In this document: piece by piece, positions 1 through 64,000 of the stretch
How the letters are laid out: each line of letters opens with the position of its first letter
Position numbering within the stretch: the first letter of the stretch is position 1
NCBI GenBank assembly: GCA_963712675.1
Contig: CAVQJF010000021.1
Span: 319,114 to 383,113, forward strand
Source of the DNA: an uncultured Solirubrobacteraceae bacterium
GTDB taxonomy: Bacteria > Actinomycetota > Thermoleophilia > Solirubrobacterales > Solirubrobacteraceae
Reading direction: 5' to 3'
DNA: 64,000 nucleotides
Notes under the pieces: model-generated
Told to the model about the DNA's origin: nothing
What the model saw: the letters and a program-made list of their open reading frames with translations, nothing else
The model's database searches: none
Position numbers and translations under genes: made by a program

Positions 1-353
1 GCGTCGGTCTTCCCGGCAGGCCCGGTGGTGACGGTGTAGTCACCCGGGTTGAAGTTGACCGTGACCTCGGTCGTCGCCTGTGGGTTGATCGGCCCCGTGC
101 TGGCGAGACCAGTGCCGCTGGCGCTGTGCTGGATCGACAGCGTCTGGGTCTTGGTGGACTGGTTGGTGACGATGAAGATCACCGGCCCGGCGCCGACCGA
201 GCTGGGCGAGACCGAGACGCGGGCGTTATTGATGTAGACCGTCAGGTCGACGGGTGTCGGCGGCCGGGGATTGTTGGCGAACGTCGAGCTGCTGCCGCAA
301 CCAGCCAACGCGAGTCCGCCCGCCGCGAGAATTCCGATCGTCGTCCTGCGCAT
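1..353 (-). CDS. Hypothetical lipoprotein (C-terminal end runs off the window start)
   Basis: Manual translation from ATG at 353: MRRTTIGILAAGGLALAGCGSSSTFANNPRPPTPVDLTVYINNARV...; signal peptide with LAGC lipobox; frame open to position 1; not in the ORF track. Confidence 0.75.
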   Translation of the reverse strand, partial: MRRTTIGILAAGGLALAGCGSSSTFANNPRPPTPVDLTVYINNARVSVSPSSVGAGPVIFIVTNQSTKTQTLSIQHSASGTGLASTGPINPQATTEVTVNFNPGDYTVTTGPAGKTD

Positions 354-476
354 CCTGGACTTGCTCTCCTCTCGAAACCCAACCGCCGCCGGCGCCTGGC
401 GACTCGACGCTGCTGGAATCGGAGAACCCTAACCGACAGTGGCGCAGGAAGCCAGTTTGCCGCGTGCGTGCTGGGG

Positions 477-677
477 TCAGACCGGCTCGGAGACGAGTGA
501 GGCCCGGAGGTTCTCCAGGCGGCGCAGCTCGTGCTGGAGCTGCTCCCACGAGTCGTGCTCGGCGCGCTCGTACTCCTGTCCGGTCAGGTCGCGCAGGCGC
601 TCGGAGTAGTCGTCCCAGGCGCGGCGCGTGTCCGCGTCGAGTTCGCGAAGCCTGTCATCTGTGGCGATCGTAGTCAC
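477..677 (-). CDS. Small hypothetical helical/coiled-coil protein (66 aa)
   Basis: Natural amino-acid composition, GGAG RBS upstream, fills the intergenic gap. Confidence 0.6.
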   Translation of the reverse strand: MTTIATDDRLRELDADTRRAWDDYSERLRDLTGQEYERAEHDSWEQLQHELRRLENLRASLVSEPV

Positions 678-809
678 GTCACGGCTCCTTTCCCCGGCTC
701 GTGTTCAGGACGATGCTACCCCCCGCATCGGTCGCCAAGACGCACTTCATGAGTCTCGTGGGTGCAACGGGCCGTGCACGCCGTCCGGCGCGCGGAGTAT
801 CACCGTGCG

Positions 810-2631
810 ATGGAGCTGCTCGAGCGACCGCTGGCGACGGCCGAGTTCCTCGTGATCGACACCGAGACCAACGGTCTCGCCGGCGACGAATGCGAGCTGA
901 CCGAGGTCGGCGCGGTGCTCGTCGGCGGCGGCGAGCTGCACGACCGGTTCTCCTCGCTCGTGCGCACGAGCGCGCCGCTGCGGCGTGGGATCCAGCGCTT
1001 CACCGGGATCACGCAGGCGATGGTCGACGGGGCGCCATCGCTCGAGACGGTTCTCCCCGACGTGCAGCTGCAGCTGGCCGACCGGGTGATGGTCGCCCAC
1101 AACGCGCCGTTCGACCGGCGGGTGCTCCGGCAGGCGTTCGAGCGGATCGGGCTCGAGTGGCCCAACCCCCCCGTCCTCTGCACGGCGTCGCTCGCGCGCG
1201 CGATGCTCCCGCTGCAGCGCCAGCGGGGCCTGAAGACGCTCGCGGAGGCGCTGAACATCGAGGTGGAGGAGTCCCATCGCGCGCTCCCGGACGCGGAGAC
1301 GTGCGCGCGGGTTCTGTGCGCGCTGTTCCCCCGCCTGTGCGCGAACGCAGCCACGATCAAGGACGCGCTCGTCCTGCTCAGACCCAAGCGCCGGCCGCGA
1401 CCGAAGCAGCCACCGCGCTATCCGGCGCACCTGCCGGGGCGTCCCGAGCTCGACTTCAAGGACCTTCCGAAGGACCCCGGCGTGTACCTGTTCCGAGACG
1501 CGGCCGGCCGCACGCTGTACGTCGGCAAGTCGATCTCGATCCGCTCGCGCGCGCGTGCGCATTTCGCCCCGTCCACCTTCCCGGCGGATTGGACCGCGCA
1601 CGCGACGATCGTCGATTACCGCTCGACGCGCTCCGAGCTCGGGGCGCTCGTGCTCGAGAACCGGCTTGATCAAGCAGCTCAAGCCGCCGGGCAACACTCG
1701 GCTCACGCGGCGCGACGACCGGCTCGTGTACATCCGCTGCCGCCTCGACATCTCGTTCCCGATCCTTGAGGTAGCGACGGAGCCGACCCCCGGACACGGC
1801 GTCACGATCGGTCCGCTGCGGGGACGCAAACTCGTCCAGGAGCTGGTCGAGCAGCTCGACAGCCTGTTCGGGCTGCGCCACTGCGCGCGCCGGCTGCCGC
1901 GCCGAGAGCACCCGTCCGCCTACGGGCAGATGGGTCGCTGTCTTTCGCCGTGCCTCGGCGATCTGGACCCGAACCTCTACCGTCGCCGGCTGGACGAGGC
2001 GCTGGCGCTGTTCGCGGCCGGCGACGGCCCCGCCGGCGAGCGACTGATCAGCCATGTCCGCTCCCAGATGAAGAGCGCCGCGGCCGAGCGCAGCTACGAG
2101 CGCGCGGCGTGGCTACGGCGCCGGGCGCGGCGGCTGAGCGCGATCCTCGAGCGGCTCGAGGGCGTGCTCGAGGCGACCCACGCCCGTCCACGGCTGATCC
2201 TCGCGCCGCACCCGACCGATCAGACCGCGGACGCCTTCTGGGTCGTCGGCGGCCGGGTCCGGGACTGGGGTCCGGTCCCGGACCTCGCGGAGCTCACGGA
2301 GCGAACGCGGATCGCCCTGATGCGCGGCAGCGCCCGTGCCGGCGAGCTCACCGCGCACCTGCCGCCCGACGAGGTCGACGAGATGCGGATCGTCGCGACC
2401 TGGCTCGCGTCTCACCCGGACGCGCCGCAGCTCGTGCTCGACCCGCCGCCCGGCGAGCCGGAACTCGCTCGGTTCGTGACCGGCGTTCAGCCGGTGAACG
2501 GCAGCTCGACGACCTCGGCGGTGACGCCGTTCTCGCCGACCGAGACGGTCGTGCCGACAGGCGCCTCCCGGCGGACCAGCGCCAGCCCGATCGGACCGAA
2601 CGTCGGCGACCAGGTGGCGCTCGTGATCTGA
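810..2631 (+). pseudogene. DEDDh 3'-5' exonuclease + GIY-YIG (UvrC/Cho, Rv2191-like) nuclease split by a +1 frameshift at 1666-1667 (pseudogene or sequencing error)
   Basis: Frame 1 has VIDTETNG, HNAPFD, HRALPDA (DEDDh) and PGVYLF..LYVGKS (GIY-YIG). At GAGAACCGGCTTGATCAAG removing one T restores the conserved ENRLIKQLKPPGN and joins the 1555..2631 frame (CLSPC, RSYERAAWLR UvrB/C-like motif). Confidence 0.85.
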
Positions 2632-3371
2632 CCGAGCTCGCGCTCGCCGCCGGTCAGCCGATCGCCGGCCGCCGCGGCCGACGACAGCCGCAGCCCGCGC
2701 AGCGAGCGATTCGGCTTGCCCCGATAGAACAGCCTCGCGACCGTCTCCTGGCCGACGTAGCACCCCTTCGTGAACGACACCGCGCGCTCGTTGAGACCGG
2801 CCTCCTGCGGAATCACGGTGTCGTCGAGATCGACCCCGTAGCGGGGGCGACCGTGCTCGATCCGCACTAGCTCGACCTCCTCATCGGACAGCGTAGGGAG
2901 GTCCAAGGCGCCAAGCAGCGCGCCGACATCGGCCGCATCGCAGAGCAGGTCGACGCCGACGTCGGTGCGAATCGCCCGCGCGGACACCCCGCCCACGGTC
3001 ACCAAGGCGTGGGCGTGCTCGGGCTCGGGCGCCGGCACCACGTCGGGGCCGATCAGCGACAGCAGCCCGGATTCGAGCGTCCGCTTGTGCAGCTCGAGAT
3101 CGAACCCGATGCTGAAGCGGCGGATCATGTTGAACAGCTCCTGGAGCGCGACCCGCTCGGTGTCGAGCAGCAGCTCCTCGCCCGTGTCGAGCACGCGCAG
3201 GTCGCCGAGCATCTTTCCCTTCGGGGTCAGGAACGCCGCGTAGCAGCCCTCGCCTGGATTCAGGGCCTCGACATCGTTCGTCACCTGCCCCTGGAGGAAC
3301 TCCTTGGCGCCGCCGCCGCTGAGCGCCAGCTTGCCGCGCTCGGACCGGTCGTATACGCCCGTTGTGCTCAT
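2487..3371 (-). CDS. ygfZ: YgfZ/CAF17-like folate-binding protein
   Basis: KGCYVGQE signature; N-terminal FLQGQVTND; GcvT-like fold. Confidence 0.92.
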   Translation of the reverse strand: MSTTGVYDRSERGKLALSGGGAKEFLQGQVTNDVEALNPGEGCYAAFLTPKGKMLGDLRVLDTGEELLLDTERVALQELFNMIRRFSIGFDLELHKRTLESGLLSLIGPDVVPAPEPEHAHALVTVGGVSARAIRTDVGVDLLCDAADVGALLGALDLPTLSDEEVELVRIEHGRPRYGVDLDDTVIPQEAGLNERAVSFTKGCYVGQETVARLFYRGKPNRSLRGLRLSSAAAAGDRLTGGERELGQITSATWSPTFGPIGLALVRREAPVGTTVSVGENGVTAEVVELPFTG

Positions 3372-3385
3372 GCTCAACAAACATC

Positions 3386-3421
3386 TTGCCAAAAGGCATT
3401 TTTAGGCGTACCATAATTTGA
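3386..3421 (+). promoter_or_regulatory. Sigma70-type promoter of leaderless mntR, overlapping a possible DtxR/MntR operator
   Basis: TTGCCA (3386-3391), 17 bp, TACCAT (3409-3414), 7 nt, ATG 3422; AT-rich stretch with TGCC-AAAA-GGCA and TTTTAGGCGTACCATAAT. Confidence 0.6.
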
Positions 3422-4096
3422 ATGTTGGAGCACCAGGAACATTCTTCAGCCGTTGAGGATTATGCGAAGGCGATCTACGCCCTCGAGCACCGTCACGGAG
3501 ACGCCGTCAGCACCAACGCGCTGGCCGAACGGCTCGGCGTGACGGCAGCCTCGGCCTCGGGGATGGTCAAGCGGCTGGGCGAGCTGGGCCTGGTCGAGCA
3601 CCGCCCCTATCGCGGCGTGTCGCTGACCGAGGAGGGCCGGCGCGTCGCTCTCGAGGTCATGCGCCACCACCGACTGCTCGAGGCGTACCTGGTGCAGAGC
3701 CTCGGGGTGCCGTGGGACCGGGTCCACCAGGAGGCCGAGGTGCTCGAGCACGTCCTCTCCGAGGAGCTCGAAGAGCTGATCGCAGCGAAGCTCGGTGACC
3801 CCACGCATGACCCGCACGGCGACCCGATCCCGACGCGCGAGCTGACGATCGAGGAGCGGCCGACGGAGAGCCTCGAGGCACTCGAGTGTGGTGCCAGCGG
3901 CGTATTCACGCGAATCTCAGATTCGGATCCGGACATGCTGCGGTTTCTCGCCGAGCGCGGGATCGCCCCGGGCGACCGCTTCGAGGTGATCGACAAGCAG
4001 CCGTTCGACGGTCCGCTGTTCGTCCGCTTCGGCGACGACGTGCACGTGCTGGGCGGCGCGCTCGTACGGGCCATGCGCGTCGAGGTCGCCGAGTGA
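3422..4096 (+). CDS. mntR: DtxR/MntR-family manganese-dependent regulator with FeoA domain
   Basis: EDYAKAIY wHTH, RHHRLLE, EAEVLEH, DPHGDPIP; adjacent to an Nramp transporter. Confidence 0.92.
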   Translation: MLEHQEHSSAVEDYAKAIYALEHRHGDAVSTNALAERLGVTAASASGMVKRLGELGLVEHRPYRGVSLTEEGRRVALEVMRHHRLLEAYLVQSLGVPWDRVHQEAEVLEHVLSEELEELIAAKLGDPTHDPHGDPIPTRELTIEERPTESLEALECGASGVFTRISDSDPDMLRFLAERGIAPGDRFEVIDKQPFDGPLFVRFGDDVHVLGGALVRAMRVEVAE

Positions 4097-4141
4097 CGCC
4101 GCCGCCGCCCCCGATCCGGGTTCCGGTCCTCAAGGGTGCGG

Positions 4142-5404
4142 ATGGCAGCGACGGTAGAGCTGCTCGGCCAGAGCCCGCTCGAGCGGCTGCTGGCGCGCGG
4201 CCGGCTGCGGGCGACGCTCGCGATGCTGGGGCCGGCATTCGTCGCCTCGGTCGCGTACGTGGACCCGGGGAACTTCGCCACCAACATTCAGGGCGGGGCT
4301 CGCTTCGGCTACATGCTGATGTGGGTCGTGCTGGTCGCGAACTTGATGGCGATGCTGATCCAGTACCTGTCGGCGAAGCTCGGGATCGTCACCGACCGGA
4401 CGCTGCCCGAGCTGTGCCGCGAGCGCTTCCCACGCTGGATGTCGTGGGGGCTGTGGATCCAGGCCGAGGTGATGGCGATGTCGACCGATATCGCCGAGTT
4501 TCTCGGCGCCGCGCTCGGGCTCAACCTCCTGTTCGGGGTGCCGCTGTTCACCGCGGGGCTGATGACCGGCGTGATCGCCTTCGGGATCCTCGCGCTCCAG
4601 AGCCGCGGCTACCGCAAGTTCGAGATCGCGATAACCGCGCTGCTCGTGATCGTGTTCGCGGGCTTCCTGTACGAGACGCTGCGGATCGGCCCCTCGGTGC
4701 ACGAGTCGCTGCGCGGACTGCTGCCCGGCCTCAGCGGCACGAGCGCGCTGTACCTCGCGGTCGGGATCATCGGCGCGACCGTGATGCCGCACGTGATCTA
4801 CCTCCATTCGGCGCTGACGAAGGGCCGGATGAAGTACCGCGACGACTCCGAGCGCCGGCGGGTGTTGCGGTTCGAGCGGCTCGACGTCGTGATCGCGCTC
4901 GGGTTGGCGGGGCTCGTCAATCTGTGCATGCTGGCGGTCGCCGCGAAGCTGTTCCACGTGCCTGGACTTCACGGGGTCAGCACGATCCAGGGCGCGCACG
5001 TCCAGTTCGGGCGGCTCGTCGGCGGCGGTGCCGCGCTCGCGTTCGCGGCCGCGCTGTTCGCGTCGGGTGCCTCCTCCTCGAGCGTCGGCACGTACGCGGG
5101 TCAGGTCGTGATGGCGGGCTTCGTCAACATCCGGATTCCGGTGCTGCTGCGCCGCGCCGTGACGATGGTGCCGGCGCTGGTCGTGCTCGCCGTCGGCACG
5201 AGCCCGACGAGTGCGCTGGTGCTGAGCCAGGTGGTGCTGTCGTTCGGGATCCCGCTGGCGCTGGTGCCGCTCGTGGTCCTGACGAGCAAGCGCTCGGTGA
5301 TGGGAGCCCACGTCAACAGCCGGCTGACGAACGTGGCCGCCTACGGCGTTGCGGGCCTGATCACCGCGATGAACGTGTTCCTGATCGGGCAGACGCTGCT
5401 TTAG
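4142..5404 (+). CDS. mntH: Nramp-family Mn2+/divalent metal transporter
   Basis: YVDPGNFATN and GATVMPHVIYLHS motifs; many TM segments. Confidence 0.95.
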   Translation: MAATVELLGQSPLERLLARGRLRATLAMLGPAFVASVAYVDPGNFATNIQGGARFGYMLMWVVLVANLMAMLIQYLSAKLGIVTDRTLPELCRERFPRWMSWGLWIQAEVMAMSTDIAEFLGAALGLNLLFGVPLFTAGLMTGVIAFGILALQSRGYRKFEIAITALLVIVFAGFLYETLRIGPSVHESLRGLLPGLSGTSALYLAVGIIGATVMPHVIYLHSALTKGRMKYRDDSERRRVLRFERLDVVIALGLAGLVNLCMLAVAAKLFHVPGLHGVSTIQGAHVQFGRLVGGGAALAFAAALFASGASSSSVGTYAGQVVMAGFVNIRIPVLLRRAVTMVPALVVLAVGTSPTSALVLSQVVLSFGIPLALVPLVVLTSKRSVMGAHVNSRLTNVAAYGVAGLITAMNVFLIGQTLL

Positions 5405-5433
5405 GAAGTTCCCTCCCTATACGCTTCACCGCG

Positions 5434-5796
5434 ATGGCTCTCGCCCACATCTTCAACGAGGTCGTCGACTCGCTGCCCGACGACTGGACCGACCTCGAGT
5501 TCGACCTGCGGATCTTCGACGAGCGGCGCTACGTCGATGCGGCCGTGCTGTTGGTGGTCTGCAATGCGCAGCCGTACTCCAAGCACGACTGGCATTGGCG
5601 GATCCTCGTTGCCCACCGGTTCGGGCATGCGGCCGCCCCGGCGGCTGTGCACCTGGCGCTGAAGCTGCTCGACGACGCCGGCATCGAGGGTGAGCTCGCG
5701 CTGCGCGAGGCGCGCTCGGGACGGGTCGAGGTGACGCAGATGTGGGGCCGGACCGAATCGGTGCGCCGGGAGTTCGCGAAGCTCCGCGCGCAGTGA
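5434..5796 (+). CDS. Hypothetical protein (120 aa)
   Basis: 3' part of ORF 3886..5796 with natural composition; TACGCT -10 lies 8 nt before the ATG (leaderless); coupled to next gene by GTGA. Confidence 0.75.
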   Translation: MALAHIFNEVVDSLPDDWTDLEFDLRIFDERRYVDAAVLLVVCNAQPYSKHDWHWRILVAHRFGHAAAPAAVHLALKLLDDAGIEGELALREARSGRVEVTQMWGRTESVRREFAKLRAQ

Positions 5797-6107
5797 TCGT
5801 CGCGTACATCCCCGACTTGCTGTTCGGGTCACAGGTCCTCGGCGCGCTCAGCGGTCGCGAAGTCAAGCTCGTCTCAACCCTGGACGAGACCGACGCAGAA
5901 CTCCTGATCGTCGACCTCACCGCGGACGCAGCGGAGCGGCTCGCCGCGCTGCCCGAGCGCCGGCCCCCGACGCTCGCGTTCTACTCGCACGTCGAGGCGG
6001 ACGTGCGAGCGATGGCGGAAGCGGCCGGAATCGACCTTGTCGTGCCGCGCTCCCGGATGGCGCGCGAGGGCCCGGCTCTAGTCGACCGCCTACTCGCTGT
6101 CCGCTAG
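5793..6107 (+). CDS. Atypical receiver-like (CheY-fold) small protein
   Basis: GTGA overlap; ELLIVDL, TLAFYSHV, AGIDLVVPRS resemble a degenerate receiver domain. Confidence 0.6.
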   Translation: MIVAYIPDLLFGSQVLGALSGREVKLVSTLDETDAELLIVDLTADAAERLAALPERRPPTLAFYSHVEADVRAMAEAAGIDLVVPRSRMAREGPALVDRLLAVR

Positions 6108-7100
6108 CTCCGACGCCGCCGCCGCGGTGGGCGCCTGCTTCTGATCGGTGATGTCGTACATCACCCCTTGCAGGATCGCGCCGTCGGACTCCTGGAGAAC
6201 GACCGCCTCGTCGCGGATCCAGACCGTCCGTCCGTCCTTCGCGACCATCCTGTACTCGCTCAGCAGAGGCTCGCCGGTGAGCCGCGTGTGCTCTTCCTGG
6301 GCGAGCGCCTTCTCACGGTCATCGACGTGCATTCGGTCGAGCCATATGCCGGCGTCGTTCAGCCACTCCGCCTGGGTGAAGCCGAGGATCGTCTCCACCT
6401 GCGGGGCGACGTATCGCCATGGCCCGCGGACGCCTAAGGGCGCTTGGTAGACGATCGCGGGCAGCCGTTCGACCAGCGAGCGGTAGCGCTTCTCTGCGTC
6501 GCGGAGTTCGTTGAGCAGCCGCTCGGTGGCCTGGTGGGCATCGGCCGACTCGACGGCGAGGGCCAGGTGTGCGGCGACGCCCGACAGCACCGCGAGGTCG
6601 GCGGAGGACGGCCGGAGGCCATCGAGCGGCTCGTCGAGCGACAGCACGCCGAGCAGGTGGCCGTCCGAATGTCGGAGCGGAACGAACAGCGCATCATCCG
6701 GGCGCCAGGCGTCGCGATGGTCCAGCGGTCGTAGCTCGGGCACGAACGACGGTTCGGTGTGAATCGTCCAATCGAAGGCGCCGGCGGGAACGAAGTAGGA
6801 GCCCTCGATGTCGAATCGGGGATCGAGCAGAGGCTCCCAGCCCTCCGCGGTCGTGACCGTCCCGAGCAGCACCTCGCTAGCGGCATCGCTGCCCTGGACG
6901 ACGACCACCTCGTAGTCATACGTCGCGGGGCGGTGGAGGTTCAGGACGACGGTCGCGAACCCGAACGCGTCGGCGACCGTCGCGGCGACAACCTCGTGCA
7001 GCTCGGAACCGCGGACACCGACGCTGACGAGCCGAGCGACATGCAGCAGCGCCTCCAGGCGCCGCACGTCTCGTTGGGCGTCATCAATCTCGTTGCGCAC
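6090..7100 (-). CDS. GAF + PAS/PAC sensor protein without output domain
   Basis: GAF end (FVPLRHSDGHLLGVLSLD), PAS (YRSLVERLPAIVY..MHVDD..EYRMVAKDGRTVWIRD..GVMYDITDQK), then stop; start uncertain. Confidence 0.85.
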   Translation of the reverse strand: MRNEIDDAQRDVRRLEALLHVARLVSVGVRGSELHEVVAATVADAFGFATVVLNLHRPATYDYEVVVVQGSDAASEVLLGTVTTAEGWEPLLDPRFDIEGSYFVPAGAFDWTIHTEPSFVPELRPLDHRDAWRPDDALFVPLRHSDGHLLGVLSLDEPLDGLRPSSADLAVLSGVAAHLALAVESADAHQATERLLNELRDAEKRYRSLVERLPAIVYQAPLGVRGPWRYVAPQVETILGFTQAEWLNDAGIWLDRMHVDDREKALAQEEHTRLTGEPLLSEYRMVAKDGRTVWIRDEAVVLQESDGAILQGVMYDITDQKQAPTAAAASELADSE

Positions 7101-7193
7101 CGCAATCTCCCGCTGCCGATCATGTCTGACAACGTGTCTAGTTGCAACACGCAACGGGGGGACGGTCCCGCTCCATTAAGATTCGTGACGCGA

Positions 7194-9404
7194 ATGCGCC
7201 GCCGCGTCACGTTCAGCAGGAATCTCACGCTGTCGCTCTCGCGTACGTGCCGGTGCTATTGCAAGTACTGCGCGTTCGCGACGCACAAGCCGCACCTGCA
7301 CGCGCCGGACGAGGTTCTGGAGCTGCTGGACGGGGCCGTGCGCCGCCACCGGGTCAAGGAACTGCTCGTGCTGACCGGCGAGCGGCCTGAGGTCAACGAC
7401 GGCGTCGCCGCGCTGCTGAGGTCGTATGGATTCGAGGATTTCGTGGCCTACGTGGTGTGGGTCTGCGAGCGGGCGTTGGAGCGAGGCGTGCTGCCGCACA
7501 CGAACCTCGGGGTGCTGGAGCCGGGCGACCTCGCGCGGCTGCGCGAGGTGACGGCGTCGCAGGGGTTGATGCTCGAGTCGGTCAACCCGGACCTGGTCGC
7601 GCATCAGGGCTCGCCGACGAAGCACCCTGCCGTGCGGCTGCAGACGATTGAGGCGGCCGGCGAGCTGCGGATCCCGTTCACGAGCGGCGTGCTGGTCGGG
7701 ATCGGCGAGTCGCTGGACGAGCGGGTGGCGGCGCTCGAAGCCCTCGCGTCCGTCCACGAACGGTACGGGCACATCCAGGAGGTGATCCTGCAGAACTTCG
7801 TCCCGCACCAGAGCTACTACGGCCGCGAGCCGGCGTCGATCGCCGGCGAGGCATCGGAGCGCTACTGGCGGACCGGGATCTCCGACGGGCCGGTGCTCGA
7901 TCGCCCGCCATGGGCGTCTGATGTGACGGTCGACGATCTCGTGGCATTGGTCAGCGAGGCGCGCCGGCTGCTCCCCGGCGTCGGCGTGCAGGTGCCGCCG
8001 AACCTGTCCGACTGGTGGCCGGCGCTGGTCGCCGCGGGCGCGACCGACCTCGGTGGGCTGTCGGCGAACGGCGACCACATCTCGCCCGAGCACCCGTTCC
8101 CTTCCCCAGCAGCGGTCCGCAAGCGACTCGCCTCCGAGGGGTTCGCGCTGTCAGAGCGGCTGTGCGTGTACCCCGAGTACATCGACCCCGAATGGCTCTC
8201 GCAGCCCGTGCTCGACGTGATCAAGTCGACGTACTGGTCGTTCATTCCGCGACGCGGGTCGGGTCGGCGCGGCGAGGTGTCGCTCGCCGATGACGTGGCG
8301 CCGCGGGCCGTCGCGCGGGCCGCCGACGGAGAGTCGCTGACGGCTGAGGAACTTACGGCGCTGTTCGCCGAGCGGAGGCCGGGCGTGATCGAGGAGATGC
8401 GGTGCGCCGCGGACGAGCTGCGGTCCTCGCTCGCGGGCGACACGGTCACGTTCGTGGTCAACCGCAACATCAACGTCTCGAACATCTGCGTCGTCGGCTG
8501 CGCGTTCTGCGGGTTCGGCCAGGGGAAGCGCTCACCGGACGCCTATGAACACTCCGAGGAGGAGTTCGCGGGTCGTGTGCGCCAGGCCGTCGACGCGGGC
8601 GCGACCGAGATCTGCATGCAGTCGGGGATCCATCCCGACTGGGGGCTCGAGGACTACCTGAAATGGCTTCGATTCGCGAAGTCGGTCGCCCCGCAGCTGC
8701 ACCTGCACGCATACTCGCCGATGGAGGTCGCGCACATGTGCGACGTCTCCGGGCTGCCGCCGCGCGCCGTGTTTGAACGGCTGCGGGAAGCCGGGCTGGG
8801 CTCCACGCCGGGCACGGCCGCCGAGGTGCTGCACGACGGCGTCCGCGAGCGGATCTCGCCGAACAAGCTGCCAGTCGCGCGGTGGGTCGAGATCATCGAG
8901 GCGTGCCACGCCGAGGGAATCCGCTCGACCGTGACCGTCATGTTCGGGCATATCGAGGAGCCCTGGGAGCTCGCCGAGCACATGCGGGTGGTCCGCGAGC
9001 TACAGGAGCGGACGGGCGGGTTCACCGAGTTCGTGCCGCTGTCGTTCATCCCGTTCCACACGCTGCTCGGGCGGACGCACGGCGTCGAGGAGATCTCGCT
9101 CGAGGAGAACCTGAAGCACACCGCGGCGTTCAGGCTCGCGCTGGGCCGGACGGTGGTTAATCTGCAGGCTTCGTGGGTGAAGATGGGGCTCGACGCGGCG
9201 ACCGAGGCGCTGAGCTGGGGCGTCAACGACCTCGGCGGGACGCTGATGGAGGAATCGATCTCAAGGATGGCCGGCTCCTACCACGGGGTTGAGGTGTCGG
9301 TGCAGGACCTCGTCGGCGCCGCGCATCGCGCGGGTCGGCCGGCGGCCGAGCGGACGACGCTGTACGAGCTCCGCCGCGAGTATCCGCTGCCCGTGCCGGT
9401 GTAA
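7194..9404 (+). CDS. fbiC: Bifunctional FO synthase CofG-CofH (F420 chromophore)
   Basis: Two radical-SAM CxxxCxxC motifs (CRCYCKYC; CVVGCAFC), TFVVNRNIN, PGTAAEVL, NLQASWVKMG, NDLGGTLMEESISRMAG. Confidence 0.93.
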   Translation: MRRRVTFSRNLTLSLSRTCRCYCKYCAFATHKPHLHAPDEVLELLDGAVRRHRVKELLVLTGERPEVNDGVAALLRSYGFEDFVAYVVWVCERALERGVLPHTNLGVLEPGDLARLREVTASQGLMLESVNPDLVAHQGSPTKHPAVRLQTIEAAGELRIPFTSGVLVGIGESLDERVAALEALASVHERYGHIQEVILQNFVPHQSYYGREPASIAGEASERYWRTGISDGPVLDRPPWASDVTVDDLVALVSEARRLLPGVGVQVPPNLSDWWPALVAAGATDLGGLSANGDHISPEHPFPSPAAVRKRLASEGFALSERLCVYPEYIDPEWLSQPVLDVIKSTYWSFIPRRGSGRRGEVSLADDVAPRAVARAADGESLTAEELTALFAERRPGVIEEMRCAADELRSSLAGDTVTFVVNRNINVSNICVVGCAFCGFGQGKRSPDAYEHSEEEFAGRVRQAVDAGATEICMQSGIHPDWGLEDYLKWLRFAKSVAPQLHLHAYSPMEVAHMCDVSGLPPRAVFERLREAGLGSTPGTAAEVLHDGVRERISPNKLPVARWVEIIEACHAEGIRSTVTVMFGHIEEPWELAEHMRVVRELQERTGGFTEFVPLSFIPFHTLLGRTHGVEEISLEENLKHTAAFRLALGRTVVNLQASWVKMGLDAATEALSWGVNDLGGTLMEESISRMAGSYHGVEVSVQDLVGAAHRAGRPAAERTTLYELRREYPLPVPV

Positions 9405-10534
9405 TGAGCGCGTCCGACCGGCCGGCGGCGCTGTTCGCGGGGGTCGAGCCGCTCGAGGTGTTCGTCGAGCTGCTCGCCGAGCTCGACACGGACACATCCT
9501 CGACCGAGTTCTACGACCGTATCTGCGAGGCGATCTGCCGGCTGACGACGATGCGCCGCGCGGCGATCTTCATGGCCGACGCAGGCCGCCGGCGGGTGCG
9601 CGCGGTCGGCGCGCACGGCACCTCGTTCGAGCAACTCTCCGCACTGCGCCCGACGCTTGTCGACACCCCGATCGCGCAGCGCGCGCTGATGCTCGACGAG
9701 GTCGTCGTCGTCTCCGAGCGGATCGAAGAAGCGGTCCCGGCGCAGATCGCCGAGGTGCTTGGGATCACGACGCTCGTGTGCACGCCGCTGAGTGCGGCGG
9801 GCCGCGCGTATGGAGTCATCTGCGCCGATCGAGGCGGCGGGACGTTCGAGCTCTCAGACGGCGAGCGCCACCTGCTGTGGACGCTCGGCAAGACGGCGGC
9901 GCTGGTCGCGACGGCGCGCAACGCGACCCGCCAGCAGGAACGCGCGCGGCGGCTGTCCGAGCGGATCGACTTCGCGCGCGAGATCCACGAGCGGGTGCTG
10001 CAGCGCCTGTTCGGCGTATCGCTCGCGCTGAGCGCATCGACCCCGCTGGGCGAGCAGGAGCGCGAACGGTGTCGCGTCGAGATGCAGGAGGCCCTGTCGG
10101 ACCTGCGGCGCGCGCTCGAGCGGCCGCTGGCGCCGGTGCCGGCCGAGACCGGGACGACGCTCGCCGCCGAGCTCGAGCGGGTAGCGAATTCGCTTCCGAG
10201 CAGGAAGCTTCGTGTCGACTGGCCCGTCGGCGTCACGGTGCCGGAGGAGCTCGAGCCGCTCGCGCAGTCCGTGCTGGCCGAGGCGCTGCGCAACATCGCC
10301 AAGCACGCGGCCGCCTCGGGGATCGACGTCGAGGTTTCCCGCGACGCGGACACGTTCACGCTCATGGTCCGCAATGACGGTGTCGGCGGCGGCGCCCGCG
10401 GCGCCGGGATGGGGCTGCGGCTGGCGGCGTTCGAGGCGTTGCAGCACGGCGGCGTGGTCGAGTTCGGGCCGGCGGGGGAGACCGGGTGGCGCGTGCGACT
10501 GGTCGTGCCGTTGCCGCAGGAGGCGAGCGCTTGA
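9404..10534 (+). CDS. GAF-domain sensor histidine kinase (HisKA_3/NarX type)
   Basis: GAF region, H-box AREIHE, EALRNIAKHA, NDGVG, GMGL; TAATG overlap with fbiC. Confidence 0.88.
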   Translation: MSASDRPAALFAGVEPLEVFVELLAELDTDTSSTEFYDRICEAICRLTTMRRAAIFMADAGRRRVRAVGAHGTSFEQLSALRPTLVDTPIAQRALMLDEVVVVSERIEEAVPAQIAEVLGITTLVCTPLSAAGRAYGVICADRGGGTFELSDGERHLLWTLGKTAALVATARNATRQQERARRLSERIDFAREIHERVLQRLFGVSLALSASTPLGEQERERCRVEMQEALSDLRRALERPLAPVPAETGTTLAAELERVANSLPSRKLRVDWPVGVTVPEELEPLAQSVLAEALRNIAKHAAASGIDVEVSRDADTFTLMVRNDGVGGGARGAGMGLRLAAFEALQHGGVVEFGPAGETGWRVRLVVPLPQEASA

Positions 10535-11154
10535 GTGTCGGCGGGCGCCCGCTCGATCCGCGGAAGCTGCGCGTACTGGTCGTCGACGACCACGACGTGG
10601 TCCATTGGGGCTTCCGCGTGCTGCTCGGCGAGCAGTTCTGGGTCGAGCGATGCCTGGCGGCGCGGACCGGAGCCGAGGCGCTCGAGCTGACCCGCTCACT
10701 GCAGCCGCACGTCGCGCTGGTGGACCTGTTCCTGGCCGGTGAGTCCGGCGCCGACGTTTGCAAGTCGATTCGCGAGTGCTCGCCGTCGACGCGCGTGCTG
10801 CTGATCTCCGGCGCGGGGCGAATGTCGCCGGCGGCGGCGCGGGCGGCCGGCGCCTCGGGGTTCGTCTCAAAGGACCTCGAGGCACGGGATCTGGCGGCCG
10901 CGGTGCGGATGGTCGGGCTCGGGATGACGATGTTCCCGCCCAAATCCGAGCAGCCAAAGCCGCCGCTGACCGAGCGCGAACGGGAGGTGCTCGACCTGAT
11001 CGCGGTCGGCTCGACCAATCGTGAGATCGCCGAGACGCTGTTCCTGTCGCCCCATACGGTCAAGGAGCACACGAGCACGCTGTATCGGAAGCTCGGTGCC
11101 CGCAACCGAGCGGAGGCGGTGCAGCTGGCTCAGCGGATCGGTTTGCTCGGCTGA
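10531..11154 (+). CDS. NarL/LuxR response regulator
   Basis: VLVVDDH receiver, LVDL, SK; LTEREREVL..TNREIAETLFLSPHTVKEH HTH; TTG start overlapping the kinase stop. Confidence 0.92.
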   Translation: MSVGGRPLDPRKLRVLVVDDHDVVHWGFRVLLGEQFWVERCLAARTGAEALELTRSLQPHVALVDLFLAGESGADVCKSIRECSPSTRVLLISGAGRMSPAAARAAGASGFVSKDLEARDLAAAVRMVGLGMTMFPPKSEQPKPPLTEREREVLDLIAVGSTNREIAETLFLSPHTVKEHTSTLYRKLGARNRAEAVQLAQRIGLLG

Positions 11155-11171
11155 GCTCGAGCTGGAAGGTT

Positions 11172-11192
11172 GCCGCCGGCCTCGACGGCGGC
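11172..11192 (+). terminator. GC hairpin after response regulator (possible terminator)
   Basis: GCCGCCG-7 nt-CGGCGGC; no U-tract. Confidence 0.35.
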
Positions 11193-11219
11193 TGGGCCCC
11201 GGTTCTACTCGTCGACGAT

Positions 11220-11310
11220 CTCGGCCGCCGATGCGTGCTCCCTGACGCCCGGCGCCGAGCGGCTCTGGCCCTCGGCCGCCGATGCGTGCTCCCTGACGCC
11301 CTCGGCCGCA
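11220..11310. repeat. 31-bp perfect direct repeat x2 plus a partial third copy
   Basis: CTCGGCCGCCGATGCGTGCTCCCTGACGCCC at 11220-11250 and 11271-11301, 20-bp spacer, then TCGGCCGCA. Confidence 0.85.
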
Positions 11311-11389
11311 TGTTTGGCGCTTGCGCGGTACCCCTGTGTACGCTAGAGTACGCAAAGTGACGGGCGGGAAGTTGCTGACAGGGCGGTTG

Positions 11390-12628
11390 GTGCGCGTGGT
11401 CGCCTTTGTGGCCGGGCTCGTCTGTGCCGCGGTGACTTTCGTGGGTGCGGCGCCGGCGTCGGCGGCTGCGGTGCCACTGCCGACGAGCGATCCGTTCTAC
11501 GCCGTGCCGGCCGGGATCGCGGGGCTGGCGAACGGCACGATCCTCGCCTCGCGTCCGATCACCGCCGTCGCCGGTCCCATCCCGCTTCCGGCGCACGCGT
11601 GGGAGGTCAAGTACAAGACGCTTGACAACCACGGCGAGCCGACCGCCACCGTGGCGACGGTGCTCGTTCCGCGCAGCAAGTGGAACCACCCAGGCCCGCG
11701 CCCGCTCGTCTCCTACCAGACCGCCGAGGACGGCGTGGGCGCGAAGTGCTCGCCCTCGTACGCGCTCCACGGCGGCCTCGCGTCGGGCGACTCGAACTCC
11801 GACGCCGAGACGGCGGTGATCGCGACCGCGCTCCTTCAGGGGTGGGCCGTAGTCGCCCCCGACTACGAGGGGCCAAAATCGGACTTCATCGGCGCGATGA
11901 TCGAGGCGCGTGGGGTGCTCGACGGGGTCCGCGCCGCGCTGCAGTTCGCGCCGGCCGGGTTCGCCGCCTCGACACCTGTGGCGCTGTGGGGCTACTCCGG
12001 CGGCGCGCTCGCGTCGAGCCTCGCGGCGCAGCTGCAGCCGACGTACGCGCCGGAGCTCAAGCTGACGGCGGTCGCCTTGGGCGGGGAGGTGGGCGACGTC
12101 AACGCCACCCTGGATGCCTTCAACGGAACCGCCTTCGGCGGCGGCATCGTCGTCGGGTACGTCGGGCTCGACCGTTCCTATCCGAGCGCGGACCTCGAGC
12201 AGTACCTGAACGCCGCCGGTCGGCGACTGCTCGCCACGAATCAGACCGACTGTCTAGCCGATGGGGCGGTCAAGTACCCGTTCTTCAACATCAAGAAGTA
12301 CGAATCGGTCCCGAACGCAGTCCAGCTGCCCGCGGTGCAATCGCTGCTGCGCAGCGTGAGTCCGCTTTGGTTCGGGGGCACGCCGACCGCTCCGGTGTAC
12401 GACTACCACGCCGTGGGCGACGAGCTCGCACCGATCGGACCCGACCGCGCCCTGATGCGGCAATACTGCGCCGCGGGGGTCGTCGTCGACCACCACGAGG
12501 ATCTCGTTGGCGAGCACCTGTCCGAGGCGGTCACGGGCGCCCCGGGCGCGATCGCCTACCTCGCGCACCGATTCGCCGGCAAGCCGGCGCCGAACAACTG
12601 CCGCTCGGTTCCGCCCGGCACGCCATAG
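11390..12628 (+). CDS. Secreted lipase (LIP/secretory lipase family)
   Basis: Signal peptide ending ASAAAV; DPFY, LVSYQTAED, PDYEG, WGYSGG nucleophile, GEHLS; start uncertain. Confidence 0.88.
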   Translation: MRVVAFVAGLVCAAVTFVGAAPASAAAVPLPTSDPFYAVPAGIAGLANGTILASRPITAVAGPIPLPAHAWEVKYKTLDNHGEPTATVATVLVPRSKWNHPGPRPLVSYQTAEDGVGAKCSPSYALHGGLASGDSNSDAETAVIATALLQGWAVVAPDYEGPKSDFIGAMIEARGVLDGVRAALQFAPAGFAASTPVALWGYSGGALASSLAAQLQPTYAPELKLTAVALGGEVGDVNATLDAFNGTAFGGGIVVGYVGLDRSYPSADLEQYLNAAGRRLLATNQTDCLADGAVKYPFFNIKKYESVPNAVQLPAVQSLLRSVSPLWFGGTPTAPVYDYHAVGDELAPIGPDRALMRQYCAAGVVVDHHEDLVGEHLSEAVTGAPGAIAYLAHRFAGKPAPNNCRSVPPGTP

Positions 12629-12748
12629 CGCGCGCGTGGTAGGACGAACTTTGGCTCCGGCGTCGTAGATATTTGGCCGCGAGCGCCAGAGTTTCTGGTT
12701 CGTAAGAGATGATGGCTTCACTCTGGACGAACCCGATGGAGGCCTGAC

Positions 12749-13504
12749 ATGACCGACCAACTCGACGCCAGGCAGGAGGACCTCGCCGCGCGGTCGCAGT
12801 GGGACTTCAGCGATCTGCGCGCGCTGTACATCAACTGCACCCTCAAGCGCTCGCCCGAGGTCTCGAACACGCGAGGCCTGGCGGACCGTTCGATCGCGGT
12901 GATGGAGCGCAACGGCGTTGCGGTCGAGGTGATCAGGGCCGTCGATCGCGAGATCGCGAGCGGCGTCTACCCGGACATGACCGAGCACGGGTGGGAGCGC
13001 GACGATTGGCCGGCGATCTTCGAGCAGGTCCTGGCGGCCGACATCCTGGTGCTGCTCGCGCCGATCTGGCTGGGGGAGAAGTCCTCGGTCTGCACGCGCG
13101 TGATCGAGCGCCTGTACGGCAACAGTCATCTCCTCAACGATGCCGGCCAGTGGGCCTACTACGGCCGCGTCGGAGGCTGCCTGATCACGGGCAACGAAGA
13201 CGGCGCCAAGCACTGCGCGATGAACATCCTCTATTCGCTCCAGCACCTCGGCTACACGATCCCGCCCCAGGCGGACTCCGGTTGGCTCGGAGAGGCGGGG
13301 CCGGGACCGAGCTATCTCGACCCAGGGTCAGGCGGCCCCGAGAACGACTTCACGAACCGCAACACGACGTTCATGACCTGGAATCTGATGCACATGGCGA
13401 GGATGCTCAAGGACGCGGGCGGGATCCCGGCGCACGGCAACCAGAAGAGCTCTTGGGACGCCGGCTGCCGATTCGACTACCCGAACCCTGAGCACAGAGC
13501 CTGA
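12749..13504 (+). CDS. Flavodoxin family / NAD(P)H-dependent FMN reductase-like protein
   Basis: ALYINCTLKRSPEVSNT, ADILVLLAPIWLGE, GNEDGAKH; GGAGG RBS. Confidence 0.85.
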   Translation: MTDQLDARQEDLAARSQWDFSDLRALYINCTLKRSPEVSNTRGLADRSIAVMERNGVAVEVIRAVDREIASGVYPDMTEHGWERDDWPAIFEQVLAADILVLLAPIWLGEKSSVCTRVIERLYGNSHLLNDAGQWAYYGRVGGCLITGNEDGAKHCAMNILYSLQHLGYTIPPQADSGWLGEAGPGPSYLDPGSGGPENDFTNRNTTFMTWNLMHMARMLKDAGGIPAHGNQKSSWDAGCRFDYPNPEHRA

Positions 13505-13533
13505 ACCGCGCTGCTCGCGTCTAGGATCGAGCG

Positions 13534-14409
13534 GTGGCTTCCCTGGACGCAACGGCGCCGCTCTCACGCGTGCCCTCACCGGCGCTCGTGATCGGAGGTA
13601 TCGCGTCGGTCCAGATCGGCTCGGCGATCGCCGACAAGCTGTTCGCGCAGACAGGTCCGGGCGGCGCGGCGTTTTTGCGCCTCGCGTTCGGCAGCCTGCT
13701 TCTGAGCCTCGTCTGGCGGCCCCGCCCGCGGTCGCGCACGCGCCGGGAGCTGTTCCTAGCCGCCGCGTTCGGGCTCGTGCTGGCGACGATGAACGTCAGC
13801 TTCTACCACGCAATCCATCGGATCCCGCTCGGGATCGCGGTCGCGATCGAGTTCTTCGGGCCGCTGACCGTCGCCTTGGTCGGCTCGCGGCGACCGCGCG
13901 ACGTCATCTGGGTCGCCCTGGCGCTGGTCGGCATCCTCGCGCTGACGCACGGCAGCACGCACGGGATCGACGCGCTCGGGGTGATGTTCGCGCTGATCGC
14001 CGCCTGTATGTGGGCGGGTTACATCTGGCTCAACGCGCGGCTGGGCCGGACGTTCAAGGACGGCGGCGGTCTCGCTCTCGCGGTCTGCATAGCGGCGCTC
14101 CTGGCGCTGCCCGACGGAGTCGCGGAGGGAGGCGCCTCGCTGCTGCGCCCACATTCGTTGATCATCGGGGTGGTGGTCGGTCTGCTGTCCTCAGCGATCC
14201 CCTACTCGTTCGAGAACGAGGCTCTGCGGCGGATCGCGACCAACGTGTTCGGCGTCCTGATGAGTCTCGAGCCGGCGATGGCAGCGCTGGCGGGCTTCAT
14301 CGTGCTGGGCCAGAACTTGACCGCGCGGGAGTCCGTCGGCGTCGCGCTGGTCGTGGTCGCGTCCGCCGGAGCGTCCCGACACGCGCGTGAAGCGCCGCTA
14401 CCGCCATGA
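13534..14409 (+). CDS. EamA/DMT family transporter (RhtA-like)
   Basis: SVQIGSAIA, IPLGIAVAIEFFGPL, SAIPYSFE, LMSLEPA; about 10 TM segments. Confidence 0.9.
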   Translation: MASLDATAPLSRVPSPALVIGGIASVQIGSAIADKLFAQTGPGGAAFLRLAFGSLLLSLVWRPRPRSRTRRELFLAAAFGLVLATMNVSFYHAIHRIPLGIAVAIEFFGPLTVALVGSRRPRDVIWVALALVGILALTHGSTHGIDALGVMFALIAACMWAGYIWLNARLGRTFKDGGGLALAVCIAALLALPDGVAEGGASLLRPHSLIIGVVVGLLSSAIPYSFENEALRRIATNVFGVLMSLEPAMAALAGFIVLGQNLTARESVGVALVVVASAGASRHAREAPLPP

Positions 14410-15143
14410 GCCCTGATCGGCCGGAGGCCACGCGGATCGCGGTCGCCGGCGACGTTTCCGCGCTGGCGCTCCGCGAGGAGGTGCGGGCGCGAGCTGCTCG
14501 CCTCGGCCTGCTCGGGTGGGTACGGCTGATGGAGGACGGCACCTTGTCCATGCATGCGGAGGGGGACCCGGCCGCGCTCGAGAGTCTCGTCGCATCGCTG
14601 GGGGCGATCGCGGCCGTTGACTCGGTTTCGGAGACCAAGGTCCGGGTCGAAGGTCACGAGCAGTTTGCGATCCGGGGCGTGCCGGCCGGAGTGTTCGTCG
14701 TCCAGGAGCATCAGGCGACGGCCCACCACTTCGACGTGCGACTCGAGGTGGACGGGGTGATGCGGTCCTGGGCCGTCCCGAAGGGCCCGTCCATGGACCC
14801 GGCGCTCAAGCGGTTCGCCGTACAGGTGGAGGACCACGACATGGGACACAACGAGTTCGAAGGGCGGGCCGGCGCCGGCGCGGTCATCATCTGGGACCGC
14901 GGCGAGTACGAGCAGGGGGGACGGGTACCGTGGCCCGAGGCGCTCGAGCGTGGCCACGCGGTGTTCGTGCTTCATGGCAGCAAGCTCCGCGGTGGCTTCG
15001 CGCTGCAGCGGACGCGTGGCGGCGACAAGCCGCAGTGGCTGCTTATCAAGCGCCGCGACGAGTTCGCTGTCTCCGGCTCGGACATCGTCGCCGAGCACCC
15101 CGAGTCGGTCACGAGCGGCCTGCGGCTGGACGCGCTGCTATAG
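14406..15143 (+). CDS. Acylphosphatase-like domain fused to LigD 3'-phosphoesterase (PE) domain
   Basis: N-terminal GLLGWVRLMEDGTLSMHAEG (AcyP-like); C-terminal FVVQEHQATAHHFDVRLEVDGVMRSWAVPKGPS..VEDH (LigD PE). Confidence 0.85.
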   Translation: MSPDRPEATRIAVAGDVSALALREEVRARAARLGLLGWVRLMEDGTLSMHAEGDPAALESLVASLGAIAAVDSVSETKVRVEGHEQFAIRGVPAGVFVVQEHQATAHHFDVRLEVDGVMRSWAVPKGPSMDPALKRFAVQVEDHDMGHNEFEGRAGAGAVIIWDRGEYEQGGRVPWPEALERGHAVFVLHGSKLRGGFALQRTRGGDKPQWLLIKRRDEFAVSGSDIVAEHPESVTSGLRLDALL

Positions 15144-15911
15144 CCCGTCGGGCTTACGCGCACCGACGAACTGGGCGAGACCGGTCACCTGCTGGCGGAC
15201 GTCCACGAGCCCCGCGGCCCTGAACGCGTCGGTGACCTCTCCGCGGCCGAACACGCGCACGCCACTGGGCGCCGTCACGAGTCGCGCGAGCGCCAACGTG
15301 GCCGGCGGCCCGCGATGGACGCTCGTCAGCACAGCGATCCGACCGCCTGGCGCGAGCACTCGGACCATCTCGGCGATTGCGTCGAACGGGCGATCCATCA
15401 GATACAGCGCGGCGTAGCAGCAGACCGCGTTGAAGCTCGCGTCGCGGAACGGCAGTCGCTGCGCGTCGGCACGCATGTACGCGGCGTTCGCTGCATCGGT
15501 GTCGCGCACCGCGCGCTCGAGCATCGAGGGAGACGCGTCGATCCCGACCAGGAGTCCGGCCGGGCCGATCCACTCGAGCAGCCGGCGGGAGATGTTTCCG
15601 GGTCCGCAGGCGACGTCGAGGACCGTGTCGTCGCGGTCGAGGTCGAGCAGCTCGTACGTCGCCCGGTTCTCGATCGGGCCGCCGACGCCCGCGGCGCCGA
15701 ACGCCAGCCTCACTCCGACCGGCCGCCACAGCCGCTCGTAGATCAACGGCAGCAGCCGGCTCGTCATCGCCGCCTGACCGAGCGTGCGCGCCCCGGACGG
15801 AGCGTCGCCCAGCAGATCGAGATAGCCGTCGCGGATCCTCGGGTTCTCGGGCGGCGGCGCCAGGAGGTCGAGCGCTCGCTCGAGCGCGCTCGCTTCGCTT
15901 GTCACTGCCAT
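15138..15911 (-). CDS. Class I SAM-dependent methyltransferase
   Basis: VLDVACGPG, GIDASPSML, RADAQRLPFRD; TAATG coupling with the upstream P450. Confidence 0.9.
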   Translation of the reverse strand: MAVTSEASALERALDLLAPPPENPRIRDGYLDLLGDAPSGARTLGQAAMTSRLLPLIYERLWRPVGVRLAFGAAGVGGPIENRATYELLDLDRDDTVLDVACGPGNISRRLLEWIGPAGLLVGIDASPSMLERAVRDTDAANAAYMRADAQRLPFRDASFNAVCCYAALYLMDRPFDAIAEMVRVLAPGGRIAVLTSVHRGPPATLALARLVTAPSGVRVFGRGEVTDAFRAAGLVDVRQQVTGLAQFVGARKPDGL

Positions 15912-17329
15912 TAGGCGGCCAATCCTAGGCGGCTCGCGGCCGGTGCGGACTGCTGTCGCGCCCGGCGCCTGAACACGGCGCGACCGCCCTTGCCCGGCGC
16001 GAACGTGACGCCGCGGAACGCCCACGCCTCGTCGTCCTCGGTCGTCGGCTCGAGCTCGAGGCGCCGGAGGATCGTCTGCAGCACGACATCCATCTCCATG
16101 TGCGCGAACGCCGCGCCCGGGCAGCGACGCCTGCCGCCCCCGAACGGAACCCACGCGAACGGGTCCGGGCGCTGGCCGACGAACCGGTCGGGATCGAACG
16201 CCTCCGGGTTCGGGAAGAGCCGCGGATCCTCGTGCGTGAGCGTCGCCGAGATCAGGATCCCGTGCCCCGGCGGGATCACGTAGTCGCCGAGCGCGAACGG
16301 TTTGACGACGAGCCGACCCGTACCGGGGACCACCGGGCGCACGCGCTGGAGCTCGTGGATCGTCGCGATTCTCAGCTGATCGCCGCCGGCGTCGGCCTCC
16401 TCGACCAGCCGGCGGACCAAACGCGGATGCCGGCGCAGCCGCTCGACCGCCCACGCCAGCGTCGTCGCGGTCGTTTCGTGCCCGGCGGCGAGCATCGTCG
16501 CGAGCTCGTCGTGGATTTCCGCGTCGCTCATCGGGCTGCCATCGCTGTCGTGCGTGGCCTGCGCGAGCATCGACAGCACATCGGTGCGCTGCTCAAGCTC
16601 CGGGTCGCGCCGGGCGTCGTCGAGCAGCGTGTTGATGCCCCACTCGAACCGTCGGCGCTGTCTCAGGAAGCGGCCCCAGGGGCTCCACGGGCCGAGGTCG
16701 CGCTGCAGGAACGGGATCGCGCCGAGCCGCGACCCGATCGCGATCATCGACGGCATCACGGTCCGCATCTCGTCTGCGATCTCGCGATAGCGGTCGCCGT
16801 CCGCGCCAAAAACCGCGCGGATGATCGCATTCAGCGTGATCCGCATGAACGGCTCGAGCGTGCGGATCTCGTACCCGTCGGGCCAGCTCTCGATCTCCCT
16901 GATCGTCTCCTCCTCGACGATCGACTCGTACGCGCGCATCCGGTCGCCGTGGAACGGCGGCATCAGCAGCTTGCGGTGCTCCACGTGCTGCCTGCCGTCG
17001 ATCGCGAGCAGCGAGTTGGGGCCGAGCGTGCTCGCGAAGGGACTGCCCTCGCCGAAGTGGAGCGTCTCCTCGTCGGCCGCGAACACCTGCTTGATCAGCG
17101 CGGGATCGGACACGACCACGCTTCGCCCGAGCCCGGGGAGGTCAACCGTGAACAGGTCGCCGTAGCGCTCGCGGAGCTTGTGGACGCCCGGGACCGGGGA
17201 GCGGAGCTCGGGAGCGCCGGGGAGGCGCAGCATCGCGGCACCCAAGACGACCCCGGCGACCAGACCCTGCAGGGCGTTTGACGCCGGTGGACCGGGCGGG
17301 AGGTCGTTGATCGATGCGCGGGTAGCCAT
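15911..17329 (-). CDS. Cytochrome P450 (CYP138/CYP135-like)
   Basis: AAGHETT I-helix, ELQR, FGGGRRRCPG heme motif. Confidence 0.95.
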   Translation of the reverse strand: MATRASINDLPPGPPASNALQGLVAGVVLGAAMLRLPGAPELRSPVPGVHKLRERYGDLFTVDLPGLGRSVVVSDPALIKQVFAADEETLHFGEGSPFASTLGPNSLLAIDGRQHVEHRKLLMPPFHGDRMRAYESIVEEETIREIESWPDGYEIRTLEPFMRITLNAIIRAVFGADGDRYREIADEMRTVMPSMIAIGSRLGAIPFLQRDLGPWSPWGRFLRQRRRFEWGINTLLDDARRDPELEQRTDVLSMLAQATHDSDGSPMSDAEIHDELATMLAAGHETTATTLAWAVERLRRHPRLVRRLVEEADAGGDQLRIATIHELQRVRPVVPGTGRLVVKPFALGDYVIPPGHGILISATLTHEDPRLFPNPEAFDPDRFVGQRPDPFAWVPFGGGRRRCPGAAFAHMEMDVVLQTILRRLELEPTTEDDEAWAFRGVTFAPGKGGRAVFRRRARQQSAPAASRLGLAA

Positions 17330-18735
17330 CAGGCTGCGAGCGGGACGTCGGCGGGGGCGTCGGTGCCTTTCACCGCAACTTGCCGGCGGTGAACGACGGC
17401 GCGGCCGCCGCGCCCGGGCGCGAACGCGATTCCGCGGAACAGCATCCGCTCCCCGCGCTCGGTCGTCGGCTCGAGCACCAGTTCGCGCAGGATCGTCCGC
17501 AGCGCGATGTCCATCTCCATGTGCGCGAACGCGGCGCCCGGGCAGCGGCGAACACCACCGCCGAACGGGACCCAGGTATTCGGATCAGGCCGCTTGCCGA
17601 GGAACCGATCGGGGTCGAACCGGAGCGGCTCCGGGTACGTCGCGGGGTCGTTGTGGAGGAACGGCGTCGGCAGCAGGATCACCGTCCCCCGCGGGAGGAT
17701 GTAGTCACCGAGCTCGAACGGCTCGACGACCATCCGGCCGGTGCCGGGGATCACGGGCCGTGTTCGCTGCAGCTCTCGGATCGTCGCCTCGCGCAGCTCC
17801 TTGCCGCCCTCGTCGGCTTCACTGACGAGCCTCTGTAGCACCGCTGGGTGGCGCCGGAGCCGCTCGACTGCCCAAGCGAGCGTGTTCGCGGTCGTCTCGT
17901 GGCCCGCGGCCACGACCGCCTTGAGCTGATCCGCGATCTCCCGGTCCGACAGCGGGCTTCCATCGTCTTCGTGCGTCGCGCGGGCGAGCATCGCCAACAC
18001 GTCCTCGCGCTGGTCGAGGCCCGGATCCCGGCGGGCCTCGTCGATCAGCGCATTGACTCCCCACTCGAACCGCCGGATCAACTCCGTGAACCGTGCGTAG
18101 GGGCTGCGTGGGCCGAAGTTGCGATGCAGCGGCCCCATGCCGGTGAGCCGCGAGCCGAGCTTGACGGCCTGCGGGGTCCTGATCCGGAGCTCATCCATGA
18201 TCGCGCCATCGCGGACGCCGAACACCGCGCGCAGGATGATGTTGAGGGTGATCCGCATGAACGGGTTGGTCGTGCGGATCTCCTGGCCCTCCGGCCAGCT
18301 CTCGATCTCGCGCAGCGTCTCTTCCTCGACGATCGATTCATATGCGTGCATCCGGGCGCCGTGGAGCGGCGGCAGGATGATGCGGCGCTGCTCGAGGTGC
18401 TCCTCCTCATCGAGCGAGAACAGCGATTTGGCTCCGGTGACCTTGCCGATCGGGTTTGGGGCCCCAAAGTGGAGCTGCTTCGGCGAGCCGCTGAACACCT
18501 GACGGACGAGCTCCGGCGAGCCGACGAACACGAGGTGCTTGAAGGCCGGCGCCTCTGGCACGACCCACTTGCTGGCGATCCGCGGGATCGGCAGCGAGAA
18601 CATGTCGCCCGGCATCCTCGGCACCGCCTGCTGAATCCGCGGGTCGACGCCGGCGAGCACCGCCAGGCTCGAGCCGCCGTACCGGATCAGCCATGGCAAC
18701 GGGGCCATCGGGGGAACGCCGTATCTAGTCGCCAT
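17329..18735 (-). CDS. Cytochrome P450 (tandem paralog)
   Basis: AAGHETT, ELQR, FGGGVRRCPG; TGATG coupling to the next P450. Confidence 0.95.
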   Translation of the reverse strand: MATRYGVPPMAPLPWLIRYGGSSLAVLAGVDPRIQQAVPRMPGDMFSLPIPRIASKWVVPEAPAFKHLVFVGSPELVRQVFSGSPKQLHFGAPNPIGKVTGAKSLFSLDEEEHLEQRRIILPPLHGARMHAYESIVEEETLREIESWPEGQEIRTTNPFMRITLNIILRAVFGVRDGAIMDELRIRTPQAVKLGSRLTGMGPLHRNFGPRSPYARFTELIRRFEWGVNALIDEARRDPGLDQREDVLAMLARATHEDDGSPLSDREIADQLKAVVAAGHETTANTLAWAVERLRRHPAVLQRLVSEADEGGKELREATIRELQRTRPVIPGTGRMVVEPFELGDYILPRGTVILLPTPFLHNDPATYPEPLRFDPDRFLGKRPDPNTWVPFGGGVRRCPGAAFAHMEMDIALRTILRELVLEPTTERGERMLFRGIAFAPGRGGRAVVHRRQVAVKGTDAPADVPLAA

Positions 18736-18747
18736 CGTCGTCTCCTC

Positions 18748-20244
18748 TCAAGCTGAAACAGCGGTGGGTTGCTCGGCTCGAAGGTCGAGCCGAGCGCGAT
18801 ACTCGCTGAGGTCAAAGCGCCGCGTTCGAAGTGCGTAGCGCCATGTGAAATCGGGCCACAGCGTGCTGTTGCGGCCGTTCTCGTCGAGGTACCAGCTGCG
18901 GCAGCCGCCGTCGGTCCAGACGCTTCCCGGCATCCTGGTCTGGACCTCATCCTGGAACGCGCGATGTACCTCGGGGAGGACGTCGATCGCCGCGAGGCCG
19001 TGCTCCTCCATCGCCTTGAGCGCGCCCAGCACGTAGCGGACCTGCGCCTCGATCATGAACACGATCGAGTTGTTGCCGAGTCCGGTGTTCGGCCCGACGA
19101 TCAGAAACCCGTTCGGGAACCCGGGCACGGTCATGCCGAGATATGCCTCAGGGCTGCCGCGCCAGACATCCGCCAGCGAGCGGCCATCGCGACCATGGAC
19201 CATCGCCATCATCGGGTTGTCCGTCACGTGAAAGCCGGTCCCGAAGATGATCGTGTCGACCTCACGGACAGCGCCGTCGTCGGTCACGATCGCGCCCTTC
19301 CGCACCCGCGTGATCGGATCGGTCACGACCTCGGCGTTCGGCTGCGTCAGCGCCGGGTAGTAGTCGTCCGAGCCGAGGATCCGCTTGCACCCGAGGCGGT
19401 AGTCGGGCGTCAGCTTGGCGCGCAGCTCCGGGTCTGCCACCTGGGCCTTGATATGCCGCCGGGCGAGCGACTCGACCGGCTTGACGAGTCGCGGGTCGTA
19501 TGCGAGCCCGAGGATTCCGCCCTCGGCGCCCCAGTAAATCGCCGTTCTGAGCGCGCGCTGGATGGCGGGCACCCGCCGCAGCAGCCGCTTCTCGGCGTCG
19601 GTGATCCGGTGCTCGGGACGCCCGAGCACCCACGGTGGCGTGCGCTGGAAGACGTACAGCTGCTCGACCTTGGGCTGGATCCGGGGTACGAACTGAATCG
19701 CGGATGCGCCGGTTCCGATCACCGCCACGCGCTTGCCGGTCAGGTCGAGGTCGTGGTCCCACTGCGCCGAGTGGAAGCTCTCGCCGGCGAACCGCTCGAG
19801 CCCCGGCAGCTTCGGGATCGACGGTTGGCTGAGCGGGCCGGCGGCGGCGACGAGCGCCCGCGCGCTCAACGAGCCGGCACTCGTCTGGATCCGCCAGCGG
19901 TCGGCGCCGTCGTCCCACTGCACTCCGTTGACCTCGTGGCCGTAGCGGATGTGGGGGATCACGCCGAAGCGCTGCGCGCAGTCGCGCAGGTACGCGAGGA
20001 TCTCCTCCTGGCGCGCGAAGATGTGGCTCCAGTTCGGGTTCGGCGCGAACGAGAACGAGTACAGATGCGAAGGGACGTCGCACGCGCAGCCGGGGTAGCT
20101 GTTGTCGCGCCAGGTGCCGCCGAGGTCGTCGGCGCGCTCGAGCACCACGAAGTCGTGGATTCCCTCCTGCTTGAGACGGATCGCCATCCCGAGTCCAGCG
20201 AAGCCGGCGCCGATGATCGCGACGCGGAAATCCCTGTCGGTCAT
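18748..20244 (-). CDS. Flavin-containing / Baeyer-Villiger monooxygenase
   Basis: IIGAGFAG, GGTWRDNSYPGCACD, FHSAQWDH, VIGTGASAIQ. Confidence 0.93.
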   Translation of the reverse strand: MTDRDFRVAIIGAGFAGLGMAIRLKQEGIHDFVVLERADDLGGTWRDNSYPGCACDVPSHLYSFSFAPNPNWSHIFARQEEILAYLRDCAQRFGVIPHIRYGHEVNGVQWDDGADRWRIQTSAGSLSARALVAAAGPLSQPSIPKLPGLERFAGESFHSAQWDHDLDLTGKRVAVIGTGASAIQFVPRIQPKVEQLYVFQRTPPWVLGRPEHRITDAEKRLLRRVPAIQRALRTAIYWGAEGGILGLAYDPRLVKPVESLARRHIKAQVADPELRAKLTPDYRLGCKRILGSDDYYPALTQPNAEVVTDPITRVRKGAIVTDDGAVREVDTIIFGTGFHVTDNPMMAMVHGRDGRSLADVWRGSPEAYLGMTVPGFPNGFLIVGPNTGLGNNSIVFMIEAQVRYVLGALKAMEEHGLAAIDVLPEVHRAFQDEVQTRMPGSVWTDGGCRSWYLDENGRNSTLWPDFTWRYALRTRRFDLSEYRARLDLRAEQPTAVSA

Positions 20245-21125
20245 GCTGCTGCCTCCGTTCGTGTGCGTGCATCGAAGCGGCGCCGGCAATCGCCGACGAA
20301 CCGGGCGATCTCCCCGGCGAGCCGCTCGGGGCGGATCCTCAGATCCGCGATCGAGCTGGTCCGAATCAGCCGCGCCAGGGCCAGGTCGTCGGTGACGGCC
20401 GTCGCGTCGCTCAGCGGGTGGAACGGGTCGAGCGGGAAGCCGATCACGAGCGCGGGCGCCTGGAGCGACGAGCGCAGCTCGCGGGGAGGGCCGACGCGGC
20501 CGAACATCAGCCCCTGCAGGAACGCGGTCGCGCGCGCGGGATCTTCGAGGACCAAGCTGGGGGAGATCCCGAGCCGCTTCGCGATCCGGCTCACCGGCGT
20601 CGCCGGCAGCCCGCGCGCCGCGAGCGCGACAGCGCGGAGCGCCGGGCGCCCGATCGTCACGACCATGAACATCGCCGAGAAGGCGAACGCGGTCGCGTAC
20701 GCCGCGTGGTCGACGAACGGCCCCTCCAGCAGCAGTCCGGTGAATCGAGACGGATCACGGAGCGCCGCCTCGATCGCGATATTCGACCCGATCGAGGTCC
20801 CGCCGATCACCGCCCGCTCGACCCCGAGCGCCTCGAGTGCAGCCACGGTCTGAAGGCCGAGCAGCTCGCTGCTGAAGCTGGAAGATTCGTGGGGCGAGCC
20901 ATCGACCCGCTCGCCGAGGTAGTCGAGACAGATCACCCGGATGTGGCGCAGCGCGAGGCGGCGCGCGAGCGGCTCCTGCATCTTGCGGGACATCAGCAGC
21001 GCTGGCAGCAGCACGAGCGTATCGGCCCCGCTGCCGTGCACGTCGTAGCCGAGGCGGACACCATCGACGGTGACCGTGCCGGTCAGTGGAGCGGCCTGCG
21101 TCAGCGGGGGACCGACGTCAACCAT
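20241..21125 (-). CDS. Alpha/beta hydrolase
   Basis: GGTSIGS nucleophile elbow, DPFHP; ATGA overlap with the BVMO. Confidence 0.85.
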   Translation of the reverse strand: MVDVGPPLTQAAPLTGTVTVDGVRLGYDVHGSGADTLVLLPALLMSRKMQEPLARRLALRHIRVICLDYLGERVDGSPHESSSFSSELLGLQTVAALEALGVERAVIGGTSIGSNIAIEAALRDPSRFTGLLLEGPFVDHAAYATAFAFSAMFMVVTIGRPALRAVALAARGLPATPVSRIAKRLGISPSLVLEDPARATAFLQGLMFGRVGPPRELRSSLQAPALVIGFPLDPFHPLSDATAVTDDLALARLIRTSSIADLRIRPERLAGEIARFVGDCRRRFDARTRTEAAA

Positions 21126-21130
21126 CGAAC

Positions 21131-21165
21131 AGAATGATACCTCATTCCGTATGAGATATCATTCC
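21131..21165. promoter_or_regulatory. Two adjacent 18-bp operators (A1, A2), each containing the TATCAT -10 of a divergent leaderless gene
   Basis: AGAATGATACCTCATTCC (21131-21148) and revcomp GGAATGATATCTCATACG (21148-21165); TATCAT sits 8 nt from ATG 21125(-) and 8 nt from ATG 21171(+). Confidence 0.85.
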
Positions 21166-21170
21166 CCTCT

Positions 21171-22784
21171 ATGGCTGCCGCAGCCATCGCTGGCAACGCC
21201 GTAACCGTCGAGCCCGACCACGAAGTGGTTGTCGTCGGCGCAGGGTTCGGCGGCATCGGGGCCGGGGTGAAGCTCAAGCGGGCCGGGATCGAGGACTTCG
21301 TGATCCTCGAGCGAGCCGGCGAGGTCGGCGGCACATGGCGTGAGAACAGCTATCCCGGGCTGGCGGTCGACATCCCGTCGTTCAGCTATCAGTTCTCGTT
21401 CGAGCTGAACCCCGACTGGTCACGGGTGTTCGCGCGCGGCGCCGAGGTGCAGGCGTACGCGATCAAGTGCGTCGACAAGCACGGGTTGCGCGAGCATCTG
21501 CGACTGAACACTCGCGTCAGCAGCGCGACATTTGACGAGGCGCACCACATGTGGCGCCTCCGAGTCGGCAGGCGGGTGATCACGACGCGATTCCTGATCA
21601 CCGCCACCGGGGGGTTCGGCAGCCCGAAGGCACCCGACATCCCGGGCCTGGAGAAGTTCGCCGGCAAGACGATGCACACGGCCGAATGGGACCACGGTCA
21701 CGATCTGACCGGGGAGCGGGTCGCCGTGATCGGCACCGGCGCGACCGCGGTCCAGCTGCTGCCCCGGCTGGCGCCGGAGGTTCGCAGGCTGTACGTCTTC
21801 CAGCGCACGCCGATCTGGGTGCTGCCGAAGCCTGATTTCGAGTTCCCCGGCGCCGTCCGGTTCGTGTTTCGCCACGCCCCGCTGGTCCAGGACTCGATCC
21901 GGCTCAGCGCGTCCGCTGGGCTCGAGGTCGGGATGGTCCTCGGCGTCATGTACAACCGCCAGCTGCCGTGGATCGTGAAGGGGATCGAGCGCCTCGGTCG
22001 GGCCTTCATCCGCTCCCAGGTGCATGATCCGGTGCTGCGTGAGCAGCTCACTCCACGCTACGGGTTCGGGTGCAAGCGCCCGAGCATGTCCAACGAGTAC
22101 TTCGCGACGTTCAACCGGGCCAACACCCAGCTGGTGACCGATCCGATCGAGCGGATCACCGCGACCGGGATCCGAACGGCCGATGGGATCGAGCGGGAGA
22201 TCGACACGCTCGTGCTCGCGACCGGGTATCAGACGACCGAGCCCGAGAACGCGCCGCCGATCCCGATCGTGGGTCGCGGCGGTCGAGATCTCGGAAGTTT
22301 TTGGCACGAGCAACGTTTCCAGGCTTACGAGGGCGCGTCGGGACCCGGATTCCCGAACGCGTTCATGACCTTCGGCCCGTACGCGTTTACCGGCAGCTCG
22401 TGGATGTTCATGGTCGAGAATCAATCCGCACATGCGGTCCGTGTGATCCAAGAAGCGCACAAGCGCGAAGCAACTCTTGCCGAAATAAGGCAGGAGCCCC
22501 ACGATCGCTTCTTCGAGGACATCTTGCGACGCCAGCAGAACACGATCTTTTTCAACAACGGCTGCGGCACCGCCAACAGCTACTACTTCGACGCGCACGG
22601 CGACGCCCCATTCCTGAGGCCGTCGCTGGCGGTGGAGGCGTGGTGGCGCGCGCGCCACTTCGACCTCGACGACTACCGCTTCGAGCGGATCGAAGAGCCG
22701 CTCGAGTCGCCGCGTGCGCCGGCGGCCACCGTCAGACGCCAGATCGAGCATCTGCAGCTCGTGGAAGGGAGTCCCACCCCGTGA
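21171..22784 (+). CDS. Flavin-containing / Baeyer-Villiger monooxygenase
   Basis: VVGAGFGG, GGTWRENSYPG, MHTAEWDH, VIGTGATAVQ. Confidence 0.93.
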   Translation: MAAAAIAGNAVTVEPDHEVVVVGAGFGGIGAGVKLKRAGIEDFVILERAGEVGGTWRENSYPGLAVDIPSFSYQFSFELNPDWSRVFARGAEVQAYAIKCVDKHGLREHLRLNTRVSSATFDEAHHMWRLRVGRRVITTRFLITATGGFGSPKAPDIPGLEKFAGKTMHTAEWDHGHDLTGERVAVIGTGATAVQLLPRLAPEVRRLYVFQRTPIWVLPKPDFEFPGAVRFVFRHAPLVQDSIRLSASAGLEVGMVLGVMYNRQLPWIVKGIERLGRAFIRSQVHDPVLREQLTPRYGFGCKRPSMSNEYFATFNRANTQLVTDPIERITATGIRTADGIEREIDTLVLATGYQTTEPENAPPIPIVGRGGRDLGSFWHEQRFQAYEGASGPGFPNAFMTFGPYAFTGSSWMFMVENQSAHAVRVIQEAHKREATLAEIRQEPHDRFFEDILRRQQNTIFFNNGCGTANSYYFDAHGDAPFLRPSLAVEAWWRARHFDLDDYRFERIEEPLESPRAPAATVRRQIEHLQLVEGSPTP

Positions 22785-24001
22785 GGATCACCGACGTCGC
22801 GCGTCTCGCGAGCGCTCAACTACTGCTCGTCTCACCGCCGCGCCGCCAGCCGAGCGCGCCGACCGACGCGTTCTATCTGCCGCCGGAGCCGTTCGGTGCG
22901 GGCGAGCCAGGAGAGCTGCTGAAGGCCGAACCCGTCGACGCATACCTCGCGCCCGGCGTGCGGATGCGCGCCCGCGCGTGGCGCATCCTGTACCGCTCGA
23001 CGTCGGCGATCGGCGAGCCGACGGCGGTGTCCGGCACGATCCTGTTGCCCGGCCGGCGGACAAGCGCCCCGCGACCGCTGATCGGCTACGCGATCGGCAC
23101 GCACGGGATCGGCGACTCGGCCGCGCCATCACGGCTGCTCCCGCGCGGGCTCGACTGGGAGGCGGGGATCATCGCGATGGTCCTCGCGCGCGGCTGGGCG
23201 GTCGCGGTGACCGACTACCAAGGGCTCGGGACGCCGGGCGATCACACCTACATGGTCGGCCGCGCGCTCGGTCCGAACGTGCTCGACGCGATGCGCGCCG
23301 CGCGCCTGCTGCATCCGAGCGAGCTGCCGCCCGAGGGTCCGGCGGCGATCATCGGGTACTCGGAGGGCGGCGCGGCTGCGGCCTGGGCCGCGCAGCTCCA
23401 GCCCACGTACGCGCCCGACGTGCAGCTGGCCGGGGTCGCGGCGGGAGCCGCTGCCGCGAACCTCGAGATCGCGGGCCCGAGCCTCGACGGCAGCTTCTTC
23501 TCGTTCTTCACCGCATACGGCGGGATCGGGTACGCGGCCGCGTACCCGGAGCTCGACCTCGATCAGCATCTGACCGAACGGGGCAAGGAGATGATTCCGT
23601 TCCTGCGGGAGTCGAATGTCCTGCAGGCGGCGATCCGTGGACCCCATTTCGCCCATTCGAACGACTGGACCGATCCGAACGTGCTCGAGCTGCCGGAGTG
23701 GCGCGTGCGGTTGCGCGAGAATCGGCTCGGCCGGATCGCGCCGCAGGCGCCGGTTCTGCTTCACCATGCGCGCCGCGACCAGATTGTCTCGTTCGTCCAC
23801 AGCCTCGATCTGCGTGACGACTGGCGCGCGCTCGGCGTCGACGTGCGGCTGTACGTCACGCGCGGCGGGGTCGACCACATCAGCGGCGCCGTAGCGGGGA
23901 CGCCGGTCGCGCTCGACTGGCTCGCCCGGCGCCTGGCCGGCGGTCGCTCCCGGCGGGCCGACGCCGGCGCCGCCGACGCGGCGGACGTCCGCGCCGCCTA
24001 G
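22781..24001 (+). CDS. LIP-family lipase, no evident signal peptide
   Basis: DAFY, TDYQGLG, IGYSEGG, GVDH; GTGA overlap. Confidence 0.88.
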   Translation: MRITDVARLASAQLLLVSPPRRQPSAPTDAFYLPPEPFGAGEPGELLKAEPVDAYLAPGVRMRARAWRILYRSTSAIGEPTAVSGTILLPGRRTSAPRPLIGYAIGTHGIGDSAAPSRLLPRGLDWEAGIIAMVLARGWAVAVTDYQGLGTPGDHTYMVGRALGPNVLDAMRAARLLHPSELPPEGPAAIIGYSEGGAAAAWAAQLQPTYAPDVQLAGVAAGAAAANLEIAGPSLDGSFFSFFTAYGGIGYAAAYPELDLDQHLTERGKEMIPFLRESNVLQAAIRGPHFAHSNDWTDPNVLELPEWRVRLRENRLGRIAPQAPVLLHHARRDQIVSFVHSLDLRDDWRALGVDVRLYVTRGGVDHISGAVAGTPVALDWLARRLAGGRSRRADAGAADAADVRAA

Positions 24002-24003
24002 GC

Positions 24004-25194
24004 CTAGCCGGGGTCCGCGGCCCAGCCGTCCTTGGCGGCCGCCCGCACGAGCTCGCGCCATGGACCGGTCGCCCCGACACGGGCGATCGTCCCGAACAGC
24101 TGCGCGATCCCGCGCGCGGGCCACATGTCCTCGGGCGGAAGCGACCCCGCGAGAATTAGCTCGACGAGCGGCTTGGGGTGGTCGAGCAGCCGGTCGCGAG
24201 CGGCCATCACGGCGGCCGTGTCGAGCCGGACCGGATCGGGGCCCGCGAGATCGCCGAGCGCAGCACGGCCGAGGTCGATCGCCGTTCGGGCATGCTCCGC
24301 CCCGAGCGCTCCGAGCTGCTCAGTGGCGGCGCCGAAGGCGTCGGCGTCGTCCGCGACGAACGCCTCGAGCGCATCCGCCGACGCCTCGAAGCGAGCGGGA
24401 TCGACGGTCCGTGTGGCGCCGAAGTCGAGAATCGCCAGACGGCCGTCGTCGAGCACCAGCACGTCGTCGGGGTCCGGATCGGCGTGCACAAACCCGGCGC
24501 GCGCCGATCCGATCACGAACACGAGCAACCGCGCCGCGGCTAGGTCGACATCCGGGGCATCTCGCAGCGGCGTCCCGTCGAGCCATTCCGAGACGAGCAC
24601 GTTGTCGCGCGCGAGCGCGGTGAACGGCGCCGGCACGAGCAGGAAAGGGTGGCCGCGAAGCGCGCGTTGGAAGCGTCGCTGGGCGGTCGCCTCGTTCTCG
24701 AGGTCGAGCTCGTCGAGGATCCGCTCACGGAACTCGCGCATCACGGCTGCCGGATCGACCGCAGGAAAGGCGGCACCGAGCGGAGCCATCAGGCTCTCGA
24801 GCAGTGCTAGGTCCTGGCGCACCGAGCCGGCCAAGCCGGGGCGGAGCACCTTGACCGCGACCTCCGCGCCGTCGAGCTTGCCGCGGTGGACCTGCGCGGT
24901 CGGCGTGACGGCGATCGGCTCCGCGTCGAGCGAGTCGAGCTCGTCGGTCGGTTTTCCGCCCCAGGCGCTGCGCAGGGCTCGCTCGATGTCGCGGAACGGG
25001 ATCGGCTCGCACGCATCCGCCCGGGCAGCGTCGAGCTCGGCGGCGATCGTGTCGCCCCACGGGCGGGGGATCCACTCGGGTTCGATCGCGATCGCCGTCC
25101 GCGCCAGCAGCACGCGTCCGCTCGGCGCGGAACGGGCGAGCCGGAGTCCGACCTGGATCAGGGCATCGATCCGTCTGAACGCGTCGTCAGCCAT
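24004..25194 (-). CDS. Degenerate ABC1/AarF/UbiB kinase-like protein
   Basis: VAVK, ELD and DFG retained; no KxGQ motif, A-rich loop reads AVTPTAQV, catalytic loop reads HADPDPDD. Confidence 0.82.
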   Translation of the reverse strand: MADDAFRRIDALIQVGLRLARSAPSGRVLLARTAIAIEPEWIPRPWGDTIAAELDAARADACEPIPFRDIERALRSAWGGKPTDELDSLDAEPIAVTPTAQVHRGKLDGAEVAVKVLRPGLAGSVRQDLALLESLMAPLGAAFPAVDPAAVMREFRERILDELDLENEATAQRRFQRALRGHPFLLVPAPFTALARDNVLVSEWLDGTPLRDAPDVDLAAARLLVFVIGSARAGFVHADPDPDDVLVLDDGRLAILDFGATRTVDPARFEASADALEAFVADDADAFGAATEQLGALGAEHARTAIDLGRAALGDLAGPDPVRLDTAAVMAARDRLLDHPKPLVELILAGSLPPEDMWPARGIAQLFGTIARVGATGPWRELVRAAAKDGWAADPG

Positions 25195-25223
25195 CGACCG
25201 CGCGATGATACGCGAGAGTCGCC

Positions 25224-25241
25224 GGACTGATGTATCATTCC
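25224..25241. promoter_or_regulatory. 18-bp operator B in divergent promoter
   Basis: GGACTGATGTATCATTCC (revcomp GGAATGATACATCAGTCC). Confidence 0.85.
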
Positions 25242-25251
25242 GCGCTGCGGG

Positions 25252-26163
25252 ATGGCTACCGTCAAGCCAACAATCGTGGTCGTGACCGGCGCGGGCAGCG
25301 GCATCGGGCGCGCGACGGCCGAGCGATTCGCTCGCCGCGGCTCTCAGGTGATCGTCGCCGACATCGACGAGCCCGCGGCCGATGAGACGGTCAGCCGGAT
25401 CGAGAACGAAGGTGGCCGCGCGTACGCATACCGGCTCGATGTCGCCGACCACCGTGCTTGGGAGGCGTTCGCCGCGGGGGTCCGCGACGCCCACGGTGTG
25501 CCGGATGTGCTCGTCAACAACGCCGGCATCCTCATCTCGGGCTCGTTCCTCGACCACGATGCCGAGGATTGGGAGCGGATCGTCGGCGTCAACCTGATGG
25601 GGGTCGTCCACGGCTCGCGCGTGTTCGGCCGCCAGATGGTGGACCGACGAGAGGGCGGGCAGATCGTCAACATCGCCTCCGCGGCGGCGTTCGTACCGCT
25701 GCGCTCGGCGCCGGCGTACGCGGTCACGAAGGCGGCTGTGCTGATGCTGTCCGAGTGCCTACGGATCGAGTTCGCCTCCGACGGGATCGGCGTGACCGCG
25801 ATCTGCCCGACGGTGATCAAGACGAACATCGCTCGCAACTCGAGCCTCGCCGGCGTCGATCCCGGACTCGAGCAGCGTTTCGTCGAGCTCGGAGCGGCGC
25901 TCCAGGACCGGTTCGCCTGGACGAGTCCCGACAAGGTCGCCCGCGCGGTCGCCCGTTCGGTGGCGCGCAACTGGGCGATCGTCCCCGTCAACCCGGACGC
26001 CTGGGTCGTCTACGCCGTGAGACGGATCTCACCCAGCGTGCTGCGGGCAGGCGCGAGAATCGCGAGCTTCGACAGGGCGCTGAGCGGCGCCAACCGCCTG
26101 TTCCCGCGCGTCGTCGGCGACCGGCCACCGGCGGACGAGACCGCAGCCATCCAGGAGGTGTGA
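25252..26163 (+). CDS. Short-chain dehydrogenase/reductase
   Basis: TGAGSGIG, NNAG, YAVTK. Confidence 0.92.
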   Translation: MATVKPTIVVVTGAGSGIGRATAERFARRGSQVIVADIDEPAADETVSRIENEGGRAYAYRLDVADHRAWEAFAAGVRDAHGVPDVLVNNAGILISGSFLDHDAEDWERIVGVNLMGVVHGSRVFGRQMVDRREGGQIVNIASAAAFVPLRSAPAYAVTKAAVLMLSECLRIEFASDGIGVTAICPTVIKTNIARNSSLAGVDPGLEQRFVELGAALQDRFAWTSPDKVARAVARSVARNWAIVPVNPDAWVVYAVRRISPSVLRAGARIASFDRALSGANRLFPRVVGDRPPADETAAIQEV

Positions 26164-26165
26164 AG

Positions 26166-27950
26166 ATGGACGTCACGACCACCGAGGAGCGATCGACCAC
26201 GCGGACGAGCACCGTCAGGCGCGCCGGCGCCGAGCTGTACGTCACCGAGTCTGGGCCCGGCGACGCCCCGACGGTTCTGTTCGTGCACGGCTTCCCGGAC
26301 ACCCACGGATGCTGGGAAGAGGTCATCGGGCTGCTCTCGGGCCGCTTCCACGTCGTCGCCTACGACATCCGCGGGATCGGTCGCTCAACAGCTCCCGATC
26401 GCAGCGAGGGGTTCGCGCTCTCGGAGCTCGCGCTTGACCTCGGCGCCGTGATCGACGCGGTCAGCCCCGACGCTCCTGTCCACCTCGTCGGACACGACTG
26501 GGGGGCGTTCCAGTGCTGGGAGGCCGTGCTGACCGACGGTGTCCGCGAGCGGGTTGCTTCGTTCACGGCCGTCGCCGGCCCGCGGATCGACGTCGCGCGC
26601 GAATGGGCGCTGCGGCGGCTCGGTACCTCGCCCCGGGGCCTTCGCGAGCTTGCCGGCCAGGCGCGGCGCTCGTGGTACATCGGGGCGTTCCAGCTTCCAT
26701 GGCTCCCCGAACGACTGCTCGGCGCCGGCGCGGCGCCGGAGCGCGGCTGGCGTCAGGCGATGCGGAGGCTCGAGGGGATCGAGCCCCGGCCGGGCCATCC
26801 GGCGCCCACGTTCGCGAGCGACGCCCGCACCGGGCTCGCGCTCTACCGGACCAACCTCCGCGGACTCGCCGGCTCGCCCAAGCGCCACGAAGGTCCGGCG
26901 CAGGTCCCGGTGCAGCTGATCGTCGCGACTCGCGACCGCTACGAATCGCCGGCGCTGTTCGCCGATGCGCAGGAGTGGGCGGCCCGCGTCTGGCGCCGGG
27001 ACGTGCGCTCGGGCCACTGGGTCCAGCGCTCGCATCCGGACCAGGTGGCGCGATTCGTCTCAGAGCTCGTCGAGCACGTCGAGGGCGCGCCGGAGACCGG
27101 TGCGCTCCGCCGCGCCCGGTACCACGGCGAGCGGGACGGGATGGGCGGTCGGCTCGCGATCGTGACCGGCGCCGGCAGCGGCATCGGTCGCGCCACCGCG
27201 CTGGCGCTCGCCGCGGAGGGCGCCGAGGTGATCGCGGCCGACATCAACCTCGAGTCGGCCAAGGAGACACTCGAGCTTGCACCGGGCGACGCGCACATGC
27301 ACGCTGTCCTGCTCGACGTCGGCGACGCCGACGCGATGGAGCAGTTCGCTGAGATGGTCGAGCGCGAGCACGGGGTGCCGTCGATCGTGGTCAACAACGC
27401 CGGGATCGGGATCGGCGGCGCGTTCCTCGATACGACGCTGGCCGACTGGGAGCGGATCATGGACGTCAACCTGTGGGGCGTGATCCACGGCTCACGGCTC
27501 TTCGCGCGGCGGATGGTCAGCGCCGGCGTTCAGGGCCACATCGTGAACATCTCCTCGGCCGCGGGGTACACGCCGTCGCGGATGCTGCCCGCCTACTCGA
27601 CGACCAAGGCCGCCGTGCTGATGCTGTCGGAGTGCATGCGCGCCGAGCTCGCGGAGGCGGGGATCGGCGTGACCGCGATCTGCCCCGGGATCGTCAACAC
27701 GAACATCACCCGCACGACGCACATGGTCGGCGTCGATCCCGAGGAGGAGCGCCGGATGCAGCAGCGGACCGCCCGCGCCTACGGCATGCGTGGCTACCCG
27801 CCGGAGAAGGTCGCCGCCGCGATCGTCGGCGCCGTCAAGCGGAATCCCGCCGTCCTGCCGGTGACGCCCGAGGCGCGCGTGATGCGGACGATGTCGCAGC
27901 TGACGCCGGGCCTGGTCCGGCGAATGGCTCGCCTCAACCCCGGGGGCTAG
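26166..27950 (+). CDS. ephD: EphD-like epoxide hydrolase (alpha/beta) + SDR fusion
   Basis: HGFPD, GHDWG (Asp nucleophile), GHW; then TGAGSGIG, NNAG, YSTTK. Confidence 0.85.
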   Translation: MDVTTTEERSTTRTSTVRRAGAELYVTESGPGDAPTVLFVHGFPDTHGCWEEVIGLLSGRFHVVAYDIRGIGRSTAPDRSEGFALSELALDLGAVIDAVSPDAPVHLVGHDWGAFQCWEAVLTDGVRERVASFTAVAGPRIDVAREWALRRLGTSPRGLRELAGQARRSWYIGAFQLPWLPERLLGAGAAPERGWRQAMRRLEGIEPRPGHPAPTFASDARTGLALYRTNLRGLAGSPKRHEGPAQVPVQLIVATRDRYESPALFADAQEWAARVWRRDVRSGHWVQRSHPDQVARFVSELVEHVEGAPETGALRRARYHGERDGMGGRLAIVTGAGSGIGRATALALAAEGAEVIAADINLESAKETLELAPGDAHMHAVLLDVGDADAMEQFAEMVEREHGVPSIVVNNAGIGIGGAFLDTTLADWERIMDVNLWGVIHGSRLFARRMVSAGVQGHIVNISSAAGYTPSRMLPAYSTTKAAVLMLSECMRAELAEAGIGVTAICPGIVNTNITRTTHMVGVDPEEERRMQQRTARAYGMRGYPPEKVAAAIVGAVKRNPAVLPVTPEARVMRTMSQLTPGLVRRMARLNPGG

Positions 27951-28741
27951 CCGCGCCCGCGCCCGCGCTCCCGCTCGCGCTCGGCGAGCAGGAACTCGAT
28001 TCCGCCTTCGACCGCCGCGGCGACCTCGGCCCGCACGCGCCGGCAGGCGACGTCGTCCTCGTGCCGTCCGGCATACGGCTCGGTTGACACCGGCGCGCCG
28101 ACCCAGAAATAGAGTCGCTCCGGGCGCGGGATCGGAGTCAGGCCGATGCCGCGCACGATCGGCAGCGGCTCGGTACCGAACAGCCGCTGCGTGAGCGCCC
28201 GGATCGGCGCCATCACCGGGCTGTCGGCGTCCAGCACGATGTCGAGGCTCTCCTCGGCGCCGACCGCGGCAAACGGAACGATCGGGTAGCCGTGCTCGAT
28301 CGCCATCCGCGCGAACCCGAGCCGCTCGGACCAGATCAGCTTGTACTTCTCGCCGCGGCGCTTGGATACCTCGCGTGCGCCGCCCGGGAAGACGAGGATC
28401 AGCTCACCCCGGCGCATCAGCTCTCCGCAGTTCGCGCGGGTGCCGCGGACGACGCCGCACGCCTTGAGCAGATCGCGGTGCGCGGGCACCCTGAAGTGCG
28501 CGTGATCGCCGAGCGAGCGCACGACGACGCCGCGACGACGCCAGATCTCGGCGACGAGGAACGGGACGTCGAGCACTCCATAGATCGTGTGGTTGCCGAC
28601 CAGCAGCGCGCCCTGCTCGGGAACGTTCTCGAGTCCGTAGAACTTCGGGCGGATCAGCTTGCGCAGCGGCGATACGAGCGCCAGCACCCGCCCGATCTCA
28701 CGGTCGCCGAGCGGCTCGGGAATCTCGACGTCGGCGGGCAC
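27947..28741 (-). CDS. Lysophospholipid/diacylglycerol acyltransferase (PlsC/DGAT2-like)
   Basis: VGNHTIYGVLD, FPGGARE, GFARMAIEHGYPIVP; GTG 6 nt after TACCGT -10. Confidence 0.87.
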   Translation of the reverse strand: MPADVEIPEPLGDREIGRVLALVSPLRKLIRPKFYGLENVPEQGALLVGNHTIYGVLDVPFLVAEIWRRRGVVVRSLGDHAHFRVPAHRDLLKACGVVRGTRANCGELMRRGELILVFPGGAREVSKRRGEKYKLIWSERLGFARMAIEHGYPIVPFAAVGAEESLDIVLDADSPVMAPIRALTQRLFGTEPLPIVRGIGLTPIPRPERLYFWVGAPVSTEPYAGRHEDDVACRRVRAEVAAAVEGGIEFLLAERERERGRGRG

Positions 28742-28763
28742 GTGCGCACGGTATCGTCCGCGC

Positions 28764-29663
28764 ATCGCCACGGTCGACCTCACCTCCCTTCGCGACAAGC
28801 GCGTCCTGATCACGGGCGCCGCGCGCGGGATCGGTGCCGCGCTGGCGGAGAGGCTCGCGTCGCATGGGGCGCGGTTGGCGCTCGTCGGGCTCGAGCCCGA
28901 AATCATGGCGGCGGTCGCAGCGCGCTGCGGCGAGGGCACGTTCGTCGCCGCGTGCGACGTGTCGAAGTTCGAGGCCGTGCAGGCCGCGATCGACGCCGCC
29001 GCCGATGCGCTCGGCGGGCTCGACGTGGTCGTCGCGAATGCCGGGATCGCGACCGGCGGCCCGCTCGCCTCGCAGGACCTGCGCTCTTGGGAGCGCGTGA
29101 TCGAGATCAACCTGCTGGGGGTGATGTACACAGACCGGGCCGCGATCCCGCACCTGCAGCGCAGTGGCGGCTACGTCCTCAACATCGCCTCGACGGCCGC
29201 CGTGTTGCGCGGGCCGGGGATGAGCGCCTATTGCGCAGCGAAGGCCGGGGTCGAGGCGCTGACCGACTGCATCCGCGTTGAGCTCAAACCGTCCGGCGTC
29301 GACGCCGGCGTCGCGTACTTCCTGTTCCTGGATACCGACATGGTGAGAGATGGGGAGCGCGAGATGCCGGGGCTCGAGCGCTCGAAGGCACGAGCTCCGC
29401 GCGCGTTCGGGCGCACGTACCCACTCCCGCCTGCTATCGACGAGGTGGTCGCGGCGATCGCGCAACGCCGCCGACGCGTGTCCTACCCCCGATGGTTCCT
29501 GCGGATCCTGCCGCTGCGCCAGCTGTTCGCCTCGGCGCTCGTCGAGCGCCAGACGGGCAAGGAAGCCGCCGAAGCACTGGCAGATTTCGACAAGCTGATC
29601 GCCGAGCGTGGCGCGGCGGCCGCTTCCGCGTCCGAGCGCACGCGCGAGCTCGCGGGCCTCTAA
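28764..29663 (+). CDS. SDR oxidoreductase (no canonical start; ATC at 28764 is the likely start position)
   Basis: TGAARGIG, NAG, YCAAK; TATCGT -10 six nt before the ATC. Confidence 0.85.
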   Translation: MATVDLTSLRDKRVLITGAARGIGAALAERLASHGARLALVGLEPEIMAAVAARCGEGTFVAACDVSKFEAVQAAIDAAADALGGLDVVVANAGIATGGPLASQDLRSWERVIEINLLGVMYTDRAAIPHLQRSGGYVLNIASTAAVLRGPGMSAYCAAKAGVEALTDCIRVELKPSGVDAGVAYFLFLDTDMVRDGEREMPGLERSKARAPRAFGRTYPLPPAIDEVVAAIAQRRRRVSYPRWFLRILPLRQLFASALVERQTGKEAAEALADFDKLIAERGAAAASASERTRELAGL

Positions 29664-30532
29664 GCGTCGTCGGCCGGAAGCTGCGCCTCGATCCGCGCGT
29701 CGTACTCGCTGCGCGCGGAACGGTCGATCGGTCCCATCGTCCGGTTCGCGTTGGTCAGCCGGCGGCCGAGCAGCCACACCGGTTCGGGTACGAACTGCAG
29801 CAGATCGAGCGTCAACGTCAGTCCGCGCGGGGTGCCGGCGAGCGCTGGCCGGCTCTTGAGGGTGCCGAGGATCGTGTCGGCCACCGACTCGGGCTTGAGG
29901 ATGAACACGCGCTCGAGCCCGAACGGCAGGAAATCGAACGGGATCCCGTCGGTGAGCTGCGTGTTCACGGCCGCCGGCATCACCGCGGTGACCGTGACGC
30001 CCGTCCCGTCCAGCTCCTCGCGGGCGCTGCGGCTGAGCGCGTTGGCGGCGTGCTTCGTGGCGCAGTACATCGCGAGGCCGGCTGCGTGGATCTTGCCGGC
30101 GGCCGAGGTGACGTTGACGATGTGTCCGCGGCCGCGCTGCACCATGCCCGGCGCGACCAGCTTGAGCCCGTGGTAGTGGGCCCAGAAGTTGACGTTCATC
30201 TGCGCTGTGCTGACGGACTCCGGTTCTTCCAGCAGCGGTCCGACGGGCATGATCCCGGCGTTGTTGACGAGCACGTCGATCGGGCCGACGTGCTCCTGTA
30301 CGGCCGCGACAAACGCCGCGTACGAGTTGCGGTCGCCGGCGTCGAGGTGGAATCCCCAGGCGCGCTCGCTGATCTCGAGCGCCGCATCGCTGGCGGCGCC
30401 GAGCTCGAGATCTCCGATCGCGACCCGGGCACCGCGAGCGGCAAACGCCTTCGCGGTCGCGAGCCCGATCCCACGCGCGCCGCCGGTGACGGCGACGACG
30501 GCCTCGTCGAGCTCGATCGGTGTTGCTTTCAT
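29660..30532 (-). CDS. SDR oxidoreductase
   Basis: TGGARGIG, NNAG, YCATK. Confidence 0.92.
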   Translation of the reverse strand: MKATPIELDEAVVAVTGGARGIGLATAKAFAARGARVAIGDLELGAASDAALEISERAWGFHLDAGDRNSYAAFVAAVQEHVGPIDVLVNNAGIMPVGPLLEEPESVSTAQMNVNFWAHYHGLKLVAPGMVQRGRGHIVNVTSAAGKIHAAGLAMYCATKHAANALSRSAREELDGTGVTVTAVMPAAVNTQLTDGIPFDFLPFGLERVFILKPESVADTILGTLKSRPALAGTPRGLTLTLDLLQFVPEPVWLLGRRLTNANRTMGPIDRSARSEYDARIEAQLPADDA

Positions 30533-30545
30533 GCCGCCCGCCGCT

Positions 30546-31604
30546 TCATCGCGGGGCGGATGCGGTCCGGGAGACGAACTCGCCGATCTCCGAAATCGCG
30601 GCGCGGGCCTCGGGGAGCAGGTCGACGCCGAGCAGCTGGAAGTCGTGCACTTGGCCCTGCCACAGCTTGACCCGCACCGGGACGCCCGCGGCGGCGAGCC
30701 GGTCGCCCAGGTTCAGCGCGTCGAGCTCGAGCACCTCGGTCGTGCCGACGTGGATCAACACCGGCGGCAGCCCGGAGAGGTCGAGGTTGACGGGGGAGAG
30801 CTGCCGATCGAGCTCGCCGCCCTTGCGGATCAGCCGCTCGACGACGAACGCCGCGGCCTTGATCGGGATCAGTGGATCCGTGCGGGCGTTGCGATGCGTG
30901 AGCTTGTCGGTCGAGTCGAGGTCGCCCCAGGGACTGATCGCGACGATCCCCGCCGGCATCGGCAGCCCTTCGGCCCGGGTCGCGTTTGCGACCAGGAACG
31001 ACAGGCCACCGCCGGCGGAGTCGCCCGCGAGCACGATCTGCGACGGCGCGATCCCATCCTCGAGCAGCTTGCGGTAGGCGGCCACCCCGTCCTCGATCGC
31101 GAGCATGATCGCCGAGCGGGGGAGCAGCCGGTAGGCGACGTTGAACACCGTCGCGTCGGCGGCGCGGCTGATCCGCGCCACCAGCCGGCGGTGCGAGGAC
31201 AGGCCGCACGCGACGTAGCCACCGCCGTGGAAGTACAGGACGTACGGGCCGCCGGGCGCGACGCCGCGGGCGCGCACGAGCTCGGCCTTGCAGGCCGGGA
31301 GGTTGACGCGCTCGATCACCGTGCCCCGCGGCGCGGGGTTGAGCGCCGCGATCGAGTCCGTCATCAGCCTGATCATCGACTCCCAGATCCGCCACATCTC
31401 GACCCCGGGCGGGCCGATCCGGATTCCGATTCCCGACAGCCAGGCGCTGAACGCGATCCACGGCCGCAGCGTGATCCGCAGGACGATCGCGAACAGGAGC
31501 GAGATCAGGCTGGGTGCGCCGCTTCGGACGATCTCGGGCGCAGGCGCCGAGGGTCGCTCAAAGGGCGGCTGTGTACTCGGTTCCGAAGCCGTTGAGGTGC
31601 TCAT
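30546..31604 (-). CDS. HSL-family esterase/lipase
   Basis: HGGGY, GDSAGG, HDFQ. Confidence 0.92.
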   Translation of the reverse strand: MSTSTASEPSTQPPFERPSAPAPEIVRSGAPSLISLLFAIVLRITLRPWIAFSAWLSGIGIRIGPPGVEMWRIWESMIRLMTDSIAALNPAPRGTVIERVNLPACKAELVRARGVAPGGPYVLYFHGGGYVACGLSSHRRLVARISRAADATVFNVAYRLLPRSAIMLAIEDGVAAYRKLLEDGIAPSQIVLAGDSAGGGLSFLVANATRAEGLPMPAGIVAISPWGDLDSTDKLTHRNARTDPLIPIKAAAFVVERLIRKGGELDRQLSPVNLDLSGLPPVLIHVGTTEVLELDALNLGDRLAAAGVPVRVKLWQGQVHDFQLLGVDLLPEARAAISEIGEFVSRTASAPR

Positions 31605-31624
31605 CCGGTCGGCGAAAAGTATAT

Positions 31625-31642
31625 TGACTGATACGTCATTCG
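31625..31642. promoter_or_regulatory. 18-bp operator C in divergent esterase/lipase promoter
   Basis: TGACTGATACGTCATTCG. Confidence 0.75.
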
Positions 31643-31682
31643 GCATTGACGTACGGGTACGTACTTAGTAGGGTTTGCGCCC

Positions 31683-33020
31683 GTGAGGCGCCGGATCACA
31701 ACCTTTGTGGGCGCGCTCGTCGTGGCCGCCGCGGCGCTCGCGGTACCCGCCGGCGCCGCGATCCCGGTTCCGAGCGCCGATCCCTTCTACGCGCCGCCGC
31801 CGTCGCTCGCGTCGTACGCGCCCGGGACGATCCTGCGCACGCGGTCGGTCCACGTGATCGGCCTGACGCAGCTCGCGTCGAACACCGCCTACCAGCTGCT
31901 CTACCGCACGACGAGCGCGACCGGACAGCCGATCGCGGCCGTGACGACGCTGCTGCTGCCGACGACGCGCACGACCGGGCCACGCCGGCTGCTGTCCTAC
32001 CAGACGGCCGAGGACAGCCTGACGCTGAAGTGCGCGCCGTCGTACACGCTCCAGACAGCGTCGGGGTCGACTCAGTCGGCCGAGTCCGGCGAGATCGCGG
32101 CCGGACTGCTGAAGGGCTGGGACGTCGCGGTCCCCGACTACGAGGGGCCACAGTCCGAATATCCCGTCGGCCCGCTCGAGGGGCGGGCCACGCTGGATGG
32201 GATCCGCGCAGTCGAACGGTTTGCGCCGGCCGGGCTATCCGGCGCGGCGACCGAGGTCGCACTGATGGGCTACTCGGGCGGCTCGATCCCGAGCATCTGG
32301 GCTGACTCGATGGCGCGCAAGTATGCGCCCGAGCTGAAGCTCGTCGGCAACGCCGTCGGCGGGATCGTCCCCGACCCGATCGAGAACCTGGTCGCGGTCA
32401 ACGGCGGCGTGTTCGCCGGCGCGATCATCGCCGTCTCGGTTGGCATCGATCGGGCCTACCCGGGGCTCGATCTCGATGCGCTGCTGAACGCGCGGGGCAG
32501 GGCGCTCGCGGCGGTGGATGGCGCCGACGGGGCCGGCTGTGCGGGCGGCGTCACGAACGCGCCGTTCGGGACGGTCGCCGACTATTCGAACTACGCGACC
32601 CCACAGCAACTCGAGGCGGCTCCGCAGGTCTCCTCAACGTTCGCGCACCTGGACCTGATCGGCGGGCCGCCGCCGGAGTCGCCGTCGTACTGGTGGAACG
32701 CGATCGGGGACGAGATCGCGATCATCAAGCCCGTCGACGAGCTGTACGCGGCCGATTGCGCGGCGGGAGCGGTGATCGACTACTACCGAAGCCCGCTCGG
32801 CGAGCACCTCACCGGCGCCGTCATCTACGCGCTGCCGGCGCTCAGCTACCTGTCCGACCGCTTCGCCGGCAAGCCCGCGCCGAACACGTGCCCGCCCAGC
32901 TCGCGCACGACCGTGGCGCAGCACGGCGCGCGCCACCATCGAACGAAGCGGCGACACCACCGTCACAAGCATCGCCGCCACCGCACGGCCCCGCGCTCGC
33001 GGCGCCACCGGCGGCGCTAA
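31683..33020 (+). CDS. Secreted LIP-family lipase with His/Arg-rich C-terminal tail
   Basis: Signal peptide, DPFY, LLSYQTAED, PDYEG, MGYSGG, GEHL; tail HGARHHRTKRRHHRHKHRRHR. Confidence 0.9.
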   Translation: MRRRITTFVGALVVAAAALAVPAGAAIPVPSADPFYAPPPSLASYAPGTILRTRSVHVIGLTQLASNTAYQLLYRTTSATGQPIAAVTTLLLPTTRTTGPRRLLSYQTAEDSLTLKCAPSYTLQTASGSTQSAESGEIAAGLLKGWDVAVPDYEGPQSEYPVGPLEGRATLDGIRAVERFAPAGLSGAATEVALMGYSGGSIPSIWADSMARKYAPELKLVGNAVGGIVPDPIENLVAVNGGVFAGAIIAVSVGIDRAYPGLDLDALLNARGRALAAVDGADGAGCAGGVTNAPFGTVADYSNYATPQQLEAAPQVSSTFAHLDLIGGPPPESPSYWWNAIGDEIAIIKPVDELYAADCAAGAVIDYYRSPLGEHLTGAVIYALPALSYLSDRFAGKPAPNTCPPSSRTTVAQHGARHHRTKRRHHRHKHRRHRTAPRSRRHRRR

Positions 33021-33021
33021 C

Positions 33022-33243
33022 TGAAAACGGCGGCAGTGAAGAGGGTGGGTTGCGGCTCGGATCGTCCGTTGCTGTCCCCCGCGCACGCTCATGTCGGACC
33101 AACCGAGACTTTCCTCCGTGACGCGGAGGAAACCGCAGTTGCGTCCCCCGACGCCGCGGCGCGCCCCTCAACCACAGTTCTCATGGAATCCGGTGCGTAG
33201 CCGAATGCGACTGCCCGCCTCCCTTTCACCCCCGCCGTTTTTG
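33022..33243. mobile_element. MITE/REP-like element copy 1 (about 220 bp)
   Basis: Left TGAAAACGGCGGCAGTGAAGAGGG; right end revcomp CAAAAACGGCGGGGGTGAAAGGG; internal hairpin TTCCTCCG-5-CGGAGGAA at 33111-33131. Confidence 0.6.
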
Positions 33244-33287
33244 AGCGCCCCGAACCAGTCTCCAGAAACAGCCAGCCGGCCGGACGA

Positions 33288-35837
33288 CTAGTGCGGTTCT
33301 GACTCGAACTGCTCGGCTAGCTTGCGGCGCTGGATCTTGCCGGTCGAGGTCCGGGGCAGGCGGTCGACGAAGGCGATCTCGCGGGGGATCTTGTAGCGGG
33401 CGAGCTGGCCGCGGACGTACTCCTGGAGCTCCTCCGCGCTCGCGGTCGCGCCTTCCTTTAGTACGACCATCGCGGCGAGGCGCTGGCCGAAGTCGGGGTC
33501 GGGGACGCCGAACACGGCGGCGTCGGCGACCGCTTCGTGGGCGATCAGCGTCTCCTCGACCTCCTGGGGGAAGACGTTCTCGCCGCCGGACAGGATCATG
33601 TCGTCGTCGCGACCGTCGATGAACAGCCGCCCCGCCGAGTCGAAGTGGCCGACGTCGCCGGAGCTCATCAGACCGTCGATCACCTGCTTGGTGCCGCCGC
33701 CCGTGTACCCGTCGAAGTTGAGCGGGCCGCCGACGAAGATCCGCCCGGTCTGGCCGGCGGGCAGCTCGAGGCCCTCCTCGTCGAGGATCTTGATCGTCAC
33801 GCCGGCCATCGGGTGGCCGACGGTGCCCGGCGCGGCGCGCAGGTCGGCGGGCGTCGCGAGCGTCCCCGAGCCGACCTCGGTCGACGCGTAGCCGTTGAAG
33901 AGGATGTCGCCCCACTCGTCCATGACCGCTGTCGAGAGCTCGGGCGGCAGCGGCGCGGCCCCGGTCAGGGCCATCCGCAGCGAGGAGGTGTCGTACTTGC
34001 CGCGCACCGCCTCGGGCACGTCCATGATGCGCTTGTACATCGTCGGCACGGCCAGGATCAGCCCGACGCGGTAGCGGTCGATCTGCTCGAGCGCGGCCTC
34101 CGCGTCAAAGCGCCGTCGGATCACCATCGGCGAGCCGAGGCCAAACGCGATTCCGAATCCGATCATCCCGTAGAGGTGGAACAGCGGCGGCGCGACGAGC
34201 ACCGGTTCGCCCGAGCGCGGCGTCGGCTTCAACCGCGCGAGCTCCAGGAACCCACCGATCGCGAGCTGCGCCTGCGCGCGGGCCTTGACCGTCCGGATCG
34301 CCCCCTTCGGCGTTCCGGTCGTGCCCGAGGTCAACATGATCGCGCGGCCGCTCTCGCTCGGCAGCGGCGCGTCCTGTTCGCGGAGCGCGATCAGCGAGTC
34401 GAGCGTCGGCCGCTCGACTGACGCGTCGGGCTCGTGCCACGCCACGATCCGCGAGCCTTCGAAGCCGGACGCGCCGAACACCGGCTCGAACTCCTCGTCG
34501 TAGATCGCCGCGGTCACGCGCTCGCGCGCGAGCACGTCGCCGAGCTGTGGGCCGGCGAAGTCGGTGTTGAGCGGTACCAGATCGCAGCCAAGACGCGAGG
34601 CGGCAGCGGACGCGTGGACGAAGCCGCGGTGGTTGCGGATCATCAGCGCGACGCGCTGCGTCGCGACCACGTCGAAGTGGCGGTGAAGCGCGCCGGCGAG
34701 CGCGCGGGCCTCGTCGTCGAGCTCCGAGAACGTGATCGTGCCGAGCTCGTCGATGATCGCCGGCCTGTCTGGATGGAGCGCGGCCGCCGCGGCGACCATC
34801 GAGGCGGGCGTCGAGCCGAAGCGCTGCTGGGCGAGCAGGGCGCGGCCGAGGCGGTCGGGCCGGATCGGCCGGACGACTCCGAGCGCGGCGATCGTCGTCA
34901 GCGCTCCGACGGTCTCGCCCGCGATTCGCTGGACCGCGTTCGTCGGGGTTGGCGCCGGCGGTCGGCTCCGCGGGACGGCCCGACGAGCCTGGCGCGCGAA
35001 CGCGCGCTCGACGCCGCCCTGGGCGAGCGACGTGACCGGACCCCCGATCCGCGCCCAAATCGGCGCGATCCGCCGCGGCCGCAGCGCGACCCCGCGCGCG
35101 ACCATGCCGGCGGCCTCCTCGGTGCTCATCCCGGGGATGTAGCGCCACATGCGGAACGGGCCGAGCATCGGCGAGCGGACCAGCTGCATGTGGATCGAGG
35201 TGACGGTCACGCCGTCGACGAGGATCTCCGGCGCGGCGCCGCTGAGCCACACCTCGAACGCGCTTTTGGAGGCGATATACGCGCTCCAGCGCATCGGTGG
35301 AAAGTCGACCCCCATCGTCGCGACGTTGACGATGTGTCCCGAGCCCCGCTCGCGCATCGACGGCAGCAGCCCGAGCAGCAGCCGCACGGGACCGAGGTAG
35401 TTGACGTTGATCGTGCGCTCGAAGTCGTGGAAGCGGTCGTAGGACTGCGCGATCCAGCGTCGGATCGAGACGCCCGCGTTGTTGACGACGACGTCGACGT
35501 GGTCGTGCTGGGCCAGCACGGATTCGGCCAGCTCGGCAACGCGGTCGGTGTCGCCCATGTCGCATGGGTGCACGAAGGCGCTGCCGCCGCCGGCGACGAT
35601 CTGGTCGCGGACCGCGTCGAGCTTGTCGACCGACCTGGCGACCAGCAGCACGGTCGCGCCGGCCGCCCCGAGCCGCAGTGCGCTCGCCTCGCCGATCCCC
35701 GACGAGGCTCCCGTGATCAGCACCACCTTGCCGGCGACCTCTCGGCGCAACCGGGCGTCGCTGATCCCCGGATTCGTCGCGCCGAGCAGCAGGCGGACCG
35801 AGCGGGGGAGGATGTCCTTCGGAGCCTCGGGGGTCAT
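33288..35837 (-). CDS. Fusion of Acr1-like fatty acyl-CoA reductase SDR and long-chain acyl-CoA synthetase (FadD-like)
   Basis: TGASSGIG, SYDRFHDFERTINVNY, YIASK; then LTSGTTGTPKG, GYASTE, SGDVG, GRDDDMILSGGENVFP, TGKI in one open frame. Confidence 0.88.
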   Translation of the reverse strand: MTPEAPKDILPRSVRLLLGATNPGISDARLRREVAGKVVLITGASSGIGEASALRLGAAGATVLLVARSVDKLDAVRDQIVAGGGSAFVHPCDMGDTDRVAELAESVLAQHDHVDVVVNNAGVSIRRWIAQSYDRFHDFERTINVNYLGPVRLLLGLLPSMRERGSGHIVNVATMGVDFPPMRWSAYIASKSAFEVWLSGAAPEILVDGVTVTSIHMQLVRSPMLGPFRMWRYIPGMSTEEAAGMVARGVALRPRRIAPIWARIGGPVTSLAQGGVERAFARQARRAVPRSRPPAPTPTNAVQRIAGETVGALTTIAALGVVRPIRPDRLGRALLAQQRFGSTPASMVAAAAALHPDRPAIIDELGTITFSELDDEARALAGALHRHFDVVATQRVALMIRNHRGFVHASAAASRLGCDLVPLNTDFAGPQLGDVLARERVTAAIYDEEFEPVFGASGFEGSRIVAWHEPDASVERPTLDSLIALREQDAPLPSESGRAIMLTSGTTGTPKGAIRTVKARAQAQLAIGGFLELARLKPTPRSGEPVLVAPPLFHLYGMIGFGIAFGLGSPMVIRRRFDAEAALEQIDRYRVGLILAVPTMYKRIMDVPEAVRGKYDTSSLRMALTGAAPLPPELSTAVMDEWGDILFNGYASTEVGSGTLATPADLRAAPGTVGHPMAGVTIKILDEEGLELPAGQTGRIFVGGPLNFDGYTGGGTKQVIDGLMSSGDVGHFDSAGRLFIDGRDDDMILSGGENVFPQEVEETLIAHEAVADAAVFGVPDPDFGQRLAAMVVLKEGATASAEELQEYVRGQLARYKIPREIAFVDRLPRTSTGKIQRRKLAEQFESEPH

Positions 35838-36655
35838 TTTTTGGGGCGCATCGCGCGCTCGATCGTCGGCAGCTTGATGGCGTTCGGGACGTAGCGCCCC
35901 GCGGTCGCAAACGCGCGGACGCCCCAGCCGGGGACGACCACGCGGCGGCCCGCCTCGAGGCCCTGGACGCCGGCGCGCGCGGCCTGCTTGGCCGTGATCC
36001 ACGCGGGCCGCGGAACCGTCTTCTCGAACGAGTGACCGCCGCCGAGCTCCCACCCGGAGATCTCCCAGAAGTCGGTCTGTACGGGCCCCGGCGCGAGCGC
36101 CGTGACGGTGATCCCGCGCCCCTTGAGCTCATGGTGGAGCGCTTCGGAGAAGGTCAGGACGTAGGCCTTCGCCGCCGAGTAGCCGGCGGAGTAGGGGAGG
36201 GGCTGCATGCCCGCCGTCGACGCGATGTTAAGGATCGCGCCGCGGCGGCGCTCGGTCATCGCCGGCACGAACGCCGAGCTCAGCGCGACGACGGTCTCGA
36301 CGAGCAGGCGGACCTGCTCGAGCTCCCGCACGGGGTCGGCCTCCGCGAACGGGCCGTTGGTCGCGAAGCCCGCGTTGTTGACGAGCATCTCGACATCGAG
36401 TCCGAGCGCCGCGATCCGGCCCGGAAGCCGCCCCCGCGACGCCGCCTTTCCGAGGTCGCATGAGATCGCCTCCGCGCGGACGCCGTGATCCTCCGCGAGT
36501 TCGCCCGCGAGCTTCTCGAGCCGGTCCTTGCGGCGCGCGACGAGCACCACGTTGTGGCCGCGCGAGGCGAGCTCGCGCGCGATGCAGGCGCCGATCCCCG
36601 CCGACGCGCCGGTGACGAGAGCCGTTGAATTGGGAGAGGGGGAGGGGATGCTCAT
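35834..36655 (-). CDS. SDR oxidoreductase
   Basis: TGASAGIG, NNAG, YSAAK; ATGA coupling to the fusion gene. Confidence 0.92.
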   Translation of the reverse strand: MSIPSPSPNSTALVTGASAGIGACIARELASRGHNVVLVARRKDRLEKLAGELAEDHGVRAEAISCDLGKAASRGRLPGRIAALGLDVEMLVNNAGFATNGPFAEADPVRELEQVRLLVETVVALSSAFVPAMTERRRGAILNIASTAGMQPLPYSAGYSAAKAYVLTFSEALHHELKGRGITVTALAPGPVQTDFWEISGWELGGGHSFEKTVPRPAWITAKQAARAGVQGLEAGRRVVVPGWGVRAFATAGRYVPNAIKLPTIERAMRPKK

Positions 36656-36704
36656 CGGCGCTGAGCGGGGAGTGTACGCAGCGGCGGCATCCCGGGAACG
36701 TAGC

Positions 36705-36722
36705 GGAATGATACATCACTCC
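36705..36722. promoter_or_regulatory. 18-bp operator D in divergent promoter
   Basis: GGAATGATACATCACTCC. Confidence 0.85.
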
Positions 36723-36761
36723 TTGAAATGGGGGCCGTCGCCGCATATCGTTCGGCCGGCT

Positions 36762-37043
36762 GTGAGATCGATCGAGGGCACCGACGCGCGGCGTTGGGCG
36801 GCACTTGGAGGCGTCCTCGCGGGCGCGGCCGGGGCCGTGGTCGCCGTGTTCGCCGCGCGCGCGGGCTTCCGCGTGTTCCTCCGGGCGCTCCGGATCGGGC
36901 GTGGATTCGGCTGGTTCTGCTACGTCGCGGCGACGCTCCAGCTGCTCCGCCGCTGTCCGGACTGCAGGCGGCTCATCCGGCGCGACTGCCGCGTCTGCCG
37001 GCACTGCGGCTGGCGCCGCGGTCAGGCGGACGAGTCCGCGTAG
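36762..37043 (+). CDS. Small membrane protein with C-terminal zinc ribbon
   Basis: Hydrophobic segments, then CPDC..CRVCRHCG; start uncertain. Confidence 0.6.
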   Translation: MRSIEGTDARRWAALGGVLAGAAGAVVAVFAARAGFRVFLRALRIGRGFGWFCYVAATLQLLRRCPDCRRLIRRDCRVCRHCGWRRGQADESA

Positions 37044-38404
37044 AACCCGGCCTCGAGCTCGCCGAGCTCGGTCACGGGCGGCTCGCCGTACATCCACTCG
37101 CGCGCGATCCGGTGCCAGTTCGCGCTCGCATGCAGCTGACCGAGCAGCGCGAGCGTGAACAGGTCCATGCGCCGCGCGAGCGCGTGCTCGGGCGGCAGAT
37201 GCTGGTGGCGGAACTGGCGGAAGTGTTCCGAGCGTGGCATCGCCGATTCGATCAGCGCCGTCGTCGCCATCTCCGGCGTCAGCGCGATCTCCTCGTCGTC
37301 GAGGTACCAGCCGATCGCGTCGTGGACGTAGTCGAGCCAGGCCGCCGGGTCGATCCGGCCGGGGTCGGGAAAGATCCCGGCCGCAGCCATCAGCGCGTGC
37401 AGCTCCGCGGCGCGGTGCTCGGCGGCGGCGCGCTGACAGGCGAGCTCGAGCTCGACGCTCGCCGGCGCCATCCGCTTGAAAAGGCCGAAATCGAAGAACG
37501 CGACCCGGCCGTCGGGCTGCAGCAGGAAGTTGCCCGGGTGGGGATCGCCCGAGAACTCGCCGCGGCGGTAAAGCGTGCCGCAGAAGAACCTGTAGACCGC
37601 CTCGGCGACCCGGTTGCGCACGTCGTCGGGCGCCCGCTTCAACTCTTCGAAGCCGGCGCCCTCGACGTACTCCGAGACCAGCACCTGCTTGCCGCACAGC
37701 TCGATCACGACGTCCGGCACGGAGATGAACGGGTGCTCGCGGAACACGGCGGCGAACTGACGCTGGTTCTTCGCCTCCTGGACGTAGTCGAGCTCCTCGC
37801 CGACGCGGAGCCTGATCTCTCTCGCGAGCGCCTCAACATCGAGCCCCGGCATCGTCCGCTGCGCGAGCCGCAGCACGAGCGAGAGGTTCTTCATGTCGGC
37901 GCGGACCGCGGCAGCCACGCCTGGGTACTGGACCTTGACCGCGACCGTGCGGCCATCGCGCAGCTCGGCGCGGTAGACCTGGCCGATCGAGGCGACCCCG
38001 ATCGGCTCCTCGTCCAGCGAGCGGAAGATGCTCGCCCGCGGCCGGCCGAGGTCCTCCTCGAGCGCGCGCATCATCCGCGCGAACGGGACCTGGGGCGCCG
38101 AGTCGCGGAGCGCGGCGAGCTTGCGCTGGAACTCCGGCCGCGCGTCGCGCGGGACGACGCCGAGGTCGACGAACGACAGCATCTGGCCGAGCTTCATCGC
38201 CGCGCCCTTCATCGTCCCAAGCACGGTCAGGATCTGATCCGCCGTCTCGAGGTGGCGCCGCTCGAGCGCGGCGCGGCGCGCTTTCGGCGGCCGGACGACG
38301 TTCGCGGCGTGGGTGCCGGCGTGGCGCGCTGCCTCGGTCGCGGCTAGCTTGCCGACCTTCGCGGCCCGGGCGGCGCGCGAGGTCGGGATGCGCGCCTCGC
38401 CCAC
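37022..38404 (-). CDS. ABC1/AarF/UbiB family kinase
   Basis: MKLGQ, ASIGQV, VAVKVQYPG, ELDY, GDPHPGN, DFG. Confidence 0.92.
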   Translation of the reverse strand: MGEARIPTSRAARAAKVGKLAATEAARHAGTHAANVVRPPKARRAALERRHLETADQILTVLGTMKGAAMKLGQMLSFVDLGVVPRDARPEFQRKLAALRDSAPQVPFARMMRALEEDLGRPRASIFRSLDEEPIGVASIGQVYRAELRDGRTVAVKVQYPGVAAAVRADMKNLSLVLRLAQRTMPGLDVEALAREIRLRVGEELDYVQEAKNQRQFAAVFREHPFISVPDVVIELCGKQVLVSEYVEGAGFEELKRAPDDVRNRVAEAVYRFFCGTLYRRGEFSGDPHPGNFLLQPDGRVAFFDFGLFKRMAPASVELELACQRAAAEHRAAELHALMAAAGIFPDPGRIDPAAWLDYVHDAIGWYLDDEEIALTPEMATTALIESAMPRSEHFRQFRHQHLPPEHALARRMDLFTLALLGQLHASANWHRIAREWMYGEPPVTELGELEAGFYADSSA

Positions 38405-38409
38405 GGTGC

Positions 38410-39087
38410 TCAGGCTTTGATGCCGTCGCAGAGGAGGCCGATCATCGCCTCGATGTAGCGACGGCGCTCCTCGGGGCCGGCCTCGCCGCGGACGGCGGCG
38501 AACAGCGCCGGCAGCGTGAGTGAGGTGAGCATTCGGCCGACACTCGCGGTGTCGATGTCGGCGCGCAGGAAGCCCCGGTTGACGCCGTTCTGGAGGAACA
38601 CCGCGCCGAGGCCGCCGAACGTGTCGAGCAGTCCCAGCACGCGCTGGGTCATCTCCTCGTCGATCGAGGTCGCCTCCAGCAGCACCACCGATCCGAGCCC
38701 CGGATCCTCGTCGAGCAGCGCGAATAGCCGCTCCGAGATGTGGCGCAGCTGCTCGCGAAACTCGTCGATCGTGTGCGCGGGCTCGGCTGTCTCGAGCGCG
38801 AGCGTCGAGACGATGCGCTCGACGCCATAGTCGACCACCTGGTCGAGGATGTCCCGCTTGTTCTTGAAGTAGCGGTAGAACGTGCCGTGGCCGATCCCGA
38901 GCCGCTCGGCGATGTCGGCGATCCCGGAGGCGCTGTAACCGCGGGTGGAGAAGACCTCATACGCGGCCTCGATGATCTCGGTCCGGCGGCGCTCGACGAG
39001 TTCGTCGGGCGGGGGCCTGCGCCCGCGCCGGCGACCGGCCGGCGAGGCCTCAGATGACGGCGCGGTGGGCACGGAGGCGCGTTCCAT
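38410..39087 (-). CDS. TetR/AcrR family transcriptional regulator
   Basis: IIEAAYEVFSTRGY..IADIAERLGIGHGTFYRYF HTH. Confidence 0.95.
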   Translation of the reverse strand: MERASVPTAPSSEASPAGRRRGRRPPPDELVERRRTEIIEAAYEVFSTRGYSASGIADIAERLGIGHGTFYRYFKNKRDILDQVVDYGVERIVSTLALETAEPAHTIDEFREQLRHISERLFALLDEDPGLGSVVLLEATSIDEEMTQRVLGLLDTFGGLGAVFLQNGVNRGFLRADIDTASVGRMLTSLTLPALFAAVRGEAGPEERRRYIEAMIGLLCDGIKA

Positions 39088-39094
39088 GATTAAC

Positions 39095-39112
39095 GGAACG
39101 ATACGTCATGCC
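39095..39112. promoter_or_regulatory. 18-bp operator E directly upstream of tetR
   Basis: GGAACGATACGTCATGCC; preceded by CCATGATTAAC, the same context as site F. Confidence 0.75.
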
Positions 39113-40503
39113 GCCGCCGGCACTGCATCTTTTTGACCGGCACGCCAGGCGGCGGCGGCACGCCCGAGCTCGGTCGCTGGAGGCTCGCCGAACAGCCACT
39201 CGCGCGCGATCCGATGGAAGTTGACGACCGGGCGCAGCTGGCCGAGGATCGACAGCACCTGGATCTCCACCCGGCGCTGGACCATGTGCGCGGCGGGCAG
39301 CTGCTGGCCCTTGAAGATCCGGTAGATCGGCCCGCGCAGGTCGGTCGCGAACGCGGCGATCAGGTTCGTGACCTCGGGCGTCAGCTCGAGCTCGTCGTCC
39401 TCGAGGAACCAGCCCTGGGTCTGCAGCAATCCCTCGAGCAGCATCTCCTTGGGAACGCGGTCGTGGTCGAACGTCATGTTCTGCCGGGCGAAGCAGCGGA
39501 GGATCTCGTCGATGTCCTGGTTCGCGATCGCGCGCCCACCGTCAAGCTCGAGGTCCGCCGTCTCGCGGTCGATCCGCTTCAGCAGTCCGAAGTCGATGAA
39601 GCCGATCGTCCCGTCGTCGAGCAGCAGCGAGTTGCCCGGGTGGGGATCGCCGCTGAACGCCAGCAGCTCGAACGGGCCGCCGACGTAGAACCGGAAGATG
39701 ATCTCCGCAAGGCGGTTGCGGGCGTCCTGGTCAAAGCCTTCGGCTGCGGCCATCGGGCGGGCGTCGAGCCAGTCGGTCACGAGCACGGTGTCCGAGCAAA
39801 GCTCGGTGTGCACTTCGGGCACGCGGATGAACGGGTGCCCGCGGTAGTGGCGCGCGAACAGCCGGTGGTTCTGGGCCTCGAGTTCGTAGTCGAGCTCTTC
39901 GTAGACGCGCTCCTCGACCTCGGCGATGATCGAGGTGATGTCGATCCCCGGGATCACCGCCTGGGCCGGCTTCGCGAACAGCCGCAGGTTCTTGATGTCC
40001 GAGCGGACGGCCGTCGCGATCCCCGGATACTGGACCTTGACCGCGACCGCGCGACCGTCCCTGAGGCGCGCCTTGTAGACCTGCCCGATCGAGGCGGCAC
40101 CGACCGGCTCGCGATCGAACTCGGCGAACACGTTGTCGATCCGGTCGTCGAGGCCCTGCTCGATCTGGCGCTGCATCTTCCTCCAGGGGACGTTCGGCGC
40201 TCGGTCCTGAAGTGACGCCAGCTTGCGCTGGAACTCCTCGCGGTGCGAGTCCGGGATCAGCCCGAAGTCGACGATCGACAGCGACTGCCCGACCTTCATC
40301 GCCGCGCCGCGCATCGTCCCCAGCAGGGTGACGAGCTGCTCGGCGAGCTCGAGCTGGCGGCGTTCGAGCGCCGCCATCTGCTGCTCGTCGGTGCGCGCGA
40401 AGTTGGCGGCGCGCATCGCCAGGTGGCGGGCGCCCTGACCGCCGGCGACGCGCCCCATCTGAGCGATCCGCCGGGTTCTTGAGGTTGAGACTCCGCCCGC
40501 CAT
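39106..40503 (-). CDS. ABC1/AarF/UbiB family kinase
   Basis: MKVGQ, AASIGQV, VAVKVQYPG, ELDY, GDPHPGN, DFG. Confidence 0.92.
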   Translation of the reverse strand: MAGGVSTSRTRRIAQMGRVAGGQGARHLAMRAANFARTDEQQMAALERRQLELAEQLVTLLGTMRGAAMKVGQSLSIVDFGLIPDSHREEFQRKLASLQDRAPNVPWRKMQRQIEQGLDDRIDNVFAEFDREPVGAASIGQVYKARLRDGRAVAVKVQYPGIATAVRSDIKNLRLFAKPAQAVIPGIDITSIIAEVEERVYEELDYELEAQNHRLFARHYRGHPFIRVPEVHTELCSDTVLVTDWLDARPMAAAEGFDQDARNRLAEIIFRFYVGGPFELLAFSGDPHPGNSLLLDDGTIGFIDFGLLKRIDRETADLELDGGRAIANQDIDEILRCFARQNMTFDHDRVPKEMLLEGLLQTQGWFLEDDELELTPEVTNLIAAFATDLRGPIYRIFKGQQLPAAHMVQRRVEIQVLSILGQLRPVVNFHRIAREWLFGEPPATELGRAAAAWRAGQKDAVPAAA

Positions 40504-40510
40504 GATTAAC

Positions 40511-40528
40511 GGAATGATATGTCAGTCC
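40511..40528. promoter_or_regulatory. 18-bp operator F
   Basis: GGAATGATATGTCAGTCC, 7 nt from the kinase ATG. Confidence 0.85.
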
Positions 40529-40767
40529 GGGTGGATTGTCAACGGTGGGCGCAGACGTCGACCGAGCCGCGAGATGGGCGAGGCCTGGGCCAAATGGCCG
40601 CTCTGGCGACCATCCCGTCCAGGGGTGGCCGTCGAGGTCGTGTGGGCGGCCGGGTCGCGCGGGGGTGGGGCCGGCGAGCTTGAGCCGCTTGGTGACGGAT
40701 GTCACGCAATTGCTACACAGGTGTAAGATGATTCGAAGCCGGGAAGCGACCGACTGAAGAGGATGAG

Positions 40768-42180
40768 ATGAGCGTTCTGATCGAGGACACACCGACCACC
40801 GCGAACGGGCTGATCGGGAGCGCGCCGCCGTCGCAGGCGGGCCCTGTCGAGGACATCTCGGCGCTGCGCACGCCGCCGGCGATCCGCTGGCCCCGGCCCG
40901 TGCAGGTGGTGTGGTTCGGTCAGCTGCAGTGGCACTTCATGTTCCACCACCAGAAGAAGTTCGGCGAGGTGTGGACGGCCAATGGCTACGTCCGTGGCAT
41001 GACGGCGGCGACGCACCACCCCGATCATGTGCGCTCGGTGTTCAAGGCCCCGCCCGAGCTGGTGCCGACGCTCGCGGCCGAGTCGCCGCTGCGGCCCGTG
41101 CTCGGACCGAGCTCGGTTCTCACCTCGAACGGCCCGCGCCACCTGCGTCAGCGGAAGCTGCTGCTGCCGCCGTTCCATGGCGAGGCGATCGCACGCTACG
41201 AGCAGATGATCGCCGACGCGGCCGAGCGCGAGATCGGCCGGTGGCCGGTCGGCAGGCCGTTCGCGCTCGCCCCGCGGATGCAGGCGATCACGCTCGACGT
41301 GATCATGGCGGGGATCTTCGGGATCGAGGGCAAGCCCCGGCCGGGCACGGCCGAGCACGCGCTGCGCCAGGCGATCAAAGGACTGTTGCGGGGCTCGACC
41401 TTGCCGGGCGCGAAGCTCGCCGAGTGGATGAACATCGGGCACGACGAGCCGTTCGGATTCACGTGGCTCGGTCTGCTGATCCCGGACCGCTGCGTTTACG
41501 CGCTGATCGCCAAGCGCCGGCGCGAGACCGACCTCGACGAGCGGACGGACATCATGTCGCTGATCATGCGCGCGCGAACGGAGGACGGTGACACGCTGAC
41601 CGACCGGGAGCTTCGCGACGAGCTGATGACGCTCGTGCTCGCCGGCCATGAGACGACCGCGAATCAACTCGCGTGGGCGTGGGAGCGGCTGGTGCGCACT
41701 CCGGCCGCACACGAGCGGCTGCGCGACACGGTCCGGAGCGATTCAAACGACGCGGCCGACGTCATCGAGGCGACGATCAATGAGGCCATGCGCGTGCGGC
41801 CGGTGATCCCAGTCACGGGCCGCCGCGTGGCGGTGCCGTGGCAGCTCGGCGAGTACGGCATCCCAGCCGACAGCGGGATCGCGATCAGCATCCTGCTGCT
41901 GCACCACCGTGAGGATCTGTACCCGGATCCGTTCTCCTTCCGGTCGGAGCGGTGGATCGGCCAGAAGCCCGGAACGTATGAGTGGCTGCCGTTCGGCGGC
42001 GGCACGCGCCGCTGCCTCGGCGCCGCGCTCGCGATGGCCGAGCAACGGGTCGTCCTCAAGTCGATGGTGGAGCGGCTGGACATCGAACAGACCGATGAGA
42101 AAGCCGAGCGGCCCAAGCACCGCAACGTGACGATGATCCCCGCTCGTGGCGGGCGCGTCACGATCCGCGCCAGGCGGTAG
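40768..42180 (+). CDS. Cytochrome P450 (CYP135-like)
   Basis: LAGHETT, EAMR, FGGGTRRCLG. Confidence 0.95.
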   Translation: MSVLIEDTPTTANGLIGSAPPSQAGPVEDISALRTPPAIRWPRPVQVVWFGQLQWHFMFHHQKKFGEVWTANGYVRGMTAATHHPDHVRSVFKAPPELVPTLAAESPLRPVLGPSSVLTSNGPRHLRQRKLLLPPFHGEAIARYEQMIADAAEREIGRWPVGRPFALAPRMQAITLDVIMAGIFGIEGKPRPGTAEHALRQAIKGLLRGSTLPGAKLAEWMNIGHDEPFGFTWLGLLIPDRCVYALIAKRRRETDLDERTDIMSLIMRARTEDGDTLTDRELRDELMTLVLAGHETTANQLAWAWERLVRTPAAHERLRDTVRSDSNDAADVIEATINEAMRVRPVIPVTGRRVAVPWQLGEYGIPADSGIAISILLLHHREDLYPDPFSFRSERWIGQKPGTYEWLPFGGGTRRCLGAALAMAEQRVVLKSMVERLDIEQTDEKAERPKHRNVTMIPARGGRVTIRARR

Positions 42181-42281
42181 TTCACCGCTCCTACACATCG
42201 AGTCAGCCAAGCTCGCATAAATTCGGCGCAACGGGGAACCCCAGGTCCATACCCGTCCAATCGATCAACGGAGGAAGGTCG

Positions 42282-44234
42282 ATGAGTCGAATTGACCCTC
42301 GTCGCGTACGCGCATTCGGAGCCGCGCTGGCAGGCTTGCTCGCGCTCGCCGGCGGCGCCACGGCGCTCGCCAATACCAGCGCGAAATCACACCGCCGTGG
42401 TCACCCGCACGCGCGCAAGCGGCCCAGACATCACGGCTTTGGGCGCACGACGACGCCGATCAAGCACGTGATCGTGATCATCGGCGAGAACCACACGTTC
42501 GACAACGTGTATGGGACCTATCGGCCGCCCGCCGGCCAGAGCGTGATGAACCTGCTCTCGGAGGGGATCGTGACGGCGTCCGGGGCTCCCGGACCGAACG
42601 CCGCGAAGGCCGGGCAGCAGACCGCAAGCGCCACGTCGACCTACCAGCTCAACCCGACCCGAACCGGCCCCTACGCGACGCTGCCGCAGCCGAACACGAC
42701 CTACGTGTCGTCCTCTTGCGACGGCCAGAATGGCAACCAGCCCGACACGCGGTTCCCGGGCAATCTCGCCAACGCGCCGTACCAGATCACGAAGTTCGTC
42801 CGGTACTTCGACGGTCACGCACAGTACTCGGGCACATGTGAGTACAACGGCGCGTACGTCGGCGATCCGATCCACCGCTTCTACCAGATGTACCAGCAGG
42901 TGTCCCAGGGCAAGAACGACCTGTGGACGTGGGTCCACGGAACGGCCGGCGACTCCAACGGCGCCCCGCCGCCGAGCCCATTCAACGACCAGTCGACCGA
43001 CCAGGGCGCGCTCGACATGGGCTTCTACAACATGGCCCACGGCGACGCGCCGGTGCTCGACTTCCTCGCCCAGCACTACGCGATGTCGGACAACTACCAC
43101 CAGGCGGTGATGGGCGGAACCGGGGCCAACCACATCGCGCTCGGCACGGGCTACGCCGCCTACTACCAGAACGCGACCGGCAACCCGGTCCCGCCGCCGT
43201 CAGGTGAGATCGAGAACCCGAACCCGCTGCCCGGGACCAACAACTGGTACACGCAGGACGGGTACGGCGCGAGTGGCACCACGAACGGTGGCAGCTACTC
43301 GAACTGTTCGGACCACTCCGCGGCAGGCGTCTCGGGCGTATTCGCGTACCTGAACACGCTGCCGTACGAGGTGTTCAACGACTGCGCCGCGAGTCACTAC
43401 TACCTGCTCAACAACTACAACCCCGGGTTCAACGCCGACGGCTCGCTGGATACGTCGACATTCACGGTGCCGCCGCAGGTCAACTGGCCGACGATCGGCG
43501 GGTCGCTGTCCGTGCACGACGTCAGCTGGGGCTACTTCGGGGAAGGGTTCAACGGGGGTAAGCCAACGCCCGATTACTGCGGGATCTGCGATCCGATGCA
43601 GTACTCGAGCCAGATCATGACCAACTCGGCACTGCGGGCGAACACCGAGCACGGCCTGGACGACTTCCGCTCGGATGTCGCCAACGGCACACTGCCCGCG
43701 GTCTCGTTCCTGAAGCCGGGCAACGATGATGGCCACCCGGGCTATTCGACGCTGGCCGCGTTCGAGGGGTTCGCCGACCAGGCGATCACCGAGGTCCAGG
43801 ACAACCCGCGCCTGTGGAAGAACACGGCGATCTTTGTCACGTTCGACGAGGGCGGCGGGTACTACGACTCGGGGTACATCCAGCCCGTGTCGTTCTTCGG
43901 CGACGGCACGCGCGTGCCGATGGTGGTCGTCTCGCCGTTCGCCAAGACCGGCTACATCAGCCACACCTACACCGACCACGCCTCGATCCTGAAGTTCATC
44001 GAGGCGAACTGGAAGTTGCCGGCGCTGTCGCAGTTGAGCCTCGACAACCTCCCGAACCCGACCATGACGTCGAGCAACCCGTACGTTCCGAGGAACAGGC
44101 CTGCGATCGGAGACATGATGGACTTCTTCGACTTCAAGGCCGCTCAGGCCGCACGGGCGCCGGCGCAGCTGCCGCGGATCCGCGGTGGTCAGCGAACCGG
44201 GCGCCTGATCCACATCCCGAACTCGCTGAGGTAA
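42282..44234 (+). CDS. Secreted phosphoesterase (acid phosphatase AcpA / phospholipase C family)
   Basis: Signal peptide; PIKHVIVIIGENHTFDN, MSDNYH, DGHPG, TFDEGGGYYD, DGTRVP, DHASILKFIE. Confidence 0.9.
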   Translation: MSRIDPRRVRAFGAALAGLLALAGGATALANTSAKSHRRGHPHARKRPRHHGFGRTTTPIKHVIVIIGENHTFDNVYGTYRPPAGQSVMNLLSEGIVTASGAPGPNAAKAGQQTASATSTYQLNPTRTGPYATLPQPNTTYVSSSCDGQNGNQPDTRFPGNLANAPYQITKFVRYFDGHAQYSGTCEYNGAYVGDPIHRFYQMYQQVSQGKNDLWTWVHGTAGDSNGAPPPSPFNDQSTDQGALDMGFYNMAHGDAPVLDFLAQHYAMSDNYHQAVMGGTGANHIALGTGYAAYYQNATGNPVPPPSGEIENPNPLPGTNNWYTQDGYGASGTTNGGSYSNCSDHSAAGVSGVFAYLNTLPYEVFNDCAASHYYLLNNYNPGFNADGSLDTSTFTVPPQVNWPTIGGSLSVHDVSWGYFGEGFNGGKPTPDYCGICDPMQYSSQIMTNSALRANTEHGLDDFRSDVANGTLPAVSFLKPGNDDGHPGYSTLAAFEGFADQAITEVQDNPRLWKNTAIFVTFDEGGGYYDSGYIQPVSFFGDGTRVPMVVVSPFAKTGYISHTYTDHASILKFIEANWKLPALSQLSLDNLPNPTMTSSNPYVPRNRPAIGDMMDFFDFKAAQAARAPAQLPRIRGGQRTGRLIHIPNSLR

Positions 44235-44250
44235 CCCTCGCCTGGGGGCG

Positions 44251-45462
44251 CTAACACGACGCAGCTCGCCCGAGCAGGTAATCGCGCTCGGGCGAGCTGG
44301 TCGTCAACTGCCCCGCGCGGCGGTACGCCTCGCGGGCGGCCTCGGCGTCGCCGGCGAGCTCGAGCAGATGGCCGCGGACCGCGCACAGGCGGTGACTGCC
44401 CGACAGCCTGGCGTCGTCGTCGAGCGTCGCGAGCAGCTCGAGACCGGCCTGCGGGCCGCGGGCCATCGCGACGGCGACCGCGCGGTTGAGCGTGAACATC
44501 GGGTTCGGCGCGAGCCGCTCGAGCAGCTCGTACAGCGCGGTGATCTGCGGCCAGTCGGTTGCATCCGCGCTCGCCGCCTCGTCGTGGACCGCTGCGATCG
44601 CAGCCTGGAGCTGATACGGCCCCAGCGACGACGCCTGGAGCGCACCGGAGACGAGCGCGAGGCCCTCCGCGATCGCGGCGCGGTTCCACAGCGAGCGGTC
44701 CTGGTCGGCCAGCGGGATCAATCCGCCGGACGTATCGACCCGCGCGTCGCGGCGGGCATTGGTCAGCAGCATCAGCGCGAGCAGCCCCGCGACCTCGCCG
44801 TCGTCCGGCACCAGGCGGTGGAGCTCGCGCGTGAGCCTGATCGCCTCGGTCGCCAGCTCGGACCGCTGCAACGACTGGCCGGACGTGGCCGTGTAGCCCT
44901 CATTGAAGATCAGGTACAGGACGTGCATCACCGCGCGGACGCGCTCGCCGCGGTCGGGCTCCGGCGGCAGCGCGAACCCGGCCCCGCTCGCTTTGATCGT
45001 CTGTTTCGCCCGGCTGATGCGCTGCGCCATCGTCGCCTCGGGGACCAGGAACGCGCTCGCGATCTGCGCCGTCGTCAGCCCGCCGACCGCGCGCAGCGTG
45101 AGCGCGATCTGGGACGCCGGCGTCAGCGCCGCGTGGCAGCACAGGAACAAAAGAGAGAGCGTGTCGTCGCGATCGCCGACCGCCGGCGGCGCCGCGCCCG
45201 CCGCGGCGGCCACCTCCTCGCGCCGCCGGCGTGAGCCGTCGCTGCGGAACTCGTCGATCAGCCGTCGCGACGCGACCGCGAACAGCCAGCCGTACGGGTT
45301 ATCCGGGAGGCCGTCGTGCGGCCACTGGCGCGCCGCGGCCAGCAGTGCCTCCTGCACGGCGTCCTCGCACGCGTCGAACTGACCGTAGCGGCGTACAAGC
45401 GCCCCGAGCACCTGGGGCGCGTGGTCGGGCAGCAGGCGCTCGGTCTCGCTCGTGTCGGTCAC
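44251..45462 (-). CDS. ECF sigma factor with TPR-like C-terminal extension (ECF42-type)
   Basis: ACEDAVQEA, LFLCCH, GGLTTAQIA, QRISRAK, LIFNEGY, GPYQLQAAIAAVH. Confidence 0.9.
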   Translation of the reverse strand: MTDTSETERLLPDHAPQVLGALVRRYGQFDACEDAVQEALLAAARQWPHDGLPDNPYGWLFAVASRRLIDEFRSDGSRRRREEVAAAAGAAPPAVGDRDDTLSLLFLCCHAALTPASQIALTLRAVGGLTTAQIASAFLVPEATMAQRISRAKQTIKASGAGFALPPEPDRGERVRAVMHVLYLIFNEGYTATSGQSLQRSELATEAIRLTRELHRLVPDDGEVAGLLALMLLTNARRDARVDTSGGLIPLADQDRSLWNRAAIAEGLALVSGALQASSLGPYQLQAAIAAVHDEAASADATDWPQITALYELLERLAPNPMFTLNRAVAVAMARGPQAGLELLATLDDDARLSGSHRLCAVRGHLLELAGDAEAAREAYRRAGQLTTSSPERDYLLGRAASC

Positions 45463-45821
45463 ATCTCCATTCCCGCCGAGTCCATCAACGGCCAGACCTC
45501 GACGGCGCCGTACGCCACACTCGGCCAGCGCGTCGCGATCTCGACGGCTCGGTCGACGCTCGCGCAGTCGAGCAACACGTAGCCGCCCATGTGCTCCTTG
45601 CTCTCCGCGAGCGGTCCGTCGGTGATCACGGGGGCGCCTTGCTCGATCCGCACGAGCTTGGCGTTCGATGGATCGGCTAGTCCCTCGGTCCCGATCAGCT
45701 CGCCCGATTCGCGCAGCTCGGCGAACAGCTCATCCATCGCTGCCATCAAACGCTTGCCCTCGTCGCCGCTGAACAACTCGCGGGTGCCGGGGTTGTCCCA
45801 GATCATCAGCATGTACTTCAT
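45459..45821 (-). CDS. YCII/DGPF-domain protein
   Basis: TDGPLAESKEHMGGY; AGGAGG RBS; GTGA overlap with the sigma gene. Confidence 0.9.
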   Translation of the reverse strand: MKYMLMIWDNPGTRELFSGDEGKRLMAAMDELFAELRESGELIGTEGLADPSNAKLVRIEQGAPVITDGPLAESKEHMGGYVLLDCASVDRAVEIATRWPSVAYGAVEVWPLMDSAGMEM

Positions 45822-45885
45822 CGCGTCCTCCTGGTCGGGGTGTTCCTGATGCAAACAGGTCGGAGCCGGCGGAGGTTTCTCTACA

Positions 45886-47187
45886 TCACTTCGGGAAGTA
45901 CGGCAGCAGCTTCGGGTACTGGCCCTTGACGTACGGCTGCGGGTCGGTCGAGTCGCCCGGCTTGGGGTACGGGTTGACGCACAGGCCGAGCGACGAGGAG
46001 CACGGCCCGCTGCCGCCCGTGACGCCGCTGTTCGTGACCTCGAGGAACCCCTGCAGCCAGGGGCCGAGGCTGTCACCGTGGTTCAGCGCGTCGGACGTGT
46101 TGGCGAGGAACGCCTCCCAGCCGCCAAGCTGCGAACGGATGTAGCCCAGCAGCGGCACCAGGTTGGCGACCGCGGGGATCAGCCCGCGCGCGAGCGGCGC
46201 GAGCCAACGCTCGCCGGCGATCGCGTCGATGAAGGCCGGCACCGCGGCGCGCGCCGACGGTTCGAGCTGCACGCCGGTCTGGCGGGCGTAACGAACCGCC
46301 GGGCGCAGCACCGTCAGCGCCGGCAGCAGAGCCGCGGCGGTCGTGGCGGCGTGCGCGAGGACCGGCGTCGCGGCGGCGAGCAGGGGGCGTGCCCGCGGCA
46401 GCACCGCCCGCGCGGTGGCGAGCAGCGCGTTCAGCTGGTCGATCCCCAACCCGAAGGCAGTGTTGTTCGCGGCGAACGTCTGCGCCACCGTCCGCCCGGA
46501 CGAGATCAGCTCGGTGAGCTGCCCCTGCTGTGAGCCGAGCGCATCGAGCACGGTGGCGCTCGAGCCGATCAGCGTCGAGATCTGCTGCTCCTGCCCGGCC
46601 AGGGCGCCGGTCAGGCCGCGGATCCCGCCGAGCACCTGGTCGAGCCCCGAGATCGTGTTGTTGACCTCCTGGCCGGCGTTCGGGGCCCGTAGACCGCGCG
46701 CCAGCGCCTGCGTTCCCTGGTCGAGCAGCCGCCGCGTCTGCGGGTCGAACACCTGCAGCGCGTCGTCGGGCTCGACGGTCGGGACCGATCTCACGGTCGC
46801 GCCGCTGCGGAGCTTCGGTCCGCTGACCGGTCCCGGGTAGACGTTGACGAACGGCTCCTGCAGGAACGTGCGGTGGTCGACCTGGACGATCGTCCCGGCT
46901 GGCAGCGGCGCGTACTTCGGGTAGATCGTGAAGCTCACCTGCGCGCGAGCGTGGACGATCGCGACGCCATCGACCTCGCCGACCTGGAAGCCGCGGTACA
47001 TGACGATTGACTTCTTGACCAGGTTCTGCGAGTCGGGGAAGGTCGCGCGGAGCTCGTACTGCGCCCCACCGCCCGGGAGCAGCGTGGGGCCGCCGAAGGT
47101 CGTGTTGAGGTACAGGAACAGCCCGATCGCGGCGAGCGCTGCGAGCAGGAACGCGGTCAACTTTGCGCGCGGGATCTGGGTCCTCAT
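45886..47187 (-). CDS. MCE/MlaD family protein (6th)
   Basis: N-terminal TM, then F..SQNL...S.VMYRGFQVGEV MCE domain. Confidence 0.88.
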   Translation of the reverse strand: MRTQIPRAKLTAFLLAALAAIGLFLYLNTTFGGPTLLPGGGAQYELRATFPDSQNLVKKSIVMYRGFQVGEVDGVAIVHARAQVSFTIYPKYAPLPAGTIVQVDHRTFLQEPFVNVYPGPVSGPKLRSGATVRSVPTVEPDDALQVFDPQTRRLLDQGTQALARGLRAPNAGQEVNNTISGLDQVLGGIRGLTGALAGQEQQISTLIGSSATVLDALGSQQGQLTELISSGRTVAQTFAANNTAFGLGIDQLNALLATARAVLPRARPLLAAATPVLAHAATTAAALLPALTVLRPAVRYARQTGVQLEPSARAAVPAFIDAIAGERWLAPLARGLIPAVANLVPLLGYIRSQLGGWEAFLANTSDALNHGDSLGPWLQGFLEVTNSGVTGGSGPCSSSLGLCVNPYPKPGDSTDPQPYVKGQYPKLLPYFPK

Positions 47188-48605
47188 CGGACGCTCCGCC
47201 TCGGAAGCAACCCGCGCACAAGTGGTACGAGCGATCCCGGGAGCCCAGGAGTGGCGGCCTCCAGAACACACGCGACGGGCTGGCGATGGCAGAGGCCACC
47301 AAGCGCACTCGAGAGCATCAGCTGGAGCTGGGAGCGGCCGTCCTTGCCGGGCCTGGCGGCGCTGGGCGACAGCCCGAGGTCCTGTGCGCGGGGCGCCTCG
47401 ATCCCGATGAACTTGACCCGACCGAGCGGGCCGTACGTGTCCTGGGTCGAGAGCACGCCGCTGATCACGTCCGAGAAGTGCGAGATCGGCTGCTCGTGGT
47501 CGACCAGCGTCTGCATGATCTCGGTCAGGTCCTGGTAGCCGGTGATCGCAGGGCCGATCCCGCTGCCCAGCCCGCCCGCAAGGCGCTCGAGCTCGCGGCT
47601 CGGGGTCAGCGTGCGATCGACGAGCGAGCCGGCGGCGGCGAGGAACCGGTACAGGCCCGGGATCGCACGGCGCGCCGCTCGCAGTCCGGTCGTGAACGCC
47701 GAAGCCGCCGGCGCCAGTCGCGCGAGCGCCTGCTCCACGTCGGGAGCTGCGCCCGCGATCGCGCCGCTCGTCGCTTGGCCCTGCGCGAGGACCGACGGGA
47801 GCTCGCGCGTGGCCAGCTGGAGCTCGTGGGTCCGCGAGGCCGTGACGGACAACAGTCGCGTGGCGGCTCCGACGACCGACGCGAGCTCGGCGTGGCGCCT
47901 GCCGAGTGTCCTGAAGATCGCGTTCGACTGGCCGACCAGCTCCGAGATCAGGTGGTCGCGTTGCGCGAGCATCGCGCCGATCTGGCGCGCCGAGTCGGAC
48001 AGCGGCGCGAGCTTGCTGAGCGCGCCGGCGAGCTCGCCGCCGGTGCCGTGCAGCGCGACCGCCGCCTGCTCGGTGAGGATCTGGAGGTACGCGCGGGTAT
48101 CCGCGTTGAGGACGCTCAGCACCTGGTCGGTCGCGACCGGGATCGACGTCCGGCTCGCGTCGATCGTCGCGCCGGCTGCGAGCGCCCCGGTCGCCGGCGT
48201 GCCCGGGAGGATGTCGACCTCGAGGAAATTGGCGCCGTTGAACGGCCGCACGCGGACGCTCGCGTCGTTGAACACCTTGCCGCGCGCGTCCGAGGAGAGG
48301 CTCATCGTCACGAGCGCCCGCCCGCTGACGTACCGCACCGCGGTCACCTGCCCGTCGGGGACGCCCGCCACCGACACCTGCGGGCCGTTCCCCGGATCGA
48401 GGCCGGCGGCGTCATTGAACTGCGCATGGATCACGTACGGGTGGTCGACGAACGGCAACGAGACGCCCATCGAGCGGAGCGTGAACACGACGAACAGTGC
48501 CACGAACACGAACATCGAGGCGATCGCGAGGCGGCCGAGAGGGATCGCGCGCGCGGTCCGCTTCGGGGCGAGGAGCTCGCGCAGAAAACGGGCTAGCGAC
48601 CTCAC
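47184..48605 (-). CDS. MCE/MlaD family protein (5th)
   Basis: FNDAAGL..VSVAGVPDGQV; GTGA overlap. Confidence 0.88.
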   Translation of the reverse strand: MRSLARFLRELLAPKRTARAIPLGRLAIASMFVFVALFVVFTLRSMGVSLPFVDHPYVIHAQFNDAAGLDPGNGPQVSVAGVPDGQVTAVRYVSGRALVTMSLSSDARGKVFNDASVRVRPFNGANFLEVDILPGTPATGALAAGATIDASRTSIPVATDQVLSVLNADTRAYLQILTEQAAVALHGTGGELAGALSKLAPLSDSARQIGAMLAQRDHLISELVGQSNAIFRTLGRRHAELASVVGAATRLLSVTASRTHELQLATRELPSVLAQGQATSGAIAGAAPDVEQALARLAPAASAFTTGLRAARRAIPGLYRFLAAAGSLVDRTLTPSRELERLAGGLGSGIGPAITGYQDLTEIMQTLVDHEQPISHFSDVISGVLSTQDTYGPLGRVKFIGIEAPRAQDLGLSPSAARPGKDGRSQLQLMLSSALGGLCHRQPVACVLEAATPGLPGSLVPLVRGLLPRRSVR

Positions 48606-49915
48606 GGCGACCCCGAGCAGAGCCCGAGTTCGGAGACCAGCGACACCGCCGCGGGGTTGAAGCTCGCGATCGCCGAGCACGGGATCGGTGAGTTCAGCGC
48701 GCCGAGCGGCAGCGTGAACGGCCCCTGCAGCGTGCCTCGGAGCGCGTGGCCGGTCGCGCCCCCGACGAGCCGCTGGTTCGGCACCACGAAGTCCGACAGC
48801 GCCCCGGTGAATCCGGTCGTCGCCGCCATCAGCTGCAGGTAGACGGGCAGCCCGAGCGCCCCGCGCGAGTTGAGGAACGGGATCAGCGAGCCGTTGAGCA
48901 GCTTCGCCGCGGGGGCGAGCGTCGCGAACAAGCGGCCGAGCGCCGGGCTCGCCTTTGCGAGTCGCGTGAGCGTCACGGCGAACGAGGCGATCACCGGCGG
49001 CAGCGCCTTCAGGGTCGGATCCGCGCGATCTAACAGCCCAATCAGCGGGCCCGTCGTCGGCGCGATCGCGTCCAGCGTCGGTGTCAGCGCCCGCGCGGTC
49101 GACCGCGCGCGGTGAAGGAGCGCGACGAGGTCGTTGCCGGCGCTCGTGGCGGCCGCGAGCGTGCCCGGCAGGACCCTGAGCGTGTGGTCGAACGGCGCGG
49201 CGTCGTCGACCGCGATCGCGTCGAGCGTGCGGCTCGCGTCGTGGACGACGCTCTGCAGCTCGTGGTCCTGACCGGCGAGCGCGTCGACAGTCGCCGCCGC
49301 CGAGGGGATCAGCGAGCGGAGCTCGGTGTGATGGGGACCGCGCAGCGCCGGTGCGACCAGCGTCGTGTCGCGCAGCAGCACCGGGGCGTTGCGGATCGCC
49401 GTTGAGAGGCCGATCTGGCCCGGCCGCTCGAGCGCCCGCGAAAGTTGCGCGACGATCACCTGGAAGCTGTGCCTGACGGGCGCCGTGAACGTCGACAGCA
49501 CATCGCCGGCGGACACGAACACGCTCGTGTGATCGATCGGGATCGGCGCACTGCCAAGCGGCCCCGCGGCCGCCGTCCCGGGGTAGAGATCGACGAACGT
49601 CGTGCCCTCGAACGGTGTGTGCGGGCGCAGCGCCGCGGTCGCGTCCCGGTAGATCGGGATCCGCTGGTGCAGGATCAGGTCGACCTCGGCGTGGTTGCCG
49701 ATCCGGCGGACCGCCCCGATCGTGCCAACGTTGACGCCGGCGACGCGGACGTCGCGCTGCACGAGCGCGATCGACTGCACGTGGTCGAACGTCACGTGCA
49801 CGACCTGGTTCGTTGCGAACGGGTTCGGCTTGACGATCCCGAGCCAGGCGCCGCCTGCGACGACGACGACGACGGCTACGCCGAGCAAGCGCGTGCGGGC
49901 TCGAGCGCTCAGCAT
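48602..49915 (-). CDS. MCE/MlaD family protein (4th)
   Basis: DVRVAGVNVGTI MCE motif. Confidence 0.88.
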   Translation of the reverse strand: MLSARARTRLLGVAVVVVVAGGAWLGIVKPNPFATNQVVHVTFDHVQSIALVQRDVRVAGVNVGTIGAVRRIGNHAEVDLILHQRIPIYRDATAALRPHTPFEGTTFVDLYPGTAAAGPLGSAPIPIDHTSVFVSAGDVLSTFTAPVRHSFQVIVAQLSRALERPGQIGLSTAIRNAPVLLRDTTLVAPALRGPHHTELRSLIPSAAATVDALAGQDHELQSVVHDASRTLDAIAVDDAAPFDHTLRVLPGTLAAATSAGNDLVALLHRARSTARALTPTLDAIAPTTGPLIGLLDRADPTLKALPPVIASFAVTLTRLAKASPALGRLFATLAPAAKLLNGSLIPFLNSRGALGLPVYLQLMAATTGFTGALSDFVVPNQRLVGGATGHALRGTLQGPFTLPLGALNSPIPCSAIASFNPAAVSLVSELGLCSGSP

Positions 49916-51189
49916 AGGAGCTGTTTGCGGTCGCGCCCGGCCTGGCCGGGCTTCGGGTATGGGTCACGGCCGCCGGAGCAGCCGAGCGTGCCGGTGATGC
50001 GGATCGCCGGCTTGCCGTTGTACGTGTAGCTCGTGACCTTCGACAGCTGGCGGGCGAAGATCGTGAGCTCGGCCCCGTACGCGTGGATCGCCGCGTCGAA
50101 GGTCGTGCCGTAGCTGATCAGCAGCGGCAGCGACTCCGCGGGATCGCGCAGCGAGTCGAGCACGGGGATCAGGCCGCGGAGCACAGCCGGTGCGTACCGG
50201 TTGAAGCGCCGCGTCGCGTCGACGAGCGTCGGGCCGGACCGGAAGAGCGCGATGAAGTCGGGATCCTCCGCCGCGATCTGGACAGCGAGCGGCTCGAACG
50301 CGCGGCTCGCCTTGGTCGCCGCCGTGATCGCTTCATCCGCGAGCGGCGCCGTCTCGAGCAGCTGCTGCTCGGCGCCGGAGAAGCGCCCGATCGCCGTGGC
50401 CGCGCGGTCGTTCTGGGCCAGCGTCTGCCAGAACGTCGCGGCGGCCGTCGTGCCGGCGGCCACGTCGTCGGGACGGCGGCCGAGGAGCGCGCCGGAGACC
50501 GTCGCGCCGCTCGCGATCAGCCGCCCCAGCGTGCCCCTGATCGGGGTCAGCAGCGCCCGCAGCAGCGGCGTCCCCTGCTCGTAGTCGATCCGCTCCTCAG
50601 CGATCGCCTGGTTGGTCTGCTCGCCGCGGCCGACCCAGCCCTCGCCGATCACCGTGGTGTTGCGCGCCAGCGCGCGCCGCGTGGCGGCGTCGAATGTCTC
50701 GAGCGCTTGGGGCAGCGACGAGCTCAGGGCGACCCGGCTCTCCGGGATCACGGTCCCCGCTGGCAGGGGATGGCGGTAGTCGCCGGGGTTGACGACCAGG
50801 TAGACGAGCGTCGTGCCGAGCAGCACGCCGACGTGGATCGAGGCGCCGCGGCCGAGCGGGGCGTACTGCGAATCGAGATTGGCGTTGACGCGCAGCGTCG
50901 TCCGTCCCGGCTCGACGCTAGTCACGCTGCCGGCGATCTTGCCGGCGACACGAATCTGAGCGCCGGTCGCGAGCGGCGGCGTTGTACCCGGGAGGATGAC
51001 GGTGAAGGGGTAGTGGCCCTGGAACGGGACGCCATTGGTCGAGAGCCAGGCGAAGATCACGATCACGCCGCCGACGGCGGCGACCCCGAGCCCGAGCGCG
51101 AGCGTCCGCCGCTCGAGCGCCGCGACGCCGCGCAGCAGCCGGCCGCGGAAGCGGAGTCGTCGGGAGTGCGGCGTTCGGGTACCGGTCAT
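49909..51189 (-). CDS. MCE/MlaD family protein (3rd)
   Basis: GAQIRVAGKIAGSV MCE motif; ATGA overlap. Confidence 0.86.
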   Translation of the reverse strand: MTGTRTPHSRRLRFRGRLLRGVAALERRTLALGLGVAAVGGVIVIFAWLSTNGVPFQGHYPFTVILPGTTPPLATGAQIRVAGKIAGSVTSVEPGRTTLRVNANLDSQYAPLGRGASIHVGVLLGTTLVYLVVNPGDYRHPLPAGTVIPESRVALSSSLPQALETFDAATRRALARNTTVIGEGWVGRGEQTNQAIAEERIDYEQGTPLLRALLTPIRGTLGRLIASGATVSGALLGRRPDDVAAGTTAAATFWQTLAQNDRAATAIGRFSGAEQQLLETAPLADEAITAATKASRAFEPLAVQIAAEDPDFIALFRSGPTLVDATRRFNRYAPAVLRGLIPVLDSLRDPAESLPLLISYGTTFDAAIHAYGAELTIFARQLSKVTSYTYNGKPAIRITGTLGCSGGRDPYPKPGQAGRDRKQLLC

Positions 51190-52682
51190 TTGCCGAGCAG
51201 GAAGCGGAGCAGCGACGGGAGGGAGGGGATCGGCGACGAAGGCGGGGCGGGCGGCGGCGTCGACGCCGTCGTGGTCGTGGACACCGGGGGGGCGGCGGTG
51301 GCCGGCGTTGCGGGGGCTGTCGGAGTGGCGGACGCGGCGCTGCGCCGGCCGGGCGCGGGTCTTGTCCGCGACGACTTGGGAGCCGCGTGCGGGTGGGCGA
51401 AGCTCTTGCCGTAGGTCGCGAGAATGTTGGTCAGGCAGCCGGGTGCGACGGGCACGCCGAACAGCTCGCAGCTGATCACGAGGTAGGCCGAGAGATAGTC
51501 GCGCGCCGGGTCGACGTTCGGGGCGGTGATGTCGTTGCCGGGGAGCACGGTGCCGCCGAGCCCGCCGCCGTTGGTAGAGCCGAACAGGCCGTCCGACAGC
51601 TGTCGGAGGATCGGCTGGAGCGCGGAGAACAGGCCGCTCGTCGGGTTGAGCAGGCTCGCGAACGTCGTGCGCGAGAGCGCTGCGAGCGCCGGCGCGCTGT
51701 GCCTGAGCGCCGTGCCGGCGAGCTCCACGGTCGGCGACGCGAGCCTCGCCGCCTGCGACAGCGCGTTGGCGTAGGGACCGACGAGTCCGGCCGCGCGCTG
51801 AAAGCCCGGGGCGCCGGCAATGATCGTCTGCGAGAGCGGCTCGAGCGCGCTCGTCAGCGCCCGCACCCGGCGGAGCGTCGCTCCGGTCGCCGACAGCGTG
51901 GCCGGCAGCCGTGCGAGGCCCGAGTCGAGCTGTGCGGACTGGCCCGCGACCCCGGTGATCGTGCGCTCGAGGCCGACGACGAGGCGATCGAGGTCGCCGG
52001 TCCGCGAGGCGAGCTGGCCCGTCAACGAGTGGGAGTTCGACAGCACCTGTTTCAGCGAGCCGATCTGGCTCCGGAGCTCGGAGAAGACCTCGCCCAGGGC
52101 CTCGAATCCCGGTCGGAGCTTGAGGATCGCGGCGTTGACATCGACGCCGCGGTTCTCCATCGCCGTCCCGAGCTCGACGATGAACGCCTTCAATGCCGCC
52201 CGGACGGGCTTCTGGAAGATGTCGAGGAAGTCGTCGAGCCTCGGCTCCTGGATCGAGCGCGGCTCGGCGATCGGGCCGGTCAGCGGCTTCGAGGACGAGC
52301 CGAGCTCGAGCGACAGGTCGGTGTCGCCGAGCAGGTCGTCCTGGCGGATCGCGACGGTCGCGTCGGCCCGTGGCTGCGGCACTCCGGGGTCGAGCTGGAA
52401 CATGACTTCGGCTGTGCCCTGCCTGGTCAGCGCGACTTTGCGCACCGACCCCGCGACCGCGCCCGAGACACGAACGTCCATGCCGGCCACGAGCGGCCAC
52501 GCGTCTGCGAACTCGGCCCGGTACTCGGGCCCTCTGTCGAGCAGTCCGTAGTGGAGCAACGCGTAGCCGCCGACCGACACGACCAGGATTCCCGCGAGCA
52601 GCAGCGCCGACAGGCGGGCAATGACGGTGTGCGTTGAGCCGCTGAGCAGGGTCTGCGCGCGCCGGGTGAAGCCGGAGGTCAC
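51186..52682 (-). CDS. MCE/MlaD family protein (2nd), Pro/Ala/Thr-rich C-terminus
   Basis: GMDVRVSGAVAGSV MCE motif. Confidence 0.88.
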   Translation of the reverse strand: MTSGFTRRAQTLLSGSTHTVIARLSALLLAGILVVSVGGYALLHYGLLDRGPEYRAEFADAWPLVAGMDVRVSGAVAGSVRKVALTRQGTAEVMFQLDPGVPQPRADATVAIRQDDLLGDTDLSLELGSSSKPLTGPIAEPRSIQEPRLDDFLDIFQKPVRAALKAFIVELGTAMENRGVDVNAAILKLRPGFEALGEVFSELRSQIGSLKQVLSNSHSLTGQLASRTGDLDRLVVGLERTITGVAGQSAQLDSGLARLPATLSATGATLRRVRALTSALEPLSQTIIAGAPGFQRAAGLVGPYANALSQAARLASPTVELAGTALRHSAPALAALSRTTFASLLNPTSGLFSALQPILRQLSDGLFGSTNGGGLGGTVLPGNDITAPNVDPARDYLSAYLVISCELFGVPVAPGCLTNILATYGKSFAHPHAAPKSSRTRPAPGRRSAASATPTAPATPATAAPPVSTTTTASTPPPAPPSSPIPSLPSLLRFLLGK

Positions 52683-53998
52683 GGAAACTCCCCTGGGAAC
52701 GGAGCCTGCTGGGCCGCGGTCAGGTAGCTCGTGGCGGCCTTACCGCCGCCCACGAACGTCTTTGAGTAGTCGAGCCACGGGTCGCACGCCAGCTGGCCGG
52801 GCACGCGATCGAACGGCCGCAGCAGCCAGCCGGCGGCGCAACTAGGCGACTTGACCGGTGTCTGCGGCGCCGGGCGCGGGAACGCGAGCACAAGCCATCC
52901 GTGTCCGTTCGCGTTGTAGTTAGCGGACGCGTCGCCGAGCAGCGGGATCCAACCGAGGACATCGGGCGCCCGTGCCCGCAGCTGGTCGAACACCGGGTTG
53001 ATGCCTGCGAGGCCCCCGTTGAGCTGCTCGAGCGTGGTCGGGAGCGGCGGGCCGAGCAGCGTCGCGATCGGCTTCGAATGCCGGCGGAACGCGGCGACGA
53101 GGCTGAGCGCGGCGCGGAACACGGGCAGCGTCAGGGGGGCGGTCGTGCGCAGGGCGGCGGCGAACGGGTCGATCGCGGCGAGCGCCGGCCGGGCGGCGTT
53201 GATCAGCTCGCTGAAGTCGGGGATCGACTGATCGAACGTGGTCAACGCCGCGCGCGTCGCGCCGAACGCCGCCGGCAGGCGCTGGAGGCTGTCGCTCAGC
53301 TGCGCCTGGCGGCCGGCGGCTACGTCGAGCAGTCGCCCGAGCTTGTCGACGGTGTCCTTGACGTCCGCCGGCTCGGATGCGACCGCCTGTGCGCCGGCGG
53401 CCGCTCTGTCGACCAGCGTCCGCAGCGCGGTCCCGTCCGAGGAGACGTCCTTGAAAAGGTTCGCGGTCTGGTTGAACGCGTCGCCGCTGTAGCGGAGCGC
53501 CTGCTCGATGTCCGGCCCACGCCCTGTCAGCGTGTAGACCGTCTCGTGCAGCAGCTGGCGGAGCTCGGTGCGCACCTTCGGCGTCAGAACCGACAGGAAC
53601 TGGTCGATCTCGACCGGCCCGTCGGTGTGGCTGAGCGGGATCGTGGCGCCGTCCGGGAGCGGCGGACCGGTTCCGTTGCTCAGCGCGATGTAGCGATTGA
53701 GCTGCCCGGCGAGCGAGCCGAGCTCGATCACGGCGTGCGCGCCCTGGCGCAGGCGGTAGGAGTCCGCCACCTGCATCGTCACCCGCGGGTACTGCCCCAT
53801 CTTCACCGAGATGCCGGTGATCGAGCCGACATTGAAGCCGGCGACCTCGACGTTGCCGGTCGTGACGAGGCCGTTGACGTTCCCGAACACCGCGTGGACC
53901 GTGTACGTCGGCCCGCCGCCGGTCGCGAGGAACGCGATCGCGATCGCCACGGCGAGCGCGGCGAACGCGGCCGCCGCTTGTCGGCGCGGCGTGCTCAC
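52679..53998 (-). CDS. MCE/MlaD family protein (1st)
   Basis: NGLVTTGNVEVAGFNVGSI MCE motif; GTGA overlap. Confidence 0.88.
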   Translation of the reverse strand: MSTPRRQAAAAFAALAVAIAIAFLATGGGPTYTVHAVFGNVNGLVTTGNVEVAGFNVGSITGISVKMGQYPRVTMQVADSYRLRQGAHAVIELGSLAGQLNRYIALSNGTGPPLPDGATIPLSHTDGPVEIDQFLSVLTPKVRTELRQLLHETVYTLTGRGPDIEQALRYSGDAFNQTANLFKDVSSDGTALRTLVDRAAAGAQAVASEPADVKDTVDKLGRLLDVAAGRQAQLSDSLQRLPAAFGATRAALTTFDQSIPDFSELINAARPALAAIDPFAAALRTTAPLTLPVFRAALSLVAAFRRHSKPIATLLGPPLPTTLEQLNGGLAGINPVFDQLRARAPDVLGWIPLLGDASANYNANGHGWLVLAFPRPAPQTPVKSPSCAAGWLLRPFDRVPGQLACDPWLDYSKTFVGGGKAATSYLTAAQQAPFPGEFP

Positions 53999-54771
53999 GC
54001 GATCGGGAACGGGGGCTTGAAGCCCCACAGGATCAGGCTCGTGATGCCGTTCATGAGCGCGATCAGGACGAGGTTGACGCGCATCGAACGCGCCGCAGCC
54101 TCGCCGACCTCGACCGGCCCGCCGCGGACGCGGTAGCCGTAGAACAGCGCCGTCGCGAGCACGACCATGAAGATCACGACGCCCTTGACCAGCGAGTACA
54201 CGAGGTCGATCGGGTGAAAGCCGATGAAGAACGCGACCCGGTAGGTGCCCGTCGAGACCGCGTGGAAGCGGACCAGGGACGTGAGCCACGCGCCGAACTG
54301 GGCGGCCGCGACGCTCGCCAGGTATACGGGCGGAATCACGATCGAGGCGGCGACCAGCCGTGTGCTGACCAGATAGGCCATCGAGCTGATGCCCATGACC
54401 TCGATCGCGTCGACCTCCTCGTTGACGCGCATCGCGCCGAGCTCGGCGACCATCCCGCAGCCGACCTTGGCGGCGAGGATCATCCCGAACAGGACCGGGA
54501 CGATGTCGCGCACGGTGCAGACCGCCGCGAAGAACGGCGCCGCGATCCCGGCGCCGATCTGCTGGCCAACGAACGACGCCTCGACGCCGCACGAGCCGCC
54601 GATCAGGAACGTCACGAACACGATCACCAGCGTCGAGCCGGTGGCGATGATCGCCGCCTGCCTGAGGACCTCGGAGGCGAGCGGTCCAAGGCGGCGGATG
54701 CCCTTTACAGCTCGGCTCATGAACTGCGCCCACTCCCCGAGCGCCAGCAGCGGGTCAGTCCGGTCATTCAT
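53995..54771 (-). CDS. MlaE/YrbE-type ABC permease (B subunit)
   Basis: AELGAMRVNEEVDAIEVMGI, GGPVEVGEA. Confidence 0.92.
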   Translation of the reverse strand: MNDRTDPLLALGEWAQFMSRAVKGIRRLGPLASEVLRQAAIIATGSTLVIVFVTFLIGGSCGVEASFVGQQIGAGIAAPFFAAVCTVRDIVPVLFGMILAAKVGCGMVAELGAMRVNEEVDAIEVMGISSMAYLVSTRLVAASIVIPPVYLASVAAAQFGAWLTSLVRFHAVSTGTYRVAFFIGFHPIDLVYSLVKGVVIFMVVLATALFYGYRVRGGPVEVGEAAARSMRVNLVLIALMNGITSLILWGFKPPFPIA

Positions 54772-55664
54772 CGCAGCACCAGCGAGTCCGGGTACAGCGC
54801 CAGGAACAGCGTCGTGAACAGCAGCCCGACCGCGCCGACCCCGACCAGGCAGGCGACCACCGACTCGTTGACCGCGCGGCCGACCCCCTCGGCGCCGCCG
54901 GACACCGACAGGCCCTTGTAACAGGCGATGATCCCGATCATGAAGCCGAAGATCAGCGTCTTGATCTCGCTCCCCCACAGATCGACATAGCTCGTGTTCG
55001 CGAGCGCCTGGTGGATGAAACTGCCCGACGTCCCGCCGAGCAGGCCGACGGCGCCGGCGTACGCGCCGAGCACGCCGGCGACGAGGCCGAGCATGTTCAG
55101 TACCAACATCACCGTCGTCAGCGCGACGATCCGCGGCAGCACCAGGTTGCGGATCGGGTCAATGCCCATCACCCGCAGCGCCTCGATCTCCTCGCGAATC
55201 ACGCGTGCGCCGAACTCGGCGGTGATCGTCGTCCCGATCGTGCCCGCCATCACGGCGCCCGAGATGATCGGCCCGCCCTCACGCAGCAGCGCCACGGGGA
55301 CGAACGCGCCGACGCGGTCGACGGCGCCGAACGCCTCGAGCGCGGCGCCGCCCGAAACACCGGCCCCCGCGAAGCCGACCAGGAAGTTGATCAGCAGCAC
55401 GGGCGTGATCGCGAGCCAGAACACGTTCGCGCACTGGACCGTCGCCTCGCGGCGCCACGACATCCCCGGCGTGACGAGCTCGATCAGGCATCGGATCGCG
55501 AGCGCGGCCATCTGGCCGGCGCGGTCGATCCACAGCAGCGGCGGAACCTGCCGCAGGTCGACCCGTCGCGTCGGCTGCGCGGCGGGGTCGCGTGTCGGCT
55601 GCGCTGCGGGGTCGCGCGTCGGCTGCGCGGCGGCGTCTCGCGCCGCCGGTCGGGCGAAGCTCAA
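54768..55664 (-). CDS. MlaE/YrbE-type ABC permease (A subunit)
   Basis: TAEFGARVIREEIEALRVMGIDP, GGAEGVGRAVN; TTG start after AAGGAGAGG RBS. Confidence 0.92.
   Translation of the reverse strand: MSFARPAARDAAAQPTRDPAAQPTRDPAAQPTRRVDLRQVPPLLWIDRAGQMAALAIRCLIELVTPGMSWRREATVQCANVFWLAITPVLLINFLVGFAGAGVSGGAALEAFGAVDRVGAFVPVALLREGGPIISGAVMAGTIGTTITAEFGARVIREEIEALRVMGIDPIRNLVLPRIVALTTVMLVLNMLGLVAGVLGAYAGAVGLLGGTSGSFIHQALANTSYVDLWGSEIKTLIFGFMIGIIACYKGLSVSGGAEGVGRAVNESVVACLVGVGAVGLLFTTLFLALYPDSLVLR
55570..55641. repeat. 24-bp tandem repeat x3 encoding AAQPTRDP-like repeats in the permease N-terminus
   Basis: GTCGGCTGCGCGGCGGGGTCGCGT-like units starting at 55570, 55594 and 55618. Confidence 0.85.
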
Positions 55665-55733
55665 ACCTCTCCTTTCCCTGGCGGCGGCCGCAAATCGGGG
55701 GCAGACGGCCACGCCTCCGCGCGTCAGACTAGC

Positions 55734-55751
55734 AGAATGATACGTCACTCC
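55734..55751. promoter_or_regulatory. 18-bp operator G upstream of the mce operon
   Basis: AGAATGATACGTCACTCC; contains TATCAT on the minus strand. Confidence 0.85.
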
Positions 55752-55836
55752 GCAAGGTGGTGGGGTGGGGTCGGGGTGCCCGAGTGCGGCGCCGGCGTGG
55801 GCCCTTTTCTGTGAGGTTGGAGACAACTGCGAAGCG

Positions 55837-56170
55837 TGAAAAACGGCGCAGTGAACAAGGCGGCGGAGCTGGGGCGCTGGGCGGACCGACGGGAGTGGGC
55901 CGTTATCAAAAGGTGATAACGGCGTGGGCCTGAATGGCGGCTCCGAGCGACTGCGAATCGTCGCTCTCCCGCCCAAAAGCCCCTCCGTTCCCCCGAAAGC
56001 CGATGCACCGTAAATCGAACCGAAAGAAACCTCCGCTATGCGGAGAGAACGTTGGTTCCGTCCCCGAAACCCGCCCCGGCCAGGTTGATCGGCGTTATCA
56101 CTTTCTGATACCGCCCCAGAGCCATCAACCCCCACCCGAAGCCCGACCCTTTTCACTGCCGCAGTTTTTA
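55837..56170. mobile_element. MITE/REP-like element copy 2 (about 335 bp)
   Basis: Left TGAAAAACGGCGCAGTGAACAAGG; right end revcomp TAAAAACTGCGGCAGTGAAAAGGG; inner hairpins GCCGTTATCA..TGATAACGGC, CTCCGC-TAT-GCGGAG and GGCGTTATCA..TGATACCGCC. Confidence 0.65.
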
Positions 56171-56175
56171 CGAAG

Positions 56176-56847
56176 CTAGCCGCGCGCCCTGTCCCCGAAC
56201 AGCGCGAACGTCGCAGCCAGCGCCGGCTCGGCGAGCTCCGGGAGCGTCTCGGGGCCCCGCGTCCTGAGCCACTCGCGAACCATCTCGTCCAGGCCGCCCG
56301 TGTGCATGGCGAACGTCGCCGCCGGGAGCTCCGGGAGCGTGGGCTCCTGGGCCCGGGCGAGCTCGTTGCTGGCGCGGGTGCGGCCACTGAAGAGCGTGAA
56401 CATCTGCGCACGGCGCTCGAGCGCTGCCGGCCCGGCCGCCAGAACCTCGACGTGCAGGGCGCGGGCGAACGCGGGCTCAGCCGCGAGGACCTTGAGGTAC
56501 GTGGTCAGGTCGGAGCGGACATGGGCACGCCAGTCGTCGCCCGCGTCGAGGGTCTCCCAGGCCTCGCGCATCTTCCCGAGGACGTATTCGACGCCGAAGT
56601 CGAAGGCCGCCAGAAAGCAGGCCTCCTTGTCCGGGAACTGCTCGTAGAAGGTGCTCCGCGAGACGCTGGCGCGGTCGACGATGTCGGCCACGGTGGTTGC
56701 GGCGTACCCCTTCTCCGCGACGACCTGTGCGATCGCGAACAGCAGCCGGCCGCGCTGGGACTCCTGGACAGCTTCGCGGGTCAGCCGGTGGCGACCGCTC
56801 GGCAGCCGGTCGAGTGGCGGGAGAGGAGAGGCGCCCGCGGCAGACAT
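56176..56847 (-). CDS. TetR/AcrR family transcriptional regulator, divergent from fab cluster
   Basis: RLPSGRH, LLFAIAQVVAEKGYAATTVADIVDRASVSRSTFYEQF HTH. Confidence 0.95.
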   Translation of the reverse strand: MSAAGASPLPPLDRLPSGRHRLTREAVQESQRGRLLFAIAQVVAEKGYAATTVADIVDRASVSRSTFYEQFPDKEACFLAAFDFGVEYVLGKMREAWETLDAGDDWRAHVRSDLTTYLKVLAAEPAFARALHVEVLAAGPAALERRAQMFTLFSGRTRASNELARAQEPTLPELPAATFAMHTGGLDEMVREWLRTRGPETLPELAEPALAATFALFGDRARG

Positions 56848-56962
56848 CAGGTACTACAGCGTACAGGGAGGGCGGTCCCCCCGTTCGGGGGGAAGTCCGT
56901 GTCGCGCCTGTATCCAAGAGCAGGCGCACGCGTAGGGTGAAGCGAATGAACGGTGTAGCTAA

Positions 56963-57802
56963 ATGAGCGCCACGACCGCGATCCTGTTCCCCGGCCAGGG
57001 CAGTCAGACCCCGGACATGCGCGACACCGTCGCGGCGGCCCGTCCCGACCTGCTCGCGCTGGCCGGCGAGATCGTCGGCGAAGATCCGTTCGAGCGTGCC
57101 GAGGAGGGGACGCGGTATGCGCAGCCGGCGATCTTCTGCGCCAGCCTTGCTGGTTGGGAAGCGCTCGGGCGGCCAATAAGAGATTTCATGGCCGGTCATT
57201 CGCTCGGTGAGCTCGCGGCGCTCGTCGCCGCCGGCAGCCTCCGTGAGCGAGACGGGCTGGAGCTGGTCGCGCTCCGCGGCCGGCTGATGCAGGAAGCGGG
57301 CGAGCGGGCGGGCGACGGCGGCATGCTCGCGCTGCTCGGCGCCGGCTCAGCGGACCATGCCGCGGCGCTCGCCGAAGCGCACGGACTGGCGGTCGCAAAC
57401 GACAACTCGCCCCAGCAGGTCGTCCTGTCGGGCGCGCGCTCGGCGCTGCCGGGCGCCGCCGCCGAGGCCAAGGAATTCGGCCTGCGCGCGATGGAGCTGC
57501 CGGTGACCGGCGCGTTCCACTCGCCGATGATGGCCTCGGCGCTGCCGGAGTTCGAGGCCGCTCTGGCCGGCGTCGAGATCTCGGAACCCCGAGTTCCCGT
57601 GCTCTCAGCCGTGACGGCGGAGCCGTTCGACGATGTACGGCTACGTCTCGCCGAGGCGCTGACGAGCCCCGTCCGCTGGCGCGAGACGATGCTTGCGCTG
57701 CACCGGCTCGGTGCCGAGCGGTTCGTGGAGGTGGGACCCGGTCGGGTGCTCACCGGCCTTGCCAAGCGCACGCTTCGAGATGTGGAGCTCGTCCATGCCT
57801 GA
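56963..57802 (+). CDS. fabD: Malonyl-CoA:ACP transacylase
   Basis: LFPGQGSQ, GHSLGE, GAFHS. Confidence 0.95.
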   Translation: MSATTAILFPGQGSQTPDMRDTVAAARPDLLALAGEIVGEDPFERAEEGTRYAQPAIFCASLAGWEALGRPIRDFMAGHSLGELAALVAAGSLRERDGLELVALRGRLMQEAGERAGDGGMLALLGAGSADHAAALAEAHGLAVANDNSPQQVVLSGARSALPGAAAEAKEFGLRAMELPVTGAFHSPMMASALPEFEAALAGVEISEPRVPVLSAVTAEPFDDVRLRLAEALTSPVRWRETMLALHRLGAERFVEVGPGRVLTGLAKRTLRDVELVHA

Positions 57803-58805
57803 GGCGGTTCTGTCTCCGTTCTGGCTCGCGCCGCCCGAGCGCGCGCTCGCGCGCACCGCAGCTGTGCTGTCGGTCGCGACCGAGCTGCCGGAGCAGCGGC
57901 TGACGAGCGCCGAGATCGCTGAGCGACTCGGGATCACCGAGCAGTGGATCCTGTCGCGTACCGGGATCCGCGAGCGGCGCATGGCGCGGCCGGATGAGCG
58001 GCTGTCGGACTGTGCGGCACGAGCCGGCGCCCGCGCCCTCGAGCGTGCCGGCGTCGACCCCGCGGCCCTCGACCTGGTGATCGTCGCGACGATGAGTCAG
58101 GACGAGCTGACGCCGAACACCGCGCCGATCGTGGCGCACGAGCTCGGTGCCGTGCGCGCGGGGGCATTCGACGTCGGGGCCGCCTGCACGGCGTTCCTGA
58201 CGGGGCTCTCGCTCGGAGCGGCGCAGATCGAGTCCGGACGCGCCGAGCGCGTGCTGCTGATCGGCGCCGACTTCATCACCCGCTTCGTCGACTACGACGA
58301 CAAGATGACGGCGCCACTGTTCGCCGACGCGGCCGGCGCGGCCGTGCTCGGCGCGGTGCCGGCCGACTCCTCGGCGGGCTCGATTGGCCCGATCGTGCTC
58401 GGCGCCGACGGCTCGCACGCGCGGACGATCTTCGCGACTCACGAGAAGCGGTTGATCGAGATGGACGGCCAGGAGGTCTTCCGCGGCGCGGTCAACCGGA
58501 TGAGCGAGGTGACCCTGCAGGCGCTCGATCGAGCGGGCGTGACGCTCGAGGAGATCGATCTGTTCGTCTACCACCAGGCGAACGCGAGGATCACGCGCGC
58601 GATCGGCGAGCGGCTCGGCCTGCCCGACGAGCGCGTCGTCGACTGCATCGCGGAGCTCGGCAACTCGTCCGCGGCGACGCTTCCTCTGGCGCTGATGGCG
58701 GCGGAGCTCGACGGACGGCTGCGCCCCGGCGCGCGCGTGCTCGTGTGCGCGTTCGGCGCGGGCTTCACGTGGGGCGCCGGCGTGATCGAGTGGGGCGGGG
58801 AGTGA
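57795..58805 (+). CDS. fabH: 3-oxoacyl-ACP synthase III
   Basis: RTGIRERR, AACT, HQAN, GNSSAA, FGAG. Confidence 0.93.
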   Translation: MPEAVLSPFWLAPPERALARTAAVLSVATELPEQRLTSAEIAERLGITEQWILSRTGIRERRMARPDERLSDCAARAGARALERAGVDPAALDLVIVATMSQDELTPNTAPIVAHELGAVRAGAFDVGAACTAFLTGLSLGAAQIESGRAERVLLIGADFITRFVDYDDKMTAPLFADAAGAAVLGAVPADSSAGSIGPIVLGADGSHARTIFATHEKRLIEMDGQEVFRGAVNRMSEVTLQALDRAGVTLEEIDLFVYHQANARITRAIGERLGLPDERVVDCIAELGNSSAATLPLALMAAELDGRLRPGARVLVCAFGAGFTWGAGVIEWGGE

Positions 58806-59527
58806 ATGGCTCTGCGCTCGTCACCGGTGGATCGCGCGGGATCGGCGCGGCGATCGCGCGCGGGCTCGCGGCCGATGGCTGGCCGGTCGGCGTCAACTAC
58901 CGCAGCGGTGCCGATGCGGCGGCAGCCGTGGTCGCCGAGATCGAGGCCGCCGGCGGGCGCGCCGTTGCACTGCGGGCGGACGTCGCCGACCCGGCGGCGC
59001 CCGATCAGCTGTTCGAGGCACTGGAAGGCGCGTTCGAGCTGCCCGTGCTGGCGCTCGTCAACAACGCTGGGATCAGTCGCGACGACCTCACCCCATCGCT
59101 CGGCGACGAGGAGTGGTCAGCGGTGATCGAAACGGATCTGACGGCCGCGTTTCGGATGATGCGTCGCGCGCTGAAGCCGATGCTGCGCGCTCGCGCCGGC
59201 CGGATCGTGAACATCTCCTCGGTGGTCGGGCTGCGTGCGAATCCCGGCCAGGCCAACTACGCCGCCGCCAAAGCGGGCCTGATCGCGCTGACCAAAACGG
59301 CTGCGGTCGAGGTCGCCCGCCGGGGGATCACGATTAACGCGGTGGCCCCCGGATGGATCGACACCGAGATGACCGCTTCGGTGTCCAAAGATCTGCTTGA
59401 CGCCGTTCCGGCCCGGCGCGCCGGGACCCCGGAAGAAGTGGCCGCATGCGTACGCTTTCTGGTCTCGGACGGAGCCGGTTACGTGACCGGCGCGGTCCTG
59501 TCCGTCGACGGCGGCCTGGCCGCATAA
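58802..59527 (+). CDS. fabG: 3-oxoacyl-ACP reductase
   Basis: TGGSRGIG, GQANYAAAKAG, NAVAPGWIDTEMT. Confidence 0.92.
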   Translation: MNGSALVTGGSRGIGAAIARGLAADGWPVGVNYRSGADAAAAVVAEIEAAGGRAVALRADVADPAAPDQLFEALEGAFELPVLALVNNAGISRDDLTPSLGDEEWSAVIETDLTAAFRMMRRALKPMLRARAGRIVNISSVVGLRANPGQANYAAAKAGLIALTKTAAVEVARRGITINAVAPGWIDTEMTASVSKDLLDAVPARRAGTPEEVAACVRFLVSDGAGYVTGAVLSVDGGLAA

Positions 59528-59553
59528 CCCTCTCAACACAGGAGTAGCACTAC

Positions 59554-59799
59554 ATGTCAACAGTCACCACGGAGCAGATCGAAACCCGCGTCGCTGAGGC
59601 GCTCGCGAGTTTCGGACCGGACCCGAGCCAGATCACCCGCGACGCGACGTTCGAGCAGCTTGACATCGACTCGCTGGATCTCGTCGAGCTCGCGCAGATC
59701 GTCGAGGACGAGTACGGCGTCGTGCTCAAGGGCGAGGACATGAAGGAGCTCAAGACCGTCGGCGACGCAGTCGACCTGATCGCGTCGAGGGCCGCATAG
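59554..59799 (+). CDS. acpP: Acyl carrier protein
   Basis: LDIDSLDLVEL phosphopantetheine site; acidic 81 aa; CAGGAG RBS. Confidence 0.95.
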   Translation: MSTVTTEQIETRVAEALASFGPDPSQITRDATFEQLDIDSLDLVELAQIVEDEYGVVLKGEDMKELKTVGDAVDLIASRAA

Positions 59800-59806
59800 C
59801 GTCCTG

Positions 59807-61012
59807 ATGGAGCGCAGGGTCGTCATCACCGGACTCGGAGCGGTAACGCCGCTCGGCGTCGGCGCGCGCGCGCTGCACGAGCGCTGGGCCGCGGGCGAGT
59901 GCGGGATCGTCGACGGCGCCGGCGCGTGCAGCGACTTCGAGCCGAAGGACACGATGTCGGTCAAGGAAGTCCGGCGGCTCGATCGCTTCTCGCAGTTCGC
60001 GCTCGTCGCGGCCGCCGAGGCGATCGCCCAGGCGGGCTGGGAGGGCGAGCTGCCGTACGACCCGCTCCGTATCGGATGCGTGATCGCGACCGGAATCGGC
60101 GGCATCGAAACGGTCGAGACGCAACACGACGTGATGCGCGACAAGGGCGCGAAGATGGTCTCGCCGCTCGGGGTCCCGCAGTACATGCCCAACGCCGGCG
60201 CCGCCGCGGTCGCGATGAAGCACGGACTCCAAGGACAGATGTACGGGATCGTGTCGGCGTGCTCGAGCGGTGGCCACGCGCTCGGCGCGGCGATGCGGAT
60301 GATCCAGTACGGCGACGCCGACGCGGCCGTCGCCGGCGGCGCCGAGGCGACGCTGACGGCGTTCGGGTTCGCGTGCTTCAACTCGATGCAGGCGCTCTCG
60401 CCGACGGGCATCTCGCGCCCGTTCGACGCGCGCCGCGACGGGTTCGTGATGGGCGAGGGCGCAGGCGTGCTGGTGCTCGAGGAGGCCGCAGCGGCCGAGG
60501 CCCGCGGAGCGACCGTGCTCGGCGAGCTGATCGGCTACGGAGCGACCTCCGACGCCTACCACCTGACGGCGCCCGAGCCGACCGGCGGGCCCGCGTCGCG
60601 CGCGATCGAGCTCGCATTGAAGGACGCGGGCGTGACCCCGGACGGGGTCGACTATGTGAACGCGCACGGCACCTCGACGCAGCTCAACGACGCGGCCGAG
60701 ACGGCGGCGCTGAAACGGGCGCTCGGCGAGGACGCCAAGCGGATCCCGATCTCGTCGACCAAGTCCGCGATCGGGCACCTGTTGGGCGCCGCCGGCGCCG
60801 TCGAGGCGGTCGCGACGGTGCAGGCACTCGAGGCGAGGCTGATCCCGCCAACGCTCGGCTACGAGGTCCCGGACCCCGAGCTCGACCTCGACTACGTTCC
60901 CGGTCGCGCACGGGAGATGGCGATGTCCAACGGCAGGCCACCGGTCGCGATCTCGAACTCGTTCGCGTTCGGCGGCCACAACGTTGCACTCGTGCTGAGG
61001 GGAGCTTCGTGA
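59807..61012 (+). CDS. fabF: 3-oxoacyl-ACP synthase II
   Basis: SACSSG, RPFD..RDGFVMGEG, NAHGTST, KSAIGHLLGA. Confidence 0.95.
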   Translation: MERRVVITGLGAVTPLGVGARALHERWAAGECGIVDGAGACSDFEPKDTMSVKEVRRLDRFSQFALVAAAEAIAQAGWEGELPYDPLRIGCVIATGIGGIETVETQHDVMRDKGAKMVSPLGVPQYMPNAGAAAVAMKHGLQGQMYGIVSACSSGGHALGAAMRMIQYGDADAAVAGGAEATLTAFGFACFNSMQALSPTGISRPFDARRDGFVMGEGAGVLVLEEAAAAEARGATVLGELIGYGATSDAYHLTAPEPTGGPASRAIELALKDAGVTPDGVDYVNAHGTSTQLNDAAETAALKRALGEDAKRIPISSTKSAIGHLLGAAGAVEAVATVQALEARLIPPTLGYEVPDPELDLDYVPGRAREMAMSNGRPPVAISNSFAFGGHNVALVLRGAS

Positions 61013-62433
61013 TGGGTGCCACCGCGCTCCACGAACCGGCGGTCAGGCTCAGCCCAATCGAGCGGCTCGAGGCCCTCTGCGATCCGGGCAGCGTCCAGGT
61101 GCTCCGCTCACGGGTCTCCTCGACGAAGATGGGCGCCCGTGCGGCCGCCGGCGACGGTGTCATCGGCGCGACGGGGGCCGTCGACGGACGGCCGATCGCG
61201 TGCTATGCGCAGGACGGCACCTACCTCGGCGGCTCGCTCGGGGAGCGCCACGCCGGCACGATCGTGCGGGTGCTGCAGACCGCCGGTCGCGCGCAGATCC
61301 CGGTCGTCGGTTTCGTCGAGTCCGGTGGCGCGCGGATGCAGGAGGGCACGGCGGCGCTCGCCGGCTACGGCCAGATCTTCCGCGAGACGGTGGGGCTGAC
61401 AGGGATCGTGCCTCAGATCTCGATCGTGTCCGGCGCGTCGGCCGGCGGCGGCGCTTACTCGCCGGCGCTGACCGACCTGATCGTGATGACCGAGGACGCG
61501 GCGATGTTCCTGACGGGCCCGGGCGTTGTGCGCGAGGCACTCGGCGAGGACACCGACGCGGCCTCGCTCGGCGGCCCGAAGGTCCACGAGCGCAACGGCG
61601 TCTGCCACCTCGTCGAACACGACGTGGAGTCCGCCGCCGCGCGGGTGCGCGAGCTGCTCGGATACCTCCCGTCGGCGGCCGGGGAGACAGCGCCGCGAGC
61701 TCGCGTGAACGAGCCGACGATCTCCGATCCGGGAGCCGTGGTGCCGACCGAGCCGCGACGCGCATACGACGTCCGTGACGCGCTCGCCGGGATCGTCGAC
61801 GGCGACTCGCTGCAGGAGCTGTGCCCGCGCTGGGCGCGCAACGTCGTGACGACGTTCGCGCGGATCGATGGCCGCCCGGTCGGGATCGTCGCCAACCAGC
61901 CCAAATATCTAGGGGGTGTGCTCGACGCCGCTGGATCCGAGAAGGCGGCGCGGTTCGTCTCGTTCTGCGACTCGTTCGGGCTGCCGCTGCTCGCGGTCGT
62001 CGACACGCCCGGGTTCATGCCTGGCTCTCGCCAGGAACAGGCCGGCGTGATTCGCCACGGCGCCTCGCTCGTGCGCGCGTTCGCGGCCGCGCGCGTGCCG
62101 AAGCTGACGGTCGTGCTGCGCAAGTCCTACGGCGGCGCGTACATCACGATGAACTCGCGCGACCTCGGCTCCGACCTCGTGCTGGCGTGGCCGTCGGCGG
62201 AGCTCGGGATCATGGCGGCGCGCGCCGCGGTTGGGATCGTCAATCGGCGCGAGCTGCGCGCGGCGGACGATCCCGAAGGCGAGCGCGACCGGCTGGCGCT
62301 GGCATATGCGGACGAGCATCTGCGGGCGGAGACCGCGGCCGCCGGAGGTTTCATCGACGAGCTGGTGGAGCCGTGCGACACACGCGAGCGACTCACGTGG
62401 GCGTTGAGAACGCTCGCGAGGACGCGGGCGTGA
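61012..62433 (+). CDS. accD: Acyl-CoA carboxylase carboxyltransferase subunit (AccD/PccB-like)
   Basis: SGGARMQEG, AGGGAYSPALTD, DTPGFMPG, RKSYGGAYITMNS. Confidence 0.9.
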   Translation: MGATALHEPAVRLSPIERLEALCDPGSVQVLRSRVSSTKMGARAAAGDGVIGATGAVDGRPIACYAQDGTYLGGSLGERHAGTIVRVLQTAGRAQIPVVGFVESGGARMQEGTAALAGYGQIFRETVGLTGIVPQISIVSGASAGGGAYSPALTDLIVMTEDAAMFLTGPGVVREALGEDTDAASLGGPKVHERNGVCHLVEHDVESAAARVRELLGYLPSAAGETAPRARVNEPTISDPGAVVPTEPRRAYDVRDALAGIVDGDSLQELCPRWARNVVTTFARIDGRPVGIVANQPKYLGGVLDAAGSEKAARFVSFCDSFGLPLLAVVDTPGFMPGSRQEQAGVIRHGASLVRAFAAARVPKLTVVLRKSYGGAYITMNSRDLGSDLVLAWPSAELGIMAARAAVGIVNRRELRAADDPEGERDRLALAYADEHLRAETAAAGGFIDELVEPCDTRERLTWALRTLARTRA

Positions 62434-63203
62434 TCCTCGCAGGCAAGCGCCTGCTGATAACCGGCGTCATCACCAAGGACTCGATCGCGTTCCATGTCGC
62501 GACGCGCGCGCAGCAGGAGGGGGCGACCGTGCTGCTGACGAGTTTCGGGCGCGTGCGGCGGCTGACCGAACGGGCGGCGCAGCGGCTGCCCGAGCCGGTC
62601 GACGTCCTGGAGCTCGACGTGAACAGCGCGGACGATCTCGCCGCGCTCGAGACGGAGTTGCGCTCACGCTGGGGGACCGTCGACGGAGTTCTGCACGCGA
62701 TCGCGTTCGCGCCCGAGGACGCGCTCGGCGGGAAGTTCATGACCGCCCCGCCCGACAGCGCGTCGCAGGCGTTCCTGACGAGCGCGTACTCCCTGAAGGC
62801 GCTCGCCGCCTCGCTGGCGCCGCTGATGCCGGCTGGCTCCGGGATCGTCGGGCTCGATTTCGACGCATCGGTCGCGTGGCCGATCTACGACTGGATGGGA
62901 GTCGCAAAGGCGGCGCTGGAATCGGTGTCGCGATATCTCGCGCGGGATCTCGGGGCGGCCGGGATCCGCGTGAACCTGGTCGCGGCGGGGCCGCTGGGGA
63001 CGATCGCCGCCCGCGGTATCCCCGGCTTCGAACAGCTCGCCGAGCTGTGGCAGCAGCAGGCGCCGCTCGGCTGGGACGTCGGTGACCCCGGCCCGGTCGC
63101 CGACACCATCTGCTTCCTGCTGTCGCATTACGCGCGCGCGATCTCGGGCGAGATCGTCCACGTCGACGGTGGCTTTCACGCCGTCGGCGCGCCGGTGGCG
63201 TAG
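62430..63203 (+). CDS. fabI: Enoyl-ACP reductase, InhA-like
   Basis: GKRLLITGVITKDSIAF, YDWMGVAK, NLVAAGP, APLGWD. Confidence 0.92.
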   Translation: MILAGKRLLITGVITKDSIAFHVATRAQQEGATVLLTSFGRVRRLTERAAQRLPEPVDVLELDVNSADDLAALETELRSRWGTVDGVLHAIAFAPEDALGGKFMTAPPDSASQAFLTSAYSLKALAASLAPLMPAGSGIVGLDFDASVAWPIYDWMGVAKAALESVSRYLARDLGAAGIRVNLVAAGPLGTIAARGIPGFEQLAELWQQQAPLGWDVGDPGPVADTICFLLSHYARAISGEIVHVDGGFHAVGAPVA

Positions 63204-63231
63204 CCGTCAGCGCGATCCCTACGCTGACTGA

Positions 63232-64000
63232 ATGGAACGGTGGCTCGGGTCTGAGGGCAACGTCCGCGTCTGCGCGATGCTTGGCGCCGTCGCGATCGCG
63301 TTCTCGAGCATCCTCGTGCGGCTCAGCCACGCGTCGCCCTCGACCGCCGCGATCTTCCGCTGCGCGTACGCGCTGCCGGCGCTCGGGCTGCTCGCGTGGT
63401 TCGAGGACCGGCGTCACGGCCGGCGGTCATGGGATGAGCGGCGGGTCGCCGTGCTCGCGGGTGTGTTCTTCGCCGCCGACCTGATCCTGTGGCACAACTC
63501 GATCGAGGACGTCGGTGCGGGCCTCGCGACGGTGCTGGCGAACATCCAGGTAGTGCTCGTGCCGCTGGTCGCCTGGGCGGTGCTGTCCGAGCGCCCTGGC
63601 CGGCGCGTGCTCGCCGCGCTTCCGATCGCACTGCTCGGTGTGCTGCTGATCTCGGGCGCGCTCGAGCACGGCGCCTACGGCCGCGCCCCGGCGCGCGGCA
63701 CCCTGTTCGGGATCGGCGCGGGGGTCGCGTACGTCGGCTTCCTGCTGCTGCTCCGCCACGGCGGGTCGGATCTGCGCCGGCCGGCCGGGCCGCTGTTCGA
63801 CGCGACCGCGACCGGCGCCGTGATGGCCACGATCGCGGGGCTCGTGATCGGCGACGCCCATCTCGTCCCGAGCTGGCCCGGGGCCGGCTGGCTGATCACG
63901 CTCGCGCTGACCTCGCAGGTGCTCGGGTGGCTGTTGATCACGATCTCGTTGCCGCGCCTCCCGGCTGCGCTGACGTCGCTGCTGCTGACGATTCAGCCGG
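63232..64000 (+). CDS. EamA/DMT transporter (partial, runs off window end)
   Basis: Manual translation MERWLGSEG..LGAVAIAFSSILVRL..GLATVLANIQVVLV; TACGCT -10 six nt before the ATG; not in the ORF track. Confidence 0.85.
   Translation, partial: MERWLGSEGNVRVCAMLGAVAIAFSSILVRLSHASPSTAAIFRCAYALPALGLLAWFEDRRHGRRSWDERRVAVLAGVFFAADLILWHNSIEDVGAGLATVLANIQVVLVPLVAWAVLSERPGRRVLAALPIALLGVLLISGALEHGAYGRAPARGTLFGIGAGVAYVGFLLLLRHGGSDLRRPAGPLFDATATGAVMATIAGLVIGDAHLVPSWPGAGWLITLALTSQVLGWLLITISLPRLPAALTSLLLTIQP

Follow-up and report, generated by a model that had tools for sequence, protein, structure and literature searches.

The window analysed here, a stretch of 64,000 nucleotides, contains an island of lipid genes in which one 18-bp palindrome recurs. 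The question that it raises is whether this palindrome marks a single regulon and, if so, which protein binds it and with what effect on the genes behind it.

Distribution of the palindrome

The initial annotation had proposed that seven promoter regions share an 18-bp palindromic operator and form one TetR regulon, and our analysis supports this proposal. All eight palindromes were confirmed in the window sequence at the coordinates and on the strands listed for them (Table 1), each at the 5′ end of a gene. Searching the window for RGAATGATAYNTCANTCC with up to three mismatches gave 13 strand-matches, whereas shuffled sequences averaged 0.27 and never exceeded 2, and the matrix scores within the window are bimodal, with the eight sites at 21.5–30.2 bits and everything else at 8 bits or below. 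When the genome (5.29 Mb) was scanned with the matrix, nine sites exceeded 21 bits, the next best reaching 16.6 bits; eight of them are in the 35-kb island and the ninth is located on another contig (C22:111112). All nine are intergenic or at gene 5′ ends in a genome of which about 88% is coding. Its consensus in this genome is RGAATGAYRYRTCAnTCC, with the core GAATGA-N4-TCATTC.

Furthermore, an independent matrix was built only from foreign sites, those found upstream of TetR1 (38410-39087) homologues in other families, and it places all nine sites within the top ten of this genome. Random Markov genomes scored with the same matrix reached maxima of 17.8–18.7 bits. The sites at 21148 and 39095 score only 18.0–18.3 bits with it, which is the chance ceiling, and they were accepted because of their position and conservation. 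The eight palindromes are predicted to be real operators.

Table 1. Predicted operators and genes of the lipid island (positions in the window)
Feature	Coordinates	Strand	Sequence or content	Position and remarks
Operator 1	21131..21148		AGAATGATACCTCATTCC	5 nt from ATG of alpha/beta hydrolase 20241-21125(-)
Operator 2	21148..21165		reverse complement GGAATGATATCTCATACG	5 nt from ATG of BVMO 21171-22784(+)
Operator 3	25224..25241			between ABC1 kinase 24004-25194(-) and SDR 25252-26163(+)
Operator 4	31625..31642			between esterase 30546-31646(-) and LIP lipase 31683-33020(+)
Operator 5	36705..36722			between SDR/SDR-acyl-CoA-ligase operon(-) and zinc-ribbon ORF 36762-37043(+)
Operator 6	39095..39112			7 nt upstream of TetR1 ATG (39087); putative autoregulation
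Operator 7	40511..40528			7 nt from ATG 40503 of ABC1 kinase 39106-40503(-); 240 nt from P450 40768(+)
Operator 8	55734..55751			70 nt upstream of yrbEA, first gene of mce operon
Putative target operon	15138..21125	-	alpha/beta hydrolase, BVMO, two P450s, methyltransferase	operon predicted because stops and starts overlap or adjoin
Putative target operon	21171..24001	+	BVMO, LIP-family lipase	
ABC1/UbiB-family kinase a	24004..25194	-		probable target; site 30 nt upstream
Putative target operon	25252..27950	+	SDR, hydrolase-SDR fusion	
Putative target operon	29660..31646	-	Abhydrolase_3 esterase, SDR	
LIP-family lipase 2	31683..33020	+		probable target; site 41 nt upstream
Putative target operon	33288..36655	-	SDR 35834-36655, SDR-acyl-CoA-ligase fusion 33288-35837 (849 aa)	
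ABC1 kinase b	37022..38404	-		same operon as TetR1
TetR1	38410..39087	-	225 aa	predicted cognate repressor; probably co-transcribed with ABC1 kinase 37022-38404
ABC1 kinase c	39106..40503	-		465-aa start at 40503, backed by 465-aa orthologue gene call in L058
P450, phospholipase-C-like phosphoesterase	40768..44234	+		membership uncertain; nearest site 240 nt upstream
Putative target operon yrbEAB-mceABCDEF	45886..55664	-	Mce lipid importer	

The TetR protein predicted to bind the palindrome

The island palindromes are almost certainly bound by TetR1, which is predicted to regulate its own gene, and the proposal of TetR1 as an autoregulated binder draws support from the site at that gene, from its homologues and from co-occurrence. 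TetR1 has a single helix-turn-helix domain (PF00440 TetR_N, 61.4 bits, residues 38-84), preceded by an Arg-rich N-terminal arm of 30 residues. The 7-nt distance between the site and the TetR1 start codon was reported correctly (site start 39095, ATG 39087), and the same geometry recurs in four related MAGs; it is seen at loci L001, L002, L003, L007 and L058, where the position of operator 5 is also kept. Among 28 TetR1 homologues from at least five families across Actinomycetota (32–73% identity), 26 have (T/G)GAATGACATGTCATTC(C/A) immediately in front of the gene that encodes them. Moreover, TetR1 was found in only four of 31 relatives (G000, G018, G023 and G027), which are also the only ones with sites of 27–34 bits, the others having none above 19.9 bits. 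Despite gene shuffling, the site is kept at orthologous target promoters, namely those of the SDR and ligase fusion, ABC1/P450, lipase/BVMO, lipase/methyltransferase and yrbEA. All four close YrbEA orthologues (79–87% identity) for which upstream DNA is available retain operator 8 there, and no counterpart occurs upstream of the 43–68% YrbEA paralogues. In Nocardia a variant site precedes an mce operon, at the end of which two TetR1 homologues are encoded.

No TetR1 paralogue above 27% identity exists in the same genome, and two other TetR proteins were weighed as binders. TetR2 (56176-56847), which the initial annotation had named as the alternative, is encoded 425 nt from operator 8. However, its gene is divergent from fabD-fabH-fabG, a partnership kept in L002 and L058, and its own intergenic region has no such box (best −3.2 bits) but different conserved palindromes. 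No TetR2 homologue was detected in L001 and L007, both of which bear sites; in addition, TetR2 is only 24% identical to TetR1, and in its recognition helix Ser and Gln replace the DNA-contacting Gly and Tyr of FadR and TetR1. TetR2 was therefore rejected, since it has its own fabD-fabH-fabG partner and palindromes, and the chance that it is the binder is negligible. The second candidate, a FadR-like TetR on another contig (C10:325046-325669), might occupy these boxes by itself or compete for them with TetR1. When the genome is searched with a fragment of Bacillus subtilis FadR, it shares first place with TetR1, and a 19.3-bit box lies 1.4 kb away (C10:327039), but this box is flanked by the ends of convergent genes and its score is that of the chance ceiling. 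The candidate gene itself has no box upstream and is inside an unrelated operon, its product has Leu in the recognition helix in place of the Thr of FadR and TetR1, and motif presence in relatives tracks TetR1. We consider a role of this protein quite unlikely.

Likeness to FadR/YsiA of Bacillus

The FadR/YsiA box of B. subtilis is WTGAATGAMTANTCATTCAN (PMC5397183). Compared with it (TGAATGA-N4-TCATTCA), the motif described here, (R/T)GAATGA-N4-TCAnTC(C/A), has identical half-sites and the same 4-nt spacer. The initial annotation itself named a match to a described regulator as evidence against its reading; such a match was found, and by sequence the palindrome is a known FadR/YsiA-type box and not a new one. 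Direct sequence comparison confirmed that it differs from the KstR and KstR2 motifs, as had been stated.

Bacillus FadR, an acyl-CoA-responsive TetR-family repressor of fatty-acid degradation, is also the best PDB sequence match of TetR1 and its best Foldseek match (3whc), although Foldseek E-values are nearly equal for many TetRs. The FadR equivalog model NF053878 is the best-scoring named NCBIfam model, at 67.6 bits against a cut-off of 200, and the two proteins are only about 25–28% identical. On these comparisons TetR1 appears to be a distant Bacillus FadR/YsiA-like TetR. Gly42, Thr43, Tyr45 and Tyr47 of B. halodurans FadR (PDB 5GPC), in which Gly and Tyr contact bases and Thr and Tyr contact phosphate, are all conserved in TetR1 as G68, T69, Y71 and Y73; in the TetR1 family alignment the first three are invariant, and Y73 shows conservation of 90% or more. 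This Gly-Thr-x-Tyr helix is weak evidence of specificity, because it is common among TetRs. In a HMMER pairwise alignment, which is unreliable at 28% identity, the CoA-anchoring Arg116, Asn120, Arg150 and Arg153 of B. subtilis FadR face T147, L151, A181 and G184 of TetR1, so an acyl-CoA effector is not supported by these residues. Arg149, which is invariant in the family, and Arg185 of TetR1 are within two residues of the CoA-anchoring positions.

Both regulators share autoregulation and an acyl-CoA ligase in the regulon. The differences are that Bacillus FadR is without the Arg-rich arm, that its operator does not double as the −10 element of near-leaderless promoters as that of TetR1 would, and that its regulon consists of beta-oxidation genes, whereas that of TetR1 comprises lipases, BVMOs, P450s, SDRs, the Mce importer and ABC1 kinases. 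No beta-oxidation gene (fadE, fadB, fadA, etf; thiolase, enoyl-CoA hydratase/3-hydroxyacyl-CoA dehydrogenase) lies behind the nine sites.

Promoters, predicted regulon and related systems

Scanning positions 20900-40800 for promoters gave four of the sigma-70-like type where 0.7 were expected; each of them overlaps or abuts operators. Operators 1 and 2 share 1 nt. The former carries, on the minus strand, TATCAT as the −10 of the alpha/beta hydrolase gene and also gives a −35-like ATGATA to the opposite promoter; the latter holds the −10 TATCAT at 21157-21162. In operator 3 TATCAT is oriented to the SDR gene, and operator 7 holds the −10 TATCAT (40519-40514, minus strand) of a TTGACA-17-TATCAT promoter matching the consensus at 11 of 12 positions. 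The claim that each site contains a TAnnnT hexamer fails at 31625, where TATCAG does not fit it; here the esterase may have an alternative start near 31610. The further claim that an operator overlapping a −10-like hexamer has the geometry expected for repression is borne out, and the TATCAT inside the operator in several near-leaderless promoters suggests that repression works by promoter occlusion. The distance from −10 to ATG is 8–13 nt, somewhat long for strictly leaderless mRNAs.

The palindrome might instead be mainly a promoter element for a dedicated sigma factor, such as the ECF sigma factor encoded within the island (44251-45462), and not a repressor site, given that one half contains TATCAT and always points to the downstream gene. 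This reading is highly improbable: the motif is palindromic with two-fold symmetry, its half-sites are 4 nt apart compared with 16–17 nt for ECF −35/−10 pairs, and other families have GAATGACATGTCATTC, without a −10 hexamer, still upstream of the TetR gene. The island is also kept at L001 and L058, where no ECF sigma gene is seen. Another possibility is that TetR1 binds but acts at some sites as an activator or dual regulator like FasR, a protein that matches TetR1 with 45.6 bits; TetR-family activators of lipid genes do exist. Operator 5 lies just upstream of the zinc-ribbon ORF promoter and abuts its −35 (TTGAAA-17-TATCGT, 36723-36751), and operators 5 and 8 are 50–70 nt from the starts of SDR 35834-36655 and yrbEA. 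However, at least five promoters have the −10 hexamer inside the operator or the operator 5–13 nt from the ATG, which is incompatible with activation, and FadR, the closest relative, is a repressor. Activation is therefore unlikely, if somewhat less so than the other alternatives.

We consider it likely that TetR1 is a self-regulated repressor with FadR/YsiA-like DNA recognition, which would occlude promoters until a lipid-derived effector binds. The sites with their statistics, placement and conservation, their occurrence together with TetR1 and the resemblance to the FadR box are shown by the analysis, whereas repression rather than activation, near-leaderless transcription, binding and the effector are all inferred. 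Without effector, TetR1 dimers would sit on the eight island operators and on the one on contig C22, possibly two dimers per operator, as FadR binds the equivalent box as two dimers. In this lineage one operator half (TATCATTCC) would double as the −10 hexamer, with start codons 5–13 nt past the site, so bound TetR1 would block RNA polymerase. The tandem sites at 21131 and 21148 form a 35-bp super-palindrome, from which two near-leaderless genes in divergent orientation would obtain their −35 and −10 elements. Upon binding of the effector, TetR1 would leave the DNA, and about 25–30 genes would become active at the same time. These encode secreted lipases and esterases along with P450s, SDRs and BVMOs, which make up a putative route of sub-terminal oxidation and ester cleavage; the gene for TetR1 itself is among them, as are those for the Mce importer, the SDR-acyl-CoA-ligase fusion and three ABC1/UbiB kinases. 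A long-chain acyl-CoA produced by the ligase fusion of the regulon is the most likely candidate for the effector, with a free fatty acid, a ketone or an ester as alternatives.

Control of the P450s, as originally claimed, holds for those at 15911-18708, through operon membership only, while that of P450 40768-42180 depends on a site 240 nt away; in relatives, however, a P450 gene is always divergent from a site-bearing promoter. The proximal promoters of this P450, phospholipase C, the ECF sigma factor, the acyltransferase/SDR pair near 28770 and lipase 11357 have no site, every position scoring below 0 bits. The frame 36728..38347(+) described earlier is a shadow frame of the real gene, ABC1 kinase 37022-38404 on the minus strand.

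Comparable systems are known. KstR and KstR2 are TetR repressors of large lipid or steroid catabolic regulons including a mce operon, but TetR1 scores only 33.1 bits with the KstR model NF033703 (cut-off 280), and the KstR motif, TnnAACnnGTTnnA, is unrelated. The enzyme set of the mymA operon (Rv3083-Rv3089) of Mycobacterium tuberculosis, which is under the AraC-type activator VirS, together with EthA/EthR (flavin/Baeyer-Villiger monooxygenase, HSL-type esterase, SDR, acyltransferase and acyl-CoA ligase) resembles that of the island; no Mce importer or ABC1 kinase genes are known to be involved there. The gene for EthR, a TetR, is divergent from that for a BVMO, an arrangement also seen at L033 and at the Aquirhabdus locus L006, and the EthR operator is long and of different sequence. 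Mce3R (Rv1963c) of M. tuberculosis is a TetR-type repressor beside a mce operon that co-controls lipid-oxidising enzymes, and it consists of two TetRs fused into one protein of 406 aa, with asymmetric, non-palindromic 25-bp sites (PMC11667970). TetR1, in contrast, is a single TetR with one HTH and a palindromic 18-bp site, and its sequence match to the Mce3R structure 9b7y is weak (E 1.3e-10); a Mce3R-type double TetR was thus rejected, as TetR1 has no second fused module. In the Nocardia relatives the two TetR1-like genes adjoining the mce operon are in tandem, compared with the fusion in Mce3R. Taken together, a known FadR-type box is here predicted to control an island of lipase, Baeyer-Villiger oxygenase, Mce transporter and ABC1-kinase genes in a bacterium of the Solirubrobacterales.

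Operator sites and gene map of the island

The initial annotation had placed eight copies of an 18-bp palindrome (core GAATGA-N4-TCATTC) at gene 5' regions of the lipid island, and a pattern search of the window confirms every one of them in coordinate and strand. With up to three mismatches allowed, the window holds 13 strand-matches, whereas 100 dinucleotide shuffles averaged 0.27 and never exceeded 2. The window corresponds to C21:319114-383113 of the assembly. When the whole 5.29-Mb assembly, in which gene calling with a codon-usage model gave 4,751 genes (88% of its length), was scored with a symmetrised matrix made from the eight window sites, nine sites reached 21.5-30.2 bits and the next best reached 16.6 bits. 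These nine are the eight window sites and a ninth on another contig of the same genome (C22:111112), which precedes the gene of a beta-lactamase-fold, esterase-like protein, and all nine are intergenic or at the extreme 5' end of a gene. Beyond the eight sites, nothing in the window scores above 8 bits in the matrix scan; the other island promoters, scanned for weak or degenerate extra sites, all score below 0 bits, and a stretch with TATCAT close to the start of ABC1a, at 25202, comes to -7 bits. An origin of the sites in a repeat or mobile element was rejected, the common part being just 18 bp, except for an 11-nt flank at 39095 and 40511. This identical flank adjoins operators 6 and 7 (39084-39094 and 40500-40510) and reads CCATGATTAAC on the plus strand and GTTAATCATGG on the coding strand, ATG included, which suggests that promoter and 5' end were duplicated along with the paralogous ABC1 kinase genes.

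Features of the island, mapped with Pfam and NCBIfam scans, and loci of a neighbour protein in other Actinomycetota
Feature	Position	Strand
Methyltransferase, P450, P450, BVMO (Baeyer-Villiger monooxygenase), alpha/beta hydrolase	15138-21125	-
BVMO, LIP lipase	21171-24001	+
ABC1 kinase	24004-25194	-
SDR, hydrolase-SDR fusion	25252-27950	+
Acyltransferase	~27947-28762	-
SDR, antisense-overlapping	~28773-29663	+
SDR, Abhydrolase_3 esterase	29660-31646	-
LIP lipase	31683-33020	+
SDR-acyl-CoA-ligase fusion, SDR	33288-36655	-
Small zinc-ribbon ORF	36762-37043	+
ABC1 kinase, TetR1	37022-39087	-
ABC1 kinase	39106-40503	-
P450, phospholipase-C-like phosphoesterase	40768-44234	+
ECF sigma (DUF6596 + TPR) with YCII partner	44251-45854	-
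mceFEDCBA-yrbEBA	45886-55664	-
TetR2, divergent from fabD-fabH-fabG-ACP-KAS	56176-56847	-
Operators 1-8 (starts)	21131, 21148, 25224, 31625, 36705, 39095, 40511, 55734	
Conserved 320-380-aa protein	L036:2114-3148	
Conserved 320-380-aa protein	L035:127-1272	
Conserved 320-380-aa protein	L044:2435-3553	
Conserved 320-380-aa protein	L048:490-1461	
Conserved 320-380-aa protein	L043:2230-3192	
Conserved 320-380-aa protein	L046:2110-3084	

The plus-strand frame formerly read at 36728-38347 is a shadow frame opposite the ABC1 gene, which lies on the minus strand. The start of the esterase (30546-31646) is uncertain, and so is the membership of the P450 (40768-42180) and the phospholipase C in the regulon. 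Within 27947-29663, the minus-strand acyltransferase ORF and a plus-strand SDR ORF (28659-29663) overlap in antisense with the same third-codon position. The codon-position GC switches near 28700-28770, and therefore the two are probably a divergent pair with starts about 10 nt apart; the interval between them is without a FadR-type box, and the apparent gap at 29131-29660 is part of the SDR gene. The small ORF encodes 93 aa with a C-terminal, UPF0547-like zinc ribbon under the Pfam cut-off. It is kept at 47-71% identity in four loci of relatives (L001, L002, L003 and L007), and in these and L058 the equivalent ORF is divergent from the SDR and ligase operon, with an operator in between. In addition, the ECF sigma gene, with its DUF6596 and TPR C-terminal extension and YCII-family neighbour, makes up an ECF42-like pair that immediately follows the mce operon in the same orientation; it has no FadR-type box of its own.

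TetR1 and the FadR/YsiA-type box

Six lines of evidence point to TetR1 as the predicted binder of the sites. One site stops 7 nt short of the TetR1 ATG, and this spacing recurs in one metagenome contig and in four loci of related MAGs. Across 400 sampled genomes of the phylum, TetR1 homologues (32-47% identity) occur at 25 loci in 21 genomes, this one not counted; adding three loci of relatives (38-73% identity) makes a set of 28, and in 26 of them (T/G)GAATGACATGTCATTC(C/A) stands directly upstream of the TetR gene. A matrix built from these foreign sites alone recovers the same nine sites within the top ten of this genome; with it, the best scores in three random genomes of third-order Markov type are 17.8-18.7 bits. 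Among 31 related genomes, TetR1 is encoded only in this one and three others (G018, G023 and G027); these four carry sites of 27-34 bits beside or near it, while all the others stay at or below 19.9 bits, the chance ceiling. No TetR1 paralogue above 27% identity exists in the genome. The relatives of TetR1 place the genome in the Solirubrobacterales (Thermoleophilia). Of 18 other genomes sampled from the same genus, just one has TetR1, so the island is accessory and patchily distributed. The nine operators here are the largest number seen, against one to four in relatives.

The best match of TetR1 among sequences of solved structures is FadR/YsiA of B. subtilis (3whb, E 2.7e-13), and among NCBIfam models it scores highest with 'fatty acid metabolism transcriptional regulator FadR', reaching 67.6 bits against a far higher cut-off of 200. 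FadR with stearoyl-CoA (3whc, TM 0.81) is also the top Foldseek match of the AlphaFold model (pLDDT 81), but many other TetRs follow closely, so the fold agrees with FadR and does not discriminate among TetRs. The published FadR box of B. subtilis is WTGAATGAMTANTCATTCAN, and the operator in B. halodurans is GATGAATGAAT*ACTCATTCAT (PMC5397183). The family consensus TGAATGA is identical to the Bacillus boxes at -9 to -3 from the dyad, with the same 4-nt centre. Moreover, the base-contacting Gly42 and Tyr45 of FadR align with G68 and Y71 of TetR1, and the phosphate-contacting Thr43 and Tyr47 with T69 and Y73; within the TetR1 family, conservation is complete at G68, T69 and Y71 and at least 90% at Y73. 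Given the matching half-site, the 4-nt centre and the aligned contact residues, the motif is, as judged from sequence, a FadR-type box. The initial annotation had looked only to KstR and KstR2 for comparison and had overlooked this likeness; its proposal of a regulon stands, but the claim of novelty falls by its own yardstick, a match to an already described regulator, here FadR. A search of the accessible literature library with the exact actinobacterial operator strings gave nothing relevant, and for GAATGA/TCATTC with TetR the FadR paper was the sole relevant match. Public records of TetR1 homologues all say only 'AcrR/TetR family'.

TetR1 and Bacillus FadR also differ. They share only about 25-28% identity; an Arg-rich N-terminal arm (RRRGRRPPP), conserved in the family alignment of TetR1, is missing from Bacillus FadR; and the predicted targets of TetR1 include no beta-oxidation genes, unlike the FadR regulon.

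TetR2, formerly put forward as the alternative binder, is rejected. Its partnership with the fab operon is kept in L002 and L058, and no TetR2 homologue was detected in L001 and L007 though both loci carry sites; the box is absent upstream of TetR2 in the matrix scan, and its recognition helix differs at DNA-contact positions. TetR2 has palindromes of its own: the TetR2/fabD intergenic region (56848-56962) contains the perfect inverted repeat TCCCCCCG-NN-CGGGGGGA (56876-56893) and GTACTACAGCGTAC, both common to three genomes (the window, L002:2750-2910 and L058:5215-5440), which are probably the TetR2 operator(s) for the fabD-fabH-fabG-ACP-KAS operon in a FasR-like layout. A reading of the sites as ECF-sigma promoters is rejected in view of the symmetry and spacing of the motif. 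Membership of TetR1 in the Mce3R, KstR or KstR2 groups was rejected, and so was AlmA-type regulation, the known almA regulator being AraC-type and unrelated. A second FadR-like TetR lies on contig C10 of this genome (C10:325046-325669) inside an unrelated operon, and 1.4 kb from it a 19.3-bit box, TGAATGACATGTCAGCCG (C10:327039), stands between convergent gene ends. This box is probably a chance match; cross-talk of this TetR or box with TetR1 may occur.

Promoter architecture and conservation of the sites

All nine sites have their stronger half, in the reading TATCATTCC, turned toward a downstream gene. A sigma-70-type scan of 20900-40800 found four promoters where 0.7 were expected, all four at operators. 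TTGACA-17-TATCAT (11/12 consensus) places its -10 within site 40511, ahead of the ABC1 ATG at 40503; the overlapping sites 21131 and 21148 form two mirror-image ATGATA-17-TATCAT promoters, each divergent gene having its ATG 8 nt past its own -10; and TTGAAA-17-TATCGT, abutting site 36705, serves the zinc-ribbon ORF. The start codons of five genes lie 5-13 nt past the site, which suggests that leaders are very short or absent and that repression works by blocking access to the -10 and to the start of transcription. FadR binds DNA as two paired dimers, and long-chain acyl-CoA releases it. By analogy, a lipid-derived effector would derepress TetR1 targets. The simplest candidate would be acyl-CoA from the regulon's own ligase fusion, which is unsupported at residue level; in a pairwise alignment that is unreliable at 28% identity, the CoA-anchoring residues of B. 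subtilis FadR (Arg116, Asn120, Arg150 and Arg153) face T147, L151, A181 and G184 of TetR1, with Arg149, invariant in the family, and Arg185 within two residues.

The sixth line of evidence for TetR1 is conservation at the target promoters. Despite shuffled gene order, the site is kept in relatives at the promoters of SDR and ligase fusion/zinc-ribbon ORF, ABC1/P450, lipase/BVMO and lipase/methyltransferase. The yrbEA site is kept in all four orthologues (79-87%) having upstream DNA and in none of the paralogues at 43-68%. Outside this lineage, in a gammaproteobacterial Aquirhabdus MAG a site separates a TetR1 homologue from a BVMO-SDR-esterase operon, and in Nocardia an mce operon ending in two tandem TetR1 homologues is preceded, at about 175 nt, by a variant, AGACTGACACGTCAGTCC. 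In twelve Nocardia genomes (L008-L019), AGACTGACACGTCAGTC(C/G) precedes yrbEA of an mce operon, the TetR match lying about 8.4 kb further downstream, and the tandem genes follow the operon in both mapped loci (L009 and L010), recalling Mce3R of M. tuberculosis, a fused double-TetR adjoining mce3. In several other Actinomycetota families with small genomes, a TetR1 homologue and box adjoin a conserved 320-380-aa protein (47-74% mutual identity) that has no Pfam family and no homologue in this genome, and may have been the original target of this regulator family.

Meaning of the regulon

The sites thus appear, from sequence comparison, to be a real and well-conserved TetR regulon, whose predicted regulator and operator belong to the known FadR/YsiA type and whose target set is lineage-specific. 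As far as family functions tell, the enzyme set (P450, SDR, BVMO, esterase and lipases, Mce importer, ligase) would fit lipolysis and sub-terminal oxidation of alkyl chains. We advance one joint reading as a tentative and rather unlikely one, namely that an uncharacterised TetR family spread across the phylum preserved the FadR-type DNA-recognition code from Firmicutes to Actinomycetota, and that the Solirubrobacterales rewired this family from beta-oxidation to an island of lipolysis, sub-terminal oxidation (P450, SDR, BVMO, esterase), Mce import and ABC1/UbiB kinases, with an effector that is not acyl-CoA but, for instance, a ketone, an ester, a hydroxy-fatty acid or a free fatty acid, and with an operator that is also the -10 of leaderless promoters. 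If this is true, bacterial ABC1 kinases would be tied to the sensing or mobilisation of lipid substrates.

The regulon brings no new regulatory principle. It offers a predicted compact operator/repressor pair for high-GC hosts, with near-consensus promoters inside the operator, and the Bacillus FadR box becomes the predicted target of a far wider and very divergent TetR family than is now annotated. For the Solirubrobacterales (Thermoleophilia), a nearly unstudied soil lineage, it is a clean and comparatively validated regulon, which would join genes that are hard to interpret (three ABC1/UbiB kinases, the SDR-acyl-CoA-ligase fusion, the Mce importer, BVMOs and several esterases) into one co-regulated lipid-utilisation pathway, and membership in it gives testable functional hypotheses for each of them.

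Follow-up and report, generated by a model that had tools for sequence, protein, structure and literature searches.

The window analysed here, a stretch of 64 000 nucleotides from an uncultured Solirubrobacteraceae bacterium, carries on its reverse strand a gene (33288..35837) in which an SDR and an acyl-CoA ligase are fused into one protein of 849 amino acids. The translation starts with MTPEAPKD and runs without an internal stop to the stop codon at 33288–33290; its Pfam matches are adh_short (residues 37–229), AMP-binding (350–711) and AMP-binding_C (759–834). This is the layout given in the initial annotation, namely, a single frame with an N-terminal SDR followed by an intact adenylation domain. 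The third-position GC of the gene is 0.82–1.00 in each 40-codon block, the domain junction included, which indicates that a single frame is used along its whole length. A weak terminator-like hairpin (33272..33291, reverse strand), detected by a consensus scan, lies at the stop codon and is a candidate only, because the count of terminator-like structures is no better than in shuffled sequences. On the same strand, the fusion gene follows a partner SDR gene (35834..36655; 273 amino acids), with the ATG of the former overlapping the TGA of the latter as ATGA, and about 50 nt upstream of the start of the partner SDR lies an operator-like 16-mer, AGTGATGTATCATTCC (36705..36720, reverse strand), one of five in the window.

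The two domains of the fusion protein are joined by a flexible linker rich in proline and arginine (residues about 288–307; 34917..34976, reverse strand), which is poorly conserved in the alignments of homologues and, at residues 288–297, has a pLDDT below 50 in the AF2 model. Only ~18 residues of the protein, about 290–307, lie outside both domain profiles, the FadD12 profile aligning from residue 308 on, and no PP-binding or any other carrier domain is detected by Pfam (E≤0.01), in agreement with the carrier-free reading made from the sequence at the outset. A carrier domain hidden in the linker was considered and ruled out because the uncovered stretch is too short and lacks a serine motif. 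The AF2 model (pTM 0.61) does not define the inter-domain geometry with confidence and, therefore, lends no support to physical channelling between the halves.

The C-terminal half (residues 308–849; 33291..34916, reverse strand) is, by its NCBIfam scores, solved relatives and motifs, a FadD12-like ANL fatty acyl-CoA ligase. It scores 546.7 bits against the FadD12 model (NF009921; cut-off 850) and 460.7 bits against the FadD2 model (cut-off 875); having reached neither cut-off, it is best classified as a relative of FadD12 and FadD2 and not as an orthologue. The closest solved structures are CoA ligases, FadD13 (3r44) among them, and in the FadD tree the fused ligases form a clade of their own (support 99), separate from the stand-alone FadD12-like paralogues. 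The ligase half is intact: the ANL core set (P-loop, GYxxTE, GD, hinge and GGENVxP, and the catalytic A10 lysine) is complete, and the respective motifs, TSGTTGTPKG (503–512), GYASTE (649–654), G727-D728, GRDDDMILSGGENVFP (742–757) and K834, are invariant in 119 homologues.

The N-terminal half (residues about 25–292; 34962..35765, reverse strand) is a classical SDR domain of the Acr1/FCR clade, an assignment based on its profile score, its position in the tree and residues specific to the clade. It aligns with positions 361–622 of PRK07201, the C-terminal half of this FcrA-type profile, at 297–299 bits, compared with at most 115 bits for the ordinary SDRs of the same genome; an HMM of the fused domain scores Acr1-type domains at 155 bits or more and all other SDRs at 94 or less. 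The Acr1-type clade that includes the fused SDR half has 100% support in the SDR tree, which is linked to characterized proteins indirectly, through the PRK07201 profile and through the …GVHW ends that the primers of PMC3522743 encode, Acr1 and Rv1543 themselves lying outside the tree. Motifs along the domain are TGASSGIG (42–49), A67-R68, NNAG (119–122), SxRR (124–127) and YDRFHDFERT (133–142), with N146-Y147, T174, Y187 and K191 further on; the two strings singled out in the initial annotation are SYDRFHDFERTINVNY, found at 132–147, and YIASK, found at 187–191. The classical SDR cofactor and catalytic motifs (TGxxxGxG, NNAG, N..S/T..YxxxK) are all present and invariant or nearly so in the 119 homologues. 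The catalytic hydroxyl is provided by a threonine, 13 residues ahead of the tyrosine. A loss of the catalytic serine, conceivable from the sequence N-V-A-T-M-G, was ruled out: the following threonine is family-invariant, and the position before it varies among A, S and G. The fused, FcrA-like and FCR2-like domains have in common S124, R126, R127, an insertion bearing R135, D138, R141, T142, Y147, W/F184 and L219-V220-R221, a residue set (from S124/R126/R127 to L219-V220-R221) that other SDRs lack. In addition, A67-R68, located after strand beta-2, is invariant in the fused homologues; a motif of this type at this position marks NADP(H) preference.

The Acr1-type identity proposed at first sight is thus borne out, yet within the Acr1 family the fused SDR half falls in a separate, divergent subclade (support 97). 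It is 46–49% identical to the Acr1-like and FcrA-like paralogues of the same genome and, where these paralogues, Rv1543 and Rv3391 have a C-terminal …G(V/I)HW tail, runs on into the linker and ligase; stand-alone members of the subclade (L091, L098 and L099) are likewise devoid of the tail. Because of this divergence and the missing tail, acyl-CoA reductase activity of the SDR half is a prediction, drawn from relatives of which Acr1, Rv1543, Rv3391 and Maqu_2507 are NADPH-dependent acyl-CoA reductases (PMC3522743; PMC11948995).

The homologues are not always two genes: at least 119 of them, 64–84% identical and coming from independent assemblies, are fused at full length with the same architecture, and the 50%-identity representatives add about six more clusters of fused proteins. 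These relatives bear on the suspicion that the fusion is an artefact of a missed stop or a frameshift in the assembly, or else a decaying pseudogene, for which one can cite a relative (L022) that shifts frame between the SDR and ligase halves and a Mycolicibacterium locus (L046) with a stop between them. Such an origin is hard to reconcile with the 119 full-length homologues, in which both active sites are invariant, with the additional fused clusters, with a third-position GC that is unbroken over the junction, or with the fused orthologues in one genome of the same genus and in one other family of the order; its chances are close to nil, and we regard it as effectively refuted. The fused gene is rare, occurring in 2 of the 150 other genomes sampled from its order and in none of the 400 sampled across the phylum; it represents a patchily inherited accessory lipid module of soil Solirubrobacterales. 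In all fused forms the SDR is N-terminal, so that the ligase keeps its mobile C-terminal lid free, and no fusion in the reverse order (ligase, then SDR) was found among the best 150 representatives. Three candidate occurrences were set aside: the Mycolicibacterium locus, where the SDR ends at a stop (11776–11778) and a separate ligase gene begins at 11788; a putative second kind of fusion in Skermania (L029), which consists of two genes 21 nt apart with another SDR type; and a seemingly gammaproteobacterial case (‘Fluviicoccus’, L037), doubtful as it sits on a 2.4-kb contig of 68.6% GC that is probably misbinned. A literature search for SDR–ligase fusions returned no relevant paper.

In other actinobacteria, namely Kribbella, Mycolicibacterium, Nocardia and Thermoleophilaceae/Solirubrobacterales, an Acr1-type SDR and a FadD-like ligase are encoded by adjoining or overlapping separate genes, with the gene order either way round. 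The FadD and SDR trees trace the SDR–ligase pairs to at least two independent pairings, and such repeated association argues for a functional couple. In two of the split pairs (L066 and L070), the SDR ends with …TRGVHW, matching the end of Rv1543 decoded from primers in PMC3522743. An adjacency of the Rv1543–Rv1544 type was not seen beside stand-alone Acr1-like genes within 1.5-kb flanks. The partner SDR recurs as the third gene of the module: in L001–L005, L007 and L046, it directly precedes the pair, whether fused or split, and its orthologues form a clade with support 97. The translational coupling that had been proposed is upheld by the ATGA overlap. The partner SDR matches adh_short and, among NCBIfam models, comes nearest to mycolate reductase (246 bits; cut-off 380); it is a candidate fatty aldehyde reductase, and its most likely role is to carry the reduction through to the alcohol.

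The reading that we favour, with a probability of about 0.6, is that the fusion protein is a bifunctional fatty-acid reductase operating via free coenzyme A. The FadD12-like C-terminal domain would adenylate a long-chain carboxylic acid and pass the acyl group to CoA; the Acr1-type N-terminal SDR, held on a flexible tether of ~18 residues, would then reduce the acyl-CoA with NADPH to the fatty aldehyde, possibly carrying on to the alcohol as Rv1543 does, and the CoA freed by the reduction could be reused by the ligase half. The net reaction would be acid + ATP + NADPH → aldehyde + AMP + PPi + NADP+, i.e. the carboxylic acid reductase reaction, with diffusible CoA taking the place of a phosphopantetheinyl carrier domain and with any channelling being a matter of proximity. 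A sequential pairing is favoured because the product of the ligase is the exact substrate of the reductase. A bolder version, in which one captive CoA acts as a non-covalent swinging arm between the two sites, so that catalytic CoA suffices and no phosphopantetheinyl transferase is involved, and in which the upstream SDR is the long-missing aldehyde reductase of the Acr1 route, appears quite unlikely. The product might end up in other lipids or in wax esters, the latter via one of the seven WS/DGATs encoded in the genome, for which an alcohol product could be a substrate.

The gene neighbourhood has a different flavour. All seven WS/DGAT genes lie outside the window, leaving the initially suggested feeding of wax-ester synthesis unsupported locally, and the surroundings of the fusion include oxidative, hydrolytic and mce genes. 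The operator-like 16-mer has five matches in the window at three or fewer mismatches, against 0.06 expected, and none of 100 shuffles reaches five; it is common to P450, FMO/BVMO-like, hydrolase and SDR genes, and the regulon defined by this shared operator comprises P450s, BVMO-like flavoenzymes, lipases and mce genes. Lipases and an acyltransferase adjoin the fusion locus, and a phospholipase C-family phosphoesterase is also found in the surroundings. A TetR protein is encoded in the window as well, at 38410..39087. Overall, the regulon looks like one of lipid oxidation and remodelling; being rich in oxidative and hydrolytic lipid enzymes, it is compatible with a role in catabolism or remodelling, and the context of the fusion gene agrees equally well with catabolism and with biosynthesis.

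Such a setting invites an alternative: the SDR half would work as a hydroxy/keto-acyl oxidoreductase whose target is a distal oxygen function on an oxidized lipid, and the ligase would activate the carboxylate of the same molecule for beta-oxidation or acyl transfer. Enzymes of the regulon, such as its P450s or BVMO-like proteins, could supply this lipid. The logic would resemble that of the mycobacterial mymA operon, which combines a monooxygenase, a lipase, an SDR and FadD13. Apart from the shared operator and the adjoining lipases and acyltransferase, this scheme can draw on the conservation of a P450 close to the fusion at three loci (L001, L006 and L007), on other loci (L029, L049 and L063) in which the SDR paired with a FadD12-like ligase is not of the Acr1 type, and on the divergence of the fused subclade from the characterized reductases. 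The P450 neighbour is uninformative as a clue to the substrate, with distant CYP4/CYP102-like matches only. However, the SDR half keeps the arginine-rich signature that sets the acyl-CoA reductase clade apart from ordinary ketoreductase SDRs, the SDRs of the split pairs L066 and L070 resemble FCR2 throughout, the C-terminal tail included, and the sequential match of product to substrate accounts more simply for the fusion. We therefore consider a role on a distal oxygen function unlikely. The catabolic surroundings (lipases, the phosphoesterase, mce genes and BVMO-like enzymes) are also compatible with the two halves acting in parallel, the SDR as an oxidative, CoA-acylating fatty aldehyde dehydrogenase and the ligase as an activator of free acids, both feeding acyl-CoA and, between them, capturing the two products that the breakdown of esters, lipids or alkanes yields. 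Oxidation of an aldehyde to a thioester is the thermodynamically favourable direction, a point for this arrangement, but the invariant A67-R68, with the NADP(H) preference that it indicates, suggests a reductive role, the characterized members of the family are all reductive, and sequential steps are more commonly fused than parallel ones. A parallel arrangement is, accordingly, very unlikely.

Compared with known systems, the SDR half of the putative acid reductase is closest to two stand-alone enzymes of the same clade, Acr1 of Acinetobacter and FCR2 (Rv1543) of M. tuberculosis, both SDR-type fatty acyl-CoA reductases that have the classical SDR fold, the Ser/Thr-Tyr-Lys catalytic set, the NADPH-type beta-2 motif and the SxRR / YDRFHD.(E/Q)RT / NY / LVR(S/T)PM signature in common with it; unlike these enzymes, the fused domain is joined to a ligase, sits in its own tailless subclade, and has a predicted activity. 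The two-domain FcrA, FCR1 (Rv3391) and Maqu_2507 (AcrB), covered by PRK07201 and represented in this very genome by a full-length copy (964 bits), contain the same Acr1-type SDR as their C-terminal half, but its partner is an N-terminal extended-SDR reductase domain and not an ATP-dependent ligase, so that they start from acyl-CoA and not from the free acid. For residues 308–849, the best profile and structure matches are the mycobacterial ligases of the FadD12, FadD2 and FadD13 types. Among sequences that are unrelated or only distantly related to the fusion, LuxE and LuxC of the LuxCDE system likewise couple ATP-dependent activation of an acid to NADPH reduction to the aldehyde, but through acyl-protein intermediates and on separate subunits, and the bifunctional malonyl-CoA reductase (PDB 8hjw, a weak match) illustrates that SDR modules can reduce CoA thioesters, although it has no ligase. 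The structure search found no solved structure of any Acr1-type reductase, so the fused protein could serve as a crystallization or cryo-EM handle. The fatty aldehyde reductase of the Acr1 pathway is still missing (PMC11948995), and the module of partner SDR, reductase and ligase is a defined place to seek it. A further comparison is with the carboxylic acid reductases (CARs; Nocardia Car, M. tuberculosis FadD9), which also combine an ANL activating domain with a reductase on one chain, in the order A-T-R, and which, if our reading is right, catalyse the same net conversion of acid, ATP and NADPH to aldehyde. In CARs, a PP-binding carrier stands between A and R and the reductase is a C-terminal extended SDR (NAD_binding_4). 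The fusion protein has no carrier and, hence, does not require a phosphopantetheinyl transferase; its reductase is an N-terminal classical SDR (adh_short), and its ANL domain is of the CoA-ligase type. By architecture, then, it is no member of the CAR family, and the label ‘carrier-free carboxylic acid reductase’ from the initial annotation is apt for the net chemistry only, both hallmarks of CARs being absent. The fusion, real but rare, probably turns fatty acids into aldehydes or alcohols with no carrier domain; if so, a CoA ligase and an SDR thioester reductase on one chain would amount to a second, simpler natural route to ATP-driven carboxylate reduction, of interest for the biocatalytic production of fatty aldehydes and alcohols.

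As claimed in the initial annotation, the fusion gene (33288..35837, minus strand) consists of one uninterrupted 849-codon frame. Its product starts with MTPEAPKD and contains the sequence strings cited in that annotation. A longer frame would begin with a GTG at 36053 and run 220 nt into the upstream gene; the best start is the ATG at 35837 because the alignments of homologues start near residue 8-10. This ATG shares an ATGA overlap with the TGA of the partner SDR gene (35834..36655, minus strand). The GC3 is 0.82-1.00 in each 40-codon block, the junction codons 281-320 included. The Pfam scan of the 849 aa located adh_short at residues 37-229, AMP-binding at 350-711 and AMP-binding_C at 759-834, with no carrier domain, and the alignment of the NCBIfam FadD12 profile begins at residue 308, so that the inter-domain stretch amounts to only about 18 residues, rich in Pro and Arg; the phosphopantetheine carrier is thus missing, as initially noted. 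In the AlphaFold2 model (mean pLDDT 82.8), residues 288-297 are disordered and, at the pTM of 0.61, the inter-domain geometry carries no confidence; channelling between the halves, if any, would be by proximity.

Among 5.8 billion proteins searched, at least 119 are full-length homologues, 800-890 aa long and 64-84% identical; they come from many independent assemblies and have the same Pfam set in common. In the alignment of 119 fused homologues, all catalytic motifs of both halves are invariant or nearly so (TGASSG.G,.NAG, N146, T174, Y187 and K191 in the SDR half; TSGTTGTPKG, GYASTE, GD, GRDDDMILSGGENVFP and K834 in the ligase half). About seven fused clusters (P0243-P0246, P0249, P0304 and P0358) emerged when 1.84 billion 50%-identity representatives were scanned exhaustively with HMMER, and the Pfam architecture was verified in all six that were checked (P0244-P0246, P0249, P0304 and P0358). 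Given these homologues and clusters with the same architecture, an assembly artefact is excluded for practical purposes and would be a most improbable source of the fusion. At one locus (L022, 10001-12479), the SDR and the ligase are read in separate frames and the SDR frame contains no stop; its sister L009 is fused, and the frame change may be an assembly indel error or a recent split.

The SDR half aligns to positions 361-622 of the 657 positions of PRK07201, the profile of the FcrA-type two-domain reductases, with 297 bits. The ranking of the SDRs of this genome by PRK07201 is sharply bimodal: a full-length FcrA-type reductase (G000:C21:39674-41632) scores 964 bits, a stand-alone Acr1-like protein 390 and the fused domain 299, and each of the remaining SDRs scores 115 bits or less. 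When an HMM built on the fused SDR domain is run over all fetched loci, the Acr1-type domains score at least 155 bits, compared with at most 94 for other SDRs, and in the SDR tree the Acr1-type domains form one clade with 100% support. Residues of the Acr1-type domains that are absent from other SDRs include S124, R126, R127, D138, R141, T142 and Y147, as well as R135 on a two-residue insertion, W/F184, L219-V220-R221 and M224. Judging from the profile score, the HMM split, the tree and the clade residues, the SDR half belongs to the Acr1/FCR clade, which bears out the Acr1-type identity originally proposed. A67-R68 after strand beta-2, a sign of NADP(H) preference in SDRs, is invariant. Loss of the catalytic Ser (NVATMG) was considered and rejected, the next residue, Thr, being the hydroxyl residue that is invariant throughout the family. 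A search for a solved structure of an Acr1-type reductase found none, the best structure match being 3rkr (110 bits).

Acr1, Rv1543 (FCR2), Rv3391 (FCR1) and Maqu_2507 are NADPH-dependent fatty acyl-CoA reductases (PMC3522743; PMC11948995). The SDR tree is linked to these characterised sequences indirectly, through C-terminal ends decoded from primers: the reverse primers of PMC3522743 decode to ...TRGIHW (Rv1543) and ...PGVHW (Rv3391), and endings of ...RGVHW or ...PGVHW are found in the Acr1-like and FcrA-like genes of this genome as well as in several relatives. Unlike Rv1543 and Rv3391, the separate Acr1-type subclade to which the fused SDR domain belongs (support 97) lacks the ...G(I/V)HW tail; the fused domain is 46-49% identical to the Acr1-like and FcrA-like paralogues. 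The stand-alone Acr1-like reductase G000:C5:129861-130682 ends in ...RGVHW. Considering the FcrA-type and Acr1-like genes and the seven WS/DGAT genes of this genome, none of which is inside the window, fatty alcohols and wax esters are probably already made here by classical routes.

By sequence comparison, the ligase half is a FadD12-like CoA ligase. Its closest solved relatives are CoA ligases throughout, FadD13 among them, and the NCBIfam profiles FadD12 and FadD2 score 546.7 bits (cut-off 850) and 460.7 bits (cut-off 875); an outright FadD12 orthologue was rejected on the former value. One clade of the ligase tree (support 99) unites all the fused ligases with three adjacent ones; the ligases of L046, L066 and L070 fall outside it. 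Three FadD12-like representatives (P0255, P0259 and P0307) have an N-terminal SRPBCC (Polyketide_cyc2) lipid-binding domain, not an SDR, and this ligase lineage has repeatedly gained N-terminal lipid-related domains. In Skermania, Marmoricola and a Nocardia (L029 8980-11442, L049 and L063), a non-Acr1 SDR similar to the one at 29660-30532 precedes the FadD12-like ligase, in L029 as two genes with a 21-nt gap.

Acr1-type reductases and FadD12-like ligases are also paired as separate neighbouring genes. The SDR precedes the ligase in Kribbella (L099; 4-nt overlap) and Nocardia (L067), and in Mycolicibacterium sp. (L046) the partner SDR is followed by the Acr1-type SDR, a stop and, 10 nt on, the ligase. 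The order is reversed in Thermoleophilaceae/Solirubrobacterales (L066, with an ATGA overlap, and L070) and in L037, a 2455-bp contig (68.6% GC) in the gammaproteobacterial bin of a 'Fluviicoccus' MAG, probably a misbinned actinobacterial fragment. The SDR partners of L046, L066 and L070 belong to an Acr1 subclade other than the fused one, those of L066 and L070 with an FCR2-like ...TRGVHW end. Because both the ligases and the SDRs of these three loci are outside the fused clades, the trees show at least two independent pairings. The SDR is N-terminal in all fused forms, and no ligase-then-SDR fusion occurs among the best 150 representatives; we infer that this order fits the ANL requirement for free rotation of the C-terminal lid. 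The partner SDR lies directly upstream in L001-L005, L007 and L046, and its orthologues form one clade (support 97), the nearest named model being mycolate reductase (246 bits, cut-off 380).

The fusion gene is accessory and rare. Of 150 other genomes sampled within the order, 2 have a full-length match (one among the seven others of the genus, the second in a different family); a sample of 400 across the phylum gave none. Scoring in both samples was confined to the few best candidates of each genome, and the counts are thus no proof of absence. Among the named carriers are uncultured Solirubrobacterales and a Nocardia species. Database names for the protein are generic only, and a literature search found no paper on the SDR-ligase fusion; the novelty lies in joining two known consecutive enzymes.

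The neighbouring genes encode a PlsC/DAGAT-like acyltransferase (27947-29131, minus strand), two further SDRs (28659-29663, plus strand, and 29660-30532), a hormone-sensitive-lipase-type esterase (30546-31646), a secretory lipase (31683-33020), an ABC1 kinase-TetR-ABC1 kinase unit (37022-40503), a P450 (40768-42180), a phospholipase C-family phosphoesterase (42282-44234) and, from 45886 onward, Mce/MlaD proteins. In their longest frames, the divergent genes for the acyltransferase and the first SDR run 473 nt into each other at the 5' ends, which means that the real start codons must be internal. An operator-like 16-mer, AGTGATGTATCATTCC, with variants, occurs five times in the window (0.06 expected): some 50 nt ahead of the partner SDR (36705-36720), upstream of the kinase-TetR-kinase unit (40511-40526), where the hydrolase and FMO/BVMO-like genes diverge (21131-21146), just upstream of the SDR gene at 25252 (25226-25241) and near a second TetR gene (55734-55749). 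Its position ahead of several lipid-gene transcription units suggests one TetR-type regulon; from these sites and the neighbouring genes, the fusion operon seems to be part of a regulon for lipid oxidation and remodelling. The cluster at 15911-22784, with one such copy at 21131, comprises two P450s (15911-18735), two FMO/BVMO-like flavoenzymes (18748-20289 and 21171-22784) and an alpha/beta hydrolase (20241-21125), a gene set that brings to mind subterminal oxidation or the logic of the mymA operon.

The simplest reading, which we hold with a confidence of 0.6, is a sequential ligase-then-reductase enzyme: the ligase half would convert the acid to acyl-CoA, the SDR half would reduce this to the aldehyde or alcohol and free the CoA for reuse, and completion of the reduction would fall to the partner SDR. 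It is unlikely that the SDR half instead acts on oxidised lipids, at a hydroxy or keto group distal in the molecule, and more doubtful still that it runs oxidatively, with both halves converging on acyl-CoA as a funnel. The net chemistry of the sequential ligase-reductase reaction would equal that of a carboxylic acid reductase (CAR), and to this extent the initial proposal of a carrier-free CAR stands; the protein itself has neither the carrier domain nor the NAD_binding_4 reductase domain by which CARs are defined (Pfam).
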